Source: Eledone cirrhosa | Taxonomy: Eukaryota | Length of the DNA stretch: 64,000 nucleotides | Assembly: GCA_964016885.1 (NCBI GenBank) | Contig: OZ024747.1 | Span: forward strand, 44,950,001-45,014,000 | Reading direction: 5' to 3' | In this document: piece after piece, positions 1 through 64,000 of the stretch | Numbering within the stretch: position 1 is the first letter of the stretch | How the letters are laid out: the number at the start of each line of letters is the position of its first letter | Notes under the pieces: generated by a model | Seen by the model: only the letters and a program-made list of their open reading frames with translations | The model's database searches: none | What the model was told of the DNA's origin: nothing | Program-made: the position numbers and the translations under genes

Positions 1-110
1 AAGGCAAAGTTAACCTCGGCGAGATTTGAACTCAGAATGGCAAGGGCTGTAACTCTGTGCGTCAAAGCATGGCGTCCGACCCTCTACCGATACTGCCAAT
101 CCACCGCCTT
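1..110 (-). mobile_element. tRNA-derived SINE family 1 (octopus OK-like), 5' part, cut by window edge
   Basis: The reverse complement reads GGCGGTGGATTGGCAGTATCGGTAGAGGG...CTGAGTTCAAATCTCGCCGAGGTTAACTTTGCC, with A-box and B-box-like motifs. It matches many other copies in the window. Confidence 0.85.
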
Positions 111-123
111 AAGCACCGTCATA

Positions 124-2342
124 TTACAAATAATAAATACATAAACATGAAAGATGTAAATTCATCCCCTAGGAAATTGGAAGTATAGTGCTGAAAGTTA
201 AATATTAGAGAAAGAATTCTGTTGCAATTAATACATAATATAAAGCAAAGAGAGCAGCTTGAATATTTAAAAAGCAGGGATATATTTGAATAATGTTATT
301 AATCATTCATATCTTTCTAATGAACTAAATACCTTCTGCTTATCTTCTTAGTCATATATCACTATGTGACATCACAAATCTTTAACATCTTTGCCATTTA
401 TATGATACTACTTAAAAGTTTAGTCTCAGAATATTAAAAGTTTACAAGACTGACCTCAAGAGGGTGAAAGTAGAATCACACTAACAACTCTACTAATCTC
501 AAGATATGCATGAAAGTTGTGCGTTTTATTTCTAGTTACTGTGTGTATAGAGCTAAAAATTAAATCTATGATTTCTATTCATATGGCTAAAAATGCATAA
601 AGAGGAAGTTTGTAAGTTCAATTCTGAGTTAAATGTGAAGTATAGGGTTGAAAATTAAGTGAAAAGGAAACTAATACTGCCAATAATACATAAGTTGAAT
701 TTTACTTGAGTGATGGTAAATTGTAAAAGTAAAACTCCACCATTACAGCTTCTACTGAAAGAATATAAATATTCTTTATTTATGGAGTAACATTTAAATC
801 TGAATGAAACATAATTCCACAAGCTGTTTATAAGCAGTTATTATGAACTCATGTCTCTTACTATTTAAAAGTACAAAAGTCTTTTATTCAATGCTTAACA
901 AAAATTAAATATTCTCTTGTGTTTAGAAATAGAAATTTTATGTTTAATTTATAATATAAAACCAAGTGCGAAGTAGTCAATGTGTATATATGTAAAGTTT
1001 GTTAAATATATATAATATAAATGATGAAAATAAACAATTACTTTTATGTTCAACATATATGCAAACATAAAAAGCAAATTGCAACCAATCATAAACTAAA
1101 CATTTGTCTATTTACATTTGAGCATGTAAAAGCAAACAATAGTATCATCTATATAGTTAGATACTGGAAAAAATCGAATATTTAATGACAATGAAAATAT
1201 GTGGCAATTTGTGATTATGTGTGAGTTCTGTAACATTAAAAAACGGTAGTTTTACTTTTGTAACATTGTGGAGTTAGCTATTTCTAACACTTTGAGAGCA
1301 CACAATAATTAAAGAAATAAAATAAAGACAGTATGGATATGGGCGAAAGTTTAGCAAGTAACGAAAGAAATTTTGTCACCTAGAAAAATGTCTGTTTTTC
1401 TAATTCTCAGAAAATGTCTCTGCAGTCAGTGTATTATTTTAGATATTGTCTTAGAGATGCTGGGTGATATTGAATCTTGGTTTAAGGTTCCAACCTGTAA
1501 GTCAGAATGAATCAGTTCTCAAAAGAACTAAATAAACAGTCATATTCCTACATTGGCTGACAAGAACTGGAAAAGCATTCAACTCATCTTAATCAGTAAA
1601 GTTCTTAGAAAAACTTGTGTATTTGTATATCAGCTGGCAGGACCAGTTCTAACAAAACCTGGATGTGCAAATTGCAGTCAAAGATTGGAGATATGAAATT
1701 GGTAAACATAGGTTCTGGTGAAAAATATTTTGTTCTTATAACATAACGGGATTGAATGTGAGACACTGAATGAAAACTTTGTGGTAGTTTGGCTATTGTT
1801 GACTAGTCCAAATTTGCCACAGGAGTGTGTTTCAAAAACTGTCAATCTGGTCTAAGAAAATTTGATGTCACAACTAATGAAATTCAAATTTAAAACATAG
1901 ATAATAGACTGATAGTGTTGGGGCCGAGGCGTTTTTCACAAAGAAGAAAGTTTAATCCTTAGTGAACTAAGAAGGAGAGGGTTAAAAACTAAATATGTGA
2001 ATAACAATCATACTGCAAATAATAAATGCATAAATATGAAAGGTGTGAGTTTGACCCCCAAGTAAATGTAAAATATATAGGTTGAACATTAAACATAAGA
2101 GAAGGAATACTACTGCAATTAATACATAATATAAAGCAAATGAGCAGCTTGAATATTTAAGAAGCTGGGATATATTTGAATAATGTTAGTTATATTAATC
2201 ATTCATATCATTCTAATGAAATAAATATATTCTGCTTATCTTCTTAGTCATATACTGCCATGTGACATCATAAATCTTCAACATTTTTGCCATTTATATG
2301 ATACTATTTAGAAGTTTTATGTCAGAATGTTAAAAGTTTACA
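124..2342 (+). repeat. Diverged ~325 bp direct repeat pair (124-446 and 2013-2342), plus a partial third copy near 590-690
   Basis: Shared blocks include TGCAATTAATACATAATATAAAGCAAA, GGGATATATTTGAATAATGTTA, TTCTGCTTATCTTCTTAGTCATATA and TTTGCCATTTATATGATACTA. Confidence 0.85.
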
Positions 2343-2391
2343 TGCACTGAATAAAGGACTCAGGGAAAATTGATGACAAATAGTGATGATG

Positions 2392-2581
2392 ATAATTGTT
2401 TCTACTTTTGGCACAAGGCCAGCAATTACTCAGTACATTACTGGTACTTTATTTTATCGACCCTGTAAGGATGAAAGGCAAAGTTAACCTCGGCAGGATT
2501 TGAACTCAGTCCATAAAGGGGCGTAACTATGCTGTGAAGCATGGCGCCCAACCCTCCACCGATACTGCCAATTCACCGCCT
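2392..2581 (-). mobile_element. SINE family 1, full-length copy
   Basis: Contains the family core GTACTTTATTTTATCGACCCTGTAAGGATGAAAGGCAAAGTTAACCTCGGC and ends in CACCGCC. Confidence 0.85.
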
Positions 2582-3389
2582 ATATGATAATGATGATGAT
2601 ATTAATGATGGCTGTATACCTCAAAGTTTGGCTGATACTGATAACTCAGAACAGTGCTTTGTAGGAAGACATATTTATTATTTGTAGTAGTAATTTGGTA
2701 GAGGGTAGAAATAGTGGGTTAAAGTAACCAAAAAAAAAAAAAAAAGCAAGTTATACAGTGGAAGTAGGATTGGAAATATTCATTAATAATCAGCCTACTA
2801 CGAAATAGTCTATTCAATTGGCTGATACATTGAAAGTCTTTGATACAAAAATGACAATGACACTTCATAATAGTTTGATCTTGTTAAAAATAGCATACAA
2901 TAAGTATACACGGATAGAAAAAGCATATAGATTTAGCCATACAAATAATTTATAGATATATGCATACTTATTTATTTACAAATATATATATATAATTTAT
3001 TTCAATATATATATATATGTATATATATGTGAGTACACACACATATGTATATAAACTGTTTTGATCTATATGCACATGACTAAATAAAGGCAATCAAATA
3101 AAAAGGAAACAAATAAAAAGGAAACAAAAAAAGGATGAACGTGGAACATAAATACTGGAGGAGAAATGAAAAATACAGTTTTATCATGTTGTGGGTCAAC
3201 CTAGTGTTATATATATATATTTTCTGCTGAATTAACTGTTTGGATGAATATTGTTAATATGAACAATTAATCATTACAAATAATTAACATGAATCTAGTT
3301 ATAACAACTTCAATCTAGTATGCATATATATAGATGGATAAATGGATAGATACAGTTATAAATACAATAAAATATAATTACAATATAAA

Positions 3390-4600
3390 TTCTATAGTAG
3401 AGATCATTAGCTCCCAGTCGTATTCTGATAATGAGATAGTTGTCTTGTTATTACAACATTTTATCGGCAGTATCTTTTGTTAAAATGGTTTGCAGTCAAA
3501 CCTCTATATAAAAAAAGAACAAGAAGTAGTGTTCACAGTTACCTTGTAGACCAAGCTTTTGGTTAGGAATTGCCCTTTAAGAGGACATAGGTTGCTCTTA
3601 GTGCAGCTGTAATTTGATGTGAGCCTCAAATTGTTTTGGCAATTATTTCTTAATTTGGCGATGCTTCATTAGGTTATTGTCTGTGAAATTTTCACAGTGT
3701 TTCTCCTGAACAATTTATAGTATTTGAGATGTTTGAAGGAGAATTTATTTAGGAGCCTGAAGGATATTTCTATAATTGGAGTATTTATAGTATTGGATTG
3801 AATTGGGGTTATACTAGTTAAATAATCACCTATTTTTTAGTTTGCTTCAAGAAATCGGTGCATTTTGTTTATTTTTAATTTTCTTTCTTGAACCAATTTT
3901 CAAGGGATTTTCTTATAATGGCAGGCTGATTTCTGAAAGCTTGGTCGTTCCAAGACAATGAATATATATATATATATTTTTTTTTTGGGGGGGGGGGGGA
4001 TGTATTTAAAATAGTTTAAAAAAAAATGATTCTGATGCGGTTGGTTTATTTGTTTAATAATAGAAAAACTTCTCATTAAGCTTTTTGAATAGACTAAATA
4101 TGCTATCAGATAAATCTAACTTCAGTTCAAGAAAGTTCACTATTTTTATTTGTTTTTCCACTTCCAGAGTCTATTGACATATCAGTGGGAGGAATGATTC
4201 TTAATAACAGTAATCTGTCATCTTGATAAAGACCTTCTTTTATGAATGGAAACCTTTTCTTTATTTTGTGTAAAATAAACAACCCAACTAGGAAGCTAAC
4301 TTCAATCAAGTCCTTCAATCCCATGCTGCACTTCATTATTCATGAGGTATTCCTATAAAATTTACAGGTTTTGAGTTGAATAGGTGTGGTGTTGGTGAAT
4401 AAACTAGCATTTGTTGGTTAATGGAAGCATGATAGTCACAGATGTCAAAGTGAAAGTAAAAAAAACATTCGTCTTTTCAATTATAAAATGAAACTCAGTT
4501 AAACCTTACTTTACTTTAAATGATCATAAAATAACTTCCCTCAACATCTTTCTAATAGCTTAACCAACTCATCAAATTCTGACATAGACATAATCAGTAA
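3390..4600 (-). pseudogene. Degenerate Penelope-like element (RT plus C-terminal GIY-YIG endonuclease), GLY(R)DD-type lineage
   Basis: Hand translation gives, in the correct order: FDICDYHASI (RT motif A), LVGLFILHK...GLYQDD (ORF 4127-4336), KLFRRNTVKIS, CPLKGQFLTKSLVYKVTV...YI(G)LT..F.KRY and LSEYDWEL. There are many stops and frameshifts and an internal deletion. Confidence 0.75.
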
Positions 4601-4739
4601 AAAGACATTAGATTCTATAATATCTAATATTATAGGTAAGTAAATGATGCTATTAAAATAGTGTCTAAGTAGTCATCACTTGCTCAAGTTGCTTTTTGCT
4701 TTGGCATATGTGACTATTATAACCCTCGTTTCAATCTCC

Positions 4740-6800
<2,061 letters not shown>

Positions 6801-9469
6801 TCATTATATTATCATCATCATTATCATCATCACCATCAAATAATTATTAAAAGTTATCAAACAATTATTATTATGGATTGGCAGAACTGTTAAAGAATTG
6901 AACAAACTTACTTGTGGTATTTGTTTTGGCTAGACAAATATTTAGTTAATGAAATCCAATATTATCTTATATGCAATATGAGATTTCAGTTCAAGGTTTG
7001 TATTTAAATTCAAACACTTTAAGAGAGATGGTTTTGGTTGGCTTGATGTTTAAAGGCCTAAGAGATTGAAAATTAAATCTGTCTTCAGATGGATACTTGT
7101 CTATCTATGGTAACTATCCCAGACTTTCTGTATCTGTTTCAAGTTTGTATATAAACTGACATATATAAAACAACATATTCTATGCAAAGATACAATGAAA
7201 TGCTGTGTCTATGTACTCAAGAAATTATTAAATTACTATATTTAGATCTTGTCTACAATCTGAAACCTAAGGAAATCTGATATTAAGATTTTTCAAAGAC
7301 TTTGTTTGGTTTTCTCATTTATTTTATTTATTAACTAATGGTAGGTAGCAGATGCTGTCTGGGTCAATAAAAAATCTCAAATGACTGTGAAACCAAAATT
7401 ACCTTGTACGCAATTCTCAAATCAAGTGGGTTGCTGTGAATTGGCAGATGCTCAAATAATATGACCACTAACAATTACTTATCAAAGTTAACAATTAAAG
7501 TTTAGAAAGTGTTTGTGAAACACTTGAGAAACAATAATCTAAATCTGACAAAACTGAATTATGAACCTGTTAAATAAGGTTTTCAGTTTGAGAAAAATAA
7601 TAATAGCCTCCACCCCACAAAAAGAAAACAACATTCAAATGATCATTATACACCAATGAAAATAATATACTCTGTGATTTAAGGAATTTTGAAAATAAGC
7701 AAGAATTGAGGGAAGATTTAGTAAAATAATTAACTTAATTATTGGCACATTAAGCTGATATTTGTAACATAACAAGAAGGTTCTTTGATAAAATTATGAT
7801 CTAAGATTTTGTATCAAATATTCAGAGGTGATCTGAAGTTGGTTATTATCAAAATTTCATATACATTATATGGTCTTCAAATGGAAACCAGAAGAGATGG
7901 AGGTTGTGACAGTGGGAGTTTGGTTCCTTTGTGTTTGGACCTGGTGCATATGTATATTGAATGTGTTACAGATGACACACATTCAAACTGAGTAGCTTTA
8001 TTATTATTATTATCAAGGATTTTCTGTATTCAAACTTTGAAATTAAAACAAACAGATTTGAACTTGACTGCTTGAGAATAAGTCTTGACCAGTCATCTTT
8101 AAACTCTTAGTTCCCCAGTGGCTGCCACTACTGACTGCCTCCCTGAAAAACATTATGATATTTTGACACAAGTTCCCTAAGCTGAATAGTGAAAATCGAT
8201 AGCTGTTTAATATGCTCATACGATTTATAAGTAAAAAAGATAAAAACACGAACTTTTCAGTGAAGTTTCAAAACTAAATTTTTTAAAGGATATTGCAAAA
8301 ATGTTCATTAAATTAAATGAAAAATATGATTTCCATAGACTTAGAGTTTATATCATTTCTGTATTTAGCGGATTTGTTAAAATGTTGACACTGCATAAGT
8401 GTTCGCCTCATATAATCTTACAAGTTACATATTACAAGCTCATCTTTTTAGGAAGAGGCTATGTAGCCAGTAAGTGTGTCAGACACATGAGTTGCAGCTC
8501 AAGTTAAGACAATTTGAAATCTTTTTCACCATCAATTATTAAAAAACAAGTTCAAATAATTTAGTCATCCATTCGTAATGTACATTACACTTTAGTTATA
8601 TACACAGCCATCTAGATGTAAATACATAAACAGATAGAGACAACAGAAGGAAAGGGCTGGTGAAACACTATAGCGATCACATCCCTTTAGGATTTACCGG
8701 TGTCATAGCCTATTCGATCTTTCAACTGTTTAAAAAAAAAATTAAAAAAAAATTTTTTAATGTTAATAAAATATATATACGCTGACTAAGTTTAGTATAT
8801 CATTCTTCTGATGTGGATGAAATAAGTAGTGAAACGCAACAAAATGAAATAAGTAGTCAAATCAACAAGGAGTATGAATAAATTATGGTCCTCCAGAGTC
8901 CTTCATATTTATGGTCTACTACTATCTACTTGTGGGAGATGGGAGGAATGGAAATAAAAGCAAACAATAAAGAATTTCTTTATCCCTTCTCTTTTTAATG
9001 TGGAGAACTTTAGTTTACTTTTACAATGTCATCTTTAGAGAATACATCAAACCAGAATACTTACTATTATTCCAGCCCTCCACATTATTACACCATTATT
9101 TAATCAACATTGCTGTATTGTTGCCGATTTTTTTAAAATGGCTCTCCTACCATCATATATTTTGTTTGTATTTCCTATTTGTTGTTGACATTTTGGCCAA
9201 CATTTATCTATTTATTTATTCATGTATTATTATTATTATGATTATTATTATTATTATTGTTGTTATTGATACAGATTCTTTCTGTATATACTTCATATAC
9301 AAGACCTTGATCTGTTGTATAAAAAACAAAACAAAACAAAAAATAACACAAAACCTCCCTGAAACAAAAGCACACGCACACACACAAAATATCCCAAAAT
9401 AAAGCACACAGACACACACAAACCCTCCCCCACAAAAAATAACAAGACAAAAAAACCCGTTATAACTTT

Positions 9470-9720
9470 TGTCTATTGCTCTCTTACAAAAGACGTTTTA
9501 CAAACACCTTTATTAAGCACTAGACATCAAAACCTAACCTCATAGACAAACAGCAATTTGGTAATGTTTAGCTAAAACAAACCGATTAAGCATTTTTCAT
9601 AGTTCTCGGTGGGGGTGAAAAAACACATCTATAGTTCCACAGAGGTTCTCAATCACATAAAACCAACAGAATTACAAAATGTTATGACAAATTTTCCGCA
9701 CTGATAACCAACAAGAAAAA
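9470..9720 (+). pseudogene. Possible very old PLE RT fragment
   Basis: YSSTEVLNHI followed by YD..FSALITN resembles the NS.EVL...TYDFSTLYT segment of some PLE RTs, but is heavily decayed. Confidence 0.3.
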
Positions 9721-9931
9721 TATAACAATTACAATGGACATACAAACAAATACGTCGAAAGAAATCATGGTCGGAAATTATTAAATTATAATTAAAAATG
9801 CAGATCAAAGTATTATTGTAATAAAAGCAATCAAAAGCTCATTAGGAGGAAACAAAATAGATTGTTTGTTATTGACTCATACAGGCAGTTAAAAGATAGG
9901 TTTTACAAACTGTTTGACAATAAATGTTTTT

Positions 9932-9964
<33 letters not shown>

Positions 9965-9974
9965 TTATATGTAC

Positions 9975-10005
<31 letters not shown>

Positions 10006-10269
10006 AGTACATATTAATGTATTAATGACTGGGTAGCTATCTATCTAACCACACACACACACACATGTATATAGAATACAATCACATATATGAAAAACTA
10101 ATGTGAAAAATGATAGATATTCTCAGTCACTCTGTTATGGCTTTGTTTTGACTATACCATTCCATGGACCCTTAACAGGGCTACTGTCATGACTTACACC
10201 AAGTCCTTGACATTTAATCCTGGTAGAGGCTATCCTTCTCCAGATGTAAGCAAACACAGTTGATTTCTT

Positions 10270-10395
10270 TGAGAGAGAGACGAGGAGAGAGATATGGGGA
10301 AAGAGAGAGAGATAGGGAGAGAGAGAGAGAGAGAGATATAAGGATGGGAGAGAGATATAAGGATGGGAGAGAGATATAAGGATGGGAGAGAGAAC
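10270..10395. repeat. (AG)n tract with three copies of a GAGAGATATAAGGATGGGA unit
   Basis: Directly visible. Confidence 0.9.
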
Positions 10396-10399
10396 CAAA

Positions 10400-10550
10400 C
10401 CCAGTACCGGACTGGTACATTTTTATCTACTTCGAAAGGATGAATGGCAAAGTTGACTGCGGAGGGATTTGATCTAAGTGTGCAGAGAGTTACACTAAGT
10501 ACTGCAAAGTATTCAATCCAATGTTCCAATGACTCTGCTAATTCACAGCC
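10400..10550 (-). mobile_element. SINE family 1, old copy
   Basis: CTGGTACATTTTTATC...GGATGAATGGCAAAGTTGAC..GGATTTGA. Confidence 0.65.
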
Positions 10551-10998
10551 TAGTATATAGACATCTAAATGTGTCAAATATTAATTAACTACTATATTTT
10601 AATTAACTACTAATATTAGCATAAATAATTTGCAATTTAGTATGTCAATTTCAGGATCTTTCAGTAAGTAATAGAGTATAGAGGCCCCTTGGATACATAT
10701 TTCCTTGTGATTGTTTAGATGATATAAATACCTTCTTATTAAGAACCCAACTAGACTTGAAAATCGACTGAAGGTATTTCTCATTTGTTCAATTTACTTA
10801 ACATCAGTATGAGTGGCTGGTTCGAACAGAAAGAGGTGTGAGAATTCTAGCTGGATATGTCCAGTTAAAATGCAATTATATTTTATGTTTTTCCCCCTTA
10901 TTTTGCTGTTGTTGAGGATATTGTTGAAAATAATTTGTTTTTCTTCTGATTCTCTGCGCTCTCTGTTCAAATCCCACTAAAGCCATCTTTGCTTCTCA

Positions 10999-11185
10999 AG
11001 GCGGTGGATTGGCAGTATCGGTAGAGGGTCGGACGCCATGCTTTCATGCATAGTTACGGCCCCTGCCATTCTGAGTTCAAATCCCGCCGAGGTTAACTTT
11101 TCCTTTCATCCTTACGGGGTCGATAAAATAAAGTACCAGTAATGCACTGGGTAATTGGTGGCCTTGTGCCAAAAGTAGAAATAAT
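10999..11185 (+). mobile_element. SINE family 1, young full-length copy
   Basis: Runs from GGCGGTGGATTGGCAGTATCGG through GTTCAAATCCCGCC to GGCCTTGTGCCAAAAGTAGAAA. Confidence 0.9.
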
Positions 11186-12559
11186 TATTTCAGGATTGAT
11201 AAATAAAGTACCAGTGCAATACAGGTAGATTGGCGGAACTGTTAAATCATGTTTGTTATTTATGTATATATTTAAAACATATTTGTAATGTTATTTATAC
11301 AACTGTGAATAAAATTGAAATCTATATCTACATATAATATAAAAGAGTGTTCTAAATGCCAGCTTATTAATGAGAAAGATTTTTATTTTACAAAATCCAT
11401 CCAAATTATGTATTATTTTCCAAATTCTTTGAAAATCCTAGGCAGTGTTTTTTATTGGAAACATAGTAAGAAAAGGTTTAAGTTATATTGCAAACATGAG
11501 TGTATTAACAAAATAGTTAGTTATGTTGTCACATCCTTACTAATTATTGTTATATTTTTGCATTTAATGATAAACAGTATATTTCCTTAGAAATATGGCA
11601 ACGAAAGGATTGAATTAATGATTATGAGGTGAATGGAAGAACCTATTAAATTTACTGTTGTATATTTCATCTCATATGGAAACAGCATCTTTCAGTGTTT
11701 TGGCTACATTGTTCCTTAATTTCCTTTGGAATGTGTGAAAGAGGTTTCCATTAATAGTTCAAAGTGGAGATGTGTGGGAATATTTTACACAGGTGAGAAC
11801 CTCTTTAACCTGTTGCAAGTCAGGAATCTCATAGGTGGGAGAGTAAAGGAAGAGAGAGAGAGAGGAGATAGAAAGGAAGAGAAGGGGGAGATAGATGGGT
11901 GGGTGGGTATGTGGGGGTGTGTGTGTGTGAAAGAATAGAAAACAGAGAAATCAACAAATAAAAGATGATGGAACTGGAAGTTACAGGAAGGAAGACGATT
12001 TATAAAACAAGAGGGTGATAAGGTGGGGGAGAGAAATGGAGAAATGATAGAGCCGAAGGGAATAAGAGAGGTGTTAAGAAATAGAATAACTTGTATGGAA
12101 TCTACAGATAAAGTATGCATTTATCATATTTCAGGAAGTTATTAATTTTACTTTTGAAGAAGCTAAATATTTTACTGTGGTTCTTTAGTTGTCAAGTCCC
12201 TTTTTCACTGAAAATCTTGAGAATATCTGTGAGTTGAAATAATTATCTCTTCCCTCAACAGACATAATCATGTGTGTGCTTCTGTGTCTGAGTGCATGTG
12301 TGTAAGTTTGTGCAAGTATGTTTGTTTGTTTTTTTGTTTGTGTGTGTGTGAGTTTGTTTGTGTGGGAGTGTGTTTGTTTAATTGTGTGTGTTTTTGTCTA
12401 TGTCTGAGTTTGTTTGTGTGTGTGTGTGTGTGTTTGTTTTATATTTTAATAATAATAATAATAATAAAAGATGCAAAGCAAACAAAAATTGTAATGATGA
12501 TAACCAGATAAAATTAATACAGATATTGATAATTATATATATATATATATATATACTAA

Positions 12560-12750
12560 ATAATTGTTTCTATTTTTGGCACAAGGCCAGCAATAATCAG
12601 TGTATTACTGGTACTTTATTTTATCGACCCTGTAAGGATGAAAGGCAAAGTGAACCTCGGCGGGATTTGAACTCAGACCATAAAGGGCCGTAACTCTTTG
12701 CTGCAAAGCATGGCGTCAGACCCTCTACTGACACTGCCAATCCACCACAC
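12560..12750 (-). mobile_element. SINE family 1, full-length copy
   Basis: Near-identical to 2392-2581. Confidence 0.85.
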
Positions 12751-13169
12751 TCACACAAATATATATACATGACCACTTTTCAGTATGGGCTGGATGCTTT
12801 TTTTGTGATACCAACATAACTTTACGGTGTAAGTGGATGGGTGGGTGTAGGGTGGTGGTGGTGTATAGAAAGGTGGTGTATATAAAAGGTACCTACGAGA
12901 TGTATCTTTGATATATGTATGTGTGTGCGTTAAGAGGTGTGCCAAGCAACTGAAGTTTAGAATGAAGTTATATCTGTATAAACACAGAATGGGTGGCTGA
13001 GACTTCATCATTGAGTGTAGAAATATACACATTTTTAATATATAGGTATGTCAACATATTGGAAATACGAATTGCTCTATAAACTGAAAAAGTGATGAAC
13101 ACTGTTAATCGATTTTTGGACCTAGTTGGGTTTTCATTAGACAACCTCCCACTGTAAAGGGGTTGGTGA

Positions 13170-13530
13170 TAAGGGCATCCAACCATAAAAAGCTTACCAA
13201 TCAAAAGCTTTGGAGAACCCATCAGGTATGTCAAGGACATGATTATATGATAAAAGCACCCAGTACTCACTGTAAAGTGGTTGCTGTTAAGAAGGTCATC
13301 TAGCCATAGAAATCTTGCCAAACAAAAGGTTGGGAGGACTCTTCAGTTGTGTCAACGATATGACAACATCTCTAGTGCTGGTGCCATGATAAAATGTACT
13401 TGGTAGAATGCAGAACCATATGTAAGCAAGGGGCAAACTCTGTCTGGGATCTCAGTGGCCCCATTTCAGTACTGAGTCTATGAAGACCCATCAAATTCTC
13501 CCTAGGAAGGAAAGTGGAAGTTAAATGATA

Positions 13531-13572
<42 letters not shown>
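13170..13572 (+). mobile_element. Old RTE-tail-type SINE or LINE 3' remnant with (GAT)n tail
   Basis: AAAAGCACCCAGTACTCACTGTAAAGTGGTT..GTTAAGAAGG.CATC.AGCC matches the RTE 3' UTR at 17250-17310, and a (GAT)n tail follows. Confidence 0.6.
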
Positions 13573-14061
13573 TATACATGCCTTACATACAACAACCTCA
13601 CAAACCATTACACGAATAACAATGGTTGAAAATAGTAAAATAAAAGACAAAGATAAACAAATGTAACAGAACAGTGCATGCACATGCACTCGCAGAACAC
13701 ACAATTACATGCATAAACACAACACACATAAATTGCATGCATATATACACACACATACACTCATAAGTACAGACTGACAGAGCAAAGTACAAAGAAAATT
13801 TGGACCCCACCCCCCAAAAAATGCATTGTCCCCCTCCCCTTCGCCAGAAAATAACACTCCCTCAGTAACCCCCAGCCCCCCAAATAGTGGCCCCCACCCC
13901 CTAAAAAAATTTACATGGTGATATGCAAAGAAAAGTAATCTCAATTTCTTTGTGTATGCACATAGCATATAACAGCTCATGTGGAAAGCTATCATTGAGG
14001 AATTTGCAATCTAAATTACTTGTAAGTGTTTCTAATGCATATGCATATGATATAAATATGA

Positions 14062-14170
<109 letters not shown>

Positions 14171-14181
14171 TATATATATAT

Positions 14182-17100
14182 GTATGCTGTGTGCAAGAGA
14201 CTAGATGGAGAGGAGGGTCTGCTAGAGTCCTTGTAGGAAAAAGCCAGTGCTACAAATTTTTCTGGGTGGGAAATGACGATGGGATGGGTGGTGTAGGTAT
14301 ACTATTAGCTGACAAGTGGGTAGATAAAGTAATCTCAGTGTACAGGGTAAATGCAAGAATCATTAAACTCAGACTAGTCCTGAATAAGACAATTACCACA
14401 ATAATATCAGCTTACGCACCCCAATCGGGGCTGCCAGACGAACTTAAGGATAGGTTTTACGAGTCCCTAATACACACTACTGCTCTAACAGACGACAAGG
14501 ACTTCCTAATCATTGCAGGAGATTTTAACGGACACGTAGGTAAACACTGCGACGGCTTCAATAGAGTACATGGAGGCCATGGAGTTGGCACAAGGAATGA
14601 GGAAGGATTCAGACTTCTAGAATTCTGCGACGCCAATGACATGTCGATATGTAACACAAACTTTAAAAAACCCGACAACCACCTGATCACCTATAGATCA
14701 GGGGAGCACTCTAGTCAGTTAGATTTTATCCTCATCAGAGGACGTGACAGATGGACGGTCGTAAACACAAAAGCCTTCCCTAGTGAGGAATGTACATCCC
14801 AACATAGCTTAGTTGTCAGCGACCTCACGGTCAGAACTAGACGAGCCCTGAAACAGAGGCCAACCTGGAGAAGAAAGATCTGGAAGCTGAAAGTCCCCTC
14901 AACCAGTAACAGATTTAAAGATATTTTACTCAACGCCTACGACAGTAAAGAAGAACAGATAGAGACATTTAACGTAGAAGAGAACTGGGAGTTCCTAAAA
15001 AATAACTTACTAGAGGCGACGGATGAGGTTTGTGGCTGGAGTAAGACCTCAAGCAGGAGGAGAGTGACTTGGTGGTGGAACAATAAGGTAGATGAAGCAG
15101 TCAAGGCCAAGAGACAGGCATGGAAAGAATGGAAGAACGGGGGGAGCAGGGTACATTACATAGAGACCAAGAGGGAAGCTAGGCGACAAGTATACTTAGC
15201 TAGGAGGGAAGCAGAGGATAGAAAATTCAAGCATGTTTTACAACGTGAGGACCAGAAACAGGAGGTATTCAAGATTGCGAGGCAGTGTGTCAGAGATAGT
15301 TGTGATGTCATTGGAGAGAAGTGTATCCGGAATGATAAAGGTGAGCTTGCCCTCACAAGTGCTGAGAAGAAAGATGCATGGAAGAGTCATTATGATAGAT
15401 TACTAAATGAGGAGAATGCATGGGAAGAAGAGACTCTACCCCACGTAGACCCTATAGAGGGACCAGCAGTACAAGTCAGCGGCAGCGTAGTAAGTAAGGC
15501 AATCAGAGATATGAAGATAGGGAAGGCAACCGGTCCATCGGGTATAGCTGCCGAGATGCTGAAGGCATCTGGGTCTGTAGGTCACACTATAACCACACGT
15601 ATCGTTAACCAGGTAATACTAGAGGGGGCCATACCAAAAGATTGGTGCAGTAGCATCATTGTCAACTGCTACAAAGGTAAAGGCGATGCACTAGATAGAG
15701 GAAACTATAGAGGTATAAAGTTGATGGACCAGGTCATGAAAGTAACAGAAAGAGTTATAGCACAGCTGATTAGGGACCGGGTGACTATAGACGAGATGCA
15801 ATTTGGGTTTGTACCAGGGAAAGGCACCACTGATGCCCTCTTCCTTGTGAGGCAATTACAGGAAAAGTACCTAGCTAAAAGTAAGCCACTCTACTTGGCA
15901 TTTGTCGACCTTGAGAAAGCCTTTGACAGAGTTCCACGTGCAGTAATCTGGTGGGCTCTTAGAAAACTAGGAGTAGATGAATGGCTTGTGAAAGCGGTAC
16001 AAGCCATGTATAGGGGAGCAGTCAGCAAAGTTAGGATTGGCAATGAGTATAGCGAGGAATTTAGCGTACAGGTTGGGGTCCACCAGGGCTCTGTTCTTAG
16101 CCCTCTCCTGTTCATCATAGTCCTGCAGGCAATAACGGAGGAGTTTAAGACCGGATGCCCATGGGAACTCCTGTATGCTGATGACCTCGCACTCATAGCT
16201 GAATCTATGGTAGAACTAGAGAATAAATTCCAAACCTGGAAGCAGGGACTAGAGAGAAAGGGCCTCAAAGTCAACATGACAAAGACTAAGGTCCTTATAA
16301 GTAGACGAGAAAACAGAACCCAGATCCCCTCAGGGAAATGGCCTTGCTCAGTATGTAGGAAAGGTGTAGGTAGGAACTCCATTCTCTGCCCCAAATGCAA
16401 ACAATGGGTACACAAGAGATGTAGCGGGATCTCAGGAAGCTTAATTAAGAATGTAGGATTCACATGCAGCAGCTGTGCTGAAACAGCAAGCAAACAGCCA
16501 CAGGAAACAAGTACCACCAATCTCTGGGAGGGCCCTGTAGAAACAGTAGACAGCTTCTGCTACCTAGGTGACCGAATTAGCAACGGAGGTGGGTGCTCAG
16601 AAAGTACAATAACTAGGGTAAGAACGGGATGGAAGAAGTTTAGGGAACTACTACCACTGCTAGCTGCAAAAGGCTTCTCCCTCAGAATGAAAGGCAGACT
16701 GTATGATGCGTGTATCCGAACAGCGATGTTGCATGGTAGTGAGACCTGGGCGCTGAAGGTGGAAGACTTACGTAGATTAGAGAGAAACGAAGCCTGCATG
16801 CTCCGATGGATGTGTAACAGTAATATACGTGAACGACAAAGCATAAAGGAATTGAGAGAGAGACTGAGTATAAGAGGAATCAAATGCTGCGTGCAGGAGA
16901 GGCGGTTACGCTGGTATGGACATGTGATGCGTATGAAGGATGACAGCTGCATAAAAAGGTGCAGAGCACTAGAAATTGATGGAAACCGCGGAGTGGGGAG
17001 ACCCAAGATGACTTGGGATGAGGTGATAAAAGCCGACTTTACCCAACTACACCTCTCAAAGTCAATGACACACGACCGTGACTTCTGGCATCACGCAGTA

Positions 17101-17438
17101 ATACAGGGTACCCGACCTCCCATGGGTACATGCTGAAGCATATAAACAATATGCCCCCCCCCCCCCACCGCAAGGTGGTCGTGGAGGTGCCACGGCAAAA
17201 AAGCACCCAGCCCACACTGTAAAGTGGACGTGTAGGCGCCACGAAAAAGCACCCAGCACTCACTGTAAATGAGGTTGGTGTTAGGAAGGGCATCCAGCTG
17301 TAGAAATCAAGCCAGATCAGTTCCTGTATGAGCAAGGCATGGTCAGCCGACCAGACACTGCCCACAACAGGACAACCCGTCTAACCCATGCTAGCGTGGA
17401 AGAACGGACGTAAAACGGTGATGATCATGATGATGATG

Positions 17439-17440
<2 letters not shown>
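14182..17440 (+). mobile_element. Near-full-length RTE-clade LINE (family A), slightly 5'-truncated, inserted in a (TA)n tract
   Basis: A single long ORF, a ~300 bp 3' UTR ending ACCCATGCTAGCGTGGAAGAACGGACGTAAAACG, a (GAT)n tail, and (TA)n on both sides. Confidence 0.95.
14191..17136 (+). CDS. RTE LINE polyprotein: APE endonuclease, reverse transcriptase and PHD-like Cys/His finger (no ATG, N-terminus missing)
   Basis: APE motifs QETRW, SAYAPQ, GDFNGH, LDFIL, SQH. RT motifs [42 protein letters not shown]-type C-terminus [11 protein letters not shown]...GRP. The frame is uninterrupted for 981 codons. Confidence 0.95.
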
Positions 17441-17478
<38 letters not shown>

Positions 17479-17984
17479 TGATATTTATATCATATGCATA
17501 TGCATTAGAAACATATATAAATTACAGAATAATCAAAACTATGTTAATGAACATAGTTTTGATTATTCAGTAATTTATATTCTGGCTCTCTCTGTAAAAC
17601 ATCTGATGTATTTACATTGAGCTATTTTTTTTACTGGTAATACGGTGGTAATGAATTACTGACCTTTCCTGTTTATAACTATATATAGTGTATATATAAG
17701 TATAAATAATATTATTATTATTATTATTATTATATATACATACATTCTGTGCAGCTGCAACCCCTCCGTAAAGTGATCAGTAATAGGAAGGGCTTCCAGA
17801 CATGGAGAGCTTGGCATGACAAACTCTTTTGAGCACTCAATGGAATATAAGATTGTACGTTCACAGGACCTTGGCCAGCCTTGGATATCAGTGGCTCCAC
17901 TTCAGTACTGACTTGGTCTACATGAGCCCATCCAACCCTTGCTAGCAGAGAAAGTGGACGTTAAAACAATGATGATAATCATTC

Positions 17985-18327
17985 ATTCATTTCATCATTT
18001 CATTTTTACATCCGCTTTTCCCTGCTTGCAAGGGTGGGACGGGAACTGATTCTGGCTTGATTTCTACAGCAGGATGCCCTTCCTAACACCAACCTCATTT
18101 ACAGTGAGTGCTGGGTGCGTTTTTGCTGTGGCACCTCCACGACCACTTTGCAGTGGAATGATAGGGACTCCAGTCCCTATCATCTCATTTCTACAGCTGA
18201 GTAAACTGGAGCAATGTGAAATAAAGTGTCTTGCTCATGGAAACAATATATTACCCGGTCTGAGAATTGAACTCACAACCTTTCGATTGCAAGGCCAATG
18301 CTCTAACCACTAAGCCATGTGCCTCCA
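17985..18327 (-). mobile_element. SINE family 2 (tRNA head, CORE-like block, RTE-derived tail)
   Basis: The reverse complement starts GGAGGCACATGGCTTAGTGGTTAGAGC, carries CC(A/T)TGAGCAAGACACTT and ends CCCACCCTTGCAAGCAGGGAAAAGCGG. Confidence 0.85.
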
Positions 18328-18399
18328 TAAATAATGATGATATATATATATATATATATATGGAAACAGAACTGAAAATTAAATAGACTCAGAGTAAAC

Positions 18400-19180
18400 A
18401 AAAACTAACATTTTAGTAAATACGACAGAATACAGACAGGACTCAGGTCTCAACAGGGAAGTGGCCATGCTCAATATATAGAAAAAATGTAGGAGGGAAC
18501 TCTATAATATGTCCACAAAGTAAAATATGGGTACGTAAAAGGTGTAGTGGATAACTGGCATATTAATAGAAAAGGTAAACTTTGTATGTAGGAGATGCAA
18601 AAAGGGAATCAGTAGTAAGAGCCCAAGCATAAATTCTCCAAGCCCAGAAAAGTTCCATAGAAGCAGTTCATAACTTTTATTACCTAGGTGACCAAATTAG
18701 CAGTGAAGGAGGTTGTTGTCAATGGAAAGTAGCTGGAATAAGGACAGGATGGAAAAAGTTCAGAGAACTACTGCTTCTGTTGAAAATAACTTTTTTCACT
18801 CTATGGATGAAAGCTCAGCTGTATGAAAGGCATGCAATATGTGATGTTGCATGGGAGTAAAACATGGAGAGGATATACAGAGAATGGAGAGAAATGAAAC
18901 AAGAATGCTATGATAGTCATGTGATGTTAATCTGCATGACTGACAAAGCATAGATGGGCTGAAAGTAAAACTGGGTTTAAGAGAACTCAAATGTGTGCAA
19001 GAAAGAAGACTGCACTGGTATAATGTGATGTGTATTAATGATGTTTGTAAGGTGAAAAAATGACAGGCGGTCCTGGCAAAAAGAAGCTACATTAGAGGAA
19101 GGTGAAGGAAGACTTTGAGCAGAAGTGTTGAGAGCAGATTTCAAAATGCTGAACCTGACAGAGGAAATGATGAAGGAATG
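18400..19180 (+). pseudogene. Old degenerate RTE 3' fragment
   Basis: TACCTAGGTGACCAAATTAGC (YLGDQIS), GGATGGAAAAAGTTCAGAGAACTA (GWKKFREL) and AGAAGACTGCACTGGTAT are colinear with the intact copy. Confidence 0.8.
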
Positions 19181-19312
19181 CAGTTGGGCTCTGTCTTTAC
19201 TCTTCTAAGTTATTAAAAAACAAAGATGTTGACACAAGATTGTATCTCATGGATTAATGCTATATTATAGTCCCATCTATCTATGGTAACATTAAAGATA
19301 AATATGAAATAA

Positions 19313-19353
<41 letters not shown>

Positions 19354-21344
19354 GAACATAATGAGAAAGATGAAGATATCTTTGTTAATTACATTCAGCT
19401 AAACTCCACACAAGCAAACATTCTCTTAGGGCCATAGAAATCTATAGTGAAAAAAGTACAGTAGCTGAATTGTGAATCACATGTTCACAAGTTCAAACTA
19501 TATTGAAGCTATTTCTTGTTCTTAAAAACATCACGTGATTCTTCTTGCCTTCCCCCAGCAACCCTTAAAATATGTGTGTCACTTTCTTTTCACAGTAGAG
19601 TGGGTAGCATTAAGAAGGGTTCTTCAACAATTTAGACTTTCAATGACATAAACTGCGTGAAATGATGATTAAGTGATTAAGATTATAGGAGCACCCCTAG
19701 AGATCACAGCTATTTCAAATTATATTTTGATAAGTGTTACAACATTTGTATTAATGCAGTTTTAATATTCTCGTTTATAGAAAGAAAATCCTTGAAATGT
19801 ATAAAATAAACTAAAAAAGAATTATTTTTTGTAGATATACTTTTATTTCTTACACATTAAAAAAAAATATTGTAAAAAATAGAATTAACAAATACACAAA
19901 TAAATATCTAAAAACAAAGCAGAGATATATATTTTATTTTTGATGGTCAGAAAACATATTAAAAACAAATGTTAAGTTAATAGGAGATGAAAATTCAGAC
20001 AGAAATACCTCACAAAGATTTATTGTTTGAATTCATTGTTAAAAAGTAATATTCAGCGAAATATGATATTAAAATATCTAAACAAGCATGAAATTCCTTT
20101 CATGGTCTTGGGAATAATTTTCATCTTTATGCTCTTGTTACCCCTCCCCTCTCCCATACACAATACATCTATATTATTCATTTAACTAAATTTATCAAAA
20201 CATTTTTTGAAGTTTTTTTTGTATCTATTTGTTATATACATATATACATATATATAATATATCTATGTCTAAAAAAATACATATATGTAATATATCTATA
20301 ATGTATCCTTAATATATGTGTATGTATATATATATATATATACACACATATATTATATACACACACATATATATATATATATATATAATTTCAAGTCTTG
20401 TTTTACTGAAGGTATTATTTTTGATTCATTTTAAGGTATAAAGTGCTTTTCAAATTTAGCAGCTTTATTAAACAATGACAACAACAACTATAACAACAAC
20501 AAATACAATAACAACAACAATACCAAACAGAAAAAAATTAACAATACAATTGAAGAATTCTGAACCTAAATTTCTGAATAGAAAGCATAATAGGAAATTT
20601 AGTGGCTCAGCAAGTTTATACATCATTTGCAAGCTGACAGAGTGTGAATGACTGAGATATTAAACAGCGTTGACGTTATCTGGAAATATGGCATCAGAAT
20701 GTTCGGAGATTAAAATATCAAAGAGAAGAAAGAACATTATGAATTAGATAAGGAAAACAGTATATAAAAAATCATTTTTCAAAGTAATTTCCTCTGCCTC
20801 AGTAAACCAGAAAGTCTACAGAAACAACCATTCATAGATTTTTCACATACATAACTGGCATCAAACATGCATGCTATCACACAGCTATCCTGTGTTAACA
20901 AGGTGATATACACGATATAGATCTACAGAGAACTATCACTATGAAGATTTATAAATTCATATACACACTCAGCCCTGTAGATACATTAAAACAGCTACAT
21001 ATGTAGACAAACACACACGCACATATATATATATATACACAAGCATACATACACATATATTTATATTTCTGTATATATATATATATATGTGTGTGTATGT
21101 GAATGTGTGTTTATACATATTATAGTGAGAGAGTAAGAGAATGAGGAAAATTATTAATTTATGACACAAAAAATAGAGGTTTATTATTTTATTTTTTTTA
21201 CTAAAATAGGATATAATCGACTGAATTAACTCAGTAAATGCTAAATGGGGATTTTATGGAAATGAATGGTTTGGCAAGATTTGAACACAAAACAGCGTGG
21301 TTTACAACTAAATGTTGGTTGTCTTTTAACTAGCCACAGGGACT

Positions 21345-21692
21345 TTAACCCCTTTGTTACCATATTTCTAATAAAATACACCCTATTTGAATTAATTATT
21401 GAAGAATTTGGAGGAATTTAATAAAATTGCTTCATTATTAAGACAGTAATTGTAACACAACAAAAGATTTATCATCATCATCATCATCATTGTTTTTACA
21501 TCTGTTTTTTGACGCTTGCATGGGTTGGATAGCACAACATCAATCCACTCATGTTCCTTCGTCTTCTCCTTCGTGAGTTCTTATATAAATTATTTTGGAA
21601 GAGTTTAATTTAAATTCGACCCTTTTAAGATTGAAGGTTTTGTTCCATAGATCCAGAAGTAGTTTTGGGCAGGTTGGTCTCAAAGGGGTTAA
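21345..21692. mobile_element. piggyBac-like MITE family II
   Basis: Termini TTAA|CCCCTTTG...CAAAGGGG|TTAA. Related copies lie at 60566-60818, ~41260-41480 and 63861-64000. Confidence 0.7.
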
Positions 21693-22479
21693 AATTATAA
21701 AGGAAGAAAACTAATGTGTTGTGATGATCCTGCCTCTCTTTAAAACATGAGTAATATATGTGAAGTGATTTGATTTCATCTGGGAAGTGATATAATTCAA
21801 TGGTCTCATTTTGTTGTTGTAGTTGTTTGTGTTTAGCCATAGGTTAGCTCTGATTGAGTAGATCTGTGTTCAAATTCATTCTATTCTTGACTATACCACC
21901 TAATCTTTTTCGTAAGCACTTTTATGATGTTTGTATGCAGAGTGCAATGCAGCAATGCACAGAAACATCGGTAGTAAATACATGGAGAGATATATAGCAA
22001 GCGTACTCCATTAAATGCATAAAATATATTATCCAATGTTTGTTGCCATTTAAACAAATGTTGGCATGTGATTTGTACTGCTATTTCTAGCAAGATGAGT
22101 TACTATGTAAAGTGTCATTTAGTGTGAGAGAAATGTTGTAGCAGTTGTAACTAGTGTTCTACCAACTCACTTTGTAACATGAAGTTAGCTTTCATATTTC
22201 CCCATATTGTCTTTGATAATTTCAAATAATTTTGAAAATAATCAAGGATTTTGAGGGATATAACTAAAATTTTCATTATTTATCTGGTGTCTGGAGCATA
22301 AATATTGTTACATAAAACTATGTTGAAAGGTGTTTGGATAAATATAAATGCTTTAAAACAAACAGTTTCGTTTTGTAAAACCAGGAGTGGTTTCAAGCAG
22401 ATTAAACTAGTCTTAGTAGATGTTCTCTCCAAGACTGAGTAAGTTTTCTTGACCTAAGATCATTATCATCCTATTCTAG

Positions 22480-22730
22480 AAATAAAATCTCTCAAATGTT
22501 CAGAAGGCTCACTGGAAGTGATAGAAAGATGTTTCTCTTTAGGAAACCTCATTAACAGTTAAGGTGAATGCACTGTAAGAGTTATAAACAGAGTGAAATC
22601 ATTTTGGAAGATGTTCAGAAAGTTGTTACCTCTGCTCACAGTGAAGGGTAGGTCATATGATGATTGCGTTCAAACTTCTGTTGCATGGCAGTGAGACATG
22701 GGCCATGACTGCAGATGAACTGGCATCAAA
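22480..22730 (+). pseudogene. Old RTE fragment
   Basis: TGGAAGATGTTCAGAAAGTTGTTACCTCTG and TTGCATGGCAGTGAGACATGGGCC (LHGSETWA). Confidence 0.7.
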
Positions 22731-22914
22731 CATGTAATAGTATTTTAATGGAAATTTAGTTGGTAGATTTTGTAAAGTATGAAAATCATCTAGTACACTA
22801 GTTATGTATTTTTGACTTGAATTTGAAAGCAAAAGTGTTGGTGGTTGGAAGATGTGAAGAAAGCATTATTCATGTGTTGTTGCTAACTACAAGATCAAAA
22901 CATATGATGTAGAC

Positions 22915-23081
22915 CAAGGTTTCCCAAACTTTTTCAAATGTTGAACCCTTTTTGGTTCAGAAACTTTTAGGGGAACCCCAAAGTCTAATACTGTTATATA
23001 GTCGTAATATAAATACACTTCTCTACCTTTTTTCATGGGACTCCAAATACTCCTTTGTGGAACCCACTTTGGGTACCACTG
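22915..23081. mobile_element. hAT (Charlie-like) MITE with a perfect 8 bp TSD
   Basis: TIRs CAAGGTTTCCCAAAC and CTTTGGGTACCACTG. TSD ATGTAGAC at 22907-22914 and 23082-23089. Confidence 0.85.
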
Positions 23082-23089
23082 ATGTAGAC

Positions 23090-23290
23090 AATCCAGTGAA
23101 GGAGACATTAGATGATGGCACAATCTACTAGAAATAGCAGCTAAAGTTTCTTCTAATCAAAAAGAAAGTGTCACATTGGATAATATACGTAGTTAGTGAT
23201 ATATAACATGAGTTATAGCTGGAAGATTTTTTTTTAAACAGACATACATCTGTGTGATCAGAGATGACCTAAGGTTTAACAATGGCAACA
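23090..23290 (+). repeat. Old dispersed repeat (CTAGAAATAGCAG...TGATCAGAG.TGACCT..AAACAACAA), probably a SINE
   Basis: Similar decayed copies lie near 21820-22110 (-), 40830-41020, 46430-46625 and 63105-63375 (-). Confidence 0.55.
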
Positions 23291-24669
23291 TACAATGAAA
23301 AACATAAATAGTGAATGTAAAAACACAAAAATATGATCTCAACAGTCACATCATTTGTGACTGTTAATAAATCATTTATAAATACAGAAACAATGTGTTT
23401 GTTGTTATATTTGACAGAATTAATTAATTAATCACTGAACGAATGATTAATTAAGACAAGTCAATGATAATATGGCAGTCGGTCGCTGATTTATTATAAT
23501 GAGATACATATGGAAACAGGCTGTTACATGTCCTTCTAATATAATATATATAAGCACAAATTTATTTATAATTACATTATAGATATGTATATAAATGTAC
23601 ACATATATGTGTGTGTGTGCATATATATATAGATATTCATGTATGTATGCATGTATGTAAATGCATTCCCGCCGAGGTTAAACTTGTTTTTCTTTGCTCT
23701 CCCTATCTTGCTGACAATAAGGCCTTGGACTTATGTCCAGCCACCAGTTTGACTTCTCTCTCTTGGTTACTTATATACATGTGCTTCTCCTCATGTGTGC
23801 CCCCCCCCCCCCTTTATCGGTATCTTTTCTGTGCCTTTTTTCTCTTTTTTTTCCCTTCTGTTTTCTCTGTTTTCCTTCCCCAATAACTTACAAAAGTTAT
23901 TGATGCACTGGGGATAGACATATTGTCTTTAATGCATGGAAATGGCTGAGACCCTAACATACAACTGAAGAGGGGACTTATCCTTTGTTTTTGCTTTCCT
24001 TTTATTTCTAAATACACTATATCAAGTAACCACGCAGCCTCTTGTTCCTTCTAAATTTTGCAAGCAGGGAAAAGCAGACGTAAAATGATGATGATGATGA
24101 TGATATATATATATATGTAAAGAAGGAATTTGTAGTTTACTTGAAGCATTGTATATGGTATAAAGAATTTGAAGTTGGAAAGCCACGACAATGTAGGTTT
24201 GGATGGAGAAAAACTAAAATGTAAGAAACAGGGTTTATATTTTTACCTTAATTTACTCATATGTCCTGATATTTCGAGATTAATATCTCTTCTTCCAAGG
24301 AAAATAGAGGAACTATTCCAGTGTCTGATGTTGTTAGCTATACCATGCTGGCCGGAAGTGGTTTTATTTTATTTTATTTTATTTTATTTTATTTTATTTT
24401 ATTTTATTTTATTTTATTTTATTTTATTTTATTTTTTTCTAACCTCTTTTGTGTTAAAATTAGGGTCTGGACAGGCCAAAGGGGCATAACTGCAGCCTGA
24501 ATAGAAGAGCAAGTCAACACCACCTGGTTTTACATCTGCAGAAGAAGACAACACCCAAATAAACGTAGGAATACCTTCATCACCAGAAATAGTAGACTGC
24601 CCACTTTCTACCACCTCATTAAGACACACAAAAATAATACAAGACTCTAAATAGACCCATTGTCTCTAG

Positions 24670-25200
24670 CCTAGAAGGACCCACCCCTATATAACATTTC
24701 CTGGCTCCCCATCAAAATCCTAAGGCCTATGCTCTCTACCTTCTCCAGGCATGTCAGTAGCTCTGATGTAGTTATACAAAGATTCCACCAACTCCAACCT
24801 CAATAGGTAGGCCTTTAGCCTCGACGTTGTAAGTCATCATCATCATCATCATCTTCTTCTTCTCCTTCTCCTTCTATTGAATGTTAATATATCACCTAAA
24901 CACGACAGAAGAAGAAGAAGACTTACAACTAGCTCACTTGGGGCTCTCACTTCACAGACAACTATCTAGGAGATGACCTAAAGAACACACCAGCCGCTGC
25001 ATGCTGGCCAACTGTCCCATTGATAACACAGACATGTGCCACCAAGCATACGTTGTGTACAGAGTCCAGTGTGATAAATGCGACAACTTCAATATAGGTA
25101 GCACCACCAGACACTTACACATCAGGATTAAAGAACACATTAACACCAATGCTTCCTTATCCAAGAAACACTTAGAGAAATGCAAAAACACAAAAAAAAA
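24670..25200 (+). pseudogene. PLE fragments: RT piece plus GIY-YIG endonuclease (Penelope/Poseidon-like)
   Basis: ORF 25001-25216 contains VVYRVQCDKCDNFNIGSTTRHLHIRIKEH (GIY-YIG pattern). Upstream are YNISWL..KILRP and SLDVVS (RT motif A region). Confidence 0.75.
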
Positions 25201-25504
25201 AAAAAATAACAGTTAATGTTGAAACAAAAGAAAGGCAAAGATGATAGGAGAGAGACACAGATTGCTATATTCTTATTAACATCACAGTTGCGATTATAAA
25301 TTCAATTTATAATATCTTTTTATATTTATACAATTCATACGATGTCTTTTCTATTATTGTTAAATGTAATAGGAGTAAAGCATTCTAATGTATGTATTTT
25401 CTACCTTCCATAAATAATCATATCTATTAAGGATTAATAGCGATATTGGTATGGTTAGATCTGTTGATTTTTACTAATGACGAGTAAAATGATTATATAA
25501 AAAT

Positions 25505-25690
25505 GAGGCAGGTGAATTGGCAGTATCGGTAGAGGGTCTGACATGCTTTCCAGCATAGTCACATCCCTTTACGATCTGAGTTCAAATCCGAGGTTAACTT
25601 TGCCTTTCATCCTTACAGGATCGATAAAATAAAGTACCAGTAATGTACTGGGATAATTGCTGGCCTTGTGCCAAAAGAAGAAACAATTAT
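25505..25690 (+). mobile_element. SINE family 1 copy
   Basis: Family core and tail are present. Confidence 0.85.
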
Positions 25691-25714
25691 ATAAAAATGA
25701 GTATGAACATTACC

Positions 25715-26165
25715 TATGGTCACGAATCTTGAGTACTGACCGAAAGAATATGATCGTGAATACAAGTGGTCAAAATAGGGTTTCTCCAAAGGGTCTTTGG
25801 CATAATGTACTCAATAAAGTACATAGCTCGGAGATCAGAGAGTCACCCCAAATAGAGCCGCTACTTCTCCAAATTGAGAGATCACAGCTCTGATACTATG
25901 GCCATGTGGTTAGCATGTTTCAGGAAAGAATCAATGGACAGATTTTATGGACAAAAACAACAGGTAGGAGACCCCGAGCAAGACGGTTCGATAACATCCA
26001 TGAGCTTGGTTGGTTACATCTGGAAATCCAGTCAGATCAGTTGGAGACAGTTTCTTCTGATAGGACCCGCTGGAAGGATTGTTTGAGGACTCTTCTCCAA
26101 TGACCCTCTCAGGAATAAGTGGGTGAAGAAAAGAAAAGAGAAGAAGAAGAAGAAGAAGAAGAAGA
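25715..26165 (+). pseudogene. 3' fragment of a distinct RTE family with a (GAA)n tail
   Basis: YGHES.VLT...SSEIRESPQIEPLLLQIERSQL.YYGHVVSM...GRRPRAR resembles the Expander/RTE C-terminus. Confidence 0.75.
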
Positions 26166-26574
26166 GTATAAACAGTTAGGATTTCTAGATCAATTTCATA
26201 AAAAGTTTGTAAAAAATATTCTTAAAAGAAATTAGCACACAATGAAAAACTTTGCTGTAAACATGGTAAAACAACAACAACAAAATCCTCTATTTTAAAG
26301 AAAATTTCTGTAGATTTTTATCTTTTAAGTATTGGTGATAAGAATTCTGCAATGGTAAATTCACGAATTCATTTTTTTTTCAACCAACTAAAAGACGTAT
26401 GAAATTTGCCTATTGGTTAGTTCTAATTTATTTAATTGATAATATTACTCTTTTGTGACCATATTTTTAACAAAAATATAATTGAGTTATATTTATCAAA
26501 ATGAGAAGTTTAGTGAAATAACTAATTTAATTACTAAATACAAATATTTAACTATGTATGTATAAAAGTTTCAT

Positions 26575-26670
26575 ATGTCTAAATACTGCTACTGGTAATG
26601 TGTCATATGTCTTATTACTGCTACTGGTAACATGTGTAATATGTCTTATTACTACTACTGGTAACATGTA
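26575..26670. repeat. Three ~32 bp tandem units (ATGTCTTATTACTGCTACTGGTAACATGT)
   Basis: Directly visible. Confidence 0.85.
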
Positions 26671-26833
26671 ACTAAGTACAAGTTGTTGCATGGTTAAGTC
26701 ATCAGCAATTACACAACCTACCTGTCAAAGGGCAGATGAATGTATTAAATTCAATGGCCATCGAATACTTTATATTATATAAGCTTGTGCATGTATATAT
26801 TGTATTACATATATTACAGGTTTATGTGTATAT

Positions 26834-27180
26834 GGAGGCACATGGCTTAGTGGTTAGAGCATTGGCCTTGCAATCGAAAGGTTGTGAGTTCAAATCTCAG
26901 ACCAAGTGATGTGTTGTTTCCTTGAGCAAGACACTTTATTTCACATTGCTCCAGTTTACTCAGCTGTAGAAATGAGATGATAGGGACTGAGGTCCATATC
27001 ATTCCATGGCAAATTGGTCATGGAGGTGCCACGGCAAAAAAGCACCCAGCACTCACTGTAAATGAGGTTGGTGTTAGGAAGGGCATCCAGCTGTAGAAAT
27101 CAAGCCAGAATCAGTTCCCGTCCCACCCTTGCAAGCAGGAAAAAGCGGACGTAAGATGATATGAAATGAAATGAAATGAA
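26834..27180 (+). mobile_element. SINE family 2 copy
   Basis: Near-identical to the reverse complement of 17985-18327, with an (ATGAA)n tail. Confidence 0.9.
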
Positions 27181-27570
27181 TACATGAAAAGAAGATAGCT
27201 TTACGTAAACCTGCAGTGTTCGTAATTTATGGTTACTTGCTTTGTTTCTGTTCATTGCTACTTTAATGGCTTTCGACCTTTACAGATTGGTTCTCATGTT
27301 GCACAAGCATTTGTTAGTTTGAATTTTAATGTGCAGGTAGTTTTGCAGCCAACTTGTTTTGCCAGCATAAATCAAAACTCAGAATGGTCCTCCTCCTTCA
27401 GTCTTTTCTATATTTCCTCTGCCTGTCACCCACCTTGTGGATTGTCTCTCTGCTGACCACTGGCCACTGGTCTCTGCCCTCAGAGTCATTTTTGCTCATC
27501 ACTGTCTTTGACAGCATTTAGCTGTTTTAATGTGTTCTAGCGATGAGTTTTCTCGATCAGAGACAACATT

Positions 27571-27612
<42 letters not shown>

Positions 27613-28519
27613 ATATATGAATGTAAATGATTCATTCCTAACTTGATTTATGTGGTTACCGCCCATTGAAGAGTAGTTCAGCATGCTCTACCGATTCTCC
27701 TAATTCAGTTATTTTGTAGTATAAAGCTTATCTGCAATCCTTTGTGTAAAATCAGTTTGCATACAAATGTTAATAAAAGGGGAAAATGAAGAAGAAGAAA
27801 AAAAGAAGTCAAAGTAAATAAAAAAAGTAAAACAAACTAATGTAATAAAAATACAAACTAGACATGTTTTTAATGGAAAATATTCACATGACCATTGTCA
27901 CAAGAAACCTTTATTTCCAAAGTGATATTTTTTGCATCAAATTAGATAAAAATGATTAAGAATTTTACAGGTATCCTATTTTATAAAAGTGCGTGCATGT
28001 ATGTATGTATGTATGTATGTATGTATGTATGTATGTATGTATGTATGTATGTATGTATGTATGCCTGCATGCATTTACGTATGCCTGTATGGATGTGTGT
28101 ATTCATGTATGAATGTGTGTATGTTTGCATGCATGTGTGTATGTATGTATCATCATGAACATTATCATTACTTAATGCCCGTTTTCCATTAGTTGGAAGA
28201 ATCACCTCTCAATCAAAGTTATAATCACAGATGGTCCAGGGTTACAATTTGATTATATATATTTCTAGACATTACAGCATGTACTGGGCACACTTTATTG
28301 TGACACTAGTACTAGGGAAGTTGTCATGCCCTTCACACAAATGAAGTGTCCTCTCAGCCCTATGTTTGGCAGGTTTTCGATAGCTGGATGCCGTTTCTGA
28401 CAACAAACACTTTATAGAGTGTATTGGGTATATTTTATCATGATACAAGCACCAGGGAAGTTGTTGGTCATTTATGTGTTCTGGATGGTATTGCTGAACC
28501 ACTGGAGAAGCTGTTTAAA

Positions 28520-29060
28520 GAACTTTGTTTAACAATATTTTGGATGAAGTTATTGTCCACGTTGAGAAAAGATTTAAAACAATGGAGAGTTCAGATTTGT
28601 GGAATTGTTGAATCCAAAGCTTTTTCACGTTGACGACAGAAAATTTCCGATGGAAGGCTTTTCATTGTTGGACGTCTATATAAACATATTGGATTTGGAT
28701 GAATTGAAATATAAACTGAAATCAGTTTATGCTGCAGACTTTGCGAAACAGGTGTCAAGCATCCAGGAAGTCATAGATAATACGGGAACTTGAACTAAAT
28801 CAAGCTCTGGCAGAAGTAACAAATATTATGCCTGATTCTGACCATATATTCTTCATGTGAGAGATCGTTTTCTTCATTAAAGCGAGTAAATGATTATAAG
28901 TGTTCTCAAAGTGAAGAGAGATTGAACAATTTGGTCTTCATTTCCATGAATAAAGACCTTTTGAAGAAGATGGAGGTAGTGTGTGGTGCTAATACATTTT
29001 ATAGCAAAATGAATTTGCCAAAAAGAAATGAAAAATTGAATTGATTTGTAGACGAATTTT
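28520..29060 (+). pseudogene. hAT transposase C-terminal remnant (dimerisation domain)
   Basis: SCERSFSSLKRVNDY...SQSEERLNNLVFISMNKDLLKK at ~28853-28970, preceded by NNILDEVIVHVEKRF. Frameshifted. Confidence 0.8.
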
Positions 29061-29329
29061 AAGTATTTCATTATTTGGAGGTTTTATCATTTACTTATAT
29101 TTCTCATGTATCCAATATCACGACAGGCTCATCACCAGGCTGTTACTAGTGGAGAGGGGTATCAAGCCTGAAGTGTGGTCTGTTGGTAGAAGTGTATTTT
29201 CTCACATTAAAATTAGCTCACACATTTAGAAATGAAGGAGAGGACAACAAACAATTTTGCGGAATGGTGGGGGTGGGGGTGAGGGGCAGGGCACCACAGC
29301 CCCACTCTCCACCATGGCAATTGGACTGT

Positions 29330-29545
29330 ATCATCATCATCATTTTATGTCCGCTTTTCCCTGCTTGCAAGGGTGGCACGGGTCTTATTCAGAACAGCAT
29401 CTCTCCATTTGTCACGGTCCTTCGTCATCTCCACTGTGAGCTTCAGCAATCTGAGGTCAGCTCTTACCACCTCCGCCCATATTTTTCATGGTCTTCCTTC
29501 CACTGGGATTTCTTGGCACTTCTTCACCCAGCTGTCATCAAGCAA
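29330..29545 (-). mobile_element. RTE family B 3' end fragment, inverted relative to the adjacent long copy
   Basis: It is the reverse complement of ~31720-31950, including CCCACCCTTGCAAGCAGGGAAAAGCGG and (GAT)n. Confidence 0.9.
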
Positions 29546-29569
29546 TCGCATAACAAGAAAAAAAACAAG

Positions 29570-31958
29570 AATATGAAGATGTCGCATCTCAGAGTTGCCA
29601 CACTTAATGTTAGCACTCCTAGAGGTAGATCTGGTGAAATAGTGGAGATGCTGGAGAGAAGGCATGTGGATGTGTGCAGCATGCAAGAGGTGAGATGGAG
29701 AGGTGCCTCTGCAAGACTAATCGCAGGCAAACATCTCAGTTATAAGCTTTTCTGGGTGGGTAATCATGATGGGTTAGATGGAGTAGGCATTTTACTGGCT
29801 GAGAGATGGATTGATAAGACAATAGAGGTAGTTCGAGTTAGTAATAGAATAATTAAGCTTAGATTAGTTTTAGGAAAGAGACTAGTGACAATCATCTCTG
29901 CCTATTCTCTCCAGGCCGGCCTAGGTAAAGAAAAGAAAGACTGCTTTTACGAGCAACTTTTACAAACAGCTGCAATGACAAGGGACTTCAATGTTGATGT
30001 TGGACAGCTCCAGGATGGTTACACTGGGGTACATGGTGGGCACGGTTACAGCTCAAGAAATGGAGTGAGGCTTCTTGAATTTTGTGATGCAAGTGCACTA
30101 ACCATTTGCAACACTAACTTCCAGAAGCCTACCAATCACCTAATATCCTACAAATCAGGTGAGCCAGATTGACTTCTTGCTAGTTAGGCAGCGAGACAGA
30201 CAGCTGGTGTCAAATACCAAGGCATACGCCGGGGAAGAATGTACCCCACAGCATAGGTTAGTCGTTAGCAACATCTCAGTAAGCAAGAGATGGAATGAGA
30301 CATACAGGAAGGTGTGGAAAATAAAGGTCTGAAAAGACCTCTCACTAAAATACAAATTTAGGAAAGCCCTTCAATATGTGCATGATGAAAAAGAAGACGA
30401 TTTTGAGTTCTATGACATAGATGATAACTGGAATTTCTTACGTGACAACTTACTGCAGGCTACTGAAGAAATTTGTGGCTGGAGCAGAGCTGATGGATCA
30501 GGTTATGAAAGTGGTAGAAAGGATATTAGCGCAACTAATTAGTGAAAGGGTCAAACTAGATGAGATGCAGTTTGGTTTTGTGCCTGGGAAAAGTACAACA
30601 GATGCCTTCTTCTTAGTGAGACAACTACAGGAGAGGTTCTTAGAGAAGAATAAGCCACTATACTTAGCTTTTGTTGACCTAGAGAAGGCCTTTGATAGGG
30701 TACCCTGATCTGTCATCTGGTGGTCCCTAAGCAAACTAGGTGTTGAGGAATGGCTTGTGAGGACAGTCCAAGCTTTGTACAGAGGTGCTGAGGTGCTGTC
30801 AGTAAAGTGAGGGTAGGAATAGAGTTTAGTGAGGAATTCCAGATACAAGTAGGAGTACATCAGGGTTCGGTCCTCAACCCACTCTTGTTCATTATAGTCC
30901 TCCAAGCCATAACAGAGGAGTTTAAGACTGGCTGTCCATGGGAACTTCTCTATGCTGACGATCTGATTCTTATAGCAGAATCATTAGAGGAGCTAGAGAA
31001 TAAATTTTGGTTATGGAAACAGCAGTTGGAATTAAGAGGACTGAGAGTGAACCTAGCTAAGACAAAAGTGTTGATGAGTAGAAAAGAGGACAAAACTCTG
31101 ATTCCGTCAGGAAAATGGCCATGTTCGATATGCAGAAAAGGAACTGGCATAAATTCTATAAAATGTACACAATGCAGATCTTGGGTACACAAGAGATGAA
31201 GTGGGATAGCAGGCAAACTAACAGCTAGAGAAAACTATGTATGCAGTAGATGTACAGGGAAATTTGACAGTAGAAGTCGCATTGATAGACACATTTTTCA
31301 AATGCAGATGGGTCCTATAGAAGTGGTTGATAGCTTCCAGTACCTAGGTGATCAGATTAGCATGGGAGGGGGGGGGGTTCCAAGGCCATAGTATCTAGAA
31401 TAAGGATGGGTTGGAAGAAGTTTAGGGAGCTGCTTCCTCTGCTGGTGAAGAAGGGTTTCTCCCTGCATACGAAAGGCCGGTTATATGATGCCTGTGTGAG
31501 ATGTGTGATGCTACATGGTAGTGAGACATGGGCAGCAACTGCAGAGGATATGCGACGGCTGGAGAGAAATGAGGCAATCATGCTCCGTTGGATGTGCAAT
31601 GTCAATGTGCGTGAACGACCCAGCATGGATGTTTTGAGAGAGAAACTGTGTCTGAGAGGGATAAATTGTAGTGTGCGGGAGAGGAGACTGCGATGGTAGG
31701 GACATGTAACGTGCATGGAGGATGACCGATGGGTGAAGAAGTGCCAAGAAATGCCAGTTGAAGGAAGACATAGTAGAGGAAGACCACATAAAACATGGGC
31801 GGAGGTGGTGAGAGCAGACCTCAGATCACGGAAACTTACGGTGGAGATGACGAAGGACCGTGACAAGTGGAGAGATGTTGTGCTGAATAAGACCCGTCCC
31901 ACCCTTGCAAGCAGGGAAAAGCGGAAGTATGATGATGATGATGATGATGATGATGATC
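29570..31958 (+). pseudogene. RTE family B LINE: intact N-terminus, internal deletion, multiple stops and frameshifts
   Basis: MSHLRVATLNVS...[38 protein letters not shown] and a (GAT)n tail. The sequence jumps from ICGWS directly to LMDQVMK near 30490. Confidence 0.92.
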
Positions 31959-32511
31959 AATAATCAAATGGAAAGAAGCGCACCAGAATGGCTAATTTAA
32001 AAGCCTGTATTCCAACCTTCCAGAGGCCAGATTCATTCTTTCTTTCAAATTAAATCTATGTCCTCACTAGACACACTTAGACTCACACACACACACACAT
32101 ACATATATAGCACATGTTTTTCCCATTTTATTATATACATATTCGCACACACCTTTCATTACATCCCACACATACAAACATCCCACTAAGCACACTTACA
32201 TTCATGCACACACACATGCATACATCATACATTTCACAAAGCGCACGTTCAATATTTTAACATCTTTTCATTTCATTTAACTCAAATCTGCTTTCGAAAC
32301 AAACAAGACCATCCAATTGATCTTTTAAGTCTCTAATAGGGATACACCCTTGCTAATGGGTTTTTAAATCTGAAAATATTTGAGATTATCAAATTTGGTA
32401 ATTTTGTTATCTTACTTAGCAATCTTGATTTTCTTTCTTGTGCATTGTATGGTTTTCAAAATTATTAAAATTTTTGTTTCCTATTCAACAATGCTTCAAG
32501 CAAGCTACAAC

Positions 32512-32578
<67 letters not shown>

Positions 32579-32621
32579 TATAAGTATTAATAAAATAGAT
32601 GTTCTTTTGATCAATTACATT

Positions 32622-32672
32622 TCATTATACATATTTCGGATGTACAACAGTACGTCCTCATCAGAAAAAATA
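32622..32672 (-). ncRNA. Minimal type I hammerhead motif, copy 1
   Basis: CUGAUGA-GGAcGUAC uguu GUACaUCC-GAAA-UAUGUA-UA/AUGA. Stem I is weak. Confidence 0.65.
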
Positions 32673-32730
32673 TATTAATACATGACATACCCTGAGATAT
32701 TAAATGGTTAAGATTTAATCAATCTACCTT

Positions 32731-32781
32731 TCATTATAGATATTTCGGATGTACAACAGTACGTCCTCATCAGACAATATA
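32731..32781 (-). ncRNA. Minimal type I hammerhead motif, copy 2
   Basis: Same core and stem II as copy 1, offset by 109 bp. Stem III reads UAUCUAUA. Confidence 0.6.
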
Positions 32782-33007
32782 TAATGATACATGACATACC
32801 CTGAGATATTAAATGGTTAAGATTTTAATCAATCTACCTTGATTAAATATGTATAATAAAATGTAATTGATCAAAAGAACATCTATTTTATTAATACTTA
32901 TATTTTAATATTAATAACTCCTGAAAATTATTTCAGTTGAGTGCTTCCAATCTACTGTAAAACTCATTCTTTGACATAATCATCGAATATTGTTTAACAA
33001 CTTATTA

Positions 33008-33080
<73 letters not shown>

Positions 33081-33164
33081 GTAAAAAATTGAACGGGAAC
33101 AAAACAGAGAGGCAGTACGAGCAAAGGTTTATTAGTTACACGCTCTTGAGAGTGGGGTGGTGGT

Positions 33165-33205
33165 GGGGAACGACGTTTCGGGCATAAGCCCTTCTTCAGG
33201 TGAAA
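33165..33205 (-). ncRNA. Minimal PLE-type hammerhead motif
   Basis: cac-CUGAAGA-A-GGGC uuau GCCC-GAAA-CG-UC/GU, with a palindromic ACGU stem III. Stem I is short. Confidence 0.75.
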
Positions 33206-34714
33206 AGTGTGTGGGAAGAGAGTTCCAAGGGTGTGTAGGGGAGTGGTGGAGAGACATATAGAAAAAAAGGGGGTGGAGGAAACGGTACAAATGAAATTAA
33301 ATATAATAAAAATAAAGATAATAATAAACATGAAGTAAAACAGGTGGTGGAAGGGTGTGGGGCGTGTAGGGGTGGTGGCGGGTGGAGTGGGGAGAGGGAG
33401 GTGGGGTGTCCGAGCGGGGAGGGCTGAAGGTGGTGTGTGTGTGTAGGTGTACGTGTGTGTGTATGTGTGTGTGTATGTGAAAGTAAGAGTTGGGGGAAGA
33501 ACGGGGTTGCATGTTCAAGAAGAGGTGTGTGTGGGGTGGGGTGTAGGTCGGAGTGCGTGTGCGTGTGTGGATGAGGGGAGGAGAGGATTCCGGAGGCTGA
33601 GTGTGTAAATATGTGGTGGTACGCACGTGTGTGTGTGGTGTTTATGCGTGTTGTGGATGTAGGTGGCGTGAGGGAAAACATTTTTTTGAGTGTATGTCAG
33701 TGGGTGAGTCCTTAAGGTAGTTCGGTAGAGGATGTGGTGGAATGCTGCGTAATATCCTTGGGATGTGGTGGATTCTAGGGATCGATGTTCAATATGTGTA
33801 ATCCGTGAAGAGATTGGTCGGAAGCGGGGAGATGTGGGGTGCGCGCGCAACAGGAAGTGGTCAGAGGGTCAAGGCAGGAGGAGGATTGTGTGTCTGTGTG
33901 TGCGGGGAGGTGGTCAGAGATAAGGGCATAGCAGCAGTCAGGTAGAATGGTAAGTGAAGAAAGTCGGTGGGTCAGTGTGTGCGGAGGTGCGGTGGACAGG
34001 GGAGAGGATGGGTAGGTGTGAAAGTGGGAGCGGGGAGGGTGTGTGTGTGTATTAGTAGAGGTGTTAGTGGGATGTGTGTGTGTGTGAGAAAGGGTGTGGG
34101 TGGAGCGGGGAGAGAAGGGTGTAGGGGCCGGTGGAGGGAGTGTAGTGTACTGGTGTGTGTGTGCGTGTTTGGATGAGTGTGTGTGTGGTGAAGGGGGTGT
34201 TAGTGGGTGTTAGTATACTGGAGGTGGGGAAAGGGTTGAATGCGACTGTGAGTGGGGGTCAGTGGTTGTAGGGTGTGTAGAGTGGGTGGTGTAAGAGGGT
34301 GTGTGTGTTCGTGTGCGTAGGGTTGGGGGTGTTAGTGATGTTAGTTGCATGTAGAGTGGGTGGTGTAAGTGGGTGTGTGTGTTCGTGGGCGTGGGGTCGG
34401 GGGGTGTTAGTGATGTTAGTTGCGGGGTGGTGGGGTGGATGTGTGGGGGTGAGGGTTAGTGGTGGTAGTAGGGTGTGTGTTTAGTGTGAGCGCGTGTATA
34501 TATGTACCGGTGGGTGTGTGTGTAATAAGGAGAGGGGTGGAGAAGAAGGGAGGGTTGTTAGTCTGTTAGTTGGGGAAGGGTGGTCGGGTGTGGGGTGGAG
34601 GTGTTAGTATTGTTAGTTGTGGGGTGGGCGGTGAAAAGGAGGGGTGTGTTAGTTGTGTTAGTGGGGGATATGTGTGGGGTGGGGGTGGGGGTCGAATGCT
34701 AAAGGAATAAGGGT

Positions 34715-35280
34715 GGGGAGTTCAGGCCGGGGGAGTGTGGGTCTGTAGGGTGAAGATGGTTCGTTGTTCGACCCTGAGGAGAGTGGCGGGTGTTCCGTGG
34801 CATTGGAGTAGACCACAGACTGTGAGGTGGTGTGCGGAATGTCCAGGGGCACCAAAGTGGCGGGCAATGGGGGAACTACCACCGAGACGAATATCTCGGA
34901 GGTGTTCAGTAAACCGGTCCGCCAAGCAACGTCCAGTCTGTTCGACGTAGGTTGCGCTGCACGGAGTGCAGCGAAGTCCGTAGACTAGGTTGGACGAGGT
35001 GCAGCGGAAGGTATGCCAGACAGAGAGAGAGTGGCCGTTGGGACCCTAGAAGGTGGTGGTGTTGGTGATGTGGGGACAGGTGTTGCAGCGGGGCCTGGAA
35101 CAGGGAAGGGAACCGGTGGGGGGGGCGTGGGAGGGGGGAGCTGTGGACGAGGATGGTGCGGAGATTGCGTGCGCGTTTGAAGGAGGTGGGGCTGGGAAGA
35201 TGTGGGAGGTGGAGGGGTCGGACTGGAGGCGTCGGAAGAGGAGGAGGATGGTGCGATGGAGAGGTATGGTGGAGGGATAT
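34715..35280 (-). pseudogene. PLE linker, Cys-rich finger and GIY-YIG endonuclease
   Basis: FRRLQSDPSTSHIFPAPP...PCSRPRCNTCPHI...(TAG at 35046-35048)...FRCTSSNLVYGLRCTPCSATYVEQTGRCLADRFTEHLRDI...PIARHF...EQRTIFTLQT. Confidence 0.88.
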
Positions 35281-35378
35281 ATATATATATATATCATCAT
35301 CATCATCTTCGTTTAACGTCTATCTTCCACACTAGCATGGGTATATATATATATAAATAAATATATATATATATATAT

Positions 35379-35743
35379 AACCAAAGATTAATATGGTTCG
35401 TTGATTAATCAACAAATACAATTTTACAATAGATTAGAAGCACTCGACAAGATTTTCCTGGAGTATTTAATATTATTCAAAATGTTAATAAATGAAAAAT
35501 ATTCTCATAATCAAAATATATATTTTATTATACATATTTCAAAGGTACAATGGTGTTTAAGTATGTTTTCATCAGACTGCCAATACTGGAATTGAATAAT
35601 AAAAACCGTAGCGGTATGTCACATATCAAATCTTATATTTTGTCTGATGAAAACGTACTTAAACACCATTGTACGTTTGAAATATGTATAATAAAATATA
35701 TATTTTGATTATGAGAATATTTTTCATTTATTAACGTTTTGAA

Positions 35744-35750
<7 letters not shown>
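35379..35750. mobile_element. Non-coding palindromic hammerhead cassette in (TA)n
   Basis: ~109 bp inverted arms at 35469-35577 and 35642-35750, a 64 bp spacer, and a tail at 35379-35468 homologous to the reverse complement of 32911-32965. Confidence 0.85.
35634..35700 (+). ncRNA. Minimal type I hammerhead ribozyme
   Basis: Stem I UAUAUUUUGU/AUAAAAUAUA (10 bp), CUGAUGA at 35644-35650, stem II AAACGUAC/GUACGUUU (8 bp), GAAA at 35679-35682, and AUA cleavage predicted after 35690. Confidence 0.82.
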
Positions 35751-35826
<76 letters not shown>

Positions 35827-36095
35827 ATACTTGGGGAGGGTCATATTTGTGTAATATTGCCAGAATTAATAATAGAACACATTCACTACTTGGTTGGTTT
35901 TCGCTTTTCGCTTCTGTGTCTTTTATATCGGTAATCTAATTTATTCGGTCCTCAATGTTACCATTGACTGACCACCGGTCAAAAATAATTGTTTCTACTT
36001 TTGGCACAAGGCCAGCAATTACCCAGTACATTCAAAAATAATACAGATACAATATAGACACAAACACATATATATAGTTTATCATATATATAATT

Positions 36096-36137
<42 letters not shown>

Positions 36138-36253
36138 GATAGATTGATAGATAGATAGATTAAGTATTAAACTAACATATTTCTTCATCGTACAATGTCA
36201 TTTGGTTTGTTATTTCTGTTTATGTTTTGCATATATATATATATATATATATG

Positions 36254-36344
36254 CAGGGTGTCTCCCCCCCCCCAAAAAAAAAATGTATGCACATATTTAT
36301 TCGAATGCTGTTGAAGCGTGTATACACTTTCTTGAGACACCCTG
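36254..36344. mobile_element. Tc1/mariner-type MITE
   Basis: TIRs CAGGGTGTCTC..AAAA.TGTATGCAC and GTGTATACACTTTCTTGAGACACCCTG, in a TA context. Confidence 0.75.
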
Positions 36345-36380
36345 TATATATAAATATGTATACACATAAACACATGCAAT

Positions 36381-36770
36381 GTGGCACATGGCTTAGTGGT
36401 TAGAGCATTGGGCTTGCAATCGAAAGGTTGTGAGTTCCATTCTCAGATCGGGTGATGTGTTGTTTCCTTGAGCAAGACACTTTATTTCACATTGCTCCAG
36501 TTTTCTCAGCTGCAGAAATGAGATGATAGGGACTGGGCTCCATATCATTCCACTGCAAAGTGGTCGTGGAGGTGCCACGGCAAAAAAGCACCCAGCCCAC
36601 ACTGTAAAGTGGACGTGTTGGCGCCACGGAAAAAAAAGCACCCAGCACTCACTGTAAATGAGGTTGGTGTTAGGAAGGGCATCCAGCTGTAGAAATCAAG
36701 CCAGAATCTGTTCCCGTCCCACCCTTGCAAGCAGGGAAAAAGCGGACGTAAAATGATGATGATGATGATG
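36381..36770 (+). mobile_element. SINE family 2 copy (long form)
   Basis: tRNA head, CORE-like block, duplicated AAAAGCACCCAGC..ACTGTAAA block and (GAT)n tail. Confidence 0.9.
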
Positions 36771-37194
36771 AATGCATTAACAGCTTTGCATATAACGTTT
36801 TTAGCAATACAAATGAATACATATAACTGCTATGTATACGCGTATGCTGTTGGATATTGGCAAGAGAGAAAGAGAGAGGGAGAGAGAGAAAGAGAGAGAG
36901 GGAGAGATAGTAAAATAAAATAAAAAATTAGCTGACATAATACATTTCCTGGATATGTGAGATTTCCTGTGATGAATTCAAGTAGGGATGCTGTATAACA
37001 GCTTTTATAATCAAACCATCGCCTTATTGCAATGTTGCTTCTCTCACCTTCCCTTGTTCTCCATGTCTCATGCATGTATGCACACACACACACGCACATG
37101 CACATGCACATGCACATGCACATGCATAAACACAGACATACAAATGTATACAAACACACATATGTATATGTACACAACACAAACATATATAGAT

Positions 37195-37742
37195 CTGTAT
37201 CTACATATGTACATATATATGTATCTATATATGTACATATATATGTATCTATATATGTACAGATATAGATACATATATATATGTACATATATAGATACAT
37301 ATATATGTATATATATATGTATCTATATATGTACATATATATGTACATATATATGTACATATATATGTATCTATATATGTATCTATATATGTACATATAT
37401 ATGTACATATATATGTATCTATATATGTACATATATATGTACATATATATGTACATATATATGTATCTATATAAAGATACTTATATATGCACATATATAT
37501 GTACATATATAGATACATATATAGATACATATATATGTACATATATATGTACATATATATGTACATATATAGATACATATATAGATTCATATATATGTAC
37601 ATATATATGTACATATATATGTACATATATATGTATCTATATATGTACATATATATGTATCTATATATGTACATATATATGCATACATATATATGTACAT
37701 ATATATGTATCTATATATGTACATATATATGCATACATATAT
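37195..37742. repeat. 12-bp-unit satellite (ATATATGTACAT, ATATATGTATCT, ATATAGATACAT)
   Basis: Directly visible. It explains the YICT and MYIY ORFs. Confidence 0.95.
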
Positions 37743-38062
37743 AAATGCTTGCAACAGTGAATTGGTGCAATTTCACACACATCTAGTCACACACACACAT
37801 ATATGAGCATCTTATGCACTTTAGTAAGGAAACTGTTTTCAAAATTGTGCACTCATCACATAACATAAATTGATATTTACATTTACATTCAACTCTGTTT
37901 GGATTTTTGTTGAGGATATACATTTATTTGTATGTACGTATGCATGCATGGATGACTGCCTGTGAGTGTCTACATATATGTAAACTTTATATATATATAT
38001 ATAATGAAGGAAATGTGGTAAGGAACCAGGTGGACCATAACGCACCAAAGTACTCAATACTT

Positions 38063-38104
<42 letters not shown>

Positions 38105-38144
38105 ATGTGTGTATGTATATATATATGTATATATATATATATAT

Positions 38145-38210
<66 letters not shown>

Positions 38211-38212
<2 letters not shown>

Positions 38213-38516
38213 AGGCACATGGCTTAGTGGTTAGAGCATTGGCCTCACAATCGAAAGGTTGTGAGTTCAAGTCTCAGACCGGCTGATGTGTTGTTTCCTT
38301 GAGCAAGACACTTTATTTCAGATTGCTCCAGTTTATTCAGCTGTAGAAATGAGATGATAGGGACTGGAGTCCCTATCATTCCACTGTAAAGTGGAATGAT
38401 AGGGACCCAGCACTCACTGTTAATAAGGTTAATGTTAGGAAGGGCATCCAGCTGTAGAAATCAAGCCAGAATCAGTTCCCGACCTACCCGCAAAATGATG
38501 ATGATGATGATGATGA
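38211..38516 (+). mobile_element. SINE family 2 copy inserted in (TA)n
   Basis: GGAGGCACATGGCTTAGTGG head and (GAT)n tail. Confidence 0.88.
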
Positions 38517-38555
38517 TATATATATATATACATGCATATACATATACTTACATGC

Positions 38556-40340
38556 ATCATCATCATCATCATCATCATCACCGTTTTACGTCCGTTCTTC
38601 CATGCTAGCATGGGTTAGACGGGTTATCCTGTTGCGGGCAATGTCTGGTCGGCTGACCATGCCTTGCTCATACAGGAACTGATTTTGGCTTGATTTCTAC
38701 AGCTGGATGTCCTTCCTGACACCAACCTCATTTACAGTGAGTGCTGGGTGCTTTTTTCCGTGGTGCCTACACGTCCACTTTACAGTGTGGGCTGGGTGCT
38801 TTTTTGTCGTGACAACTCCACAACCACCTTGTAGTGGGAGGGTGTGGGGGCATATTGTCTATATGCTTCAGCTTGTACCCATGGGAGGTCGGGTACTCTG
38901 TATAACTGCGTGACGCCAGAGTTCACGGTCATGTATCATCACCTTTGAGAGGTGCAACTGGGTAAGGTTGGCCCCTATCACCTCATCCCAGGTTTTCTTG
39001 GGTCTCCCCACTCCGCGGTTTCCATCGACTTCTACTGCTCTGCACCTTTTTATGCAGCTGTCATCCTTCATATGCATCACATGTCCATACCAATGCAATA
39101 TCCTCTCCTGCACACAGCATTTGATTCCTCTTATGCTCAGTCTCTCTCTCAATTCATTCATGCTTTGTCGTTCGCCTATATTACTATTACACATCCATCG
39201 GAGCATGCAGGCTTCGTTTCTTTCTAATCTACTTAAGTCTTCCATCTTCAGCGCCCAGGTCTCACTACCATGTAACATTGATGTTCGGATACACGCATCA
39301 TACAGTCTGCCTTTCATTTTTAGGGAGAAGCCTTTTGCAGCTAGCAGTAGCAGTAGTTCCCTGAACTTCTTCCATCCCGTTCTTATCCTAGTTATTTACT
39401 TTCTGAACACCCACCTCCACTGCTAATTCGGTCACCTAGGTAGCAGAAGCTGCCTACTGTTTCTACAGAGCCCTCCCAGAGATTGGTGGTACTTGTTTCC
39501 TGTGGCTGCTTGCTGCTTGCTGACTCAGCACAGCTGCTACATGTTAAGCCTACATTCTTAATTAAGCTTCCTGAGATTCCGCTACATCTCTTGTGTACCC
39601 ATTGTTTGCATTTGGGGCAGAGAATGGAGTTCCTACCTACACCTTTCCTACATACTGAGCAAGGCCATTTCCCTGGGGGGATCTGGGTTCAGTTTTCTCA
39701 TCTACTTACAAGGACCTTAGTCTTTGTCATGTTGACTTTGAGACCCTTTCTTTCTAGTCCCTGCTTCCAAGTTTGGAATTTCTTCTCTAGTTCTACCATA
39801 GATTCAGCTATAAGTGTGAGGTCATCTGCATACAGGAGGTCCCATGGGCATCCGGTCTTAAACTCCTCCGTTATTGCCTGCAGGACTATGATGAACAGGA
39901 GGGGGCTAAGAACAGAGCCCTGGTGGACCCCAACCTGTACGCTAAATTCCTCGCTATAATCATTGCTAATCCTAACTTTGCTGACTGCTCCCCTATACAT
40001 GGCTTGTACAGCTTTCACAAGCCATTCATCTACTCCTAGTTTTCTAAGAGCCCACCAGATTATAGCACGGGGAACTCTGTCAAAGGCTTTCTCAAGATCA
40101 ACGAATGCCAGGTAGAGCCGCTTACTTTTAGCTAGGTACTTTTCCTGTAACTGCCTCACAAGGAAGAGGGCATCAGTGGTGCCTCTTCCTGGTACAAACC
40201 CAAATTGCATCTCATTTAGTTTCACCCGGTCCCTAATCAATTGTGTTATAACTCTTTCTTTTACTTTCATGACCTGGTCCATCAGCTTCATACCTCTATA
40301 GTTTCCTCTATCGAGTGCATCACCTTTACCTTTGTAACAT
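38556..40340 (-). pseudogene. 5'-truncated RTE family A copy with frameshifts
   Basis: Highly similar to 15665-17440. ORFs 39698-40372 (YADD) and 38868-39317 belong to it. Confidence 0.95.
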
Positions 40341-41619
40341 ATATACACACACACATTAGATGGTATGTACATATAACAATATACACAGACCTATCCATGC
40401 TTCTAGAAACACGTACAAATAGAGGAAACATATAAACATATAGATAGAACTGTATTAATATACACACCTATATATATTTCAAAATAGGTGAGAAGAAATT
40501 ATGCACAAAGTAATTAGCAGAAAAATCCTCATCATTTAATGTCCATTTTCCCAGCTAGCAATGGCTGGAAGAGTCATCACACATCAATTCCATACTCAAC
40601 TGGTGACTCAGATCTTGCTTACATATAATCCTGTACTTTACACAGTGCACCATGAAATTTACAATGACACCAGCACTATGGAGGTCATCATATCTTTAAC
40701 ACAGCCGAAGCACCCTCTATATACTTTGCAGGCTCAAGACTGATATGGGGGCTAAACAAAAATAAAACTTCTACTTTAACATCAACTAGAATATAAACAA
40801 CATCTTCATCGTCAGTAAATTTGTCGATATGAGACTCTAGACAGTTGCTTGACTTGCTAGAAATAGAAATGAAACCAAGCCTAAATCACAATTTACCATC
40901 ATAAAATAGTAAAGCCATGTTAAACAATGTAGTTCTGAGTCCCCCAAAATATGATGCAATGGTCATCATTTGAGCATAAATCTAATGGTCAATGTTGATC
41001 CAGGACTAAACAACAACATCAACAAAAATAACATACAAAACATCATTATGAAATACAGATCAAGAAAATATTGCATTACATTTCTTGTGTATCTTATCTG
41101 AATATCTATCTAAATAAATTTGCTGCCAAATAATATATTTTAAAAGATTTTTCACACCACTTTACCTATTGATTTAAGTGCATTTTTATTTAAATGTAAG
41201 CAGAACATAGCACTCCACCCTAATAATGATTCAGACTTTTGAGATTTTAAAAGATATATCAACCCTTACATTACCATATTTCTAATGAAATACACTGCCT
41301 GTCTTTCAATTAATTTTGAAAATAAATAAACATATGGAAGAATTTAATAAAATAACTAAGTTTTTCATAAGTAGGCTGCTGTTTAAACATTATTTAAGTA
41401 AAATTTCTAAAATAAAATCAAGATGAAATGTTTTAATAGAAAGATAAACATTTTAAAATAAGCAGTTTTGTATCACAAGTAACAAAAGTACTGAATTTTG
41501 TTAGGTAGAGTGGAATAACTATATTACTTCAAAGCTGAATCTTCATAAGCTATTACTTCCATTCAGTCTCTGTTTCCATTCTTCAGGAGATTATGTATGT
41601 ATATATAATATATATATAT

Positions 41620-42577
41620 ATCATCATCATCATCATCATCATCAGGTTTAGCGTCCGTGTTCCACGCTTGCATGGGTTTGGACGGGGGTTTTCCCACTTG
41701 AGGCAAGAGTGGTTGTCTTGCTCGCATAGGACTGTCTGGCGGGTTTTCTACAGTTGGATGCCCTTCCTAACACCAACCACATTTACAGTGTGGGGCTGGG
41801 AGGTTTTTACCGTGTTGCCTACACGGCCACATTACAGCGTGGACTGTCTGGCGGGTTTTCTACAGCTGGATGCCATTCCTAACACCAACCACATTTACAG
41901 TGTGGGGCTGGGAGGTTTTTACCGTGTTGTCTACACGGCCATATTTACAGCGTGGACTGTGTGTTTTTTTTGTCGTGACACCTACACGATCTCATTTGTT
42001 TCGGCCTGGATGTTGTGGGACCAACATAACTTTACATTGAAAGGGGCGGTGTGGATGGGGTGGAGGTGGTGGGACGGGGGTGTGTTTTGATAGAGATGCC
42101 TACTGACTGTAGTAGGTTTTTACTTTGTATTTAGGTAAGGCGGGTCTTCTCTATTACTGAGTACCGCCAAAGGTCTCGGTCCAGTGACATTGTCTTGGAG
42201 AGGTGTAAGCGTGTGAGGTCGGAATTTATCAGCTCGTCCCATGTTTTTCTGGGTCTGCCTACTCCGTGGCTACCGTCTATCTTTATTGCCCTGCACTTTG
42301 TTATACAGCTGTCGTCTTTCATGCGCATCACGTGACCGTACCAACGTAGCCTTCTCTCGAGTAAACAACATCTGATCCCTCTTATTTCTAATTTTTTCCT
42401 TAGTTCGTTTATGCTTTGCCGTTCACGTATATTACTATTGCACATCCAGCGGAGCATGCAAGCTTCGTTCCTCTCTAGTCTGCGTATATCCTCTGCACAC
42501 AATGCCCAGGTCTCACTGCCATGCAGCATTGCTGTTCGTATGCAGGCATCGTATAACCTGCCTTTCATTTTTATATA

Positions 42578-42608
<31 letters not shown>

Positions 42609-43070
42609 CATCATCATCATCAACGTTTAACGTCTATCTTCCACGCTAGCATGGGTTTAGACGGGAATTGTCCTACTTGAGGCAAGATTGGTCGGGTGAC
42701 CGTGTCTTGCTCATATAAGGCTGTCTGGCAGGTTTTCTATGGCTGGATGCCCTTCCTAACACCAACCACATTTACAGTGTGGAACTGGGAGGTTTCTACC
42801 ATGTTACCTGCATGGCCACATTACAGTGTGGACTGTGTTTTTTTTTGTCGTGACACCTACACGACCTCATTTATTTTGGACTGGATGTTGTGGTACCAAC
42901 ATAACTTTACATCGAAAGGGTGGTGTTGGTGGGTGTGAGGGGTGGGGTGGAGTAGGGGTAGTGGGAAGGGGTATATATTTGGTTAAGAGGTGCCTACTGA
43001 CTGTAGGTTTCGGTTTGTACTGTATACTGCGTAGCGCCAAAGCTCTCGGTCCAGTGACATTGTCTTAGAG
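41620..43070 (-). mobile_element. Two tandem 5'-truncated RTE family C 3' ends (41620-42570 and 42608-43070), separated by (TA)n
   Basis: ORF 42131-42568 reads MKGRLYDAC...[11 protein letters not shown]. The two copies share a 3' UTR and (GAT)n tails, and the first has a ~113 bp internal duplication. Confidence 0.88.
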
Positions 43071-43113
43071 AGTGATACGTATATATATATATATTTATAT
43101 ATATACGTATCAC

Positions 43114-43151
<38 letters not shown>

Positions 43152-43307
43152 CGTATCACTGTATGTGTGTGTATATATATATATATATACACACACATAC
43201 AGTGATACGAAAAGATTTCCTGGTGGAAGTTGAGGTAAACTCTGTGTGTAGATCCAGTTTCAGAGTGAAATTTTAGAGATCCATGTAAGCGTTGATATAT
43301 ATATATG

Positions 43308-43460
43308 TATGTAAAAGGTAGACAGAAATAACAACACAATCAGTACAGTATATGGAGGGAATATATTAGTATAACACTTGGCTATTTCAAGCATTATATT
43401 AATATATTCCTTCCATATACTGTACCGATTATGCTGTTATTTCTGTTTACCTTTTACATA
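43308..43460. repeat. ~72 bp-arm hairpin with a ~7 nt loop
   Basis: TATGTAAAAGGTAGACAGAAATAAC... pairs with ...GTTATTTCTGTTTACCTTTTACATA. Confidence 0.9.
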
Positions 43461-43854
43461 GACACACACGCATGCGCGCGCAGCCACACTTATATATATG
43501 TATTTGCACACTTCAGTTATTAGCATATCTCTTACTATACATCATAATTAATTACCAACATGAGCACTAATTAAATGCAAATTATTATATCAGAATAATA
43601 CTATGAACAAATTGGTATCTACACCCATCAAATACATGTTTCCTTGTGGTTGATTGGATGATATACATATATTCTGATGAGGGTACAATAAAATCAGAAA
43701 ATTATTTAAAGATGTTCGTTATATTTTCAATTTACTGGAAAATTTGTATTTTACTGGGACAAATTAGGTATGTGTATATAATTATACACATTGGTGTAGT
43801 TTCATTACACACTATTTTTATACCCATATAACCTTATCATATATATATATATAC

Positions 43855-44300
43855 ACTCCACCCCAACATACACAATGGTTTTTTAAAACCCACAAGCATG
43901 TACACTTGCTCTCCCCTAGATTATCACACTTACATCCACGCATACACACACACCTAACCTTCTGCCAACTCCACTCGGACTCCATTTTTCCTCTCCCCCC
44001 CCACACCACATGCACCACCACACCCATTTCCTCTCAGATCCATACACCCCTCTCACTTTTCTATAACTTTTATTTTTCACTTCATGTTCCATTTTCAATT
44101 TATTTTTATTACGATTTATCTTGCGAACTCCCTCTTCACTCCTTCTTGGAGTTCCTCTCCCCCACTCTCCCTATGAAGGGCTTATGCCCGAAACGTTTCA
44201 ACCACACACCCCACTCTCACCAAGTATGAAACTAATAATATTTGTAACATTTAATCCTGCATTTGTCTGTTTTTTGTTTTCTGTTACTGCTATTCTGAAC
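43855..44300 (+). mobile_element. Diverged Neptune-like PLE 3' end with a damaged hammerhead
   Basis: CTATGAAGGGCTTATGCCCGAAACGTT at 44171-44197 (G5 missing) and CCCCACTCTCA..AACTAATAA are shared with 33075-33205. Flanked by (TA)n. Confidence 0.75.
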
Positions 44301-44310
44301 TATATATATC

Positions 44311-44386
<76 letters not shown>

Positions 44387-44390
<4 letters not shown>

Positions 44391-44961
44391 TGCAGACTGG
44401 CCAGGTTGCCAGGTTTCCCAATGGCAAGTGGAGCCCATTGTAATATTTTAAGGGCCAATGCTTTGCTTTCAAAAAATATCTTTAAAAAAAGTCTTAAAGA
44501 AAGAATAAAAACTTTTTAAAAATAAATAAAACAATCTATATATACACATGTACACATACACACACTCCCATATATATATATATATATATATATATATTGA
44601 GTGTGAAAGACCATCTTTGGATGGTTATATTTCGCAAAGTACTTTGTATTTTTTATTGGAGAAGGTAAGAACAGTCACTTCTATATATTCACAATTATTT
44701 AAAAATTCAATTATCACATTCTGTATTAACATTTAGTATTACTGTATACTGCCAGTAATATGTACAGTATATATACACTATAATTGGTAAAAGAAATACA
44801 CATTTTTCCTGCAAAAATTTGATTGTACTGTTTTGTTTTCACTTACGTATATTTTGAAAATATTATTTATTCATTATAAAAATTAAATGATAGCATTCTA
44901 TATGTGGGTGAGTCCCCTTTATCTCCTGGCAGCCAATATTTTCAGACCCAGTCTGCCACTG
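44387..44961. mobile_element. hAT-like MITE inserted in (TG)n
   Basis: TIRs CAGTTGCAGACTGG and CCAGTCTGCCACTG. Flanks are TGTGTGTG and TGTGTATG. Confidence 0.65.
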
Positions 44962-44975
44962 TGTGTATGTGTGTA

Positions 44976-45013
<38 letters not shown>

Positions 45014-45813
45014 CTTTCAATGAGTTAGGACTTAAGATCACTATAGCAACCAATCTGTCTTGCATATGAGATCATATGTAAGCAGAATGCAGACCTCCCT
45101 CCCCGGCCTGTTTGGAAGGTCACTAGCCCAATTTCAGTATTTCAGTACAAACTTGGCCTATCTAGACCCATCGAACCCTTGCTAGCAAGGAAAACGGATG
45201 TTAAACAATGATGATCATCAAATTTATACGTTTAGAAAATATATTTGCTTTTATAGTAACAAATTATTTTAACACATTTTTTGAAGGTTATATTTCCTTT
45301 AAATTTTTAAATATTTACAGAACTAGTTATGTTAGATCTTTAAGAAATTTAGCCTATAGGAACAAGAAATTGTATTTTCCTTTGTGATACAGTAATATTT
45401 TCTTTTAATCCTTTATGGACTTTTACCTCATACTTATATTTAAAAAAAATATAATAATAATTTTCTAAATAACGACGATTGAGGGAAAAAATAATTCCAA
45501 TATAAAAATGAATGATTTACACAAGTTTAATAAATATTAAATCTCAGAAAGAAATCAATTAAATCTTTATATATATATATATATATATTTCTTCTATGTA
45601 CTGTTGTTTGTTTTCTTACTTTTGTTATTACTTTTACACACATACACCCACATGCGCATGCACGCACACAATCTTTCTAAAATATATTTGTTTATTTATA
45701 TATTATAATCTCTGCTACATATTAGCAACATAAAGATGGGATCCCCACCTCCATACCTCTCAGAGTGCCTTTAAAGAATATTTTCTTTTCAGCATTCATA
45801 TTCTTTCTTTTTT

Positions 45814-45866
<53 letters not shown>

Positions 45867-46832
45867 ATATGTATGAATGTATGTATGTATGTATGTATGT
45901 ATATACATGCTTATACTTTTTTTAACACATTTCCTGTGTGCTCTGAACTGGCCATTCCTATGTTGTGTATCAGTTATTGGGACTCACCTATTTTGAAAAT
46001 ATGTTTGAATTTTCTTTTACTTCTATTTTATTATACACCTCTCCTAGCTGTTACTCTTTATTATCACTTCATCACATGAGAATTTAGTAATCTGTTTTAT
46101 ATTTTTATTACATTGAAGGTCAATGGTGTGTTATATATATTTTCCCCTTCTCTAATATTTATTTTAATAATCATAGTTATCATCAAGATCATTGAGATGG
46201 TGTGACTGAGTTGGTACTAGAAATTCTACCTGCTCAACAATCTTGAGTTCAAACCCTATGCAGGCATTTCATGATGTTCCTGGGTAGAAAAACCACTTTA
46301 TATTGTCTCTGTTCACCTATTGTTAAGAAATGGATTTGAGATCATGAAATAGACTGGCATCTTATTTGGAACAGTGTCAGGTTCAATTTATTCCATAGCT
46401 TAGAAATGTATAGGAGTTTTATTTACAAACCAATGAGGGAGTCTCTATGTAATTGCTGGACATAACAAAATTAGTAGTCAAATAATCACCACTAACTTTA
46501 AGAAGGAAGCATATATTACACAATATAGTACTAGATATATAAATAGGCAAGTTGGGAATGGTTGGAATGCTTTTGATCAAAGATCTGTTCTGCCAGAGTT
46601 GACTTCAGATTGAAAATCAACAGCACCTGATTCTCTCATCATCATCATCATCGTTATCTTCACTGGTACCAACACCACCTCCTTCTTACACTACCTTACA
46701 CCTGGCATAGATTCATTTCTTTACTAAGAAATCATACTTATTCTAAATGTTTGCTGGGATTTTGATATTTTTCCATTCCAGCCATTTTCTCTTGGTTTCA
46801 GTTTCTAGCAATATTACAATGTGTTTTCTATA

Positions 46833-47049
46833 TTAACCCTTTAGCATATATCTGGCCAGAATTCTCTCACCTCTTTCTGTTCAAAATGGCCATAACTGGC
46901 CACTCATACAGATATTGAGGTATTGTTTTCAGAATAAATAATATCAAAATCTCATAGATTCATTATTATGTAAGATAATTATGTGAGATAAAGCCTTTAC
47001 TCCAAAATACAAAAGTATATATAGATTAATGTAAATGCTAAAGGGTTAA
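46833..47049. mobile_element. piggyBac-like MITE family I
   Basis: TTAA|CCCTTTAGCAT...ATGCTAAAGGG|TTAA. Confidence 0.85.
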
Positions 47050-47461
47050 GGTGAATATGCACATTTCATTGTATTCATCTAGTATTTTACCCTCACATGA
47101 GAATCTGTAGTGACCTCGTCACTCAATATTGAAAGCAATGTTATTGATTTTAACAATTCACAAGAGAGGTAAGCAAATCACGATTAGTTGTAAATAGTAT
47201 GAAACTCAGAATTTCTATCATCATGCCAAGCTGTCAAACAAGCCTTGTGGTTTAATTACAAGGCCTAATTTTACAATGAAGCTAAATATATGTTTATTAA
47301 ATAGAAAAAAAGTCCATATAAATATATATATATAACACAAGCCGAAACTGATTGGTACCGCAGTCTCTATACCTATACTGCATCTCCCCATGCATTGAGT
47401 ACTCCCATGATTAATGGTCTCCCCAGTTTCGGCAGTGCAGACTCACTCTCTCTCTCTTCAT

Positions 47462-47502
<41 letters not shown>

Positions 47503-47964
47503 CATATCAACTAGAAATTGATTGACATATATATATATATATAAAATAAACATATGAAACAATCTCAGGGAATAATTTGTAAAAGTGTGTAAGCACACAT
47601 AGCTATGTAGGTAACTTATTAAAGTTTAACTAGAACTTTAAAAATGGATACTTTATAAATTGATTAATCTTCCTTGTATATATTTCATTAAAGAAATATA
47701 TTTCACCATTAATCGATCGGTAAACCACAGTAGCCAAGTCCCGGATTTTCAACAAGGGAGAAGATCTAACTATCTGAGTTTACACAGCAAATTTAAATCT
47801 ACAAATGACTAACAGCACGTCTTACAGTTTTTAAAAATACACACATCGTACCAGCTTCATCCCAGTGGCGTGAATAGGATTATCGACAACTAGAAATAGC
47901 AGCCAAGTCCTTTCAACTGAGTTAGCTCTACAATTAAGGGATCGTGTATATATCCAAAATTATA

Positions 47965-48037
47965 TTAAGAGTGTCTTGTCAGAGAGACATGCGCCATATC
48001 CACCGTAGAATATGTCTCTCTGACATGACACCCTTAA
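47965..48037. repeat. Short inverted repeat with TTAA ends (possible Kolobok-type micro-MITE)
   Basis: TTAAGAGTGTCTTGTCAGAGAGACAT pairs with ATGTCTCTCTGACATGACACCCTTAA. Confidence 0.6.
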
Positions 48038-48756
48038 GTTCATTTTGGATATATATATACATATATATTTATCATCACCATCATCACCATTTTACATTTA
48101 TTTTCCCTGTTTACATAGGTTAAGTTGCCATGTTCTGAAACTAGACAAGTCAGATGACTATGTCTTGCTTATATGTTCCATTTTGGCATGGTTTCTATGG
48201 CTGGAGGCCCTTTTTAATGCCAACCATTTCATGGCATATACCATCTGACACACACACAAACAAACACAGACACACACAAACAAACACACACACACATATA
48301 TATATATATGGAAAACAGTTTTTCCTTTATATTTTGTTATTAAAGAGGCAGCTATTTCAAGTTCCAATTTCTTTATTAAAACTTTCTCATAATTTCCTAA
48401 GTCCATAATTTAATCAACGTTTCCAGACCTTTACTTTCTCATCATCAAGAGTATTTTTGGTTTATTTTTACTGCCTCTTTTCGTGAAGTTTAATTCAGTT
48501 CTTACTTTGCTACCTTTCTATGGCTTTCTTTCCTGTGAGTGTCTGGAAGCATTAATTAAATTATGGTCTTAGGAACTTTGTCATTCTAAATGAACTGTAG
48601 AGGCCTTATTAGACAATGTTCTAATAAGAGAAACCAAAACTTGTCATATATATAAAAACCTGGCATTTCGAGCCACTTTTTCCCATAAAAAACAGAATTA
48701 ACATTCAAAGACCAACCAGATGTGAGAAAAACCACAGACCCTCCATCTCAATTCTA

Positions 48757-48792
48757 CTTTTGAAAAGCAGAAGAACTGTGAAACCGGTAAAG
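48757..48792 (+). ncRNA. Minimal hammerhead variant with a U3-A8 core
   Basis: CUU-UUGAAAA-GCAG aagaa CUGU-GAAA-CCGG-UA/AAG, with a palindromic ACCGGU stem III. Confidence 0.5.
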
Positions 48793-49052
48793 CAACCAAA
48801 TAAATATATATATTTAAAAAAAAAAAGACTCCAGTGGCATTTTCGATTTTACTTTTTTCCTTATACTTTCACTCGTGTAGGACATCTTGGTTATTTTTCA
48901 TTTTGTTAAAAAAAACCTCACTTTCTAATATATATATATATATATATGAATGTATGTATAGTATATTTGGCAATATACCGTATGTTTAATTAAAAACATT
49001 TTCAAGACCTTGCGCTATCATTTTAAAGTAGTGACTATGTCACTTACTTCTT

Positions 49053-49143
49053 TTTTCGGCAAAGGAAGGGAGAGAAGCTGACAGATTCTGTTTCACACTG
49101 CTGGTGTTCCTCAGAGCAACGTACTCCCCGCCTTTGCCGAAAA
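49053..49143 (-). ncRNA. Full-size type I hammerhead ribozyme
   Basis: UUUUCGGCAAAGG-C-GGGGAG-UAC-GUUGCU-CUGAGGA-ACAC cagca GUGU-GAAA-CAG aau CUG-UC/AGCUUC-U-CUCCCU-U-CCUUUGCCGAAAA. The core is complete, all three stems form, and the GUC site is at 49080. Confidence 0.88.
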
Positions 49144-49223
49144 TTATAGAGGCTGGATTATTATAGAATTCCAGTAATAATCAGGAACTGATTATACAGA
49201 GCGATTGACGGTCCAGCAAAAAT

Positions 49224-49365
49224 CTTCCTACTTTTCAAATGAAAGTAGTGAAAAATAGTGTATTAGTGATATTGTTTAAATAAGTTGTACTATTAACAAT
49301 TCTGCTTACATATTACTAAGTAGCTTTCCACTATTTTTCCCTACTTTCATTTGAAAAGTAGAAAG
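49224..49365. repeat. Inverted repeat with 37 bp arms
   Basis: CTTCCTACTTTTCAAATGAAAGTAGTGAAAAATAGTG pairs with CACTATTTTTCCCTACTTTCATTTGAAAAGTAGAAAG. Confidence 0.85.
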
Positions 49366-49922
49366 AAACCAAATCTTCTGAGAAATAAATATCACAATAC
49401 TAGACATTTAAACCCTCATTCAAATCTTTTGAATATAACCAGAGGATCTAGTTTCCATGTCAACACTTAATAGAAAGCTTAAACGAGGACTTAGTTTGTA
49501 ATGCAATCTTTATGTTACGAGTAACTTGTGAGAGATAAGATGAGATCTTGATTTGTGTATGCCCTGACAGTACTGGTTGTAGATGTGTGGCTACAGGACA
49601 CTTGGATGTATGTCATTCATAATTTTATTGTTTAAATTTTGTATGACCAGTAATTGTTTGTTAAACTTATGAGAACTTATCTTAGATCTAAGTAAAAGTG
49701 TGAGAAGATGTCATGTTATCTCACTTCAAGAGTTACTCATAAAATAAAGATCAAATTTCAAACTGGCAAAATCTCATTTAATCTTTGTGTTTTGTTTTGT
49801 ATGGACCTCAACACATATTAGGATCAGCAATTAAACTTATATATGCTTGGCTTGTATTTGGGCAATCATTAAATGTGTAGAGCAATCACAATGTTTATCT
49901 AATGTTTGAAGGCCTGTTTTGT

Positions 49923-50155
49923 TTAACCCTTTAGCATTTACATTACTCTTTATTTACTGTTGTATTTTCACAGTAAACACTTTAACATAATATCGAATCT
50001 AAGAGATTTTGATATTATTTATTTTGAGAACAATACCATTTATTTTGAGAACAATACCTTAACATAAGTATGAACAACTGGTCATGGCCAGTATGAACAG
50101 AAAGATGTGAGAGAATTCTGGACGGATATGGCCAGTTTAAATGCTAAAGGGTTAA
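49923..50155. mobile_element. piggyBac-like MITE family I
   Basis: TTAA|CCCTTTAGCATTTA...TAAATGCTAAAGGG|TTAA. Confidence 0.88.
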
Positions 50156-50199
50156 TCAAAATCTCAAGATGAAAGTCCATCTTGTCCAATCACAGTTGG

Positions 50200-50385
50200 T
50201 GTATAGACTGAGCCTTTTGTACAGGGAACGAATACCATTAGAGAGGTAGTGACCCTCTTGTATAGTGACTGAGCTCTTTGTGCAGGGACTGAGCCTCTTG
50301 TACAGATACTAAGCCCCTTGGGCAGAGACAGGGAGCTCCTTGTGTAGAGACTGAGCCACTGTGTGGAGAGTAAGCTGACTTGTAA
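50200..50385. repeat. Degenerate ~20 bp minisatellite (GTACAGGGACTGAGCCTCTT-like)
   Basis: GACTGAGC..CTTGT recurs about every 20 bp. Confidence 0.65.
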
Positions 50386-51291
50386 CACATGTCATTTACC
50401 TTCAGCTCTTTGGACACAATGGAATTTTGAGACATTTTATAGAAGGAAAATGCATCTAATGAGCTGTAAAATATGATATATCAAAATATAAGTATATGAT
50501 CATCATCATTTAACATTAAATTTCCCTATTAACAAGAGATGGACAAGTTGTCACAAACCAAGTCAGTGCTCAGTTAGAGCCTCTGATTATGCACTACGGA
50601 ATACACCGTGCATTTTATTGTGGCACCTGCAATAAGGGGTTTGTCATATCTTTGGCATGGTGAGACTTCTCTACCTTTTGCTTGGCAGGCTTTCTAAAAC
50701 TGCATGTTCTTCCTATCACTAACCAGTTTATAGAGTTACTGGGTACATTTTATAATTTCACCAACACTAGAGTGGTTGTCATGTTGTAATTGCATTGTCT
50801 TTTCACCGCTTTTGACATGTTTTCTTTTACGGCGAGAAGGCCTTCCTATTTCCAACCACATTACTGAGTGTGTTGGGACATTATATTGTAACACCAGCAC
50901 TAATGAGATTGTTAATCATTGACAGTCACAAAATGAACAAAAACAAAAATATAAAGAATGAGAGAACTCTTACAGGAATTGAAACCACATTCAGTAGTTT
51001 TAAGTCTAAAAAGCCCATTTTATATTTTCGTTCTCTTGTCATATTTGGAAGTACAATATTTGGTTTTAATGTAAAAACGTGTAAATGTATAAATGCAAAT
51101 ATAAAAAAATATTAGGTCAACAAGTAAGCTGTGTGCATATGCATGTGTATGTGTGTCTGTGTATTTGTTGTAAATTATTTCAATATGAAGTTTAGTATAC
51201 AAATATATTTATATGTCTGCACACTCACACACACATACATATGAATATACATACACATTCATACTGAAATATGTATGCATATATATATTTG

Positions 51292-51337
<46 letters not shown>

Positions 51338-51347
51338 TGAATATATA

Positions 51348-51520
51348 TCATCATCATCATTATCGTTTAACATCTATCTTCCACACTAGCATGGGTTTAG
51401 ACGAGAATTGTCCCACGTGAGGCAAGATTGGTTGTCTTGCTCGTATAGGACTGTCTGGCGGGTTTTCTATGGCTGGATGTCCTTCCTAACACCAACCACG
51501 TTTACAGTGTGGACTGGGAG
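51348..51520 (-). mobile_element. Short RTE family C 3' end
   Basis: Matches 42608-42790. Confidence 0.85.
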
Positions 51521-51719
51521 ATGTATTTAAGTATGTATTTAGAGTTAAATATTCTGTTGTGGTTGGCCGTGAAGAGGCTGCTGTAGTTTATTTATCAAAT
51601 ATTTCTTCATAGGAGCCTTTCTTCTTATAGCCTGGTCTAATTGATTTTTTATGTGGTTAATTATGCTAATTGGGAGAGGAAATAGTGTATATATTTTATC
51701 AAATGATTCTATGGACATA

Positions 51720-51883
51720 TTTTATGATATATATATACATATACATATATATATATACATATATATATATACATATATATATGATGATGGCTGCCCCCTC
51801 GTTATCGAGTATGGCCATTGCACGAGAAGAAAAAAATAAAAATAAAAATAAAAATAAAAAATAAATAAAATAAAATAAAATAA

Positions 51884-51922
<39 letters not shown>

Positions 51923-52178
51923 ACATATATATATATATATATATATATACATACATATATACATACACACATACATACACATACACACACATATATACAC
52001 ACACATACATTAATAACAATAATAATAATAATAATAATAATAGCAATAATAATAATAACGACAACAACAATAATAATATACATATACATATATATATACA
52101 CACACACGTACACACATAAGAATATCTACACACACACACACACGATAGCAACTAACAGTTCTGCGATCGAATATATAC

Positions 52179-52235
<57 letters not shown>

Positions 52236-53366
52236 CATATATATATACATATATATACATATATATATATACATATATATACATATATATACATATATAT
52301 ACATATATATACATATATATATACATATATATATAGATATATACATATATATATATACATATATATATACATATATATATATACATATTTATATGTATAT
52401 GTAGCAAGTTTAATACATATTCTATTTATGTATATACATTTGTATATGTCTATGATTTTAATTGTACATATGAGTGTACATGTATATGTGTATGTGTATG
52501 TATGTGTGTGTGTGTGTCTGAATGCATCTGTAGATTCACACAAATCTATATCATTGAACAGTCTCATTGATATAGTATTTGTCTATCATCATCATCATCA
52601 TAAATATTATTATTGTTGTTGATTTTGTTGTTGACATTTTAGTTATCACACACACTGCATGCATTATAGCCATCGCCATCAACATCCTGCTTACCACAAA
52701 CACCAACAGCCCCTCTGCTACTGCATCATTATTACCAAGGCAGTATCGGTAGAGGGTTGGACGCCATGCTTTCCAGCATAGTTACGTCCCTTTATGATCT
52801 GAGTTCAAATCCCGCCGAGGTTGACTTTGCCTTTCATCCTTACGGGGTCGATAAAATAAAGTACCAGTAATGCACTGGGATAATTGCTGGCCTTGTGCCA
52901 AAAAGTAGAAACAATTATTACCAAGGCCATGGATTGGCAGTATCGGTAGTGGATCGGACACCATGCTTTGACGCATAGAGTTACGGCCCTTGCCATTCTG
53001 AGTTCAAATCCTGCCGAGGTTAACTTTGCCTTTCATCCTTACCGGGTCGATAAAATAAAGTACCAGTAATGCACTGTGATAATTGCTGGCCTTGTGCCAA
53101 AAGTAGAAACAATTATTATCAATGCCATTACTATTGTCATTGTCACCACCATCAACATCAACATCAGCACTATCACTATCTTCATCATCATTAATCTTAC
53201 AGGTAGAAATTTAATTCTGTTATCAAGTACAACTTATTTTCCTTTTTTCTTTTATATATAAATTCTATGAATTTATATATATATTTATAACCCCCCACCC
53301 CCACCCCCACACACACATATGTCTGTATATATGTATGTATATATATATATATAATATGTATGTAAT

Positions 53367-53438
<72 letters not shown>

Positions 53439-53471
53439 TTTATATATACATATATCTATATATGTATATAA

Positions 53472-53503
<32 letters not shown>

Positions 53504-53575
53504 ATATATACATATATCTATATATGTATATAAATACATACATACATATTTATATATACACATCCTAACACATAC

Positions 53576-53628
<53 letters not shown>

Positions 53629-54278
53629 TATATTTCATGTTATCTTAATCTGTTTATACATAATGTATATATGACTTTTCTATCAGTTAATAAAATATCT
53701 TTGAAAACAAATTCATAAATGTTACAAAAAAGAGCAACAACATAAACAACAGTATTAATTCACTGATAAACATTATAATGTTGAAGAAATAATAAATATA
53801 CAGACAAAAAAAAACCTAAACATGGGGTGACAAAAATATAAATAAATAGAATAAAAATATATATATATATATAAAAATCATGTACAAAGTGAAAGTGAAA
53901 TCTTCCAAACGTCAGAATTAACAAACTAACAGGTGAAAATCAAACTTATCATAGTCTATTTCAATTCTAGTCTTAATGTTATTCACAGAATATATTTTAA
54001 AACTATTATTTTAGAATAAGCACATGATATCATATATATAATATAAATATTATGTTAACATTTTTATTTGTTTGTTTTTAGTTATATTTGTGTTTTATAT
54101 TTTATTATTATTATGTTATGTTCAGAGTATATTAAACATAATAATATTCTCGCATTTAATCCGCATAAAATGAACATAAATTAGAGACAGCAAAACAAAT
54201 ACCTTTTTCTCCCCCTCTCTCTTTCTCTCTCTATACATACACATAATGTATGTATATATGTATGTATGTATGTATGTA

Positions 54279-54312
<34 letters not shown>

Positions 54313-54462
54313 CTCCTTTGTATTCATTCCATTTATATATATATACTGTACCCATATATACCCATATATATATGTTTGTATATATATATATGTATATATA
54401 TATATGTATGTATGTATATATATGTATATATATGTATGTATAAATATGTATATATATATGTG

Positions 54463-54493
<31 letters not shown>

Positions 54494-54500
54494 ATTTACC
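51720..54500. repeat. Dense microsatellite field: (TA)n, (ATATATATAC)n, (AAAAT)n, (AAT)n, (CA)n
   Basis: Directly visible. It is the source of the YIYI ORFs. Confidence 0.9.
52736..53118 (+). mobile_element. Head-to-tail dimer of SINE family 1
   Basis: Two consecutive units, each preceded by TTATTACCAAGGC. Confidence 0.9.
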
Positions 54501-54803
54501 AAATTATATTTTATATCATTATATTCTTTTGTTACTTTTTTTTATTGTAGAATTTTTATTTGTTCATTTTATTTGTGTATGTGTGTCTGCATGATTTTGT
54601 TGTTGCTGTATCAATATTTAAGAAATATCTATGAGTTAAATTGAATAAACAATGATGTGTGTATTGAGTTAGAATTTGTTGCTATAGAGCACATAAAATT
54701 TTATAGTTTGTACGCAGGTAAATATATATATATATATATAAATATATATATATAAAATAATTAAGTCAAATATTTAAAATTTGGCTTCGTTTATTAAAGA
54801 TAT

Positions 54804-54858
54804 ACTGCTATATATATTTCGGTGACAGCCATCATTGGCTGTGTCCTCTTCAGGCAGT
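54804..54858 (-). ncRNA. Minimal type I hammerhead (left arm)
   Basis: ACUGC-CUGAAGA-GGacACAGCC aaugau GGCUGUcaCC-GAAA-UAUAUA-UA/GCAGU. Confidence 0.8.
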
Positions 54859-55190
54859 CCGAATTGGTGTGGTAGAGATGGGTACACATGTTGTTGAATT
54901 GTTTTACTCCGTCAATGCTCTGATATGTCCAGCTCCTGGTTGGCTTGTTATTTCTCTGAGGAACTGGAATCATATGAATTCGAACAAATGAATTTCGGCG
55001 TCATAGGACACTCTCTCCTCCAATTGGTCAGTTGTGAGAATGTTCCTAACCGAAATTCGTTTGTCGAATTCATATGATTCCAGTTCCTCAGAGAAATAAC
55101 AACCCAACCAGGAGCTGGACATATCGATGTATTGACGGAGTAAAACACACTTCAACAACATGTTTACTTGTCTTTCCTACACCAATTCGG

Positions 55191-55245
55191 ACTGCCTGAA
55201 GAGGTCACAGCCAATGAAGGTTGTCACCGAAATATATATAGCAGT
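55191..55245 (+). ncRNA. Minimal type I hammerhead (right arm)
   Basis: ACUGC-CUGAAGA-GGUcACAGCC aaugaa GGUUGUcACC-GAAA-UAUAUA-UA/GCAGU, with cleavage predicted after 55240. Confidence 0.85.
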
Positions 55246-55382
55246 ATATCTTTAATAAACGAAGCCAAATTTTAAATATTTGACTTAATTATTTTACATT
55301 ACTCCGGAGTAAACAAACCAACCTACATAGTTCGCCAAGTGCTCCATTCTGCATACTGAGGTATCGATAAACAACCAACATA

Positions 55383-55419
<37 letters not shown>

Positions 55420-55887
55420 TAGATAGATATAGTGATCCCTCATTAAACTATACTAATAGGAGGAAGGGCATACGTTTTAGCTGTCTGTTTGAGTTAATCA
55501 ACGGTAAAGTTCAATATTGTATACATTTACGATATTGAAGCTACACACAGTGTATGCTGACTGTTACAAACTACAGAAAATAAAACATGTAATTATATAT
55601 ATTTTATATAATTAATTAATGTTACATAATGTGAAAATATAAAACTCAATGTGAATTCTTAATGTCATTGAAATTCTGTAGGTAGGTGACTAATGAGCTT
55701 GATGGGATGAAGGGGATAATTTGTCATTATGAACTAGTAGAGATATGATGTTCTGCTGGTACTTTCTGCCCCCCTGTAGAAGTCTCAGGTTACTGAGGAA
55801 GGATTAAGTCAGCTGTAAGTGAGTTACGAATGTCATCTGTCAGTTTAACAGCTGCAGTAATTTCTGAGCAAGATGACTACAAGAATA

Positions 55888-56082
55888 CAGAGCTGTCAAC
55901 TCTTCCCGTCCGATAGGGAGATATCCCACTCAATTTGGGGTGAGTGGGAGATGTCTTCTCTTTTGAAAATGGGTATAGCATTCATTATGTAAAATCTCCC
56001 TGTTTTGCCTCATTTCTCCCCATTTTGGGGCACATTTTTTCATGGTACTCTCCGTTTGGGTTTTTAGAGGTTGGCAGATCTG
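55888..56082. mobile_element. Probable MITE
   Basis: Imperfect TIRs CAGAGCTGTCAAC and GTTGGCAGATCTG. No clear TSD. Confidence 0.45.
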
Positions 56083-59000
56083 AGTTACATTTTATTGCTT
56101 TGCTGATGTTGCTTCCAGGTAATGAGCTTCCCTTGATGCTCTAAGATGCTGATAATATTGCATCATATCAGTTCTTGTTGACAGGTTAATGTACAAACTA
56201 GAGTTGTTAAGGGTTTCTCATATAACAAAGAGTTGTGTTTCTTGGACAATGATTTATCATCATCAGTAACATTGGTTTTTGAATTCTGAGTTTAAATTCC
56301 ACTCCGGCTTATTTGGATAGTAAATTTAAATTGTATGGTCTAACATCATCACCTTTCCCTTGAATATCTGCAACAGGGTCCACATTATTGTAAGAATTTG
56401 GGCCCAGTCACTATTTTAGGATACCTCACTCCTTCCATCCTTCCCTCCCAACCATGGAAACCTTGAAGAAGGTCTTGGGTACTGCTATTCCTCTCCTGAC
56501 AGAAAAAAAAACTATAGTTTACAAGTCAGTATTTCAAACATATGGTTGCCAATTAAATTTATACAGGAAGTTTAGCTATACATTTACATTTTAAATGAAC
56601 ATTTTGGTTGAAGGAATGAATTGATTGTCTGATACATCCACATATGTGAGATATATATGTATGTTTGTGTGTGTATATCTGTGTCTGTGTATATTTATAT
56701 AATTCCTGTTATGTGCTGTAACTTAATTATTCAACAAATAGAGAGAAATGAAATAAGTAACAGACTGAAACAAAGTATTTTGGTCAATATTATTAACTAA
56801 ACCTCAATAGGGCAGTGGATTGGCAGTATCGGGGTCGATAAAATAAAGTACCAGTAATGCACTGGATAATTGCTGGCCTTGTGCCTAAAGTAGAAACAAT
56901 TATTAACTAAACCTCTTGAATTTAGTACCCCATCATCACCAATAACTTCAACCAGTAAAAATTATACATACATATATGCATATATTCACACACAAGAACA
57001 GTTAATATTTAATTTATTAATTTATTAATTGGCTGATAATGGTAAGAATCACAAGGGAAATTAAAAATTACAAATTACAAATTTATAATTTGTTGACTAA
57101 ACAAAAATTTATCACAATATTAGCTCATAGTTTTGAAATTCGAGTACAAAATGTATAAAATGTGCTGGAAATAAATCTTCAAGATTGAAATCCTCATCAC
57201 CAACACCATCATCATCATCATCATTTCTGTCTGTTCTCCATGCTGGTGTAGGTTGGACAAGTTGTTATAGTTTGAGACTGAATGTGCTGGAGAATCATAT
57301 TTTGCTCATATGTTCCATTTTTGTTATAGTTTTATTCTGGTTCCTGTGGTTGGATACTCTTCCTAAGGCCAACCACTTTGCAAATTGTAGTAGCTGCATC
57401 AGCACTAACACTTTATAAAGTAGACTAGGTGCAGTTTATTGTAGAACCAGCACTACCCCATTACAACATGGACAGGGTACATTTTATTAAGGCATCAACA
57501 CTAGAGAGGTTGTTATGTCCTCAGCAGGACTAAAGAGGGTCCTTTCAAATCTACATGATCTCAGTTCAGTCACTACTACCTTACAGAGTTTACTGGGTAA
57601 ATTTTACCAAAGTGAGTTTGACTTGGAACTATACATTTTCTAAGCTGAATATATAAACTATAATAAAACAAAAGTAAATCAAGCCTTATCTTGATTTTGA
57701 AACCTTGCTATTAGATAGAAAGTGTGAGAAAAAGGAAAGTGTTAGGCACTCTTGTAAGAAAATTTCATGAATAAGCAAAAAAAAAAAAGAAAAAAGGAAA
57801 AAAAATTCAAAACAAGAATTGAAGATTGAATTTAATTAGAAATTATATTCACCAAAAAGAAAAAAAAATGTATTTCAAATTTTTGAATCAATAAAATGAT
57901 TGCAATTATTAACCCACATTTATTATTAATTCAAGTCAAACCAAACTAACAAAAAATTGATTAAAACTACCTAATTATTATAGGCAAAAGAACAATAAAT
58001 AATAATAGGCAAAAGGACAAAAAGAAACTTTTATTCTATATGCTATACAAAGCACTCAGTAAGTTACATAAGTACTATGAATTATCAATAACTTTCCCTG
58101 AAGATATCTGAAAGAGTCAGGTGTGAAAAGTTAAGGTTTTTAATCTCTTCGCTGATATTGTTGCAAGAATACGGTAATGTTGAACTATAGTAAAAGTAAA
58201 CTTCATACTTCAATTGACTTAAGAAGGTTCCACTTAACTCACTCCAACTGTGACATTTCCACAACTATATTGTTGACTGCAATAATGTCATCAGATTGTT
58301 TCACAAAGGATGTACAACATAAAAATGTCAACAGTTTATCAATGCAGGGTCTAATGTCAGTCATATAATGGTGACATCATTCACATCTAAGATAGCCATA
58401 GAAAGAGTGAAAAAAGAAAATAGTGAATTTATCAAAAGTTTCACAATTATAAACTTTTTGTTAGCTGACAAATTCTAGAGATATTGAATACTCATTAAAT
58501 AAATAACAGAGTTAACCATAAGTTGTGAATTAACTCAAGTGTTAGAGTATCAGATGAAATGCTTTACTGTATTTATTTTAGCTCCTTGTGTTCAGATTTC
58601 AAATCTTGCTAAAGTGAACTTTGACTTTCATGTTTCTGCAGTCAATATATTAATTACTACATAAGGGTGTAGACAGCCACAGAACTAAGAGTGTTAGATA
58701 ATATGCCTTGTGGTATTTTTTCTGAGTTCAAATCCTGCTATGGCTTCCTTTGGTGATTGATTTAATTAACTATTTAGTTTAAGACTATCACCTGGCCCTT
58801 GGGTGTCTTCTGCAGAGTTTGAGAATATTTTCCTCCTTTTATCCATCATTCTTGGATACTACTGAGAGAGTCATAGACACACTACTTCTCTCCTGACAAA
58901 GAAATAAAGTGAAAAAGCTAACAATATCAACACAATTTGCCAATTTCTTATTGGCAGATGGAAATTTCAACTCAGTTTTCTTTCCACTTTTTTTCAGCCT

Positions 59001-59396
59001 AAAATTTTAAATGATTAATATTGAAACTTTTTTATAAACTGAAATAAAAAATTTGAAAGTGAGGAAATCTGATATAAAAGTTCAGTTTTGGATGAATAAT
59101 TAAAATTTAGAATTCATGTGTTTCTTATTGAATTTCAAATTTAGTTTTTAAATATGTTTAAATAAAAAAATAAATTGCTTTCAATCTTGACATTTACCCA
59201 CCATTATAAGTTTAAATTATGAAAATATTAGTACTGGGGTTATAACAAAAACACACCAAATCTACCCTGTAAGATGTTAGAGTCAGTGTATCCTCTTCAT
59301 TAAAGGTATCTACAACTACATTATTTAATATGCCCTTCTTTCGTTTTTAAATCAGTGGGATATATAAGAATATTTAGCAGCTATTTTTAGTAAATT

Positions 59397-59950
59397 ACTA
59401 GCAGAATGGCCTGGCGTTGCTCGGGATTCTAAACATAGATTGGCATGTTTAGCCCTCCTTTCTGAAACAGTACAGAGAAGTACGGAATACCTCAGCCTGG
59501 GGATGGTGTCTACATTTTGTGCCTATAAAAAAATTTGTCGTAGATTACCAGGGGTTTAACTTAATTGGGTGCCTGAGAGTAAAATATTCAACCCACAAAA
59601 GCCAAGACAATAGGGCTAAGTAAAAAGGCATTCGACAAATCGAACATGTATTTGTTGTGCTATAGTACAATGAAAGCAATAGTTACAGAGCAGTAAGCAT
59701 ATGGGACTGCAGTGGTGGAGAGCATGAAGGAATTTAGTTGGATACTTTTAAGGTTATGGGCCCTAACGCAACCAAAATGCGGTTCCCGGGCAAAAATTTG
59801 AAATCTTTTTCAGTCAAGAAAATTTGTGAAACATAATTAATGCATATGCAAAGTTTGAAAAAAAAATCAGTTGGGTGGTTCTCGAGTTTTAGGGAGACAG
59901 ACACACAGACAGACAGACAGACAGATATTCTCTGTTTTAGATATATAGAC
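59397..59950 (+). mobile_element. Non-autonomous Helitron/Helentron-like element with (GACA)n
   Basis: Starts ACTAGC...CCTGGCGTTGCTCGGG (subterminal hairpin) and ends CAAAGTTTG..AAAATC.G..GGTGGTTC..GAGTT-(GACA)n-TATATAGA, a Lep1/DINE-like layout. Confidence 0.65.
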
Positions 59951-60565
59951 TGGACAACATAGAAGCTCCATCATTAGTTGCTCCTTGTTATCTAATATCA
60001 GGCCAGCTGTGTCTTAATACACTTAATAATTTCTTGACCATATTTCTTATAAAATACACAATATTTCAATTAATTAATAAAGAATTTGGAGGGATTTACT
60101 AAATATACTAATTATTTCATTATTATGATGGTATTTAAGAAGTGGATTAGCAAATTCAGAGAATTGAATAAATCTATACTATTATTTTTCTGGCTCTTTA
60201 CATTCTGGTTTTAAATCCTACCAGAGTAAACTTTGCCATTCATCCTTTTAGGGTTAATAAAATAAAGTAACAGTCATGTACTGGTGTCAATTTAATAAAT
60301 TTTACCCTTCCTCTAAATTACTGGGCTTATACCTAAAGAAGAAATCATTATTATGATGGAATTTGAAACAAAAGTTTCTTATATCAAATTTTGTGGAACT
60401 CTTTAAAATAGGTGATTTTGTTTCATAGGTAACAAACATTCTAGCCTTGAGTATCCCATCCCTTTTGTATATTCAGGAATACTTTATTAAATGTGCCCAT
60501 CCAACATCAACAGTATCTTTCTGTAATAATCCAATTTGCTATCTAGAGAAGATATAATTCTTATT

Positions 60566-60818
60566 TTAACCCTTTTGTTACCATATTTCTAATGAAATAT
60601 ACTGCCTGTGAATATTAATTAATTTTGGAAATTTGAAGGATTTAATAAGATAACTAACCTTTTTATGAATATGTTGTTGTTTGAATCATTAATTAACAAA
60701 AATTACTTAAATAAAATTATAATGGAAAGTTTTAATATAAGAATGGACATTTTAAAATGAGCAGTTTTGTATCATAAAACCAGAGCAGTTTCAGGCAGGC
60801 TGGTTTCAAAAGGGTTTA
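60566..60818. mobile_element. piggyBac-like MITE family II
   Basis: TTAACCCTTTTGTTACC...GGTTTCAAAAGGGTTTA. Confidence 0.75.
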
Positions 60819-62082
60819 TGATACAGAAACCAAAGTTGGTTGTTCAGCCTGTGGATCTACCATGACATATATTTCTATCTAAATTAAGTAATGAAGATTT
60901 AAGTCAAGTTTCCAAGAACAAAGTGCATTGTTAGTTATAAGATACGAACCATCAAGCATTCTACTGGTTAACCAGTACCTTGTTAGCTCAGTCAACTTTA
61001 AGCCATTTCCTTATCATTGAACAAATAATACTATTTCAGTAGTTCCATCTACCAAAATTATAAATAGCTTAAAAAGAGTAGCTTCTATTTTATTCAAATA
61101 ACAGCATGGTTCAACTTTATATAGTTTTGATTTCTATTTAATGAAATTGTTCATGTCTATTACAAATTCAGTCATAAATATGTAGCTCCTATTCAAATTA
61201 CTATTCACAAAGGTTTCACACTGCACTGTTTTGAGAATTCTTGAAAATTTAGTTGAGAAAAATGTTTGGCTCAGGAAGCCAAATATATCTCTGCAAGTGA
61301 CTTAAGAGCTGAGGGGAAATGTTTGTAGGAAAGGTGACAGAATAATTTACTGGTCTAAGGCATATCTGTGTTTAGAAAAAGACTTAAGAAAGTTATCCAC
61401 TCAGACGGCTTGAGGAATATTCATGAGTCACTGTATGAATTGGCACTATTTTAAAGTAGGTCGATCAGAACAATTCAACATCTCTCTAAGGGTTGGCTTA
61501 GAACACAACTTACCAAACACATGCTAATTCAGTATTCATAGAAGCTGTTTCAACAGTGCCCATGCAGAGATAGATAGGATGTGTGACTAATTTAAAAATA
61601 CTCTTGTATATTCTTGTAGTTTATATTGAAAAACCTGCTTATGAAGATCAAATTAGTAGGACTAGAAGATAAATTTTATTTTAAAAAAATGTTGAATGTA
61701 AACAGGTAAAGTATTAAAATATAAAAACAAAGTAAATTCAAGTATAGCAAGATAAGAAAATTTATATCAGAGGAGAATGTCTATCACCATCACCCCACTC
61801 TACTGCTAGCAAAAGTTGAACTCCTTATATAATATCTATAAGAAAAAAACACCTTTGCTTTCTTTGAATAAAAAACATATATTAATGATCTAATTCAACA
61901 TAACTTTGTTTTTACCATTGATGTAGTCTTCTTTTATTAATGATTGTTTCAGTCTTCTTATCTAGCTAGCATGAAGTTAACAGGTATTTCTGTACAGGAA
62001 ACTAATTACAGCAGTGTCAGCAACGTTGATGAAAAATAATAATCCAGAAATGTTTACAGTTGTCTCTCTTGCTTCATCAAAT

Positions 62083-62260
62083 AATAATTGTTTCTACTTT
62101 TGGTACAAGGCCAGCAATTACCCAGTGCATTACTGGTACTTTATTTTGTCGACCCCGTAAGGATGAAAGGCAAAGTTAACCTCGGCGGGATTTGAACTCA
62201 GACCGTAAAGGGACGTAACTACACTGGAAAGCATGTCTGACCCTCTACTGGTACTGCCAA
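62083..62260 (-). mobile_element. SINE family 1 copy
   Basis: Family tail and core are present. Confidence 0.85.
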
Positions 62261-62875
62261 AATAATGTTAACCAGATGTTAATGCTTTTTTAATCATTGT
62301 ATTTAACCCTGATGTTGAAAACAGTGGAAATATTAAATCACACGTTTTTATTTTATAATAATTTTGATGTTAGTTCTATCATCTGTAAAACATTAAGGCA
62401 AATTTGTTGTTATGAGAGAAAAAACCACGTTTGATAAAATATTTCTAAATCTGTTAATTATGGTTAGTAAATAAATGTCTCTTAACTCTTAATGGAGTCA
62501 TAGGGGCACTGTTCTGACACATGCCGTGTCTTGGACATTTATAAGTCTGAATAGCTGGTTTCTTCTAAAAAAGAAAGAAATGGGAGAAAGTGAGATAGAG
62601 GAAGAATGAACCCTAGTACTGGACTGATATTTTATCAACTTCAAAAGGATGAAAGGCAAATTATACTTGGAAGGATTTGAATTTAGAGTGTAGTGAGATA
62701 GGGCAAATAACTAATAGCTCTGCCTTACTCATGGTATGACGTGATGAAACTATTTAAACAGTAATATTCCTGAAAATTCCCCCATTTGCCATAGTTTCCT
62801 TATAAGAGTGTTAATTCATATTAACTGTTATGACATTGAAGTAGTCTCCAAACATTGCTGTTTCTGTGTCGTTGT

Positions 62876-63105
62876 TTAACCCTTTAGCATTTACATTACT
62901 CTATATATATACTATTGTATTTTTGTGGTAAAGGCTTTATCTCACATAGTTATCTCACATAATATCAAATCTACGAGATTTTGATGTTATTTATTTTGAG
63001 AACAATACTTTAAATCAATAAGAACAACCAGTTATGGCCGGTTTGAACAGAAAGAGGTGAGAGAATACTGGCTGGATATGGCCAGTTTAAATGCTAAAGG
63101 GTTAA
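62876..63105. mobile_element. piggyBac-like MITE family I
   Basis: Same TIRs and internal sequence as 49923-50155. Confidence 0.88.
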
Positions 63106-64000
63106 CCTCAGATCAACCTTCATTGAGCAAGCCTATGATCAAAAGTATTTTAGCTATGACCATTCTATCTCTTATTTCAGGCATAATGTATCTAGAATTA
63201 CATTATCTAGTACACCCATTATTGTTGTTTGCCCTCACGTTAACTCTCATCCCTCTCTTCTTTTTTTTGCATATCCAGATCTACATTATCCATTATGTAA
63301 TTTCTTTTTTTTGAGAGGCAGAGTTGATTGCTATTTCTAACAGATTAAACTACCATGTAGGGATTTCCTTGATAGTCATCTTTTCTCGGTTTCAGATTGT
63401 AGGATTTAATTTGTGGGAAATTTGGCTGATATTTCTAAATTATTTCTATAATGAATTGCTTCTTTATTTAATTCCCATACAATTCTACTAATTCTAAAGA
63501 GGAACATTTATGCATCAGATCAATGAAAACCCTTATATTTCTTACTTGCATCATTGACTAAGGTTGATTATATTTTATAAAATGTAAAACAATCACAGAT
63601 ACAAATACAAAAACCTTTACATTTATATGACAGAGAGCATACTTGATTATTTCTGATTAAAAAAAACACCTTTAAATGTTGCACATATTTTGATTATCTA
63701 AAAACAAATGCCTACTTTTAGAAACTAAGTTCAGAGTATAGGAGAGTGATTGGTAATATTGTATAATTATAAAACTGTGCTGTAAATATTCAATGTAGTT
63801 ATCAATGTAATTATCATATAGATAATTAATTCTGCTTCACATGGTATAATATATATATGTTTAACCCTTTCTTAACCATATTTTCAAAGAAATACTTAGT
63901 TTTAAGTTTCAGTTAATATTGAAGACAACCAATAATTTAAATGAATCTATAAAATAACTAACTTGGTATATTAAGCCAGTGATTGGTGCATAATCTAAAA

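Follow-up and report, generated by a model that had tools for sequence, protein, structure and literature searches.

The window analysed here, a stretch of 64,000 nucleotides from Eledone cirrhosa, contains three fold-back cassettes (c1, c2 and c3) with hammerhead motifs, which raises the question of what kind of element generated them. The preliminary description offered two answers, an undescribed retrozyme-like unit that moves as a whole, or abortive insertions of Penelope-like elements (PLEs) that consist of pseudo-LTR (pLTR) sequence only. Our analysis supports the second: the cassettes look like the usual cut-short PLE remnants that were folded at insertion, and not like a new kind of mobile element.

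The three cassettes proved to be real, and each has the order (TA)n, inverted arm, centre, arm, tail on one side, (TA)n. Inside (TA)n, each cassette combines two copies of a hammerhead-carrying 3´ end in head-to-head order, a short one with the tail and a longer inverted one without it. In all three, the inverted copy is 5´-truncated and exceeds the tail-bearing copy in length, and the tail is present at one end only. Paired arm columns amount to 66 of 67 in c1, 110 of 114 in c2 and 245 of 270 in c3, and the tail-side arm begins at a different place in each of them. Flanking by (TA)n was likewise confirmed, since all six cassette ends adjoin such a tract, with 4.5% of the window lying within 10 bp of one; c1 and c2 may share one old (TA)n tract, so that their ends are not fully independent. 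A target-site duplication is unreadable inside these flanks. The longest stop-free frames in the cassettes have 38, 67 and 76 amino acids, and the idea that the tails are ORF starts was rejected since no long open frame is present.

In c1, the left (TA)n target tract (32518..32573) is followed by the inverted tail-less copy on the minus strand (32574..32840), which contains 2.2 tandem units of 109 bp; these bear two complete hammerheads, both minimal and on the minus strand: an outer one (32622..32668; core start at 32664, stem II 7/8 paired) and an inner one (32731..32777). An internal direct repeat is located around the unit ends, at which slippage can account for the 109-bp duplication. The fold-back junction carries a 9-bp inverted repeat (32824..32847). 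The tail-side arm (32845..32911, plus strand) starts within the GAAA of the ribozyme, of which it retains only the final AAA, stem III and the cleavage site. It leads into the tail (32912..33009, plus strand), with an ACTC...GAGT stem-loop at its start, and the right (TA)n tract (33010..33073) also adjoins a separate Neptune-like PLE remnant at its 3´ end.

The c2 cassette has its tail on the minus strand (35380..35468), next to (TA)n at 35342..35378; the tail is homologous to that of c1, and the opening stem-loop is kept with changed pairs. The tail-side arm (35464..35577, minus strand) starts 2 nt before CUGAUGA, about 35 nt away from the start of the c1 arm relative to the ribozyme, and its hammerhead is damaged, with two mismatches in stem II and the 5´ strand of stem I lost. 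The centre (35578..35641, plus strand) is an upstream extension of the inverted copy with partial homology to the c1 upstream sequence. The inverted copy contains an intact minimal hammerhead (35634..35700, plus strand) with 10 bp in stem I and 8 bp in stem II; its tail-less arm (35642..35750, plus strand) borders on (TA)n at 35750..35821.

In c3, located between (TA)n tracts at 54722..54753 and 55386..55417, the inverted tail-less copy (54753..55047, minus strand) pairs up to about 54997 and continues as family sequence to about 55047; its hammerhead is found at 54804..54858 (minus strand). The tail-side arm (55050..55296, plus strand) begins about 140 nt upstream of its own minimal hammerhead (55191..55245, plus strand; stem I 5 bp, stem II 9/10), and the tail (55297..55385, plus strand) differs from the family majority at several positions. 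A near-palindrome around CATATG (55066..55080, plus strand; mirrored at about 54970-54980) is a hot spot of arm-to-arm joints in other copies.

Six CUGANGA...GAAA motifs were found in the cassettes, representing minimal type I hammerheads in a terminal repeat. The AU-rich, near-palindromic stem III and the AUA site that had been described for them were seen in every one of the six (2-bp stem III, 4-nt AU-rich loop, AUA). The described location of the ribozyme inside the arms or at their inner end needs correction for c1, both complete hammerheads of which are in the inverted part. A descriptor tuned on the six motifs had four matches in the window and none in each of 30 shuffles. Among the motifs, which represent only three independent lineages, 90% of the stem cells are paired, and both partners change in 6 of the 10 pairs. 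The Rfam hammerhead models had no match in the cassettes even at E<=10, and a metagenome scan with the c3 ribozyme pattern retrieved 0 loci. A generic ribozyme pattern matched 11 loci in viral contigs, which were rejected as chance matches, with at most 4/6 stem II pairs in all of them.

The cleavage site is separated from ACTCC by 61, 64 and 60 nt in c1, c2 and c3, and ACTCC from (TA)n by 93, 85 and 85 nt; tail lengths are 85-93 nt. ACTCC in c1 starts at 32917, and not at 32918 as first reported. The proposed relationship of the tails is clear for c1 and c2 (0 of 2000 shuffles score as high), whereas the local alignment of the c3 tail with c1 and c2 is not significant (534 and 248 of 2000 shuffles reach the same score). 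The c3 tail is linked to the others by an anchored two-motif test, chosen post hoc (2 of 20000 shuffles), and by the family-majority letters of its tail, which have GTCGAGTGCT in common with c2. Scanning metagenomes with the c1/c2 tail pattern yielded 0 loci.

The search for a protein-coding parent covered the frames of the cassettes, the metagenome scans and the neighbouring PLE, and no RT or endonuclease ORF was found linked to the cassette termini. The supplement of Craig 2021 gave no match carrying these ends (for GAGTGCT, 4 of 10 places were viewed), and three short motifs of the published octopus Naiad and Hydra ends are absent from the window. A Neptune-like remnant of a C-terminal-endonuclease PLE is located in the same TA tract as c1. 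Its identity was placed through its homologues, the fragment itself having no Pfam match and no match in a word-index search. This neighbour was rejected as the parent because its hammerhead and 3´ end are different.

Whether the cassettes move as a unit was approached with public contigs for c3, one of the three cassettes, in two runs of one sample (X1 and X2). Other copies exist: 2975 and 3264 contigs aligned in the two runs, and two other organisms contributed 24 and 28; organisms D-O, whose word shares were small, do not enter these counts. Of the loose contig ends, 32 and 39 fall at the arm end and 32 and 31 at the tail end, and they continue TA-rich, which gives the family two fixed 3´ end points (55296 and 55386). 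The centre behaves differently. Just inside it, at 55063, the two runs have a depth of 54.8 and 37.5; contigs with a letter absent from c3 account for 33.9 and 29.9 of this, while flank depth is 12.5 in X1 and depth at the mirror position 54989 reaches 17,566 and 15,699. No contig bridged c3 and its left flank, and flank cover in X2 is almost nil; such gaps prove nothing. Nine of the 15 joints listed (41 in total) are arm-to-arm and fall at six places, five further places being taken from another table; joints were called at 80% likeness and can arise from repeats, and only two of these nine have a side of at least 30 nt. Members of the c3 family have the two outer ends in common but not the centre: that of c3 is near single-copy and 11 other centre positions occur in other contigs, hence the unit moving as a whole was not borne out for c3. 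One loose end in organism C points to a centre near that of c3. At the contig level, 5´ truncation and junctions vary among the copies, with a hot spot.

We consider it probable that the cassettes are PLE insertions with heavy 5´ truncation, derived from two or three related families that bear an endonuclease, the most likely template being RNA from a longer PLE with an ORF. The GIY-YIG endonuclease of the element would nick a (TA)n tract on both strands, and reverse transcription would have two fixed starting points, the tail end and the arm end, which lie about 90 nt from each other. Both cDNAs would stop early and then be joined, most easily at an internal palindrome of the element. The hairpin would be an integration scar, and the mobile thing something else. 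The greater length of the tail-less copy in all three cassettes is not what one would predict if the cDNA simply folded back from the tail end, but is allowed by two separately primed cDNAs.

The complete plan, comprising an inverted truncated copy, a one-sided tail, a hammerhead, a (TA)n target and junction palindromes, has been published for EN+ PLEs (Arkhipova 2013, Cervera 2014, Craig 2021). An inverted 5´-truncated copy with a one-sided tail has been described in PLEs (PMC8557442; PMC3846280), as have palindromes at the inverted junction (PMC3846280), and pairs of minimal hammerheads on opposite strands, 100-700 bp apart, were interpreted as truncated PLEs (PMC4209133). The PLE tail corresponds to the gap between two RT start sites, with both strands nicked and extended (PMC11167929). 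Strong 5´ truncation is normal among PLEs, and the way in which they build inverted ends has been described as unresolved (PMC8557442). Given its size and its long tail, a family of this kind allows the formation of inverted ends to be counted.

A rather unlikely alternative is that a short non-autonomous RNA, about 320 nt long and made up of palindrome, hammerhead, arm and tail, serves as the template and borrows a PLE enzyme, with the hairpin made anew at each insertion; such an RNA would be a SINE-like PLE parasite. Summed depth is about 41,000 + 117,000 just inside the palindrome and 18,500, 7,400 and 2,100 in the next bins; this roughly tenfold drop upstream of the palindrome fits truncation equally well, and this measure, which for technical reasons shows about fivefold variation along the arm, does not represent copy number. 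Three of the 16 listed X1/X2 pieces start at 55071, 4 of the 9 arm-to-arm joints fall at the internal palindrome, no ORF was found, and non-autonomous pLTR-forming PLE derivatives without ORFs are known, namely MRC1 and other non-autonomous Chlamys PLEs (PMC8557442). The latter, however, are head-to-tail multimers in algae, and most Chlamys elements have no hammerheads. Family sequence also persists for at least 70 nt past the palindrome at depths hundreds of times that of the flank, some pieces run beyond 55040-55047, and strong truncation is usual for PLEs. We would give about one chance in four or so to a high-copy, ORF-less PLE parasite with a hammerhead RNA of this length and an unusually long structured tail of about 90 nt, for which a PLE enzyme would prime both tail ends and join two copies at the 5´ palindrome, so that nearly every insertion would become a hairpin. 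If it exists, its junctions, which number in the thousands, would offer a natural data set to distinguish twin priming from self-priming in PLE integration.

That the whole hairpin, or a palindrome-centred subfamily, is transcribed and moved as a unit is improbable. Joints that connect 54974-54977 with 55070-55072 occur in each of the two runs, one of them at a depth of 88.7 and 84.4 (about 7x flank), a loose end in organism C forms a hairpin at the same internal palindrome, and perfect hairpins are under-reported in contigs. However, in addition to the near single-copy centre of c3 and the 11 other centres, the hot-spot joints differ from one another by a few bases, palindromic junctions are expected from integration (PMC3846280), and a 250-bp duplex would sequester the ribozyme in its fold.

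Even less probable are non-LTR retrozymes spreading via circular RNA, with the c1 tandem as a rolling-circle product. The cassettes resemble them (PMC7229834; bioRxiv 10.64898/2026.07.22.740005) in being non-coding and pLTR-derived with a type I hammerhead, and the tandem dimer of c1 with its two complete hammerheads comes near the working definition in Li 2026. The definition of non-LTR retrozymes, however, requires direct tandem arrays and circular RNA, whereas the cassettes are mainly inverted with a tail. A tandem is missing from c2 and c3, the ribozymes belong to the minimal PLE type instead of the canonical retrozyme type, the 109-nt unit falls short of the 150-450 bp range (PMC7229834), and slippage can explain the duplication. 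MITEs or foldback DNA transposons with long terminal inverted repeats and a TA target, the least probable explanation of all, would fit the long inverted arms, TA flanks and missing ORF but are largely refuted by the conserved 85-93 nt tail outside the repeat on one side only, and the centres vary and the arms bear a covarying ribozyme.

With complex insertions of C-terminal EN+ PLEs (Penelope/Poseidon, Neptune, Nematis, Hydra; PMC8557442, PMC3846280), the cassettes have in common the head-to-head inverted copy, one-sided tail, terminal-repeat hammerhead, palindromic junctions and (TA)n targeting; they differ in lacking an ORF and in a tail two to three times as long as the published 30-40 bp. 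The minimal PLE hammerheads of Schistosoma (PMC4209133) are similar in their long stem II, short palindromic stem III and opposite-strand pairs 100-700 bp apart, whereas the cassette motifs have an AUA cleavage triplet and an AU-only stem III, and stem II of c2 is closed by A-U. Hydra-clade PLEs including Hydra-1_Obim (PMC8557442 supplement) likewise have a hammerhead near the 3´ end, a (TA)n preference and a presence in a cephalopod, but their listed hammerheads mostly have a 3-4 bp stem III with an AC start and a GU end, and the Hydra-1_Obim motif does not match the cassettes. For annotation, such hairpins are easily mistaken for MITEs or microRNA hairpins, and sub-threshold microRNA matches were indeed seen in the Rfam search.

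All three cassettes of the preliminary description were found in the window, and each follows the same order of (TA)n, inverted copy (the tail-less arm), direct copy (the tail-side arm), tail at the 3´ end and (TA)n: c1 at 32574-33009 on the plus strand, c2 at 35380-35750 on the minus strand and c3 at 54753-55385 on the plus strand. The arms pair at 66 of 67, 110 of 114 and 245 of 270 columns, respectively, and in every case the copy without the tail extends further upstream than the copy with it. A 9-bp inverted repeat is present at the c1 junction. In the c3 arms (54753-55296), none of the 19 differences lies within the outer 70 bp and all lie further in (p=0.002, post hoc); gene conversion or two templates could account for this.

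The six hammerhead-like motifs have CUGANGA, a long stem II, GAAA and AUA in common, and a stem III of 2 bp with a 4-nt AU-rich loop. The tuned hammerhead descriptor matched four times in the window versus zero times in each of 30 shuffles; Rfam models reported no hammerhead. Across the six motifs, pairing was found in 90% of cells (slid controls at most 46%) and changes on both sides at 6 of 10 pairs; both results use a structure derived from the same sequences, which represent only three independent lineages. The cassette hammerheads are predicted ribozymes on this basis. Their location, described as inside the arms or at their inner end, had to be corrected for c1: its inverted part holds both complete ribozymes, arranged as a 109-bp tandem, and its tail-side arm begins within GAAA. 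The tail-side arm starts 2 nt 5´ of the core in c2 and about 140 nt upstream of it in c3.

The relatedness of the tails, also part of the preliminary description, was clear for c1 and c2, which are about 72% alike across arm and tail and whose tail alignment scored above all 2000 shuffles. The c3 tail did not stand out by local alignment, with 534 and 248 of 2000 shuffles scoring as high against c1 and c2, but it is linked to the others by spacing (61, 64 and 60 nt from cleavage site to ACTCC and 93, 85 and 85 nt from ACTCC to (TA)n in c1, c2 and c3) and by an anchored two-motif test (2 of 20000 shuffles as good, post hoc). In addition, T and G are the letters at 55335 and 55337, respectively, in about 96% of the depth of public contigs, so that the c3 family has the 10-mer GTCGAGTGCT, which is present in c2 too. 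As judged from these comparisons, the view that the tail is common to all three cassettes holds, with c3 as a distant relative. An ACTC...GAGT stem-loop opens the tails at 32917-32943 (c1) and 35441-35464 (c2), with different inner pairs; it is a candidate start signal for the reverse transcriptase (RT).

Among the three cassettes, the family test covered c3 alone, using c3 and its flank as query against contigs of 4 of the 24 listed public runs at 80% likeness. Matching contigs numbered 2975 and 3264 in two deep runs from one sample, and 24 and 28 in two other organisms. Summed depth, which is not copy number, was 12.5 on the flank in one of the deep runs (X1), and on arms and tail it ranged from thousands up to hundreds of thousands; the c3 family is clearly large. 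Loose ends gather in two places, the arm end with 32 and 39 contigs and the tail end with 32 and 31, and in both they run into TA-rich sequence (consensus agreement 0.56-0.63). Just inside the c3 centre, at 55063, depth was 54.8 and 37.5, largely from variants absent from c3, whereas the mirror position reached 17,566 and 15,699. Nine arm-to-arm joints at 6 places were present among 15 listed of 41 (a side of at least 30 nt in only 2 of the 9), and 5 further places bring the number of places to 11. Four of the nine lie in the internal palindrome of c3, a near-palindrome around CATATG (55066..55080, mirror about 54970-54980), where one loose end of another organism (organism C) also folds. Whether hairpin centres are identical or variable had been posed as a question: in the c3 family the outer ends are fixed in (TA)n, the tail is one-sided and the centres are variable, with a hot spot at the palindrome.

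PMC8557442 describes Penelope-like elements (PLEs) with an inverted truncated copy, a one-sided tail and (TA)n targeting, all as in the cassettes, whereas their tail is 30-40 bp compared with 85-93 nt here. It also lists octopus Naiad and Hydra families, and those checked did not match the cassette ends. Minimal hammerheads that occur in pairs on opposite strands, 100-700 bp from each other, are interpreted as probable truncated PLEs in PMC4209133, and direct tandems define retrozymes in PMC7229834 and bioRxiv 10.64898/2026.07.22.740005. PLEs reach 6.83% coverage with 190 families in O. vulgaris (PMC13282606). The literature search found neither the cassette family nor a tail of 85-93 nt; the family may be present in Repbase, Dfam or the O. 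vulgaris library. The cassettes are real, abundant and accounted for by a known class.

According to PMC11167929, AT-rich DNA is nicked by a PLE protein on both strands, which it also extends, reverse transcription starts from two sites with the gap between them giving the tail, and the ribozyme of the anole element is dispensable for insertion in vitro. By extension, two cDNAs would be made at the AT-rich target, one begun at the tail end and one at the arm end, and an early stop of both would give the observed cassette plan. Since both cDNAs would be antisense, we infer that they could anneal at palindromes only. Upstream of the palindrome, summed depth falls about tenfold (41,000 + 117,000, then 18,500, 7,400 and 2,100), which a short template fits as well as truncation, and one organism-C loose end past 55047 includes the opening letters of the c3 direct arm, hinting at a centre similar to that of c3. 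A short non-autonomous PLE template with a long tail is rather unlikely in our estimate. Self-priming is a published alternative to the annealing of two truncated cDNAs, proposed in PMC3846280.

A 5´-truncated PLE remnant at 33080-35280 (minus strand) lies between c1 and c2, separate from both, and was ruled out as cassette parent because its ribozyme and 3´ end differ. It contains a CxxxxCxxC linker, and its GIY-YIG frame (about 34730-35115) is broken. The 3´ sequence is AC-rich over about 1.5 kb, a hammerhead of its own lies around 33170-33200, and the remnant ends in (TA)n; the label Neptune-like is our reading of the motif against PMC8557442. A related 3´ end of the same family at 43830-44320 (plus strand) has a damaged hammerhead core and ends in (TA)n. 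Four further fold-backs without hammerhead core (43308-43460, 17515-17580, 47954-48048 and 49223-49366) are possibly other PLE or MITE scars; at least two directly adjoin TA runs.

Other repeats in the window include an RTE-like LINE at 14062-17136 (plus strand) with an unbroken 1024-aa frame encoding AP endonuclease, RT and, after the RT, a PHD finger; copies in decay lie around 29500-31960, 38840-40390 and 42130-42600. A dispersed SINE-like family, probably an octopus SINE, occurs at 5100-6800, 11000-11200, 52739-53128, 58570-60350 and elsewhere, with a 199-bp tandem pair at 52739-53128. The repeats suggest an octopus as host. A palindromic minisatellite at 37205-37743 (12-bp unit, 44 copies) gave sub-threshold scores on several microRNA models.

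Follow-up and report, generated by a model that had tools for sequence, protein, structure and literature searches.

A hammerhead ribozyme in Eledone cirrhosa lies in a truncated copy of a dispersed retrozyme-like repeat with PLE-type insertion ends

The hammerhead ribozyme on the minus strand of this 64,000-nt stretch of Eledone cirrhosa DNA (the window) very probably lies in a truncated copy of a non-LTR retrozyme, likely copied by an endonuclease-bearing Penelope-like element (PLE) into a (TA)n microsatellite and likely from an RNA circle made by the ribozyme itself. To judge from its sequence, the repeat represents a new non-LTR retrozyme family, with about 3,000 dispersed, non-coding segments in the 3.0-Gb genome searched. 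The flagged locus itself is ordinary, and its value lies in the family as a test system.

The ribozyme (49053..49143, minus strand) was characterized by sequence, folding, and comparison of 140 copies, and has the conserved core, three-helix junction, and open helix I of a type I hammerhead, with an extended stem I and full architecture. The catalytic core C3-A9, CUGAGGA (49108..49114, minus strand), the GAAA, and the GUC with C17 at 49080 are all intact, and self-cleavage is predicted after the GUC, between 49080 and 49079, as the earlier note had proposed. Each invariant core letter is retained in 134 to 140 of the 140 copies, 119 of which come from ribozyme-selected loci; N7 is G or U by subfamily, and it and loop III vary freely. 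Stems II and III have 4 bp each, A15.1-U16.1 being included in the latter, and stem III has a loop of 3 nt, all as first described. Loop II (49099..49103, minus strand) is CAGCA, a rare variant with G at 49101 that occurs in 2/140 hammerheads; CAACA is found in 136/140, and an older subfamily has CAACCA. The description of stem I stands for its 6-position proximal helix with two U-U mismatches and the 6 bp that follow (one of them G-U), but the UAC that had been called a bulge (49121..49123, minus strand) lies opposite a single U, in a 3x1 internal loop, and the perfect 13-bp closing helix, with all 13 positions complementary here, has one pair that is G-U in most copies and has A in 19 of 126. 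The UAC letters are each retained in 126 to 135 of the 140 copies, and we predict that they form a tertiary contact with loop II.

Folding of the 91-mer yields -40.1 kcal/mol (z -4.7), a value that none of 200 shuffled sequences equals. In ViennaRNA, whose energies leave out the core and the loop-loop (tertiary) contacts, the predicted minimum is not the active hammerhead but a fold in which stem III pairs with the 5′ side of the core; the forced active fold lies 4.1 kcal/mol higher, and in 5/5 copies tested it is 2–4 kcal/mol above the rival pairing. Hammerhead identity and an SM-alpha-like full architecture are supported by the core, helices, and loops, and the further suggestion that the ribozyme cleaves as a monomer is plausible from its sequence. 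A UAC internal loop and a C/A-rich loop II are the loop letters of Schistosoma SM-alpha and the amniote intronic HH9. The window ribozyme resembles both in its 6-position helix I, 3x1 UAC loop, 4-bp helix II, and C/A-rich loop, but where they have G-C it has A10.1-U11.1, which in some copies is U-U, and its stem III is stable and non-palindromic. An Rfam scan, proposed earlier as a check, matched none of the hammerhead models (Hammerhead_1, HH9, or HH10) at the gathering threshold or at E up to 10. In contrast to HH9, the ribozyme is multicopy and neutrally decaying. Helices of 6 bp and 4 bp are described for canonical animal hammerheads (PMC4209133).

Far from standing alone outside any transposable element, as had been supposed, the hammerhead has flanks that are common to its genomic copies and define a 318-nt repeat, within a truncated arm of which it sits. 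Searching the genome with the 91-mer gave 40 full-length matches at 95–100%, itself included, these being the 40 scored of 1,320 candidates. The exact 25-nt core pattern has 198 matches and an intact-core pattern tolerant of subfamilies 351; for a 23-mer lying downstream of the ribozyme there are 3,168 at ≤2 mismatches, and the reversed controls have 0. The monomer, defined from a natural dimer, is 318 nt long with 36% GC, and sequence past the ribozyme repeats the sequence before it. Coding capacity is absent, judged by the sequence and length of the unit, and a circular monomer is predicted to be self-paired (-71.5 kcal/mol, z -4.4). As in retrozymes, the unit falls within 150–450 nt, is low in GC, and has one canonical type I hammerhead and no LTR.

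Repeat alignment shows the window copy to be a lone 5′-truncated arm of 277 bp (48947..49223, minus strand), about 0.87 of a monomer, whose 5′ end is at monomer +175 and whose 3′ end is at about +134 from the cleavage site, a position that we call site A. It has neither the second 3′-end position, site B, nor the ~34-nt tail, and its 48947..49027 segment (minus strand) is part of a ~116-nt 3′ module, ending at site A, that is common to a sister family. The arm departs from the family's majority letter in 5/261 columns (1.9%) and is the single copy of its family in the window, as the earlier note had stated. With a single arm and a single ribozyme it has no way to release a monomer; it is most likely a dead-on-arrival passenger, and cutting a read-through transcript of the minus strand is the most that its ribozyme could do. 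The target microsatellite at the 3′ end of the arm, (TA)n at 48929..48946, also borders a plus-strand PLE pLTR fragment, tail to tail, and a ~140-bp imperfect inverted repeat (MITE-like; 49222-49365) abuts the arm's 5′ end.

Copies decay neutrally after insertion, core included: in a set that was not ribozyme-selected, 23/406 core positions (5.7%) and 662/12,755 background positions (5.2%) are mutated. Divergence within insertions spans 0.4% to 16%, with a median of 6.6%, and we therefore conclude that the family has been active over a long period. Among the 140 ribozyme copies, two double changes support the helices, a stem I G-C to U-A between subfamilies (6 loci) and a stem II A-U to G-C (3 loci, with 7 among the first 100 intact-core matches listed), together with two repairs of stem I U-U, to A-U at 11 loci and to G-U at 6. 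These compensatory changes, few as the independent events are, point to selection on the source elements.

Insertions were mapped at 130 loci (90 ribozyme-selected and 40 selected by the downstream 23-mer), which together have 222 arms; 11 of 141 loci had been removed as duplicates before counting. The 3′ ends of the arms lie at site A (107), at site B (92), or elsewhere (23); counted from the cut, the two sites are at about +134 and +168, ~34 nt apart. Most 3′ ends run into (TA)n, and 124/222 pass a strict test of the 12 letters beyond the alignment, which often had already consumed part of the run. The arms form 76 head-to-head inverted pairs, and where both ends could be classed (n = 58), 54 are A+B, two A+A, and two B+B (p about 1e-12); median arm lengths are 259 and 320 nt. 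This is the anatomy of PLE-type insertions, with 5′ truncation, partial tandems, an inverted 5′ arm, a ~34-nt tail at one end, and an AT-rich target. A tail of 30–40 nt on one end only is described for PLEs (Craig 2021, PMC8557442; Arkhipova 2013, PMC3846280), and according to Frangieh 2024 (PMC11167929) its length is the spacing of two internal sites at which a PLE protein, nicking and extending each strand of AT-rich DNA, starts reverse transcription. In the contigs of three public runs, which derive from one sample, look like genomic contigs, and are possibly not independent of the assembly, both sites again have loose ends in (TA)n, and strand-switch joints are present too, so an assembly artefact is an unlikely source of the two-ended anatomy.

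The 5′ ends show no preference for the cleavage site: 6/222 arms end within ~5 nt of it, with ~7.7 expected. The cut is crossed at least once by 165/222 arms and twice by 11/222, and by 39/72 in the set that was not ribozyme-selected. Since the 5′ ends are distributed over the whole monomer and arms cross the cut, a cleaved linear monomer is not the usual template. Arms extend up to 2.5 monomers, the longest being a trimer of 807 nt. A two-ribozyme pattern gave 60 genome matches, 49 of them from the family once 11 unrelated ones were dropped, namely 47 dimers and one trimer; the 48 loci with two hammerheads have the tandem arrangement of retrozymes. No array longer than the trimer was found by the exact dimer pattern, which could miss arrays, as the assembly could collapse them.

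None of the 62 free 5′ ends has a transduced flank or a common element-like 5′ flank, and a single pair of these flanks has another repeat in common, in opposite orientation. Inversion junctions are essentially unique, with four near-recurrences among 76, about the number that we estimate by chance. Rare variants are common to tandem units in 40/339 cases and to inverted arms in 84/876, with controls of 1.2% and 1.4%, such that sharing within one insertion is 7–10 times the controls, and subfamily sites are discordant 10 times between tandem units (44 expected) and 30 times between inverted arms (115 expected). After correction, no position-specific variant separates last from upstream units (smallest p 0.002, 134 columns). 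In one arm (L083), the two tandem ribozymes differ in stem I and in loop III length, which is not expected of a single circle unless a template switch or a later change intervened. Ends, junctions, arm lengths, and variant sharing favour an RNA-circle template, without proving it; gene conversion, or a single source locus that dominates, could also account for the shared variants.

A weak profile match led to a second retrozyme-like family with 316 candidates, represented by loci L227, L228, L231, and L232 (e.g., G000:C7:57485589-57486015). Its periods are 316–344 nt, it has two 3′ ends ~33 nt apart that run into (TA)n, and some copies have inverted arms. The ~116-nt 3′ module is common to both families (global alignment score 110, with 33 ± 8 for shuffles and 0/1,000 as high), and the commonest letter is identical in 75/118 columns; outside the module, the two monomers align weakly (9/500 shuffles as good). 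The sister hammerhead has U3 and A8 in 18/18 copies, a core known in schistosome PLEs (PMC4209133), and a 7-bp stem III, and its stem I pairs change from C-G to U-A (five) and from U-A to C-G (two). The conserved module spans both start sites A and B, and is likely the PLE recognition signal.

In search of a PLE partner, we examined ~40 loci from 10,596 candidates in a genome search for GIY-YIG, and twenty long-frame loci include young RT-CxxC-GIY-YIG open frames of 938 aa (L162 3809-6622, minus strand, at C1:145.87 Mb) and 1,096 aa (L164 1775-5062, plus strand, at C1:83.81 Mb). By the linker motif of Craig 2021 alone, these long frames appear to be Neptune- or Nematis-type. One young PLE family, the commonest tested, has 7,995 exact pLTR-pattern matches and makes inverted, two-ended (TA)n insertions; its two 3′ ends are 67 nt apart, and many 5′ ends gather ~215 nt upstream of the distal end. 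The pLTR fragment that meets the window arm tail to tail (48654-48929, plus strand) is a 5′-truncated end of this family, 89% identical to L162, and their adjacency is best read as reuse of one microsatellite. This abutting PLE is not supported as the retrozyme's partner, as its tail has no significant alignment with that of the retrozyme (375/500 shuffles as good) and is 67 nt long, not 34. No pLTR homologous to the 3′ module was found in the ~40 GIY-YIG loci and 30 pLTR loci (0.4 Mb of PLE-bearing sequence), and a two-family module profile run over 403,553 bases recovered retrozyme copies and one weak match (E 0.003). Among the flank matches listed, most of which are unrelated repeats, there is no clear retrozyme-PLE chimera. 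Two same-strand ribozymes 4.5 kb apart, considered as pLTRs around an ORF, proved to be a local duplication instead.

The window contains a variety of other elements. A motif scan identified four other minimal hammerhead-like motifs, and a fifth, a U3-A8 variant at ~48757-48793 inside the pLTR fragment, was recognized by eye. A palindromic ~550-bp element beside (TA)n (54750-55300), with arms 88% alike, carries back-to-back minimal type I hammerheads at 54853 (minus strand) and 55196 (plus strand) and is another PLE-type mini-insertion. Motifs with an AT-rich loop III lie at 35644 (plus strand) and 32773 (minus strand), the latter within a 109-bp two-copy tandem repeat (32605-32840). A LINE frame, which we take to be RTE-like, is open for 1,024 codons at 14062-17136 (plus strand) and has endonuclease, RT, and PHD finger matches in Pfam, with broken relatives at 29150-31699 and 38868-42607. 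A GIY-YIG-like fragment at 34722-35045 (minus strand) resembles a PLE endonuclease by eye and is below the Pfam reporting level. The GC-richer hairpin at 47955-48047, with ~30-bp arms and a weak score against plant microRNA models, is probably a small inverted repeat.

We envisage a cycle in which a copy with two hammerheads would be transcribed and both ribozymes would cut, freeing a 318-nt monomer that is then ligated into a circle; monomer release and circles have been reported for the coral, mussel, and axolotl retrozymes (PMC7229834). A PLE RT/GIY-YIG protein, an enzyme suggested by the findings in PMC11167929, would bind the ~116-nt module downstream of the ribozyme, both (TA)n strands would be nicked, and reverse transcription would start at the two internal sites ~34 nt apart, one per strand. 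The cDNAs would run back through the ribozyme, sometimes for more than one round, before ending at random points and being joined head to head, the outcome seen in the insertion anatomy, and the cycle would regenerate dimers. In its most specific form, which we put forward tentatively and with somewhat less than even confidence, this is a twin-primed rolling circle in which a PLE dimer starts two cDNAs 34 nt apart and the portable ~116-nt module suffices. Because two families keep the module with unlike hammerheads (C3-G8 and U3-A8), it may be all that a circle needs.

The same family and the same PLE enzyme could instead work on linear, uncleaved read-through RNA, with tandems made by template jumping and a ribozyme that serves in a different step or depends on a protein to act. 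We regard this as possible but rather unlikely, even though the assays of an Anolis PLE in Frangieh 2024 (PMC11167929) speak for it: unprocessed RNA dominates as the main substrate, ribozyme mutants insert normally, and the ribozyme is dispensable in vitro. In our family, the fold predicted as the minimum is another than the active one, the arms are short, and the L083 units are non-identical. Against a ribozyme-made circle stands also the report in Li 2026 (10.64898/2026.07.22.740005) of cleavage in only 1/9 Xenopus retrozyme dimers. However, linear transcripts of parents with one or two units should carry parental flanks, of which the 62 free 5′ ends show no transduction, and should pass on inversion junctions, none of which is inherited. 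Long arrays are also missing among the loci found, and compensatory changes maintain a full-architecture ribozyme in both families, yet it does not set the 5′ end.

Two further readings concern what the copies are. That they are 5′-truncated pLTR ends of an unsampled autonomous PLE would explain why their insertion anatomy matches that of PLE pLTR stumps, and would agree with the relation drawn between Xenopus retrozymes and PLE pLTRs in Li 2026; the ~40 GIY-YIG loci examined also leave most of the candidates for such an element. We nevertheless think this improbable: in every arm longer than a monomer (77/222), what lies upstream of a unit is another unit and not an RT plus GIY-YIG ORF between pLTRs, and the animal PLE ribozymes, both those seen here and those described in PMC4209133, are minimal, whereas that of the retrozyme is canonical. 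The earlier note had offered two origins for the ribozyme, a retrozyme remnant, which accords with our finding of one truncated copy of such a family, and a domesticated, possibly conserved one that acts on an intron or UTR of its host. The intact core and extended stem I of the window copy, and the isolated intronic and UTR hammerheads known in amniotes (PMC6155905), give the latter some appeal, but we consider it highly improbable. HH9-like domestication implies a single copy or low copy number under purifying selection, and we find instead hundreds to thousands of neutrally decaying copies whose core positions mutate at the background rate, an outcome that the earlier note itself had set against domestication; the window copy is one of these, close to the family majority, with shared element flanks and other TE fragments around it, and the ORF lists reveal no host gene nearby.

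A non-LTR retrozyme likely copied by a PLE from a circle thus remains our preferred reading, and the family shares with the animal retrozymes of coral, mussel, and axolotl (Cervera & de la Peña 2020, PMC7229834; Li 2026) a canonical type I hammerhead, a ~300-nt low-GC non-coding unit, dimers and partial tandems, a predicted circle that is self-paired, and coexistence with PLEs. In contrast to coral retrozymes, with up to 62-mers (PMC7229834), it is dispersed, with at most three ribozymes in a row; its insertion ends, inverted arms, and two-site tail are resolved, and, unlike the animal retrozymes of those papers, it is known from genomic sequence alone and shows no pLTR homology in the 0.4 Mb of PLE loci. 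With endonuclease-bearing PLEs and their non-autonomous derivatives (PMC3846280, PMC8557442, PMC11167929), it has in common 5′ truncation, partial tandems, an inverted 5′ copy, a 30–40-nt tail at one end, AT-rich or (TA)n targets, and two internal starts; it differs in having no ORF, a purely tandem monomer, a canonical rather than minimal ribozyme, and a cis module common to two families with unlike ribozymes.

PLEs have been proposed as mobilisers of retrozymes from their coexistence and pLTR relatedness (PMC7229834; Li 2026), mobilisation through RNA circles being a standing hypothesis in the discussion of PMC7229834 and its mechanism, according to Li 2026, remaining to be shown. The literature searched lists no cephalopod or octopus retrozyme and no end-mapping of retrozyme insertions. 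In the Eledone family, the RT start sites are mapped, natural dimers exist, and a short sequence is a candidate for the cis module; as the same genome also encodes young PLE proteins, the circle hypothesis is directly testable in the published in vitro PLE assay. If the twin-primed rolling-circle reading is true, the family would provide genomic evidence that animal retrozyme circles are true transposition intermediates, with the cis signal named.

Follow-up and report, generated by a model that had tools for sequence, protein, structure and literature searches.

A palindromic hammerhead locus in Eledone cirrhosa, read as a probable Penelope-type insertion with inverted arms and a one-sided tail

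Penelope-like elements (PLEs) are described as typically leaving inverted, 5′-truncated copies with a one-sided tail of 30-40 bp in microsatellite targets (PMC8557442, PMC3846280). Self-priming has been proposed for the palindromes found at their inverted junctions (PMC3846280). In vitro work on the Poseidon element of the anole reports that AT-rich DNA is cut and extended on both strands, and that two reverse transcriptase (RT) start sites bound the tail (PMC11167929). Cephalopod genomes are described as rich in Penelope elements, and for the giant squid 235 hammerhead loci are listed (PMC13282606, PMC8967140, PMC6962438).

The type I hammerhead ribozymes of metazoan PLEs are reported to have low, dimer-dependent activity (PMC4209133; review PMC6765202). 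Pairs of hammerheads lying 100-700 bp apart on opposite strands, with a palindromic helix III, were reported in Schistosoma in 2014 (PMC4209133). Another group that carries hammerheads is the retrozymes, described as head-to-tail, probably pLTR-derived and associated with circular RNA (PMC7229834; bioRxiv 10.64898/2026.07.22.740005).

The locus described here lies in a 64,000-nucleotide stretch of contig OZ024747.1 of Eledone cirrhosa (hereafter the window), and positions 54753-55386 very probably constitute one insertion of the non-coding end of a Penelope-type retroelement into a (TA)n run. The original prediction placed a palindrome of about 545 bp at 54753..55296; it measures 544 bp, its unbroken match stopping at 54753 and 55296, and the insertion exceeds it, extending to 55386. 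Local alignment of the two halves pairs 54750-55015 with 55036-55299 around a loop of 20 nt (55016-55035), with 245/270 columns identical between the reverse-complemented left half and the right half, in agreement with the near-identical arms and the loop of about 20 nt that had been foreseen. The left side of the target site is a (TA)n run at 54722..54752. It is followed by the left arm (54753..54998, minus strand), a tail-less copy of the 3′ part of the element which reads outward and stops 54 nt past its cleavage site. The central hairpin (54976..55071) has a well-paired base and encloses a ragged zone at 54999-55049. The right arm (55050..55296, plus strand) is again an outward-reading copy of the 3′ part, and is continued by a one-sided tail of 90 nt (55297..55386, plus strand) that ends at the fixed 3′ end of the family. 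A second (TA)n run at 55387..55417 forms the right side of the target site. Both ends of the insertion thus lie inside (TA)n, where a target-site duplication cannot be read.

Each arm carries a complete type I hammerhead, one on each strand as predicted, with the core, a 5-bp stem I and a palindromic stem III of 8 nt. The right-arm ribozyme occupies 55191..55245 (plus strand; core 55196-55202, stem III 55232-55239, predicted cut after 55240) and its left-arm counterpart 54804..54858 (minus strand; core 54853-54847, predicted cut after 54809). Both have the conserved core, three helices and U-H cleavage site that define the class, but not a match to an Rfam model: at the gathering score Rfam returned 0 matches in the window, and so no hammerhead, and at E<=10 over 54500-55600 it returned 14 matches, none a hammerhead, the best being miRNA models far below their cut-offs. 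A pattern written from these copies, composed after the matches had been seen, gave 6 matches in the window against 0 in 100 shuffles. These ribozymes resemble those described for metazoan PLEs in their conserved core, 5-bp stem I, long stem II and short palindromic stem III (PMC4209133, PMC6765202), and differ from them in having no bulged base before stem II and internal mismatches within it. The short palindromic stem III implies dimer cleavage. In predicted folding its hairpin form is unfavourable (+4.7) whereas its self-duplex is favourable (-3.2), the signature of a dimer. Folding predictions for an arm by itself do not yield the monomeric hammerhead: the stem I probability is 0.02-0.10, and at 37 C the hammerhead fold lies 3.3-4.3 kcal/mol higher than the minimum. 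In both arms a 13-codon frame opens at an ATG of loop II and crosses the ribozyme (window 55213-55254). The ORF of the anole Poseidon element is reported to begin in stem II; the frame at this locus is probably a product of chance.

Over the 249 columns that lie beyond the ragged centre, 18 events separate the two arms. The arms had been said to differ only in stem II and loop II, which is true within the ribozyme, where the three differences (54844/55205, 54831/55218 and 54828/55221) all fall in stem II or loop II; elsewhere the claim fails, with 15 further events. At this divergence (18/249) intact cores are to be expected by chance, with a probability of about 0.11 for 29 columns. The differences are unevenly spread, with 0 in the outer 75 columns; 24/2000 permutations were as extreme, or 161/2000 once clusters were merged. 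Pure neutral drift explains this only marginally, which leaves room for conversion between the arms or for two templates.

Sequencing reads place the locus in a dispersed, high-copy family. Nine of 12 read sets, none of them on record as RNA, contain the stretch in whole or in part, and four of the 12 runs (X1, X4, X6 and X10) were aligned to 54748-55390 at 85% likeness. X10 consists of raw RAD reads from another sample and study, and X4 comes from another organism. The family is represented by 2878 contigs in X1, 125 contigs in X6, 7129 reads in X10 and 18 contigs in X4. In all four runs the loose ends past 55386 enter TA repeats (29 records in X1, 3 in X6, 559 in X10 and 1 in X4), which identifies the end of the tail as the fixed 3′ end of the family. 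The 5′ ends and junctions are variable. Thirty joints were found, and among the 15 of them listed, 13 connect opposite-facing pieces at differing places, comprising nine that lead from the left arm to the right arm or tail and four strand changes. Eight of these 13 have one side at 55069-55084, the right-hand base of the central hairpin, where depth in X1 rises about ninefold, read depth being no measure of copy number. A second 5′ boundary, some 12 nt ahead of the core of the ribozyme, lies at 54865 / 55184-55187: in X10, 1382 molecules stop at 54865, and their loose letters are mixed (agreement 0.35). Read ends of X10 also pile up at 54980, at a six-base restriction-type palindrome, and this pile was left out of account. 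The joint at 54830-55224 in X4 belongs to a head-to-head family copy in which one arm has the full ribozyme and the partner starts inside stem II.

The same reads show how the two arms came to differ. Among the 40 of 110 variant rows listed, reads bear the letter of the other arm at 54844, 54879, 54917, 54944 and 54989 in the left arm and at 55164, 55168, 55178, 55218 and 55221 in the right arm, and each arm has accordingly drifted separately from one ancestral sequence. The minority allele at 54844 shortens stem II of the left arm, and those at 55218 and 55221 weaken stem II of the right arm, and a reading of the stem II differences as compensatory was rejected: the reads show minority alleles by which pairs are lost or weakened. 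In the tail, at least eight positions among the variant rows listed differ from nearly all other copies. These differences in stem II and tail are decay rather than tuning. The centre is common to other copies. At 55022 another letter is found in 37 contigs of X1, 4 contigs of X6 and 211/215 reads of X10 (66 starts), at 55041 the letter of the other copies is shared likewise, and single contigs cross the central loop at 54852-55040 (X1) and 54962-55040 (X6). We also considered that the arms were joined at a perfect 8-mer palindrome at 55020-55027, an idea rejected by the other letter that the family has at 55022.

Masked self-BLAST and a motif search identified two further elements in the window that share this layout. 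Element B (32574..33009), from another family, has on its minus strand a retrozyme-like tandem of two 109-nt units, each with a hammerhead core, and on its plus strand an inverted 5′-truncated copy with a tail; the junction holds an 8-bp inverted repeat. Element C (35380..35750), related to B, has a hammerhead core on each strand and arms identical in 110/114 columns; its left arm, which carries the tail, is cut at the 5′ edge of the ribozyme. Stem I is 8 bp long in the right ribozyme of C and is without its 5′ strand in the left one. The six pattern matches fall in these three elements, the locus described above being element A, and all three have (TA)n on both sides and a tail on one arm. 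From the cut site to the (TA)n the short arm measures 54, 53 and 59 nt in A, B and C, and the tailed arm 145, 154 and 149 nt. ACTCC sits 60, 61 and 64 nt past the cut in the three elements, and A shares little with B and C beyond the 3′ half of the ribozyme.

The tail is present at one end only in 3/3 elements and, taken as the difference of the two arm lengths, measures 90-101 nt. The tails of B and C each fold into an ACTC...GAGT hairpin with a two-base bulge, followed by a UGA-loop-UCA hairpin. The tail of B folds better than its shuffles (1/200 as good) and that of C weakly so (26/200). The tail of element A folds no better than shuffles (103/200 as good), and in it the ACTC...GAGT motif has decayed. 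Majority letters of the family at 55330, 55337 and 55367 would, on pairing by eye, close the pairs 55301-04/55337-40, 55305-11/55328-34 and 55354-59/55364-69, and the stem letters of the hairpins so restored appear, again by eye, unlike those of B and C. The GAGTGCT motif also occurs in the loose-end letters of X1 and X4. Against 1000 shuffles, similarity between the tails is clear for B and C (0 as good), weak for A and C (44) and absent for A and B (164), and RNAalifold on the three tails gave 0 consensus pairs from an alignment that put the A copy out of register. A hairpin motif common to the three families is thus a lead, which for family A is based on read letters and by-eye pairing. A direct repeat inside the element, shared by its arm and its tail, was considered and is not significant (76/1000 shuffles as good). 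At the other end of the family sequence, RNA folding gives about -30 kcal/mol for the central hairpin (54983-55065). This ragged hairpin is a family feature and may prime the mirror arm. A literature search, with most subscription journals and repeat databases outside its range, returned no account of this family or of a structured tail of 90 nt.

The features expected of a Penelope-type insertion are present: a type I hammerhead with a short palindromic stem III, a (TA)n target, a fixed 3′ end, a head-to-head inverted copy with a variable junction, and a tail at one end. The locus is a truncated or non-autonomous copy, because no coding part is present. It holds no long frame, and so nothing of the ORF for RT and GIY-YIG endonuclease that marks an autonomous EN+ PLE; a comparison with Pfam, which also served to look for host exons, gave 0 families for 46/46 frames of the 44-64 kb interval, including six that cover the element. 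A first scan of metagenomes gave 0 matches and a second gave 2, which were set aside as chance, one lying inside a bacterial gene and the other being without the ribozyme core. Counted against the Penelope-type reading are the lack of an RT or endonuclease in or beside the element, a tail of about 90 nt against 30-40 nt in the papers, the unreadable target-site duplication, the uneven divergence of the arms and the centre shared with other copies.

Elsewhere in the window, a GIY-YIG-like frame at 34725-35045 (minus strand) has no Pfam match but scores 0.95 to eukaryotic clusters of the Atlas in which about half of the members have GIY-YIG. A minimal hammerhead at 33199 (minus strand) lies downstream of it, after about 1.5 kb of low-complexity DNA. 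Frame and hammerhead are a further Penelope-type remnant, from another family, and their presence in the window counts in favour of the Penelope-type reading. Near 44170-44200 (plus strand) there is another region resembling this ribozyme, in which the core is broken.

The closest described systems are the inverted pLTR insertions of EN+ PLEs (Penelope/Poseidon, Neptune, Nematis and Hydra), which, as reported, share with the locus a head-to-head copy, a tail at one end, a junction hairpin, a hammerhead in the repeat, a microsatellite target and ragged 5′ ends (PMC3846280, PMC8557442). Unlike the insertions those papers describe, the locus has no ORF, its tail measures about 90 nt instead of 30-40, each arm holds a whole ribozyme, and the junction hairpin is common to a share of the family. 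A second comparison is with the non-LTR retrozymes, which are likewise reported as non-coding and low in GC, with a type I hammerhead and a unit of about 300 nt (PMC7229834; bioRxiv 10.64898/2026.07.22.740005). The locus differs from these in being head-to-head with one ribozyme per strand and no tandem; element B has the two-unit tandem. The layout is a known pattern and not a new regulatory switch, in which the unusually long structured tail and the shared central hairpin are notable.

A mechanism can be proposed for its origin. A Penelope-type RT/GIY-YIG protein acting in trans would nick a TA site and copy the family RNA from its 3′ tail, and the mirror arm would be built during integration. 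Two routes can be envisaged. The cDNA could fold back at the family's own 5′ hairpin (54976-55071), a route modelled on the self-priming proposal for such junction palindromes (PMC3846280), or priming could occur from the second target end at a second RT start site, which would leave the tail on one side, as suggested by the in vitro work on anole Poseidon (PMC11167929). The enzyme may mostly stop at the base of the central hairpin and, where it reads through, the hairpin may prime or anneal the mirror arm; the clustering of junctions at the hairpin base is a hint of this. The arms would have been near-identical at insertion and have since drifted by about 3-4% each. The ribozyme would be inherited cargo in need of a dimer partner, which here lies on the other strand. 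Since two ribozymes cannot pair in one transcript and the copy is decaying, the locus is most likely inert.

A more specific reading, which we put forward tentatively and hold to be rather less probable than its negation, joins these observations into a family of about 400 nt that is non-autonomous and derived from Penelope. Its RNA would have a strong 5′ hairpin (54976-55071), whose base would usually halt the RT and which, once read through, would turn the cDNA back on itself and program a full mirror arm, and a two-hairpin 3′ tail of 90 nt marking the region where the RT binds and starts. As part of the same tentative reading, the tail would consist of an ACTC-stem-bulge-GAGT hairpin followed by a UGA-loop-UCR hairpin, with stem letters that differ among the three families. 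If true, such a family would be the source of many loci capable of yielding long double-stranded RNA and would provide an in-genome test of fold-back against two-ended priming.

The whole palindrome could itself be the mobile unit, a palindromic master of retro-MITE-like character copied as such with its centre included. Such a master would account for the asymmetric centre held by many copies, as seen in the 55022 letter in X1, X6 and X10 and in the centre-crossing contigs. It is nonetheless an unlikely source, as no fixed left/right differences exist outside the centre, the arm differences listed being minority alleles, the inversions of other copies lie at many different positions, the depth of the centre is far below that of the arms, and the tail is on one arm only. 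A ragged old centre without fixed differences between left and right arms fits better with arms rebuilt at insertion.

The original prediction also proposed a self-inhibited ribozyme, and a long double-stranded substrate for ADAR or Dicer. The first step of that argument, that full fold-back sequesters the hammerhead, agrees with the predicted folding of read-through RNA from either strand: the fold-back energy is -403 kcal/mol (plus) or -386 kcal/mol (minus), the probability of stem I is 0, and forcing the ribozyme would cost 76 (plus) or 74 (minus) kcal/mol. The accompanying statement that any transcript contains the antisense copy first is correct for RNA started outside the palindrome; RNA started near the centre would carry one sense ribozyme. 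That the host maintains the locus for either role is very improbable. Besides the predicted burial of the ribozyme, such a role would draw on the two intact cores, the identical outer 75 columns and the siRNAs that are reported to map to inverted Penelope regions in Drosophila (PMC3681739). Against it, the cores are expected to be intact by chance, the three differences in stem or loop II and the eight listed in the tail are minority alleles of which several break pairs, and the layout recurs in other families of the same window. The weakening of stem II and of the tail hairpins by minority alleles argues against a maintained switch, and Penelope-type integration explains the palindrome as one of its by-products, seen three times in the window and at many junction positions in the reads of the family. 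Read-through RNA, if there is any, would be double-stranded RNA of the ordinary, repeat-derived sort.

A further alternative is a non-autonomous DNA foldback transposon that captured a hammerhead. MITEs and foldback DNA transposons are short and non-coding, with long inverted arms and a TA target, and the locus is like them in each of these respects, as it is in its high copy number. It is unlike them in its asymmetric ends, its ribozyme cargo, and the one fixed 3′ end, ragged 5′ ends and variable junctions of its family. Nor does it have matched terminal inverted repeats, as the family end lies 90 nt past the right arm with no left counterpart, and elements B and C are alike in this one-sided tail. 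This reading is largely refuted and is left with hardly any probability. An assembly fold-back artefact has just as little: no whole-stretch contig occurs among the 24 listed of 3068 pieces and X1 may be the assembly's own sample, but the arms differ by 18 events and a ragged centre, mismatches that speak against it as originally argued, locus letters persist at low depth in short-read contigs (depth of all letters minus that of the other about 19 at 54917, 20 at 55022 and 180 at 55218), and the one-sided tail ends where other copies end.

As a Penelope-type insertion, the single locus is transposon debris and of little weight alone. The family, by contrast, is a natural data set on how PLEs make inverted ends and a one-sided tail, and two of its features, the long tail with a cross-family motif and the junction hot spot at the base of the family hairpin, can be tested by genome alignment. 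Such stumps also call for caution, since standard tools see them as MITEs or miRNA precursors and Rfam does not pick up their ribozymes.

Other repeats are found in the window. A stop-free frame of 1024 codons at 14062-17136 (plus strand), with endonuclease, reverse transcriptase and PHD-finger matches, represents a near-intact LINE, broken relatives of which lie at ~29.1-31.7 kb, 38.9-40.4 kb and 42.1-42.6 kb. Four smaller palindromes are without a hammerhead, at 43308-43460 (65/73 identical columns), 47947-48055 (39/44), 49223-49366 (36/38) and 17515-17580 (30/31), and these may be shorter stumps or MITEs.
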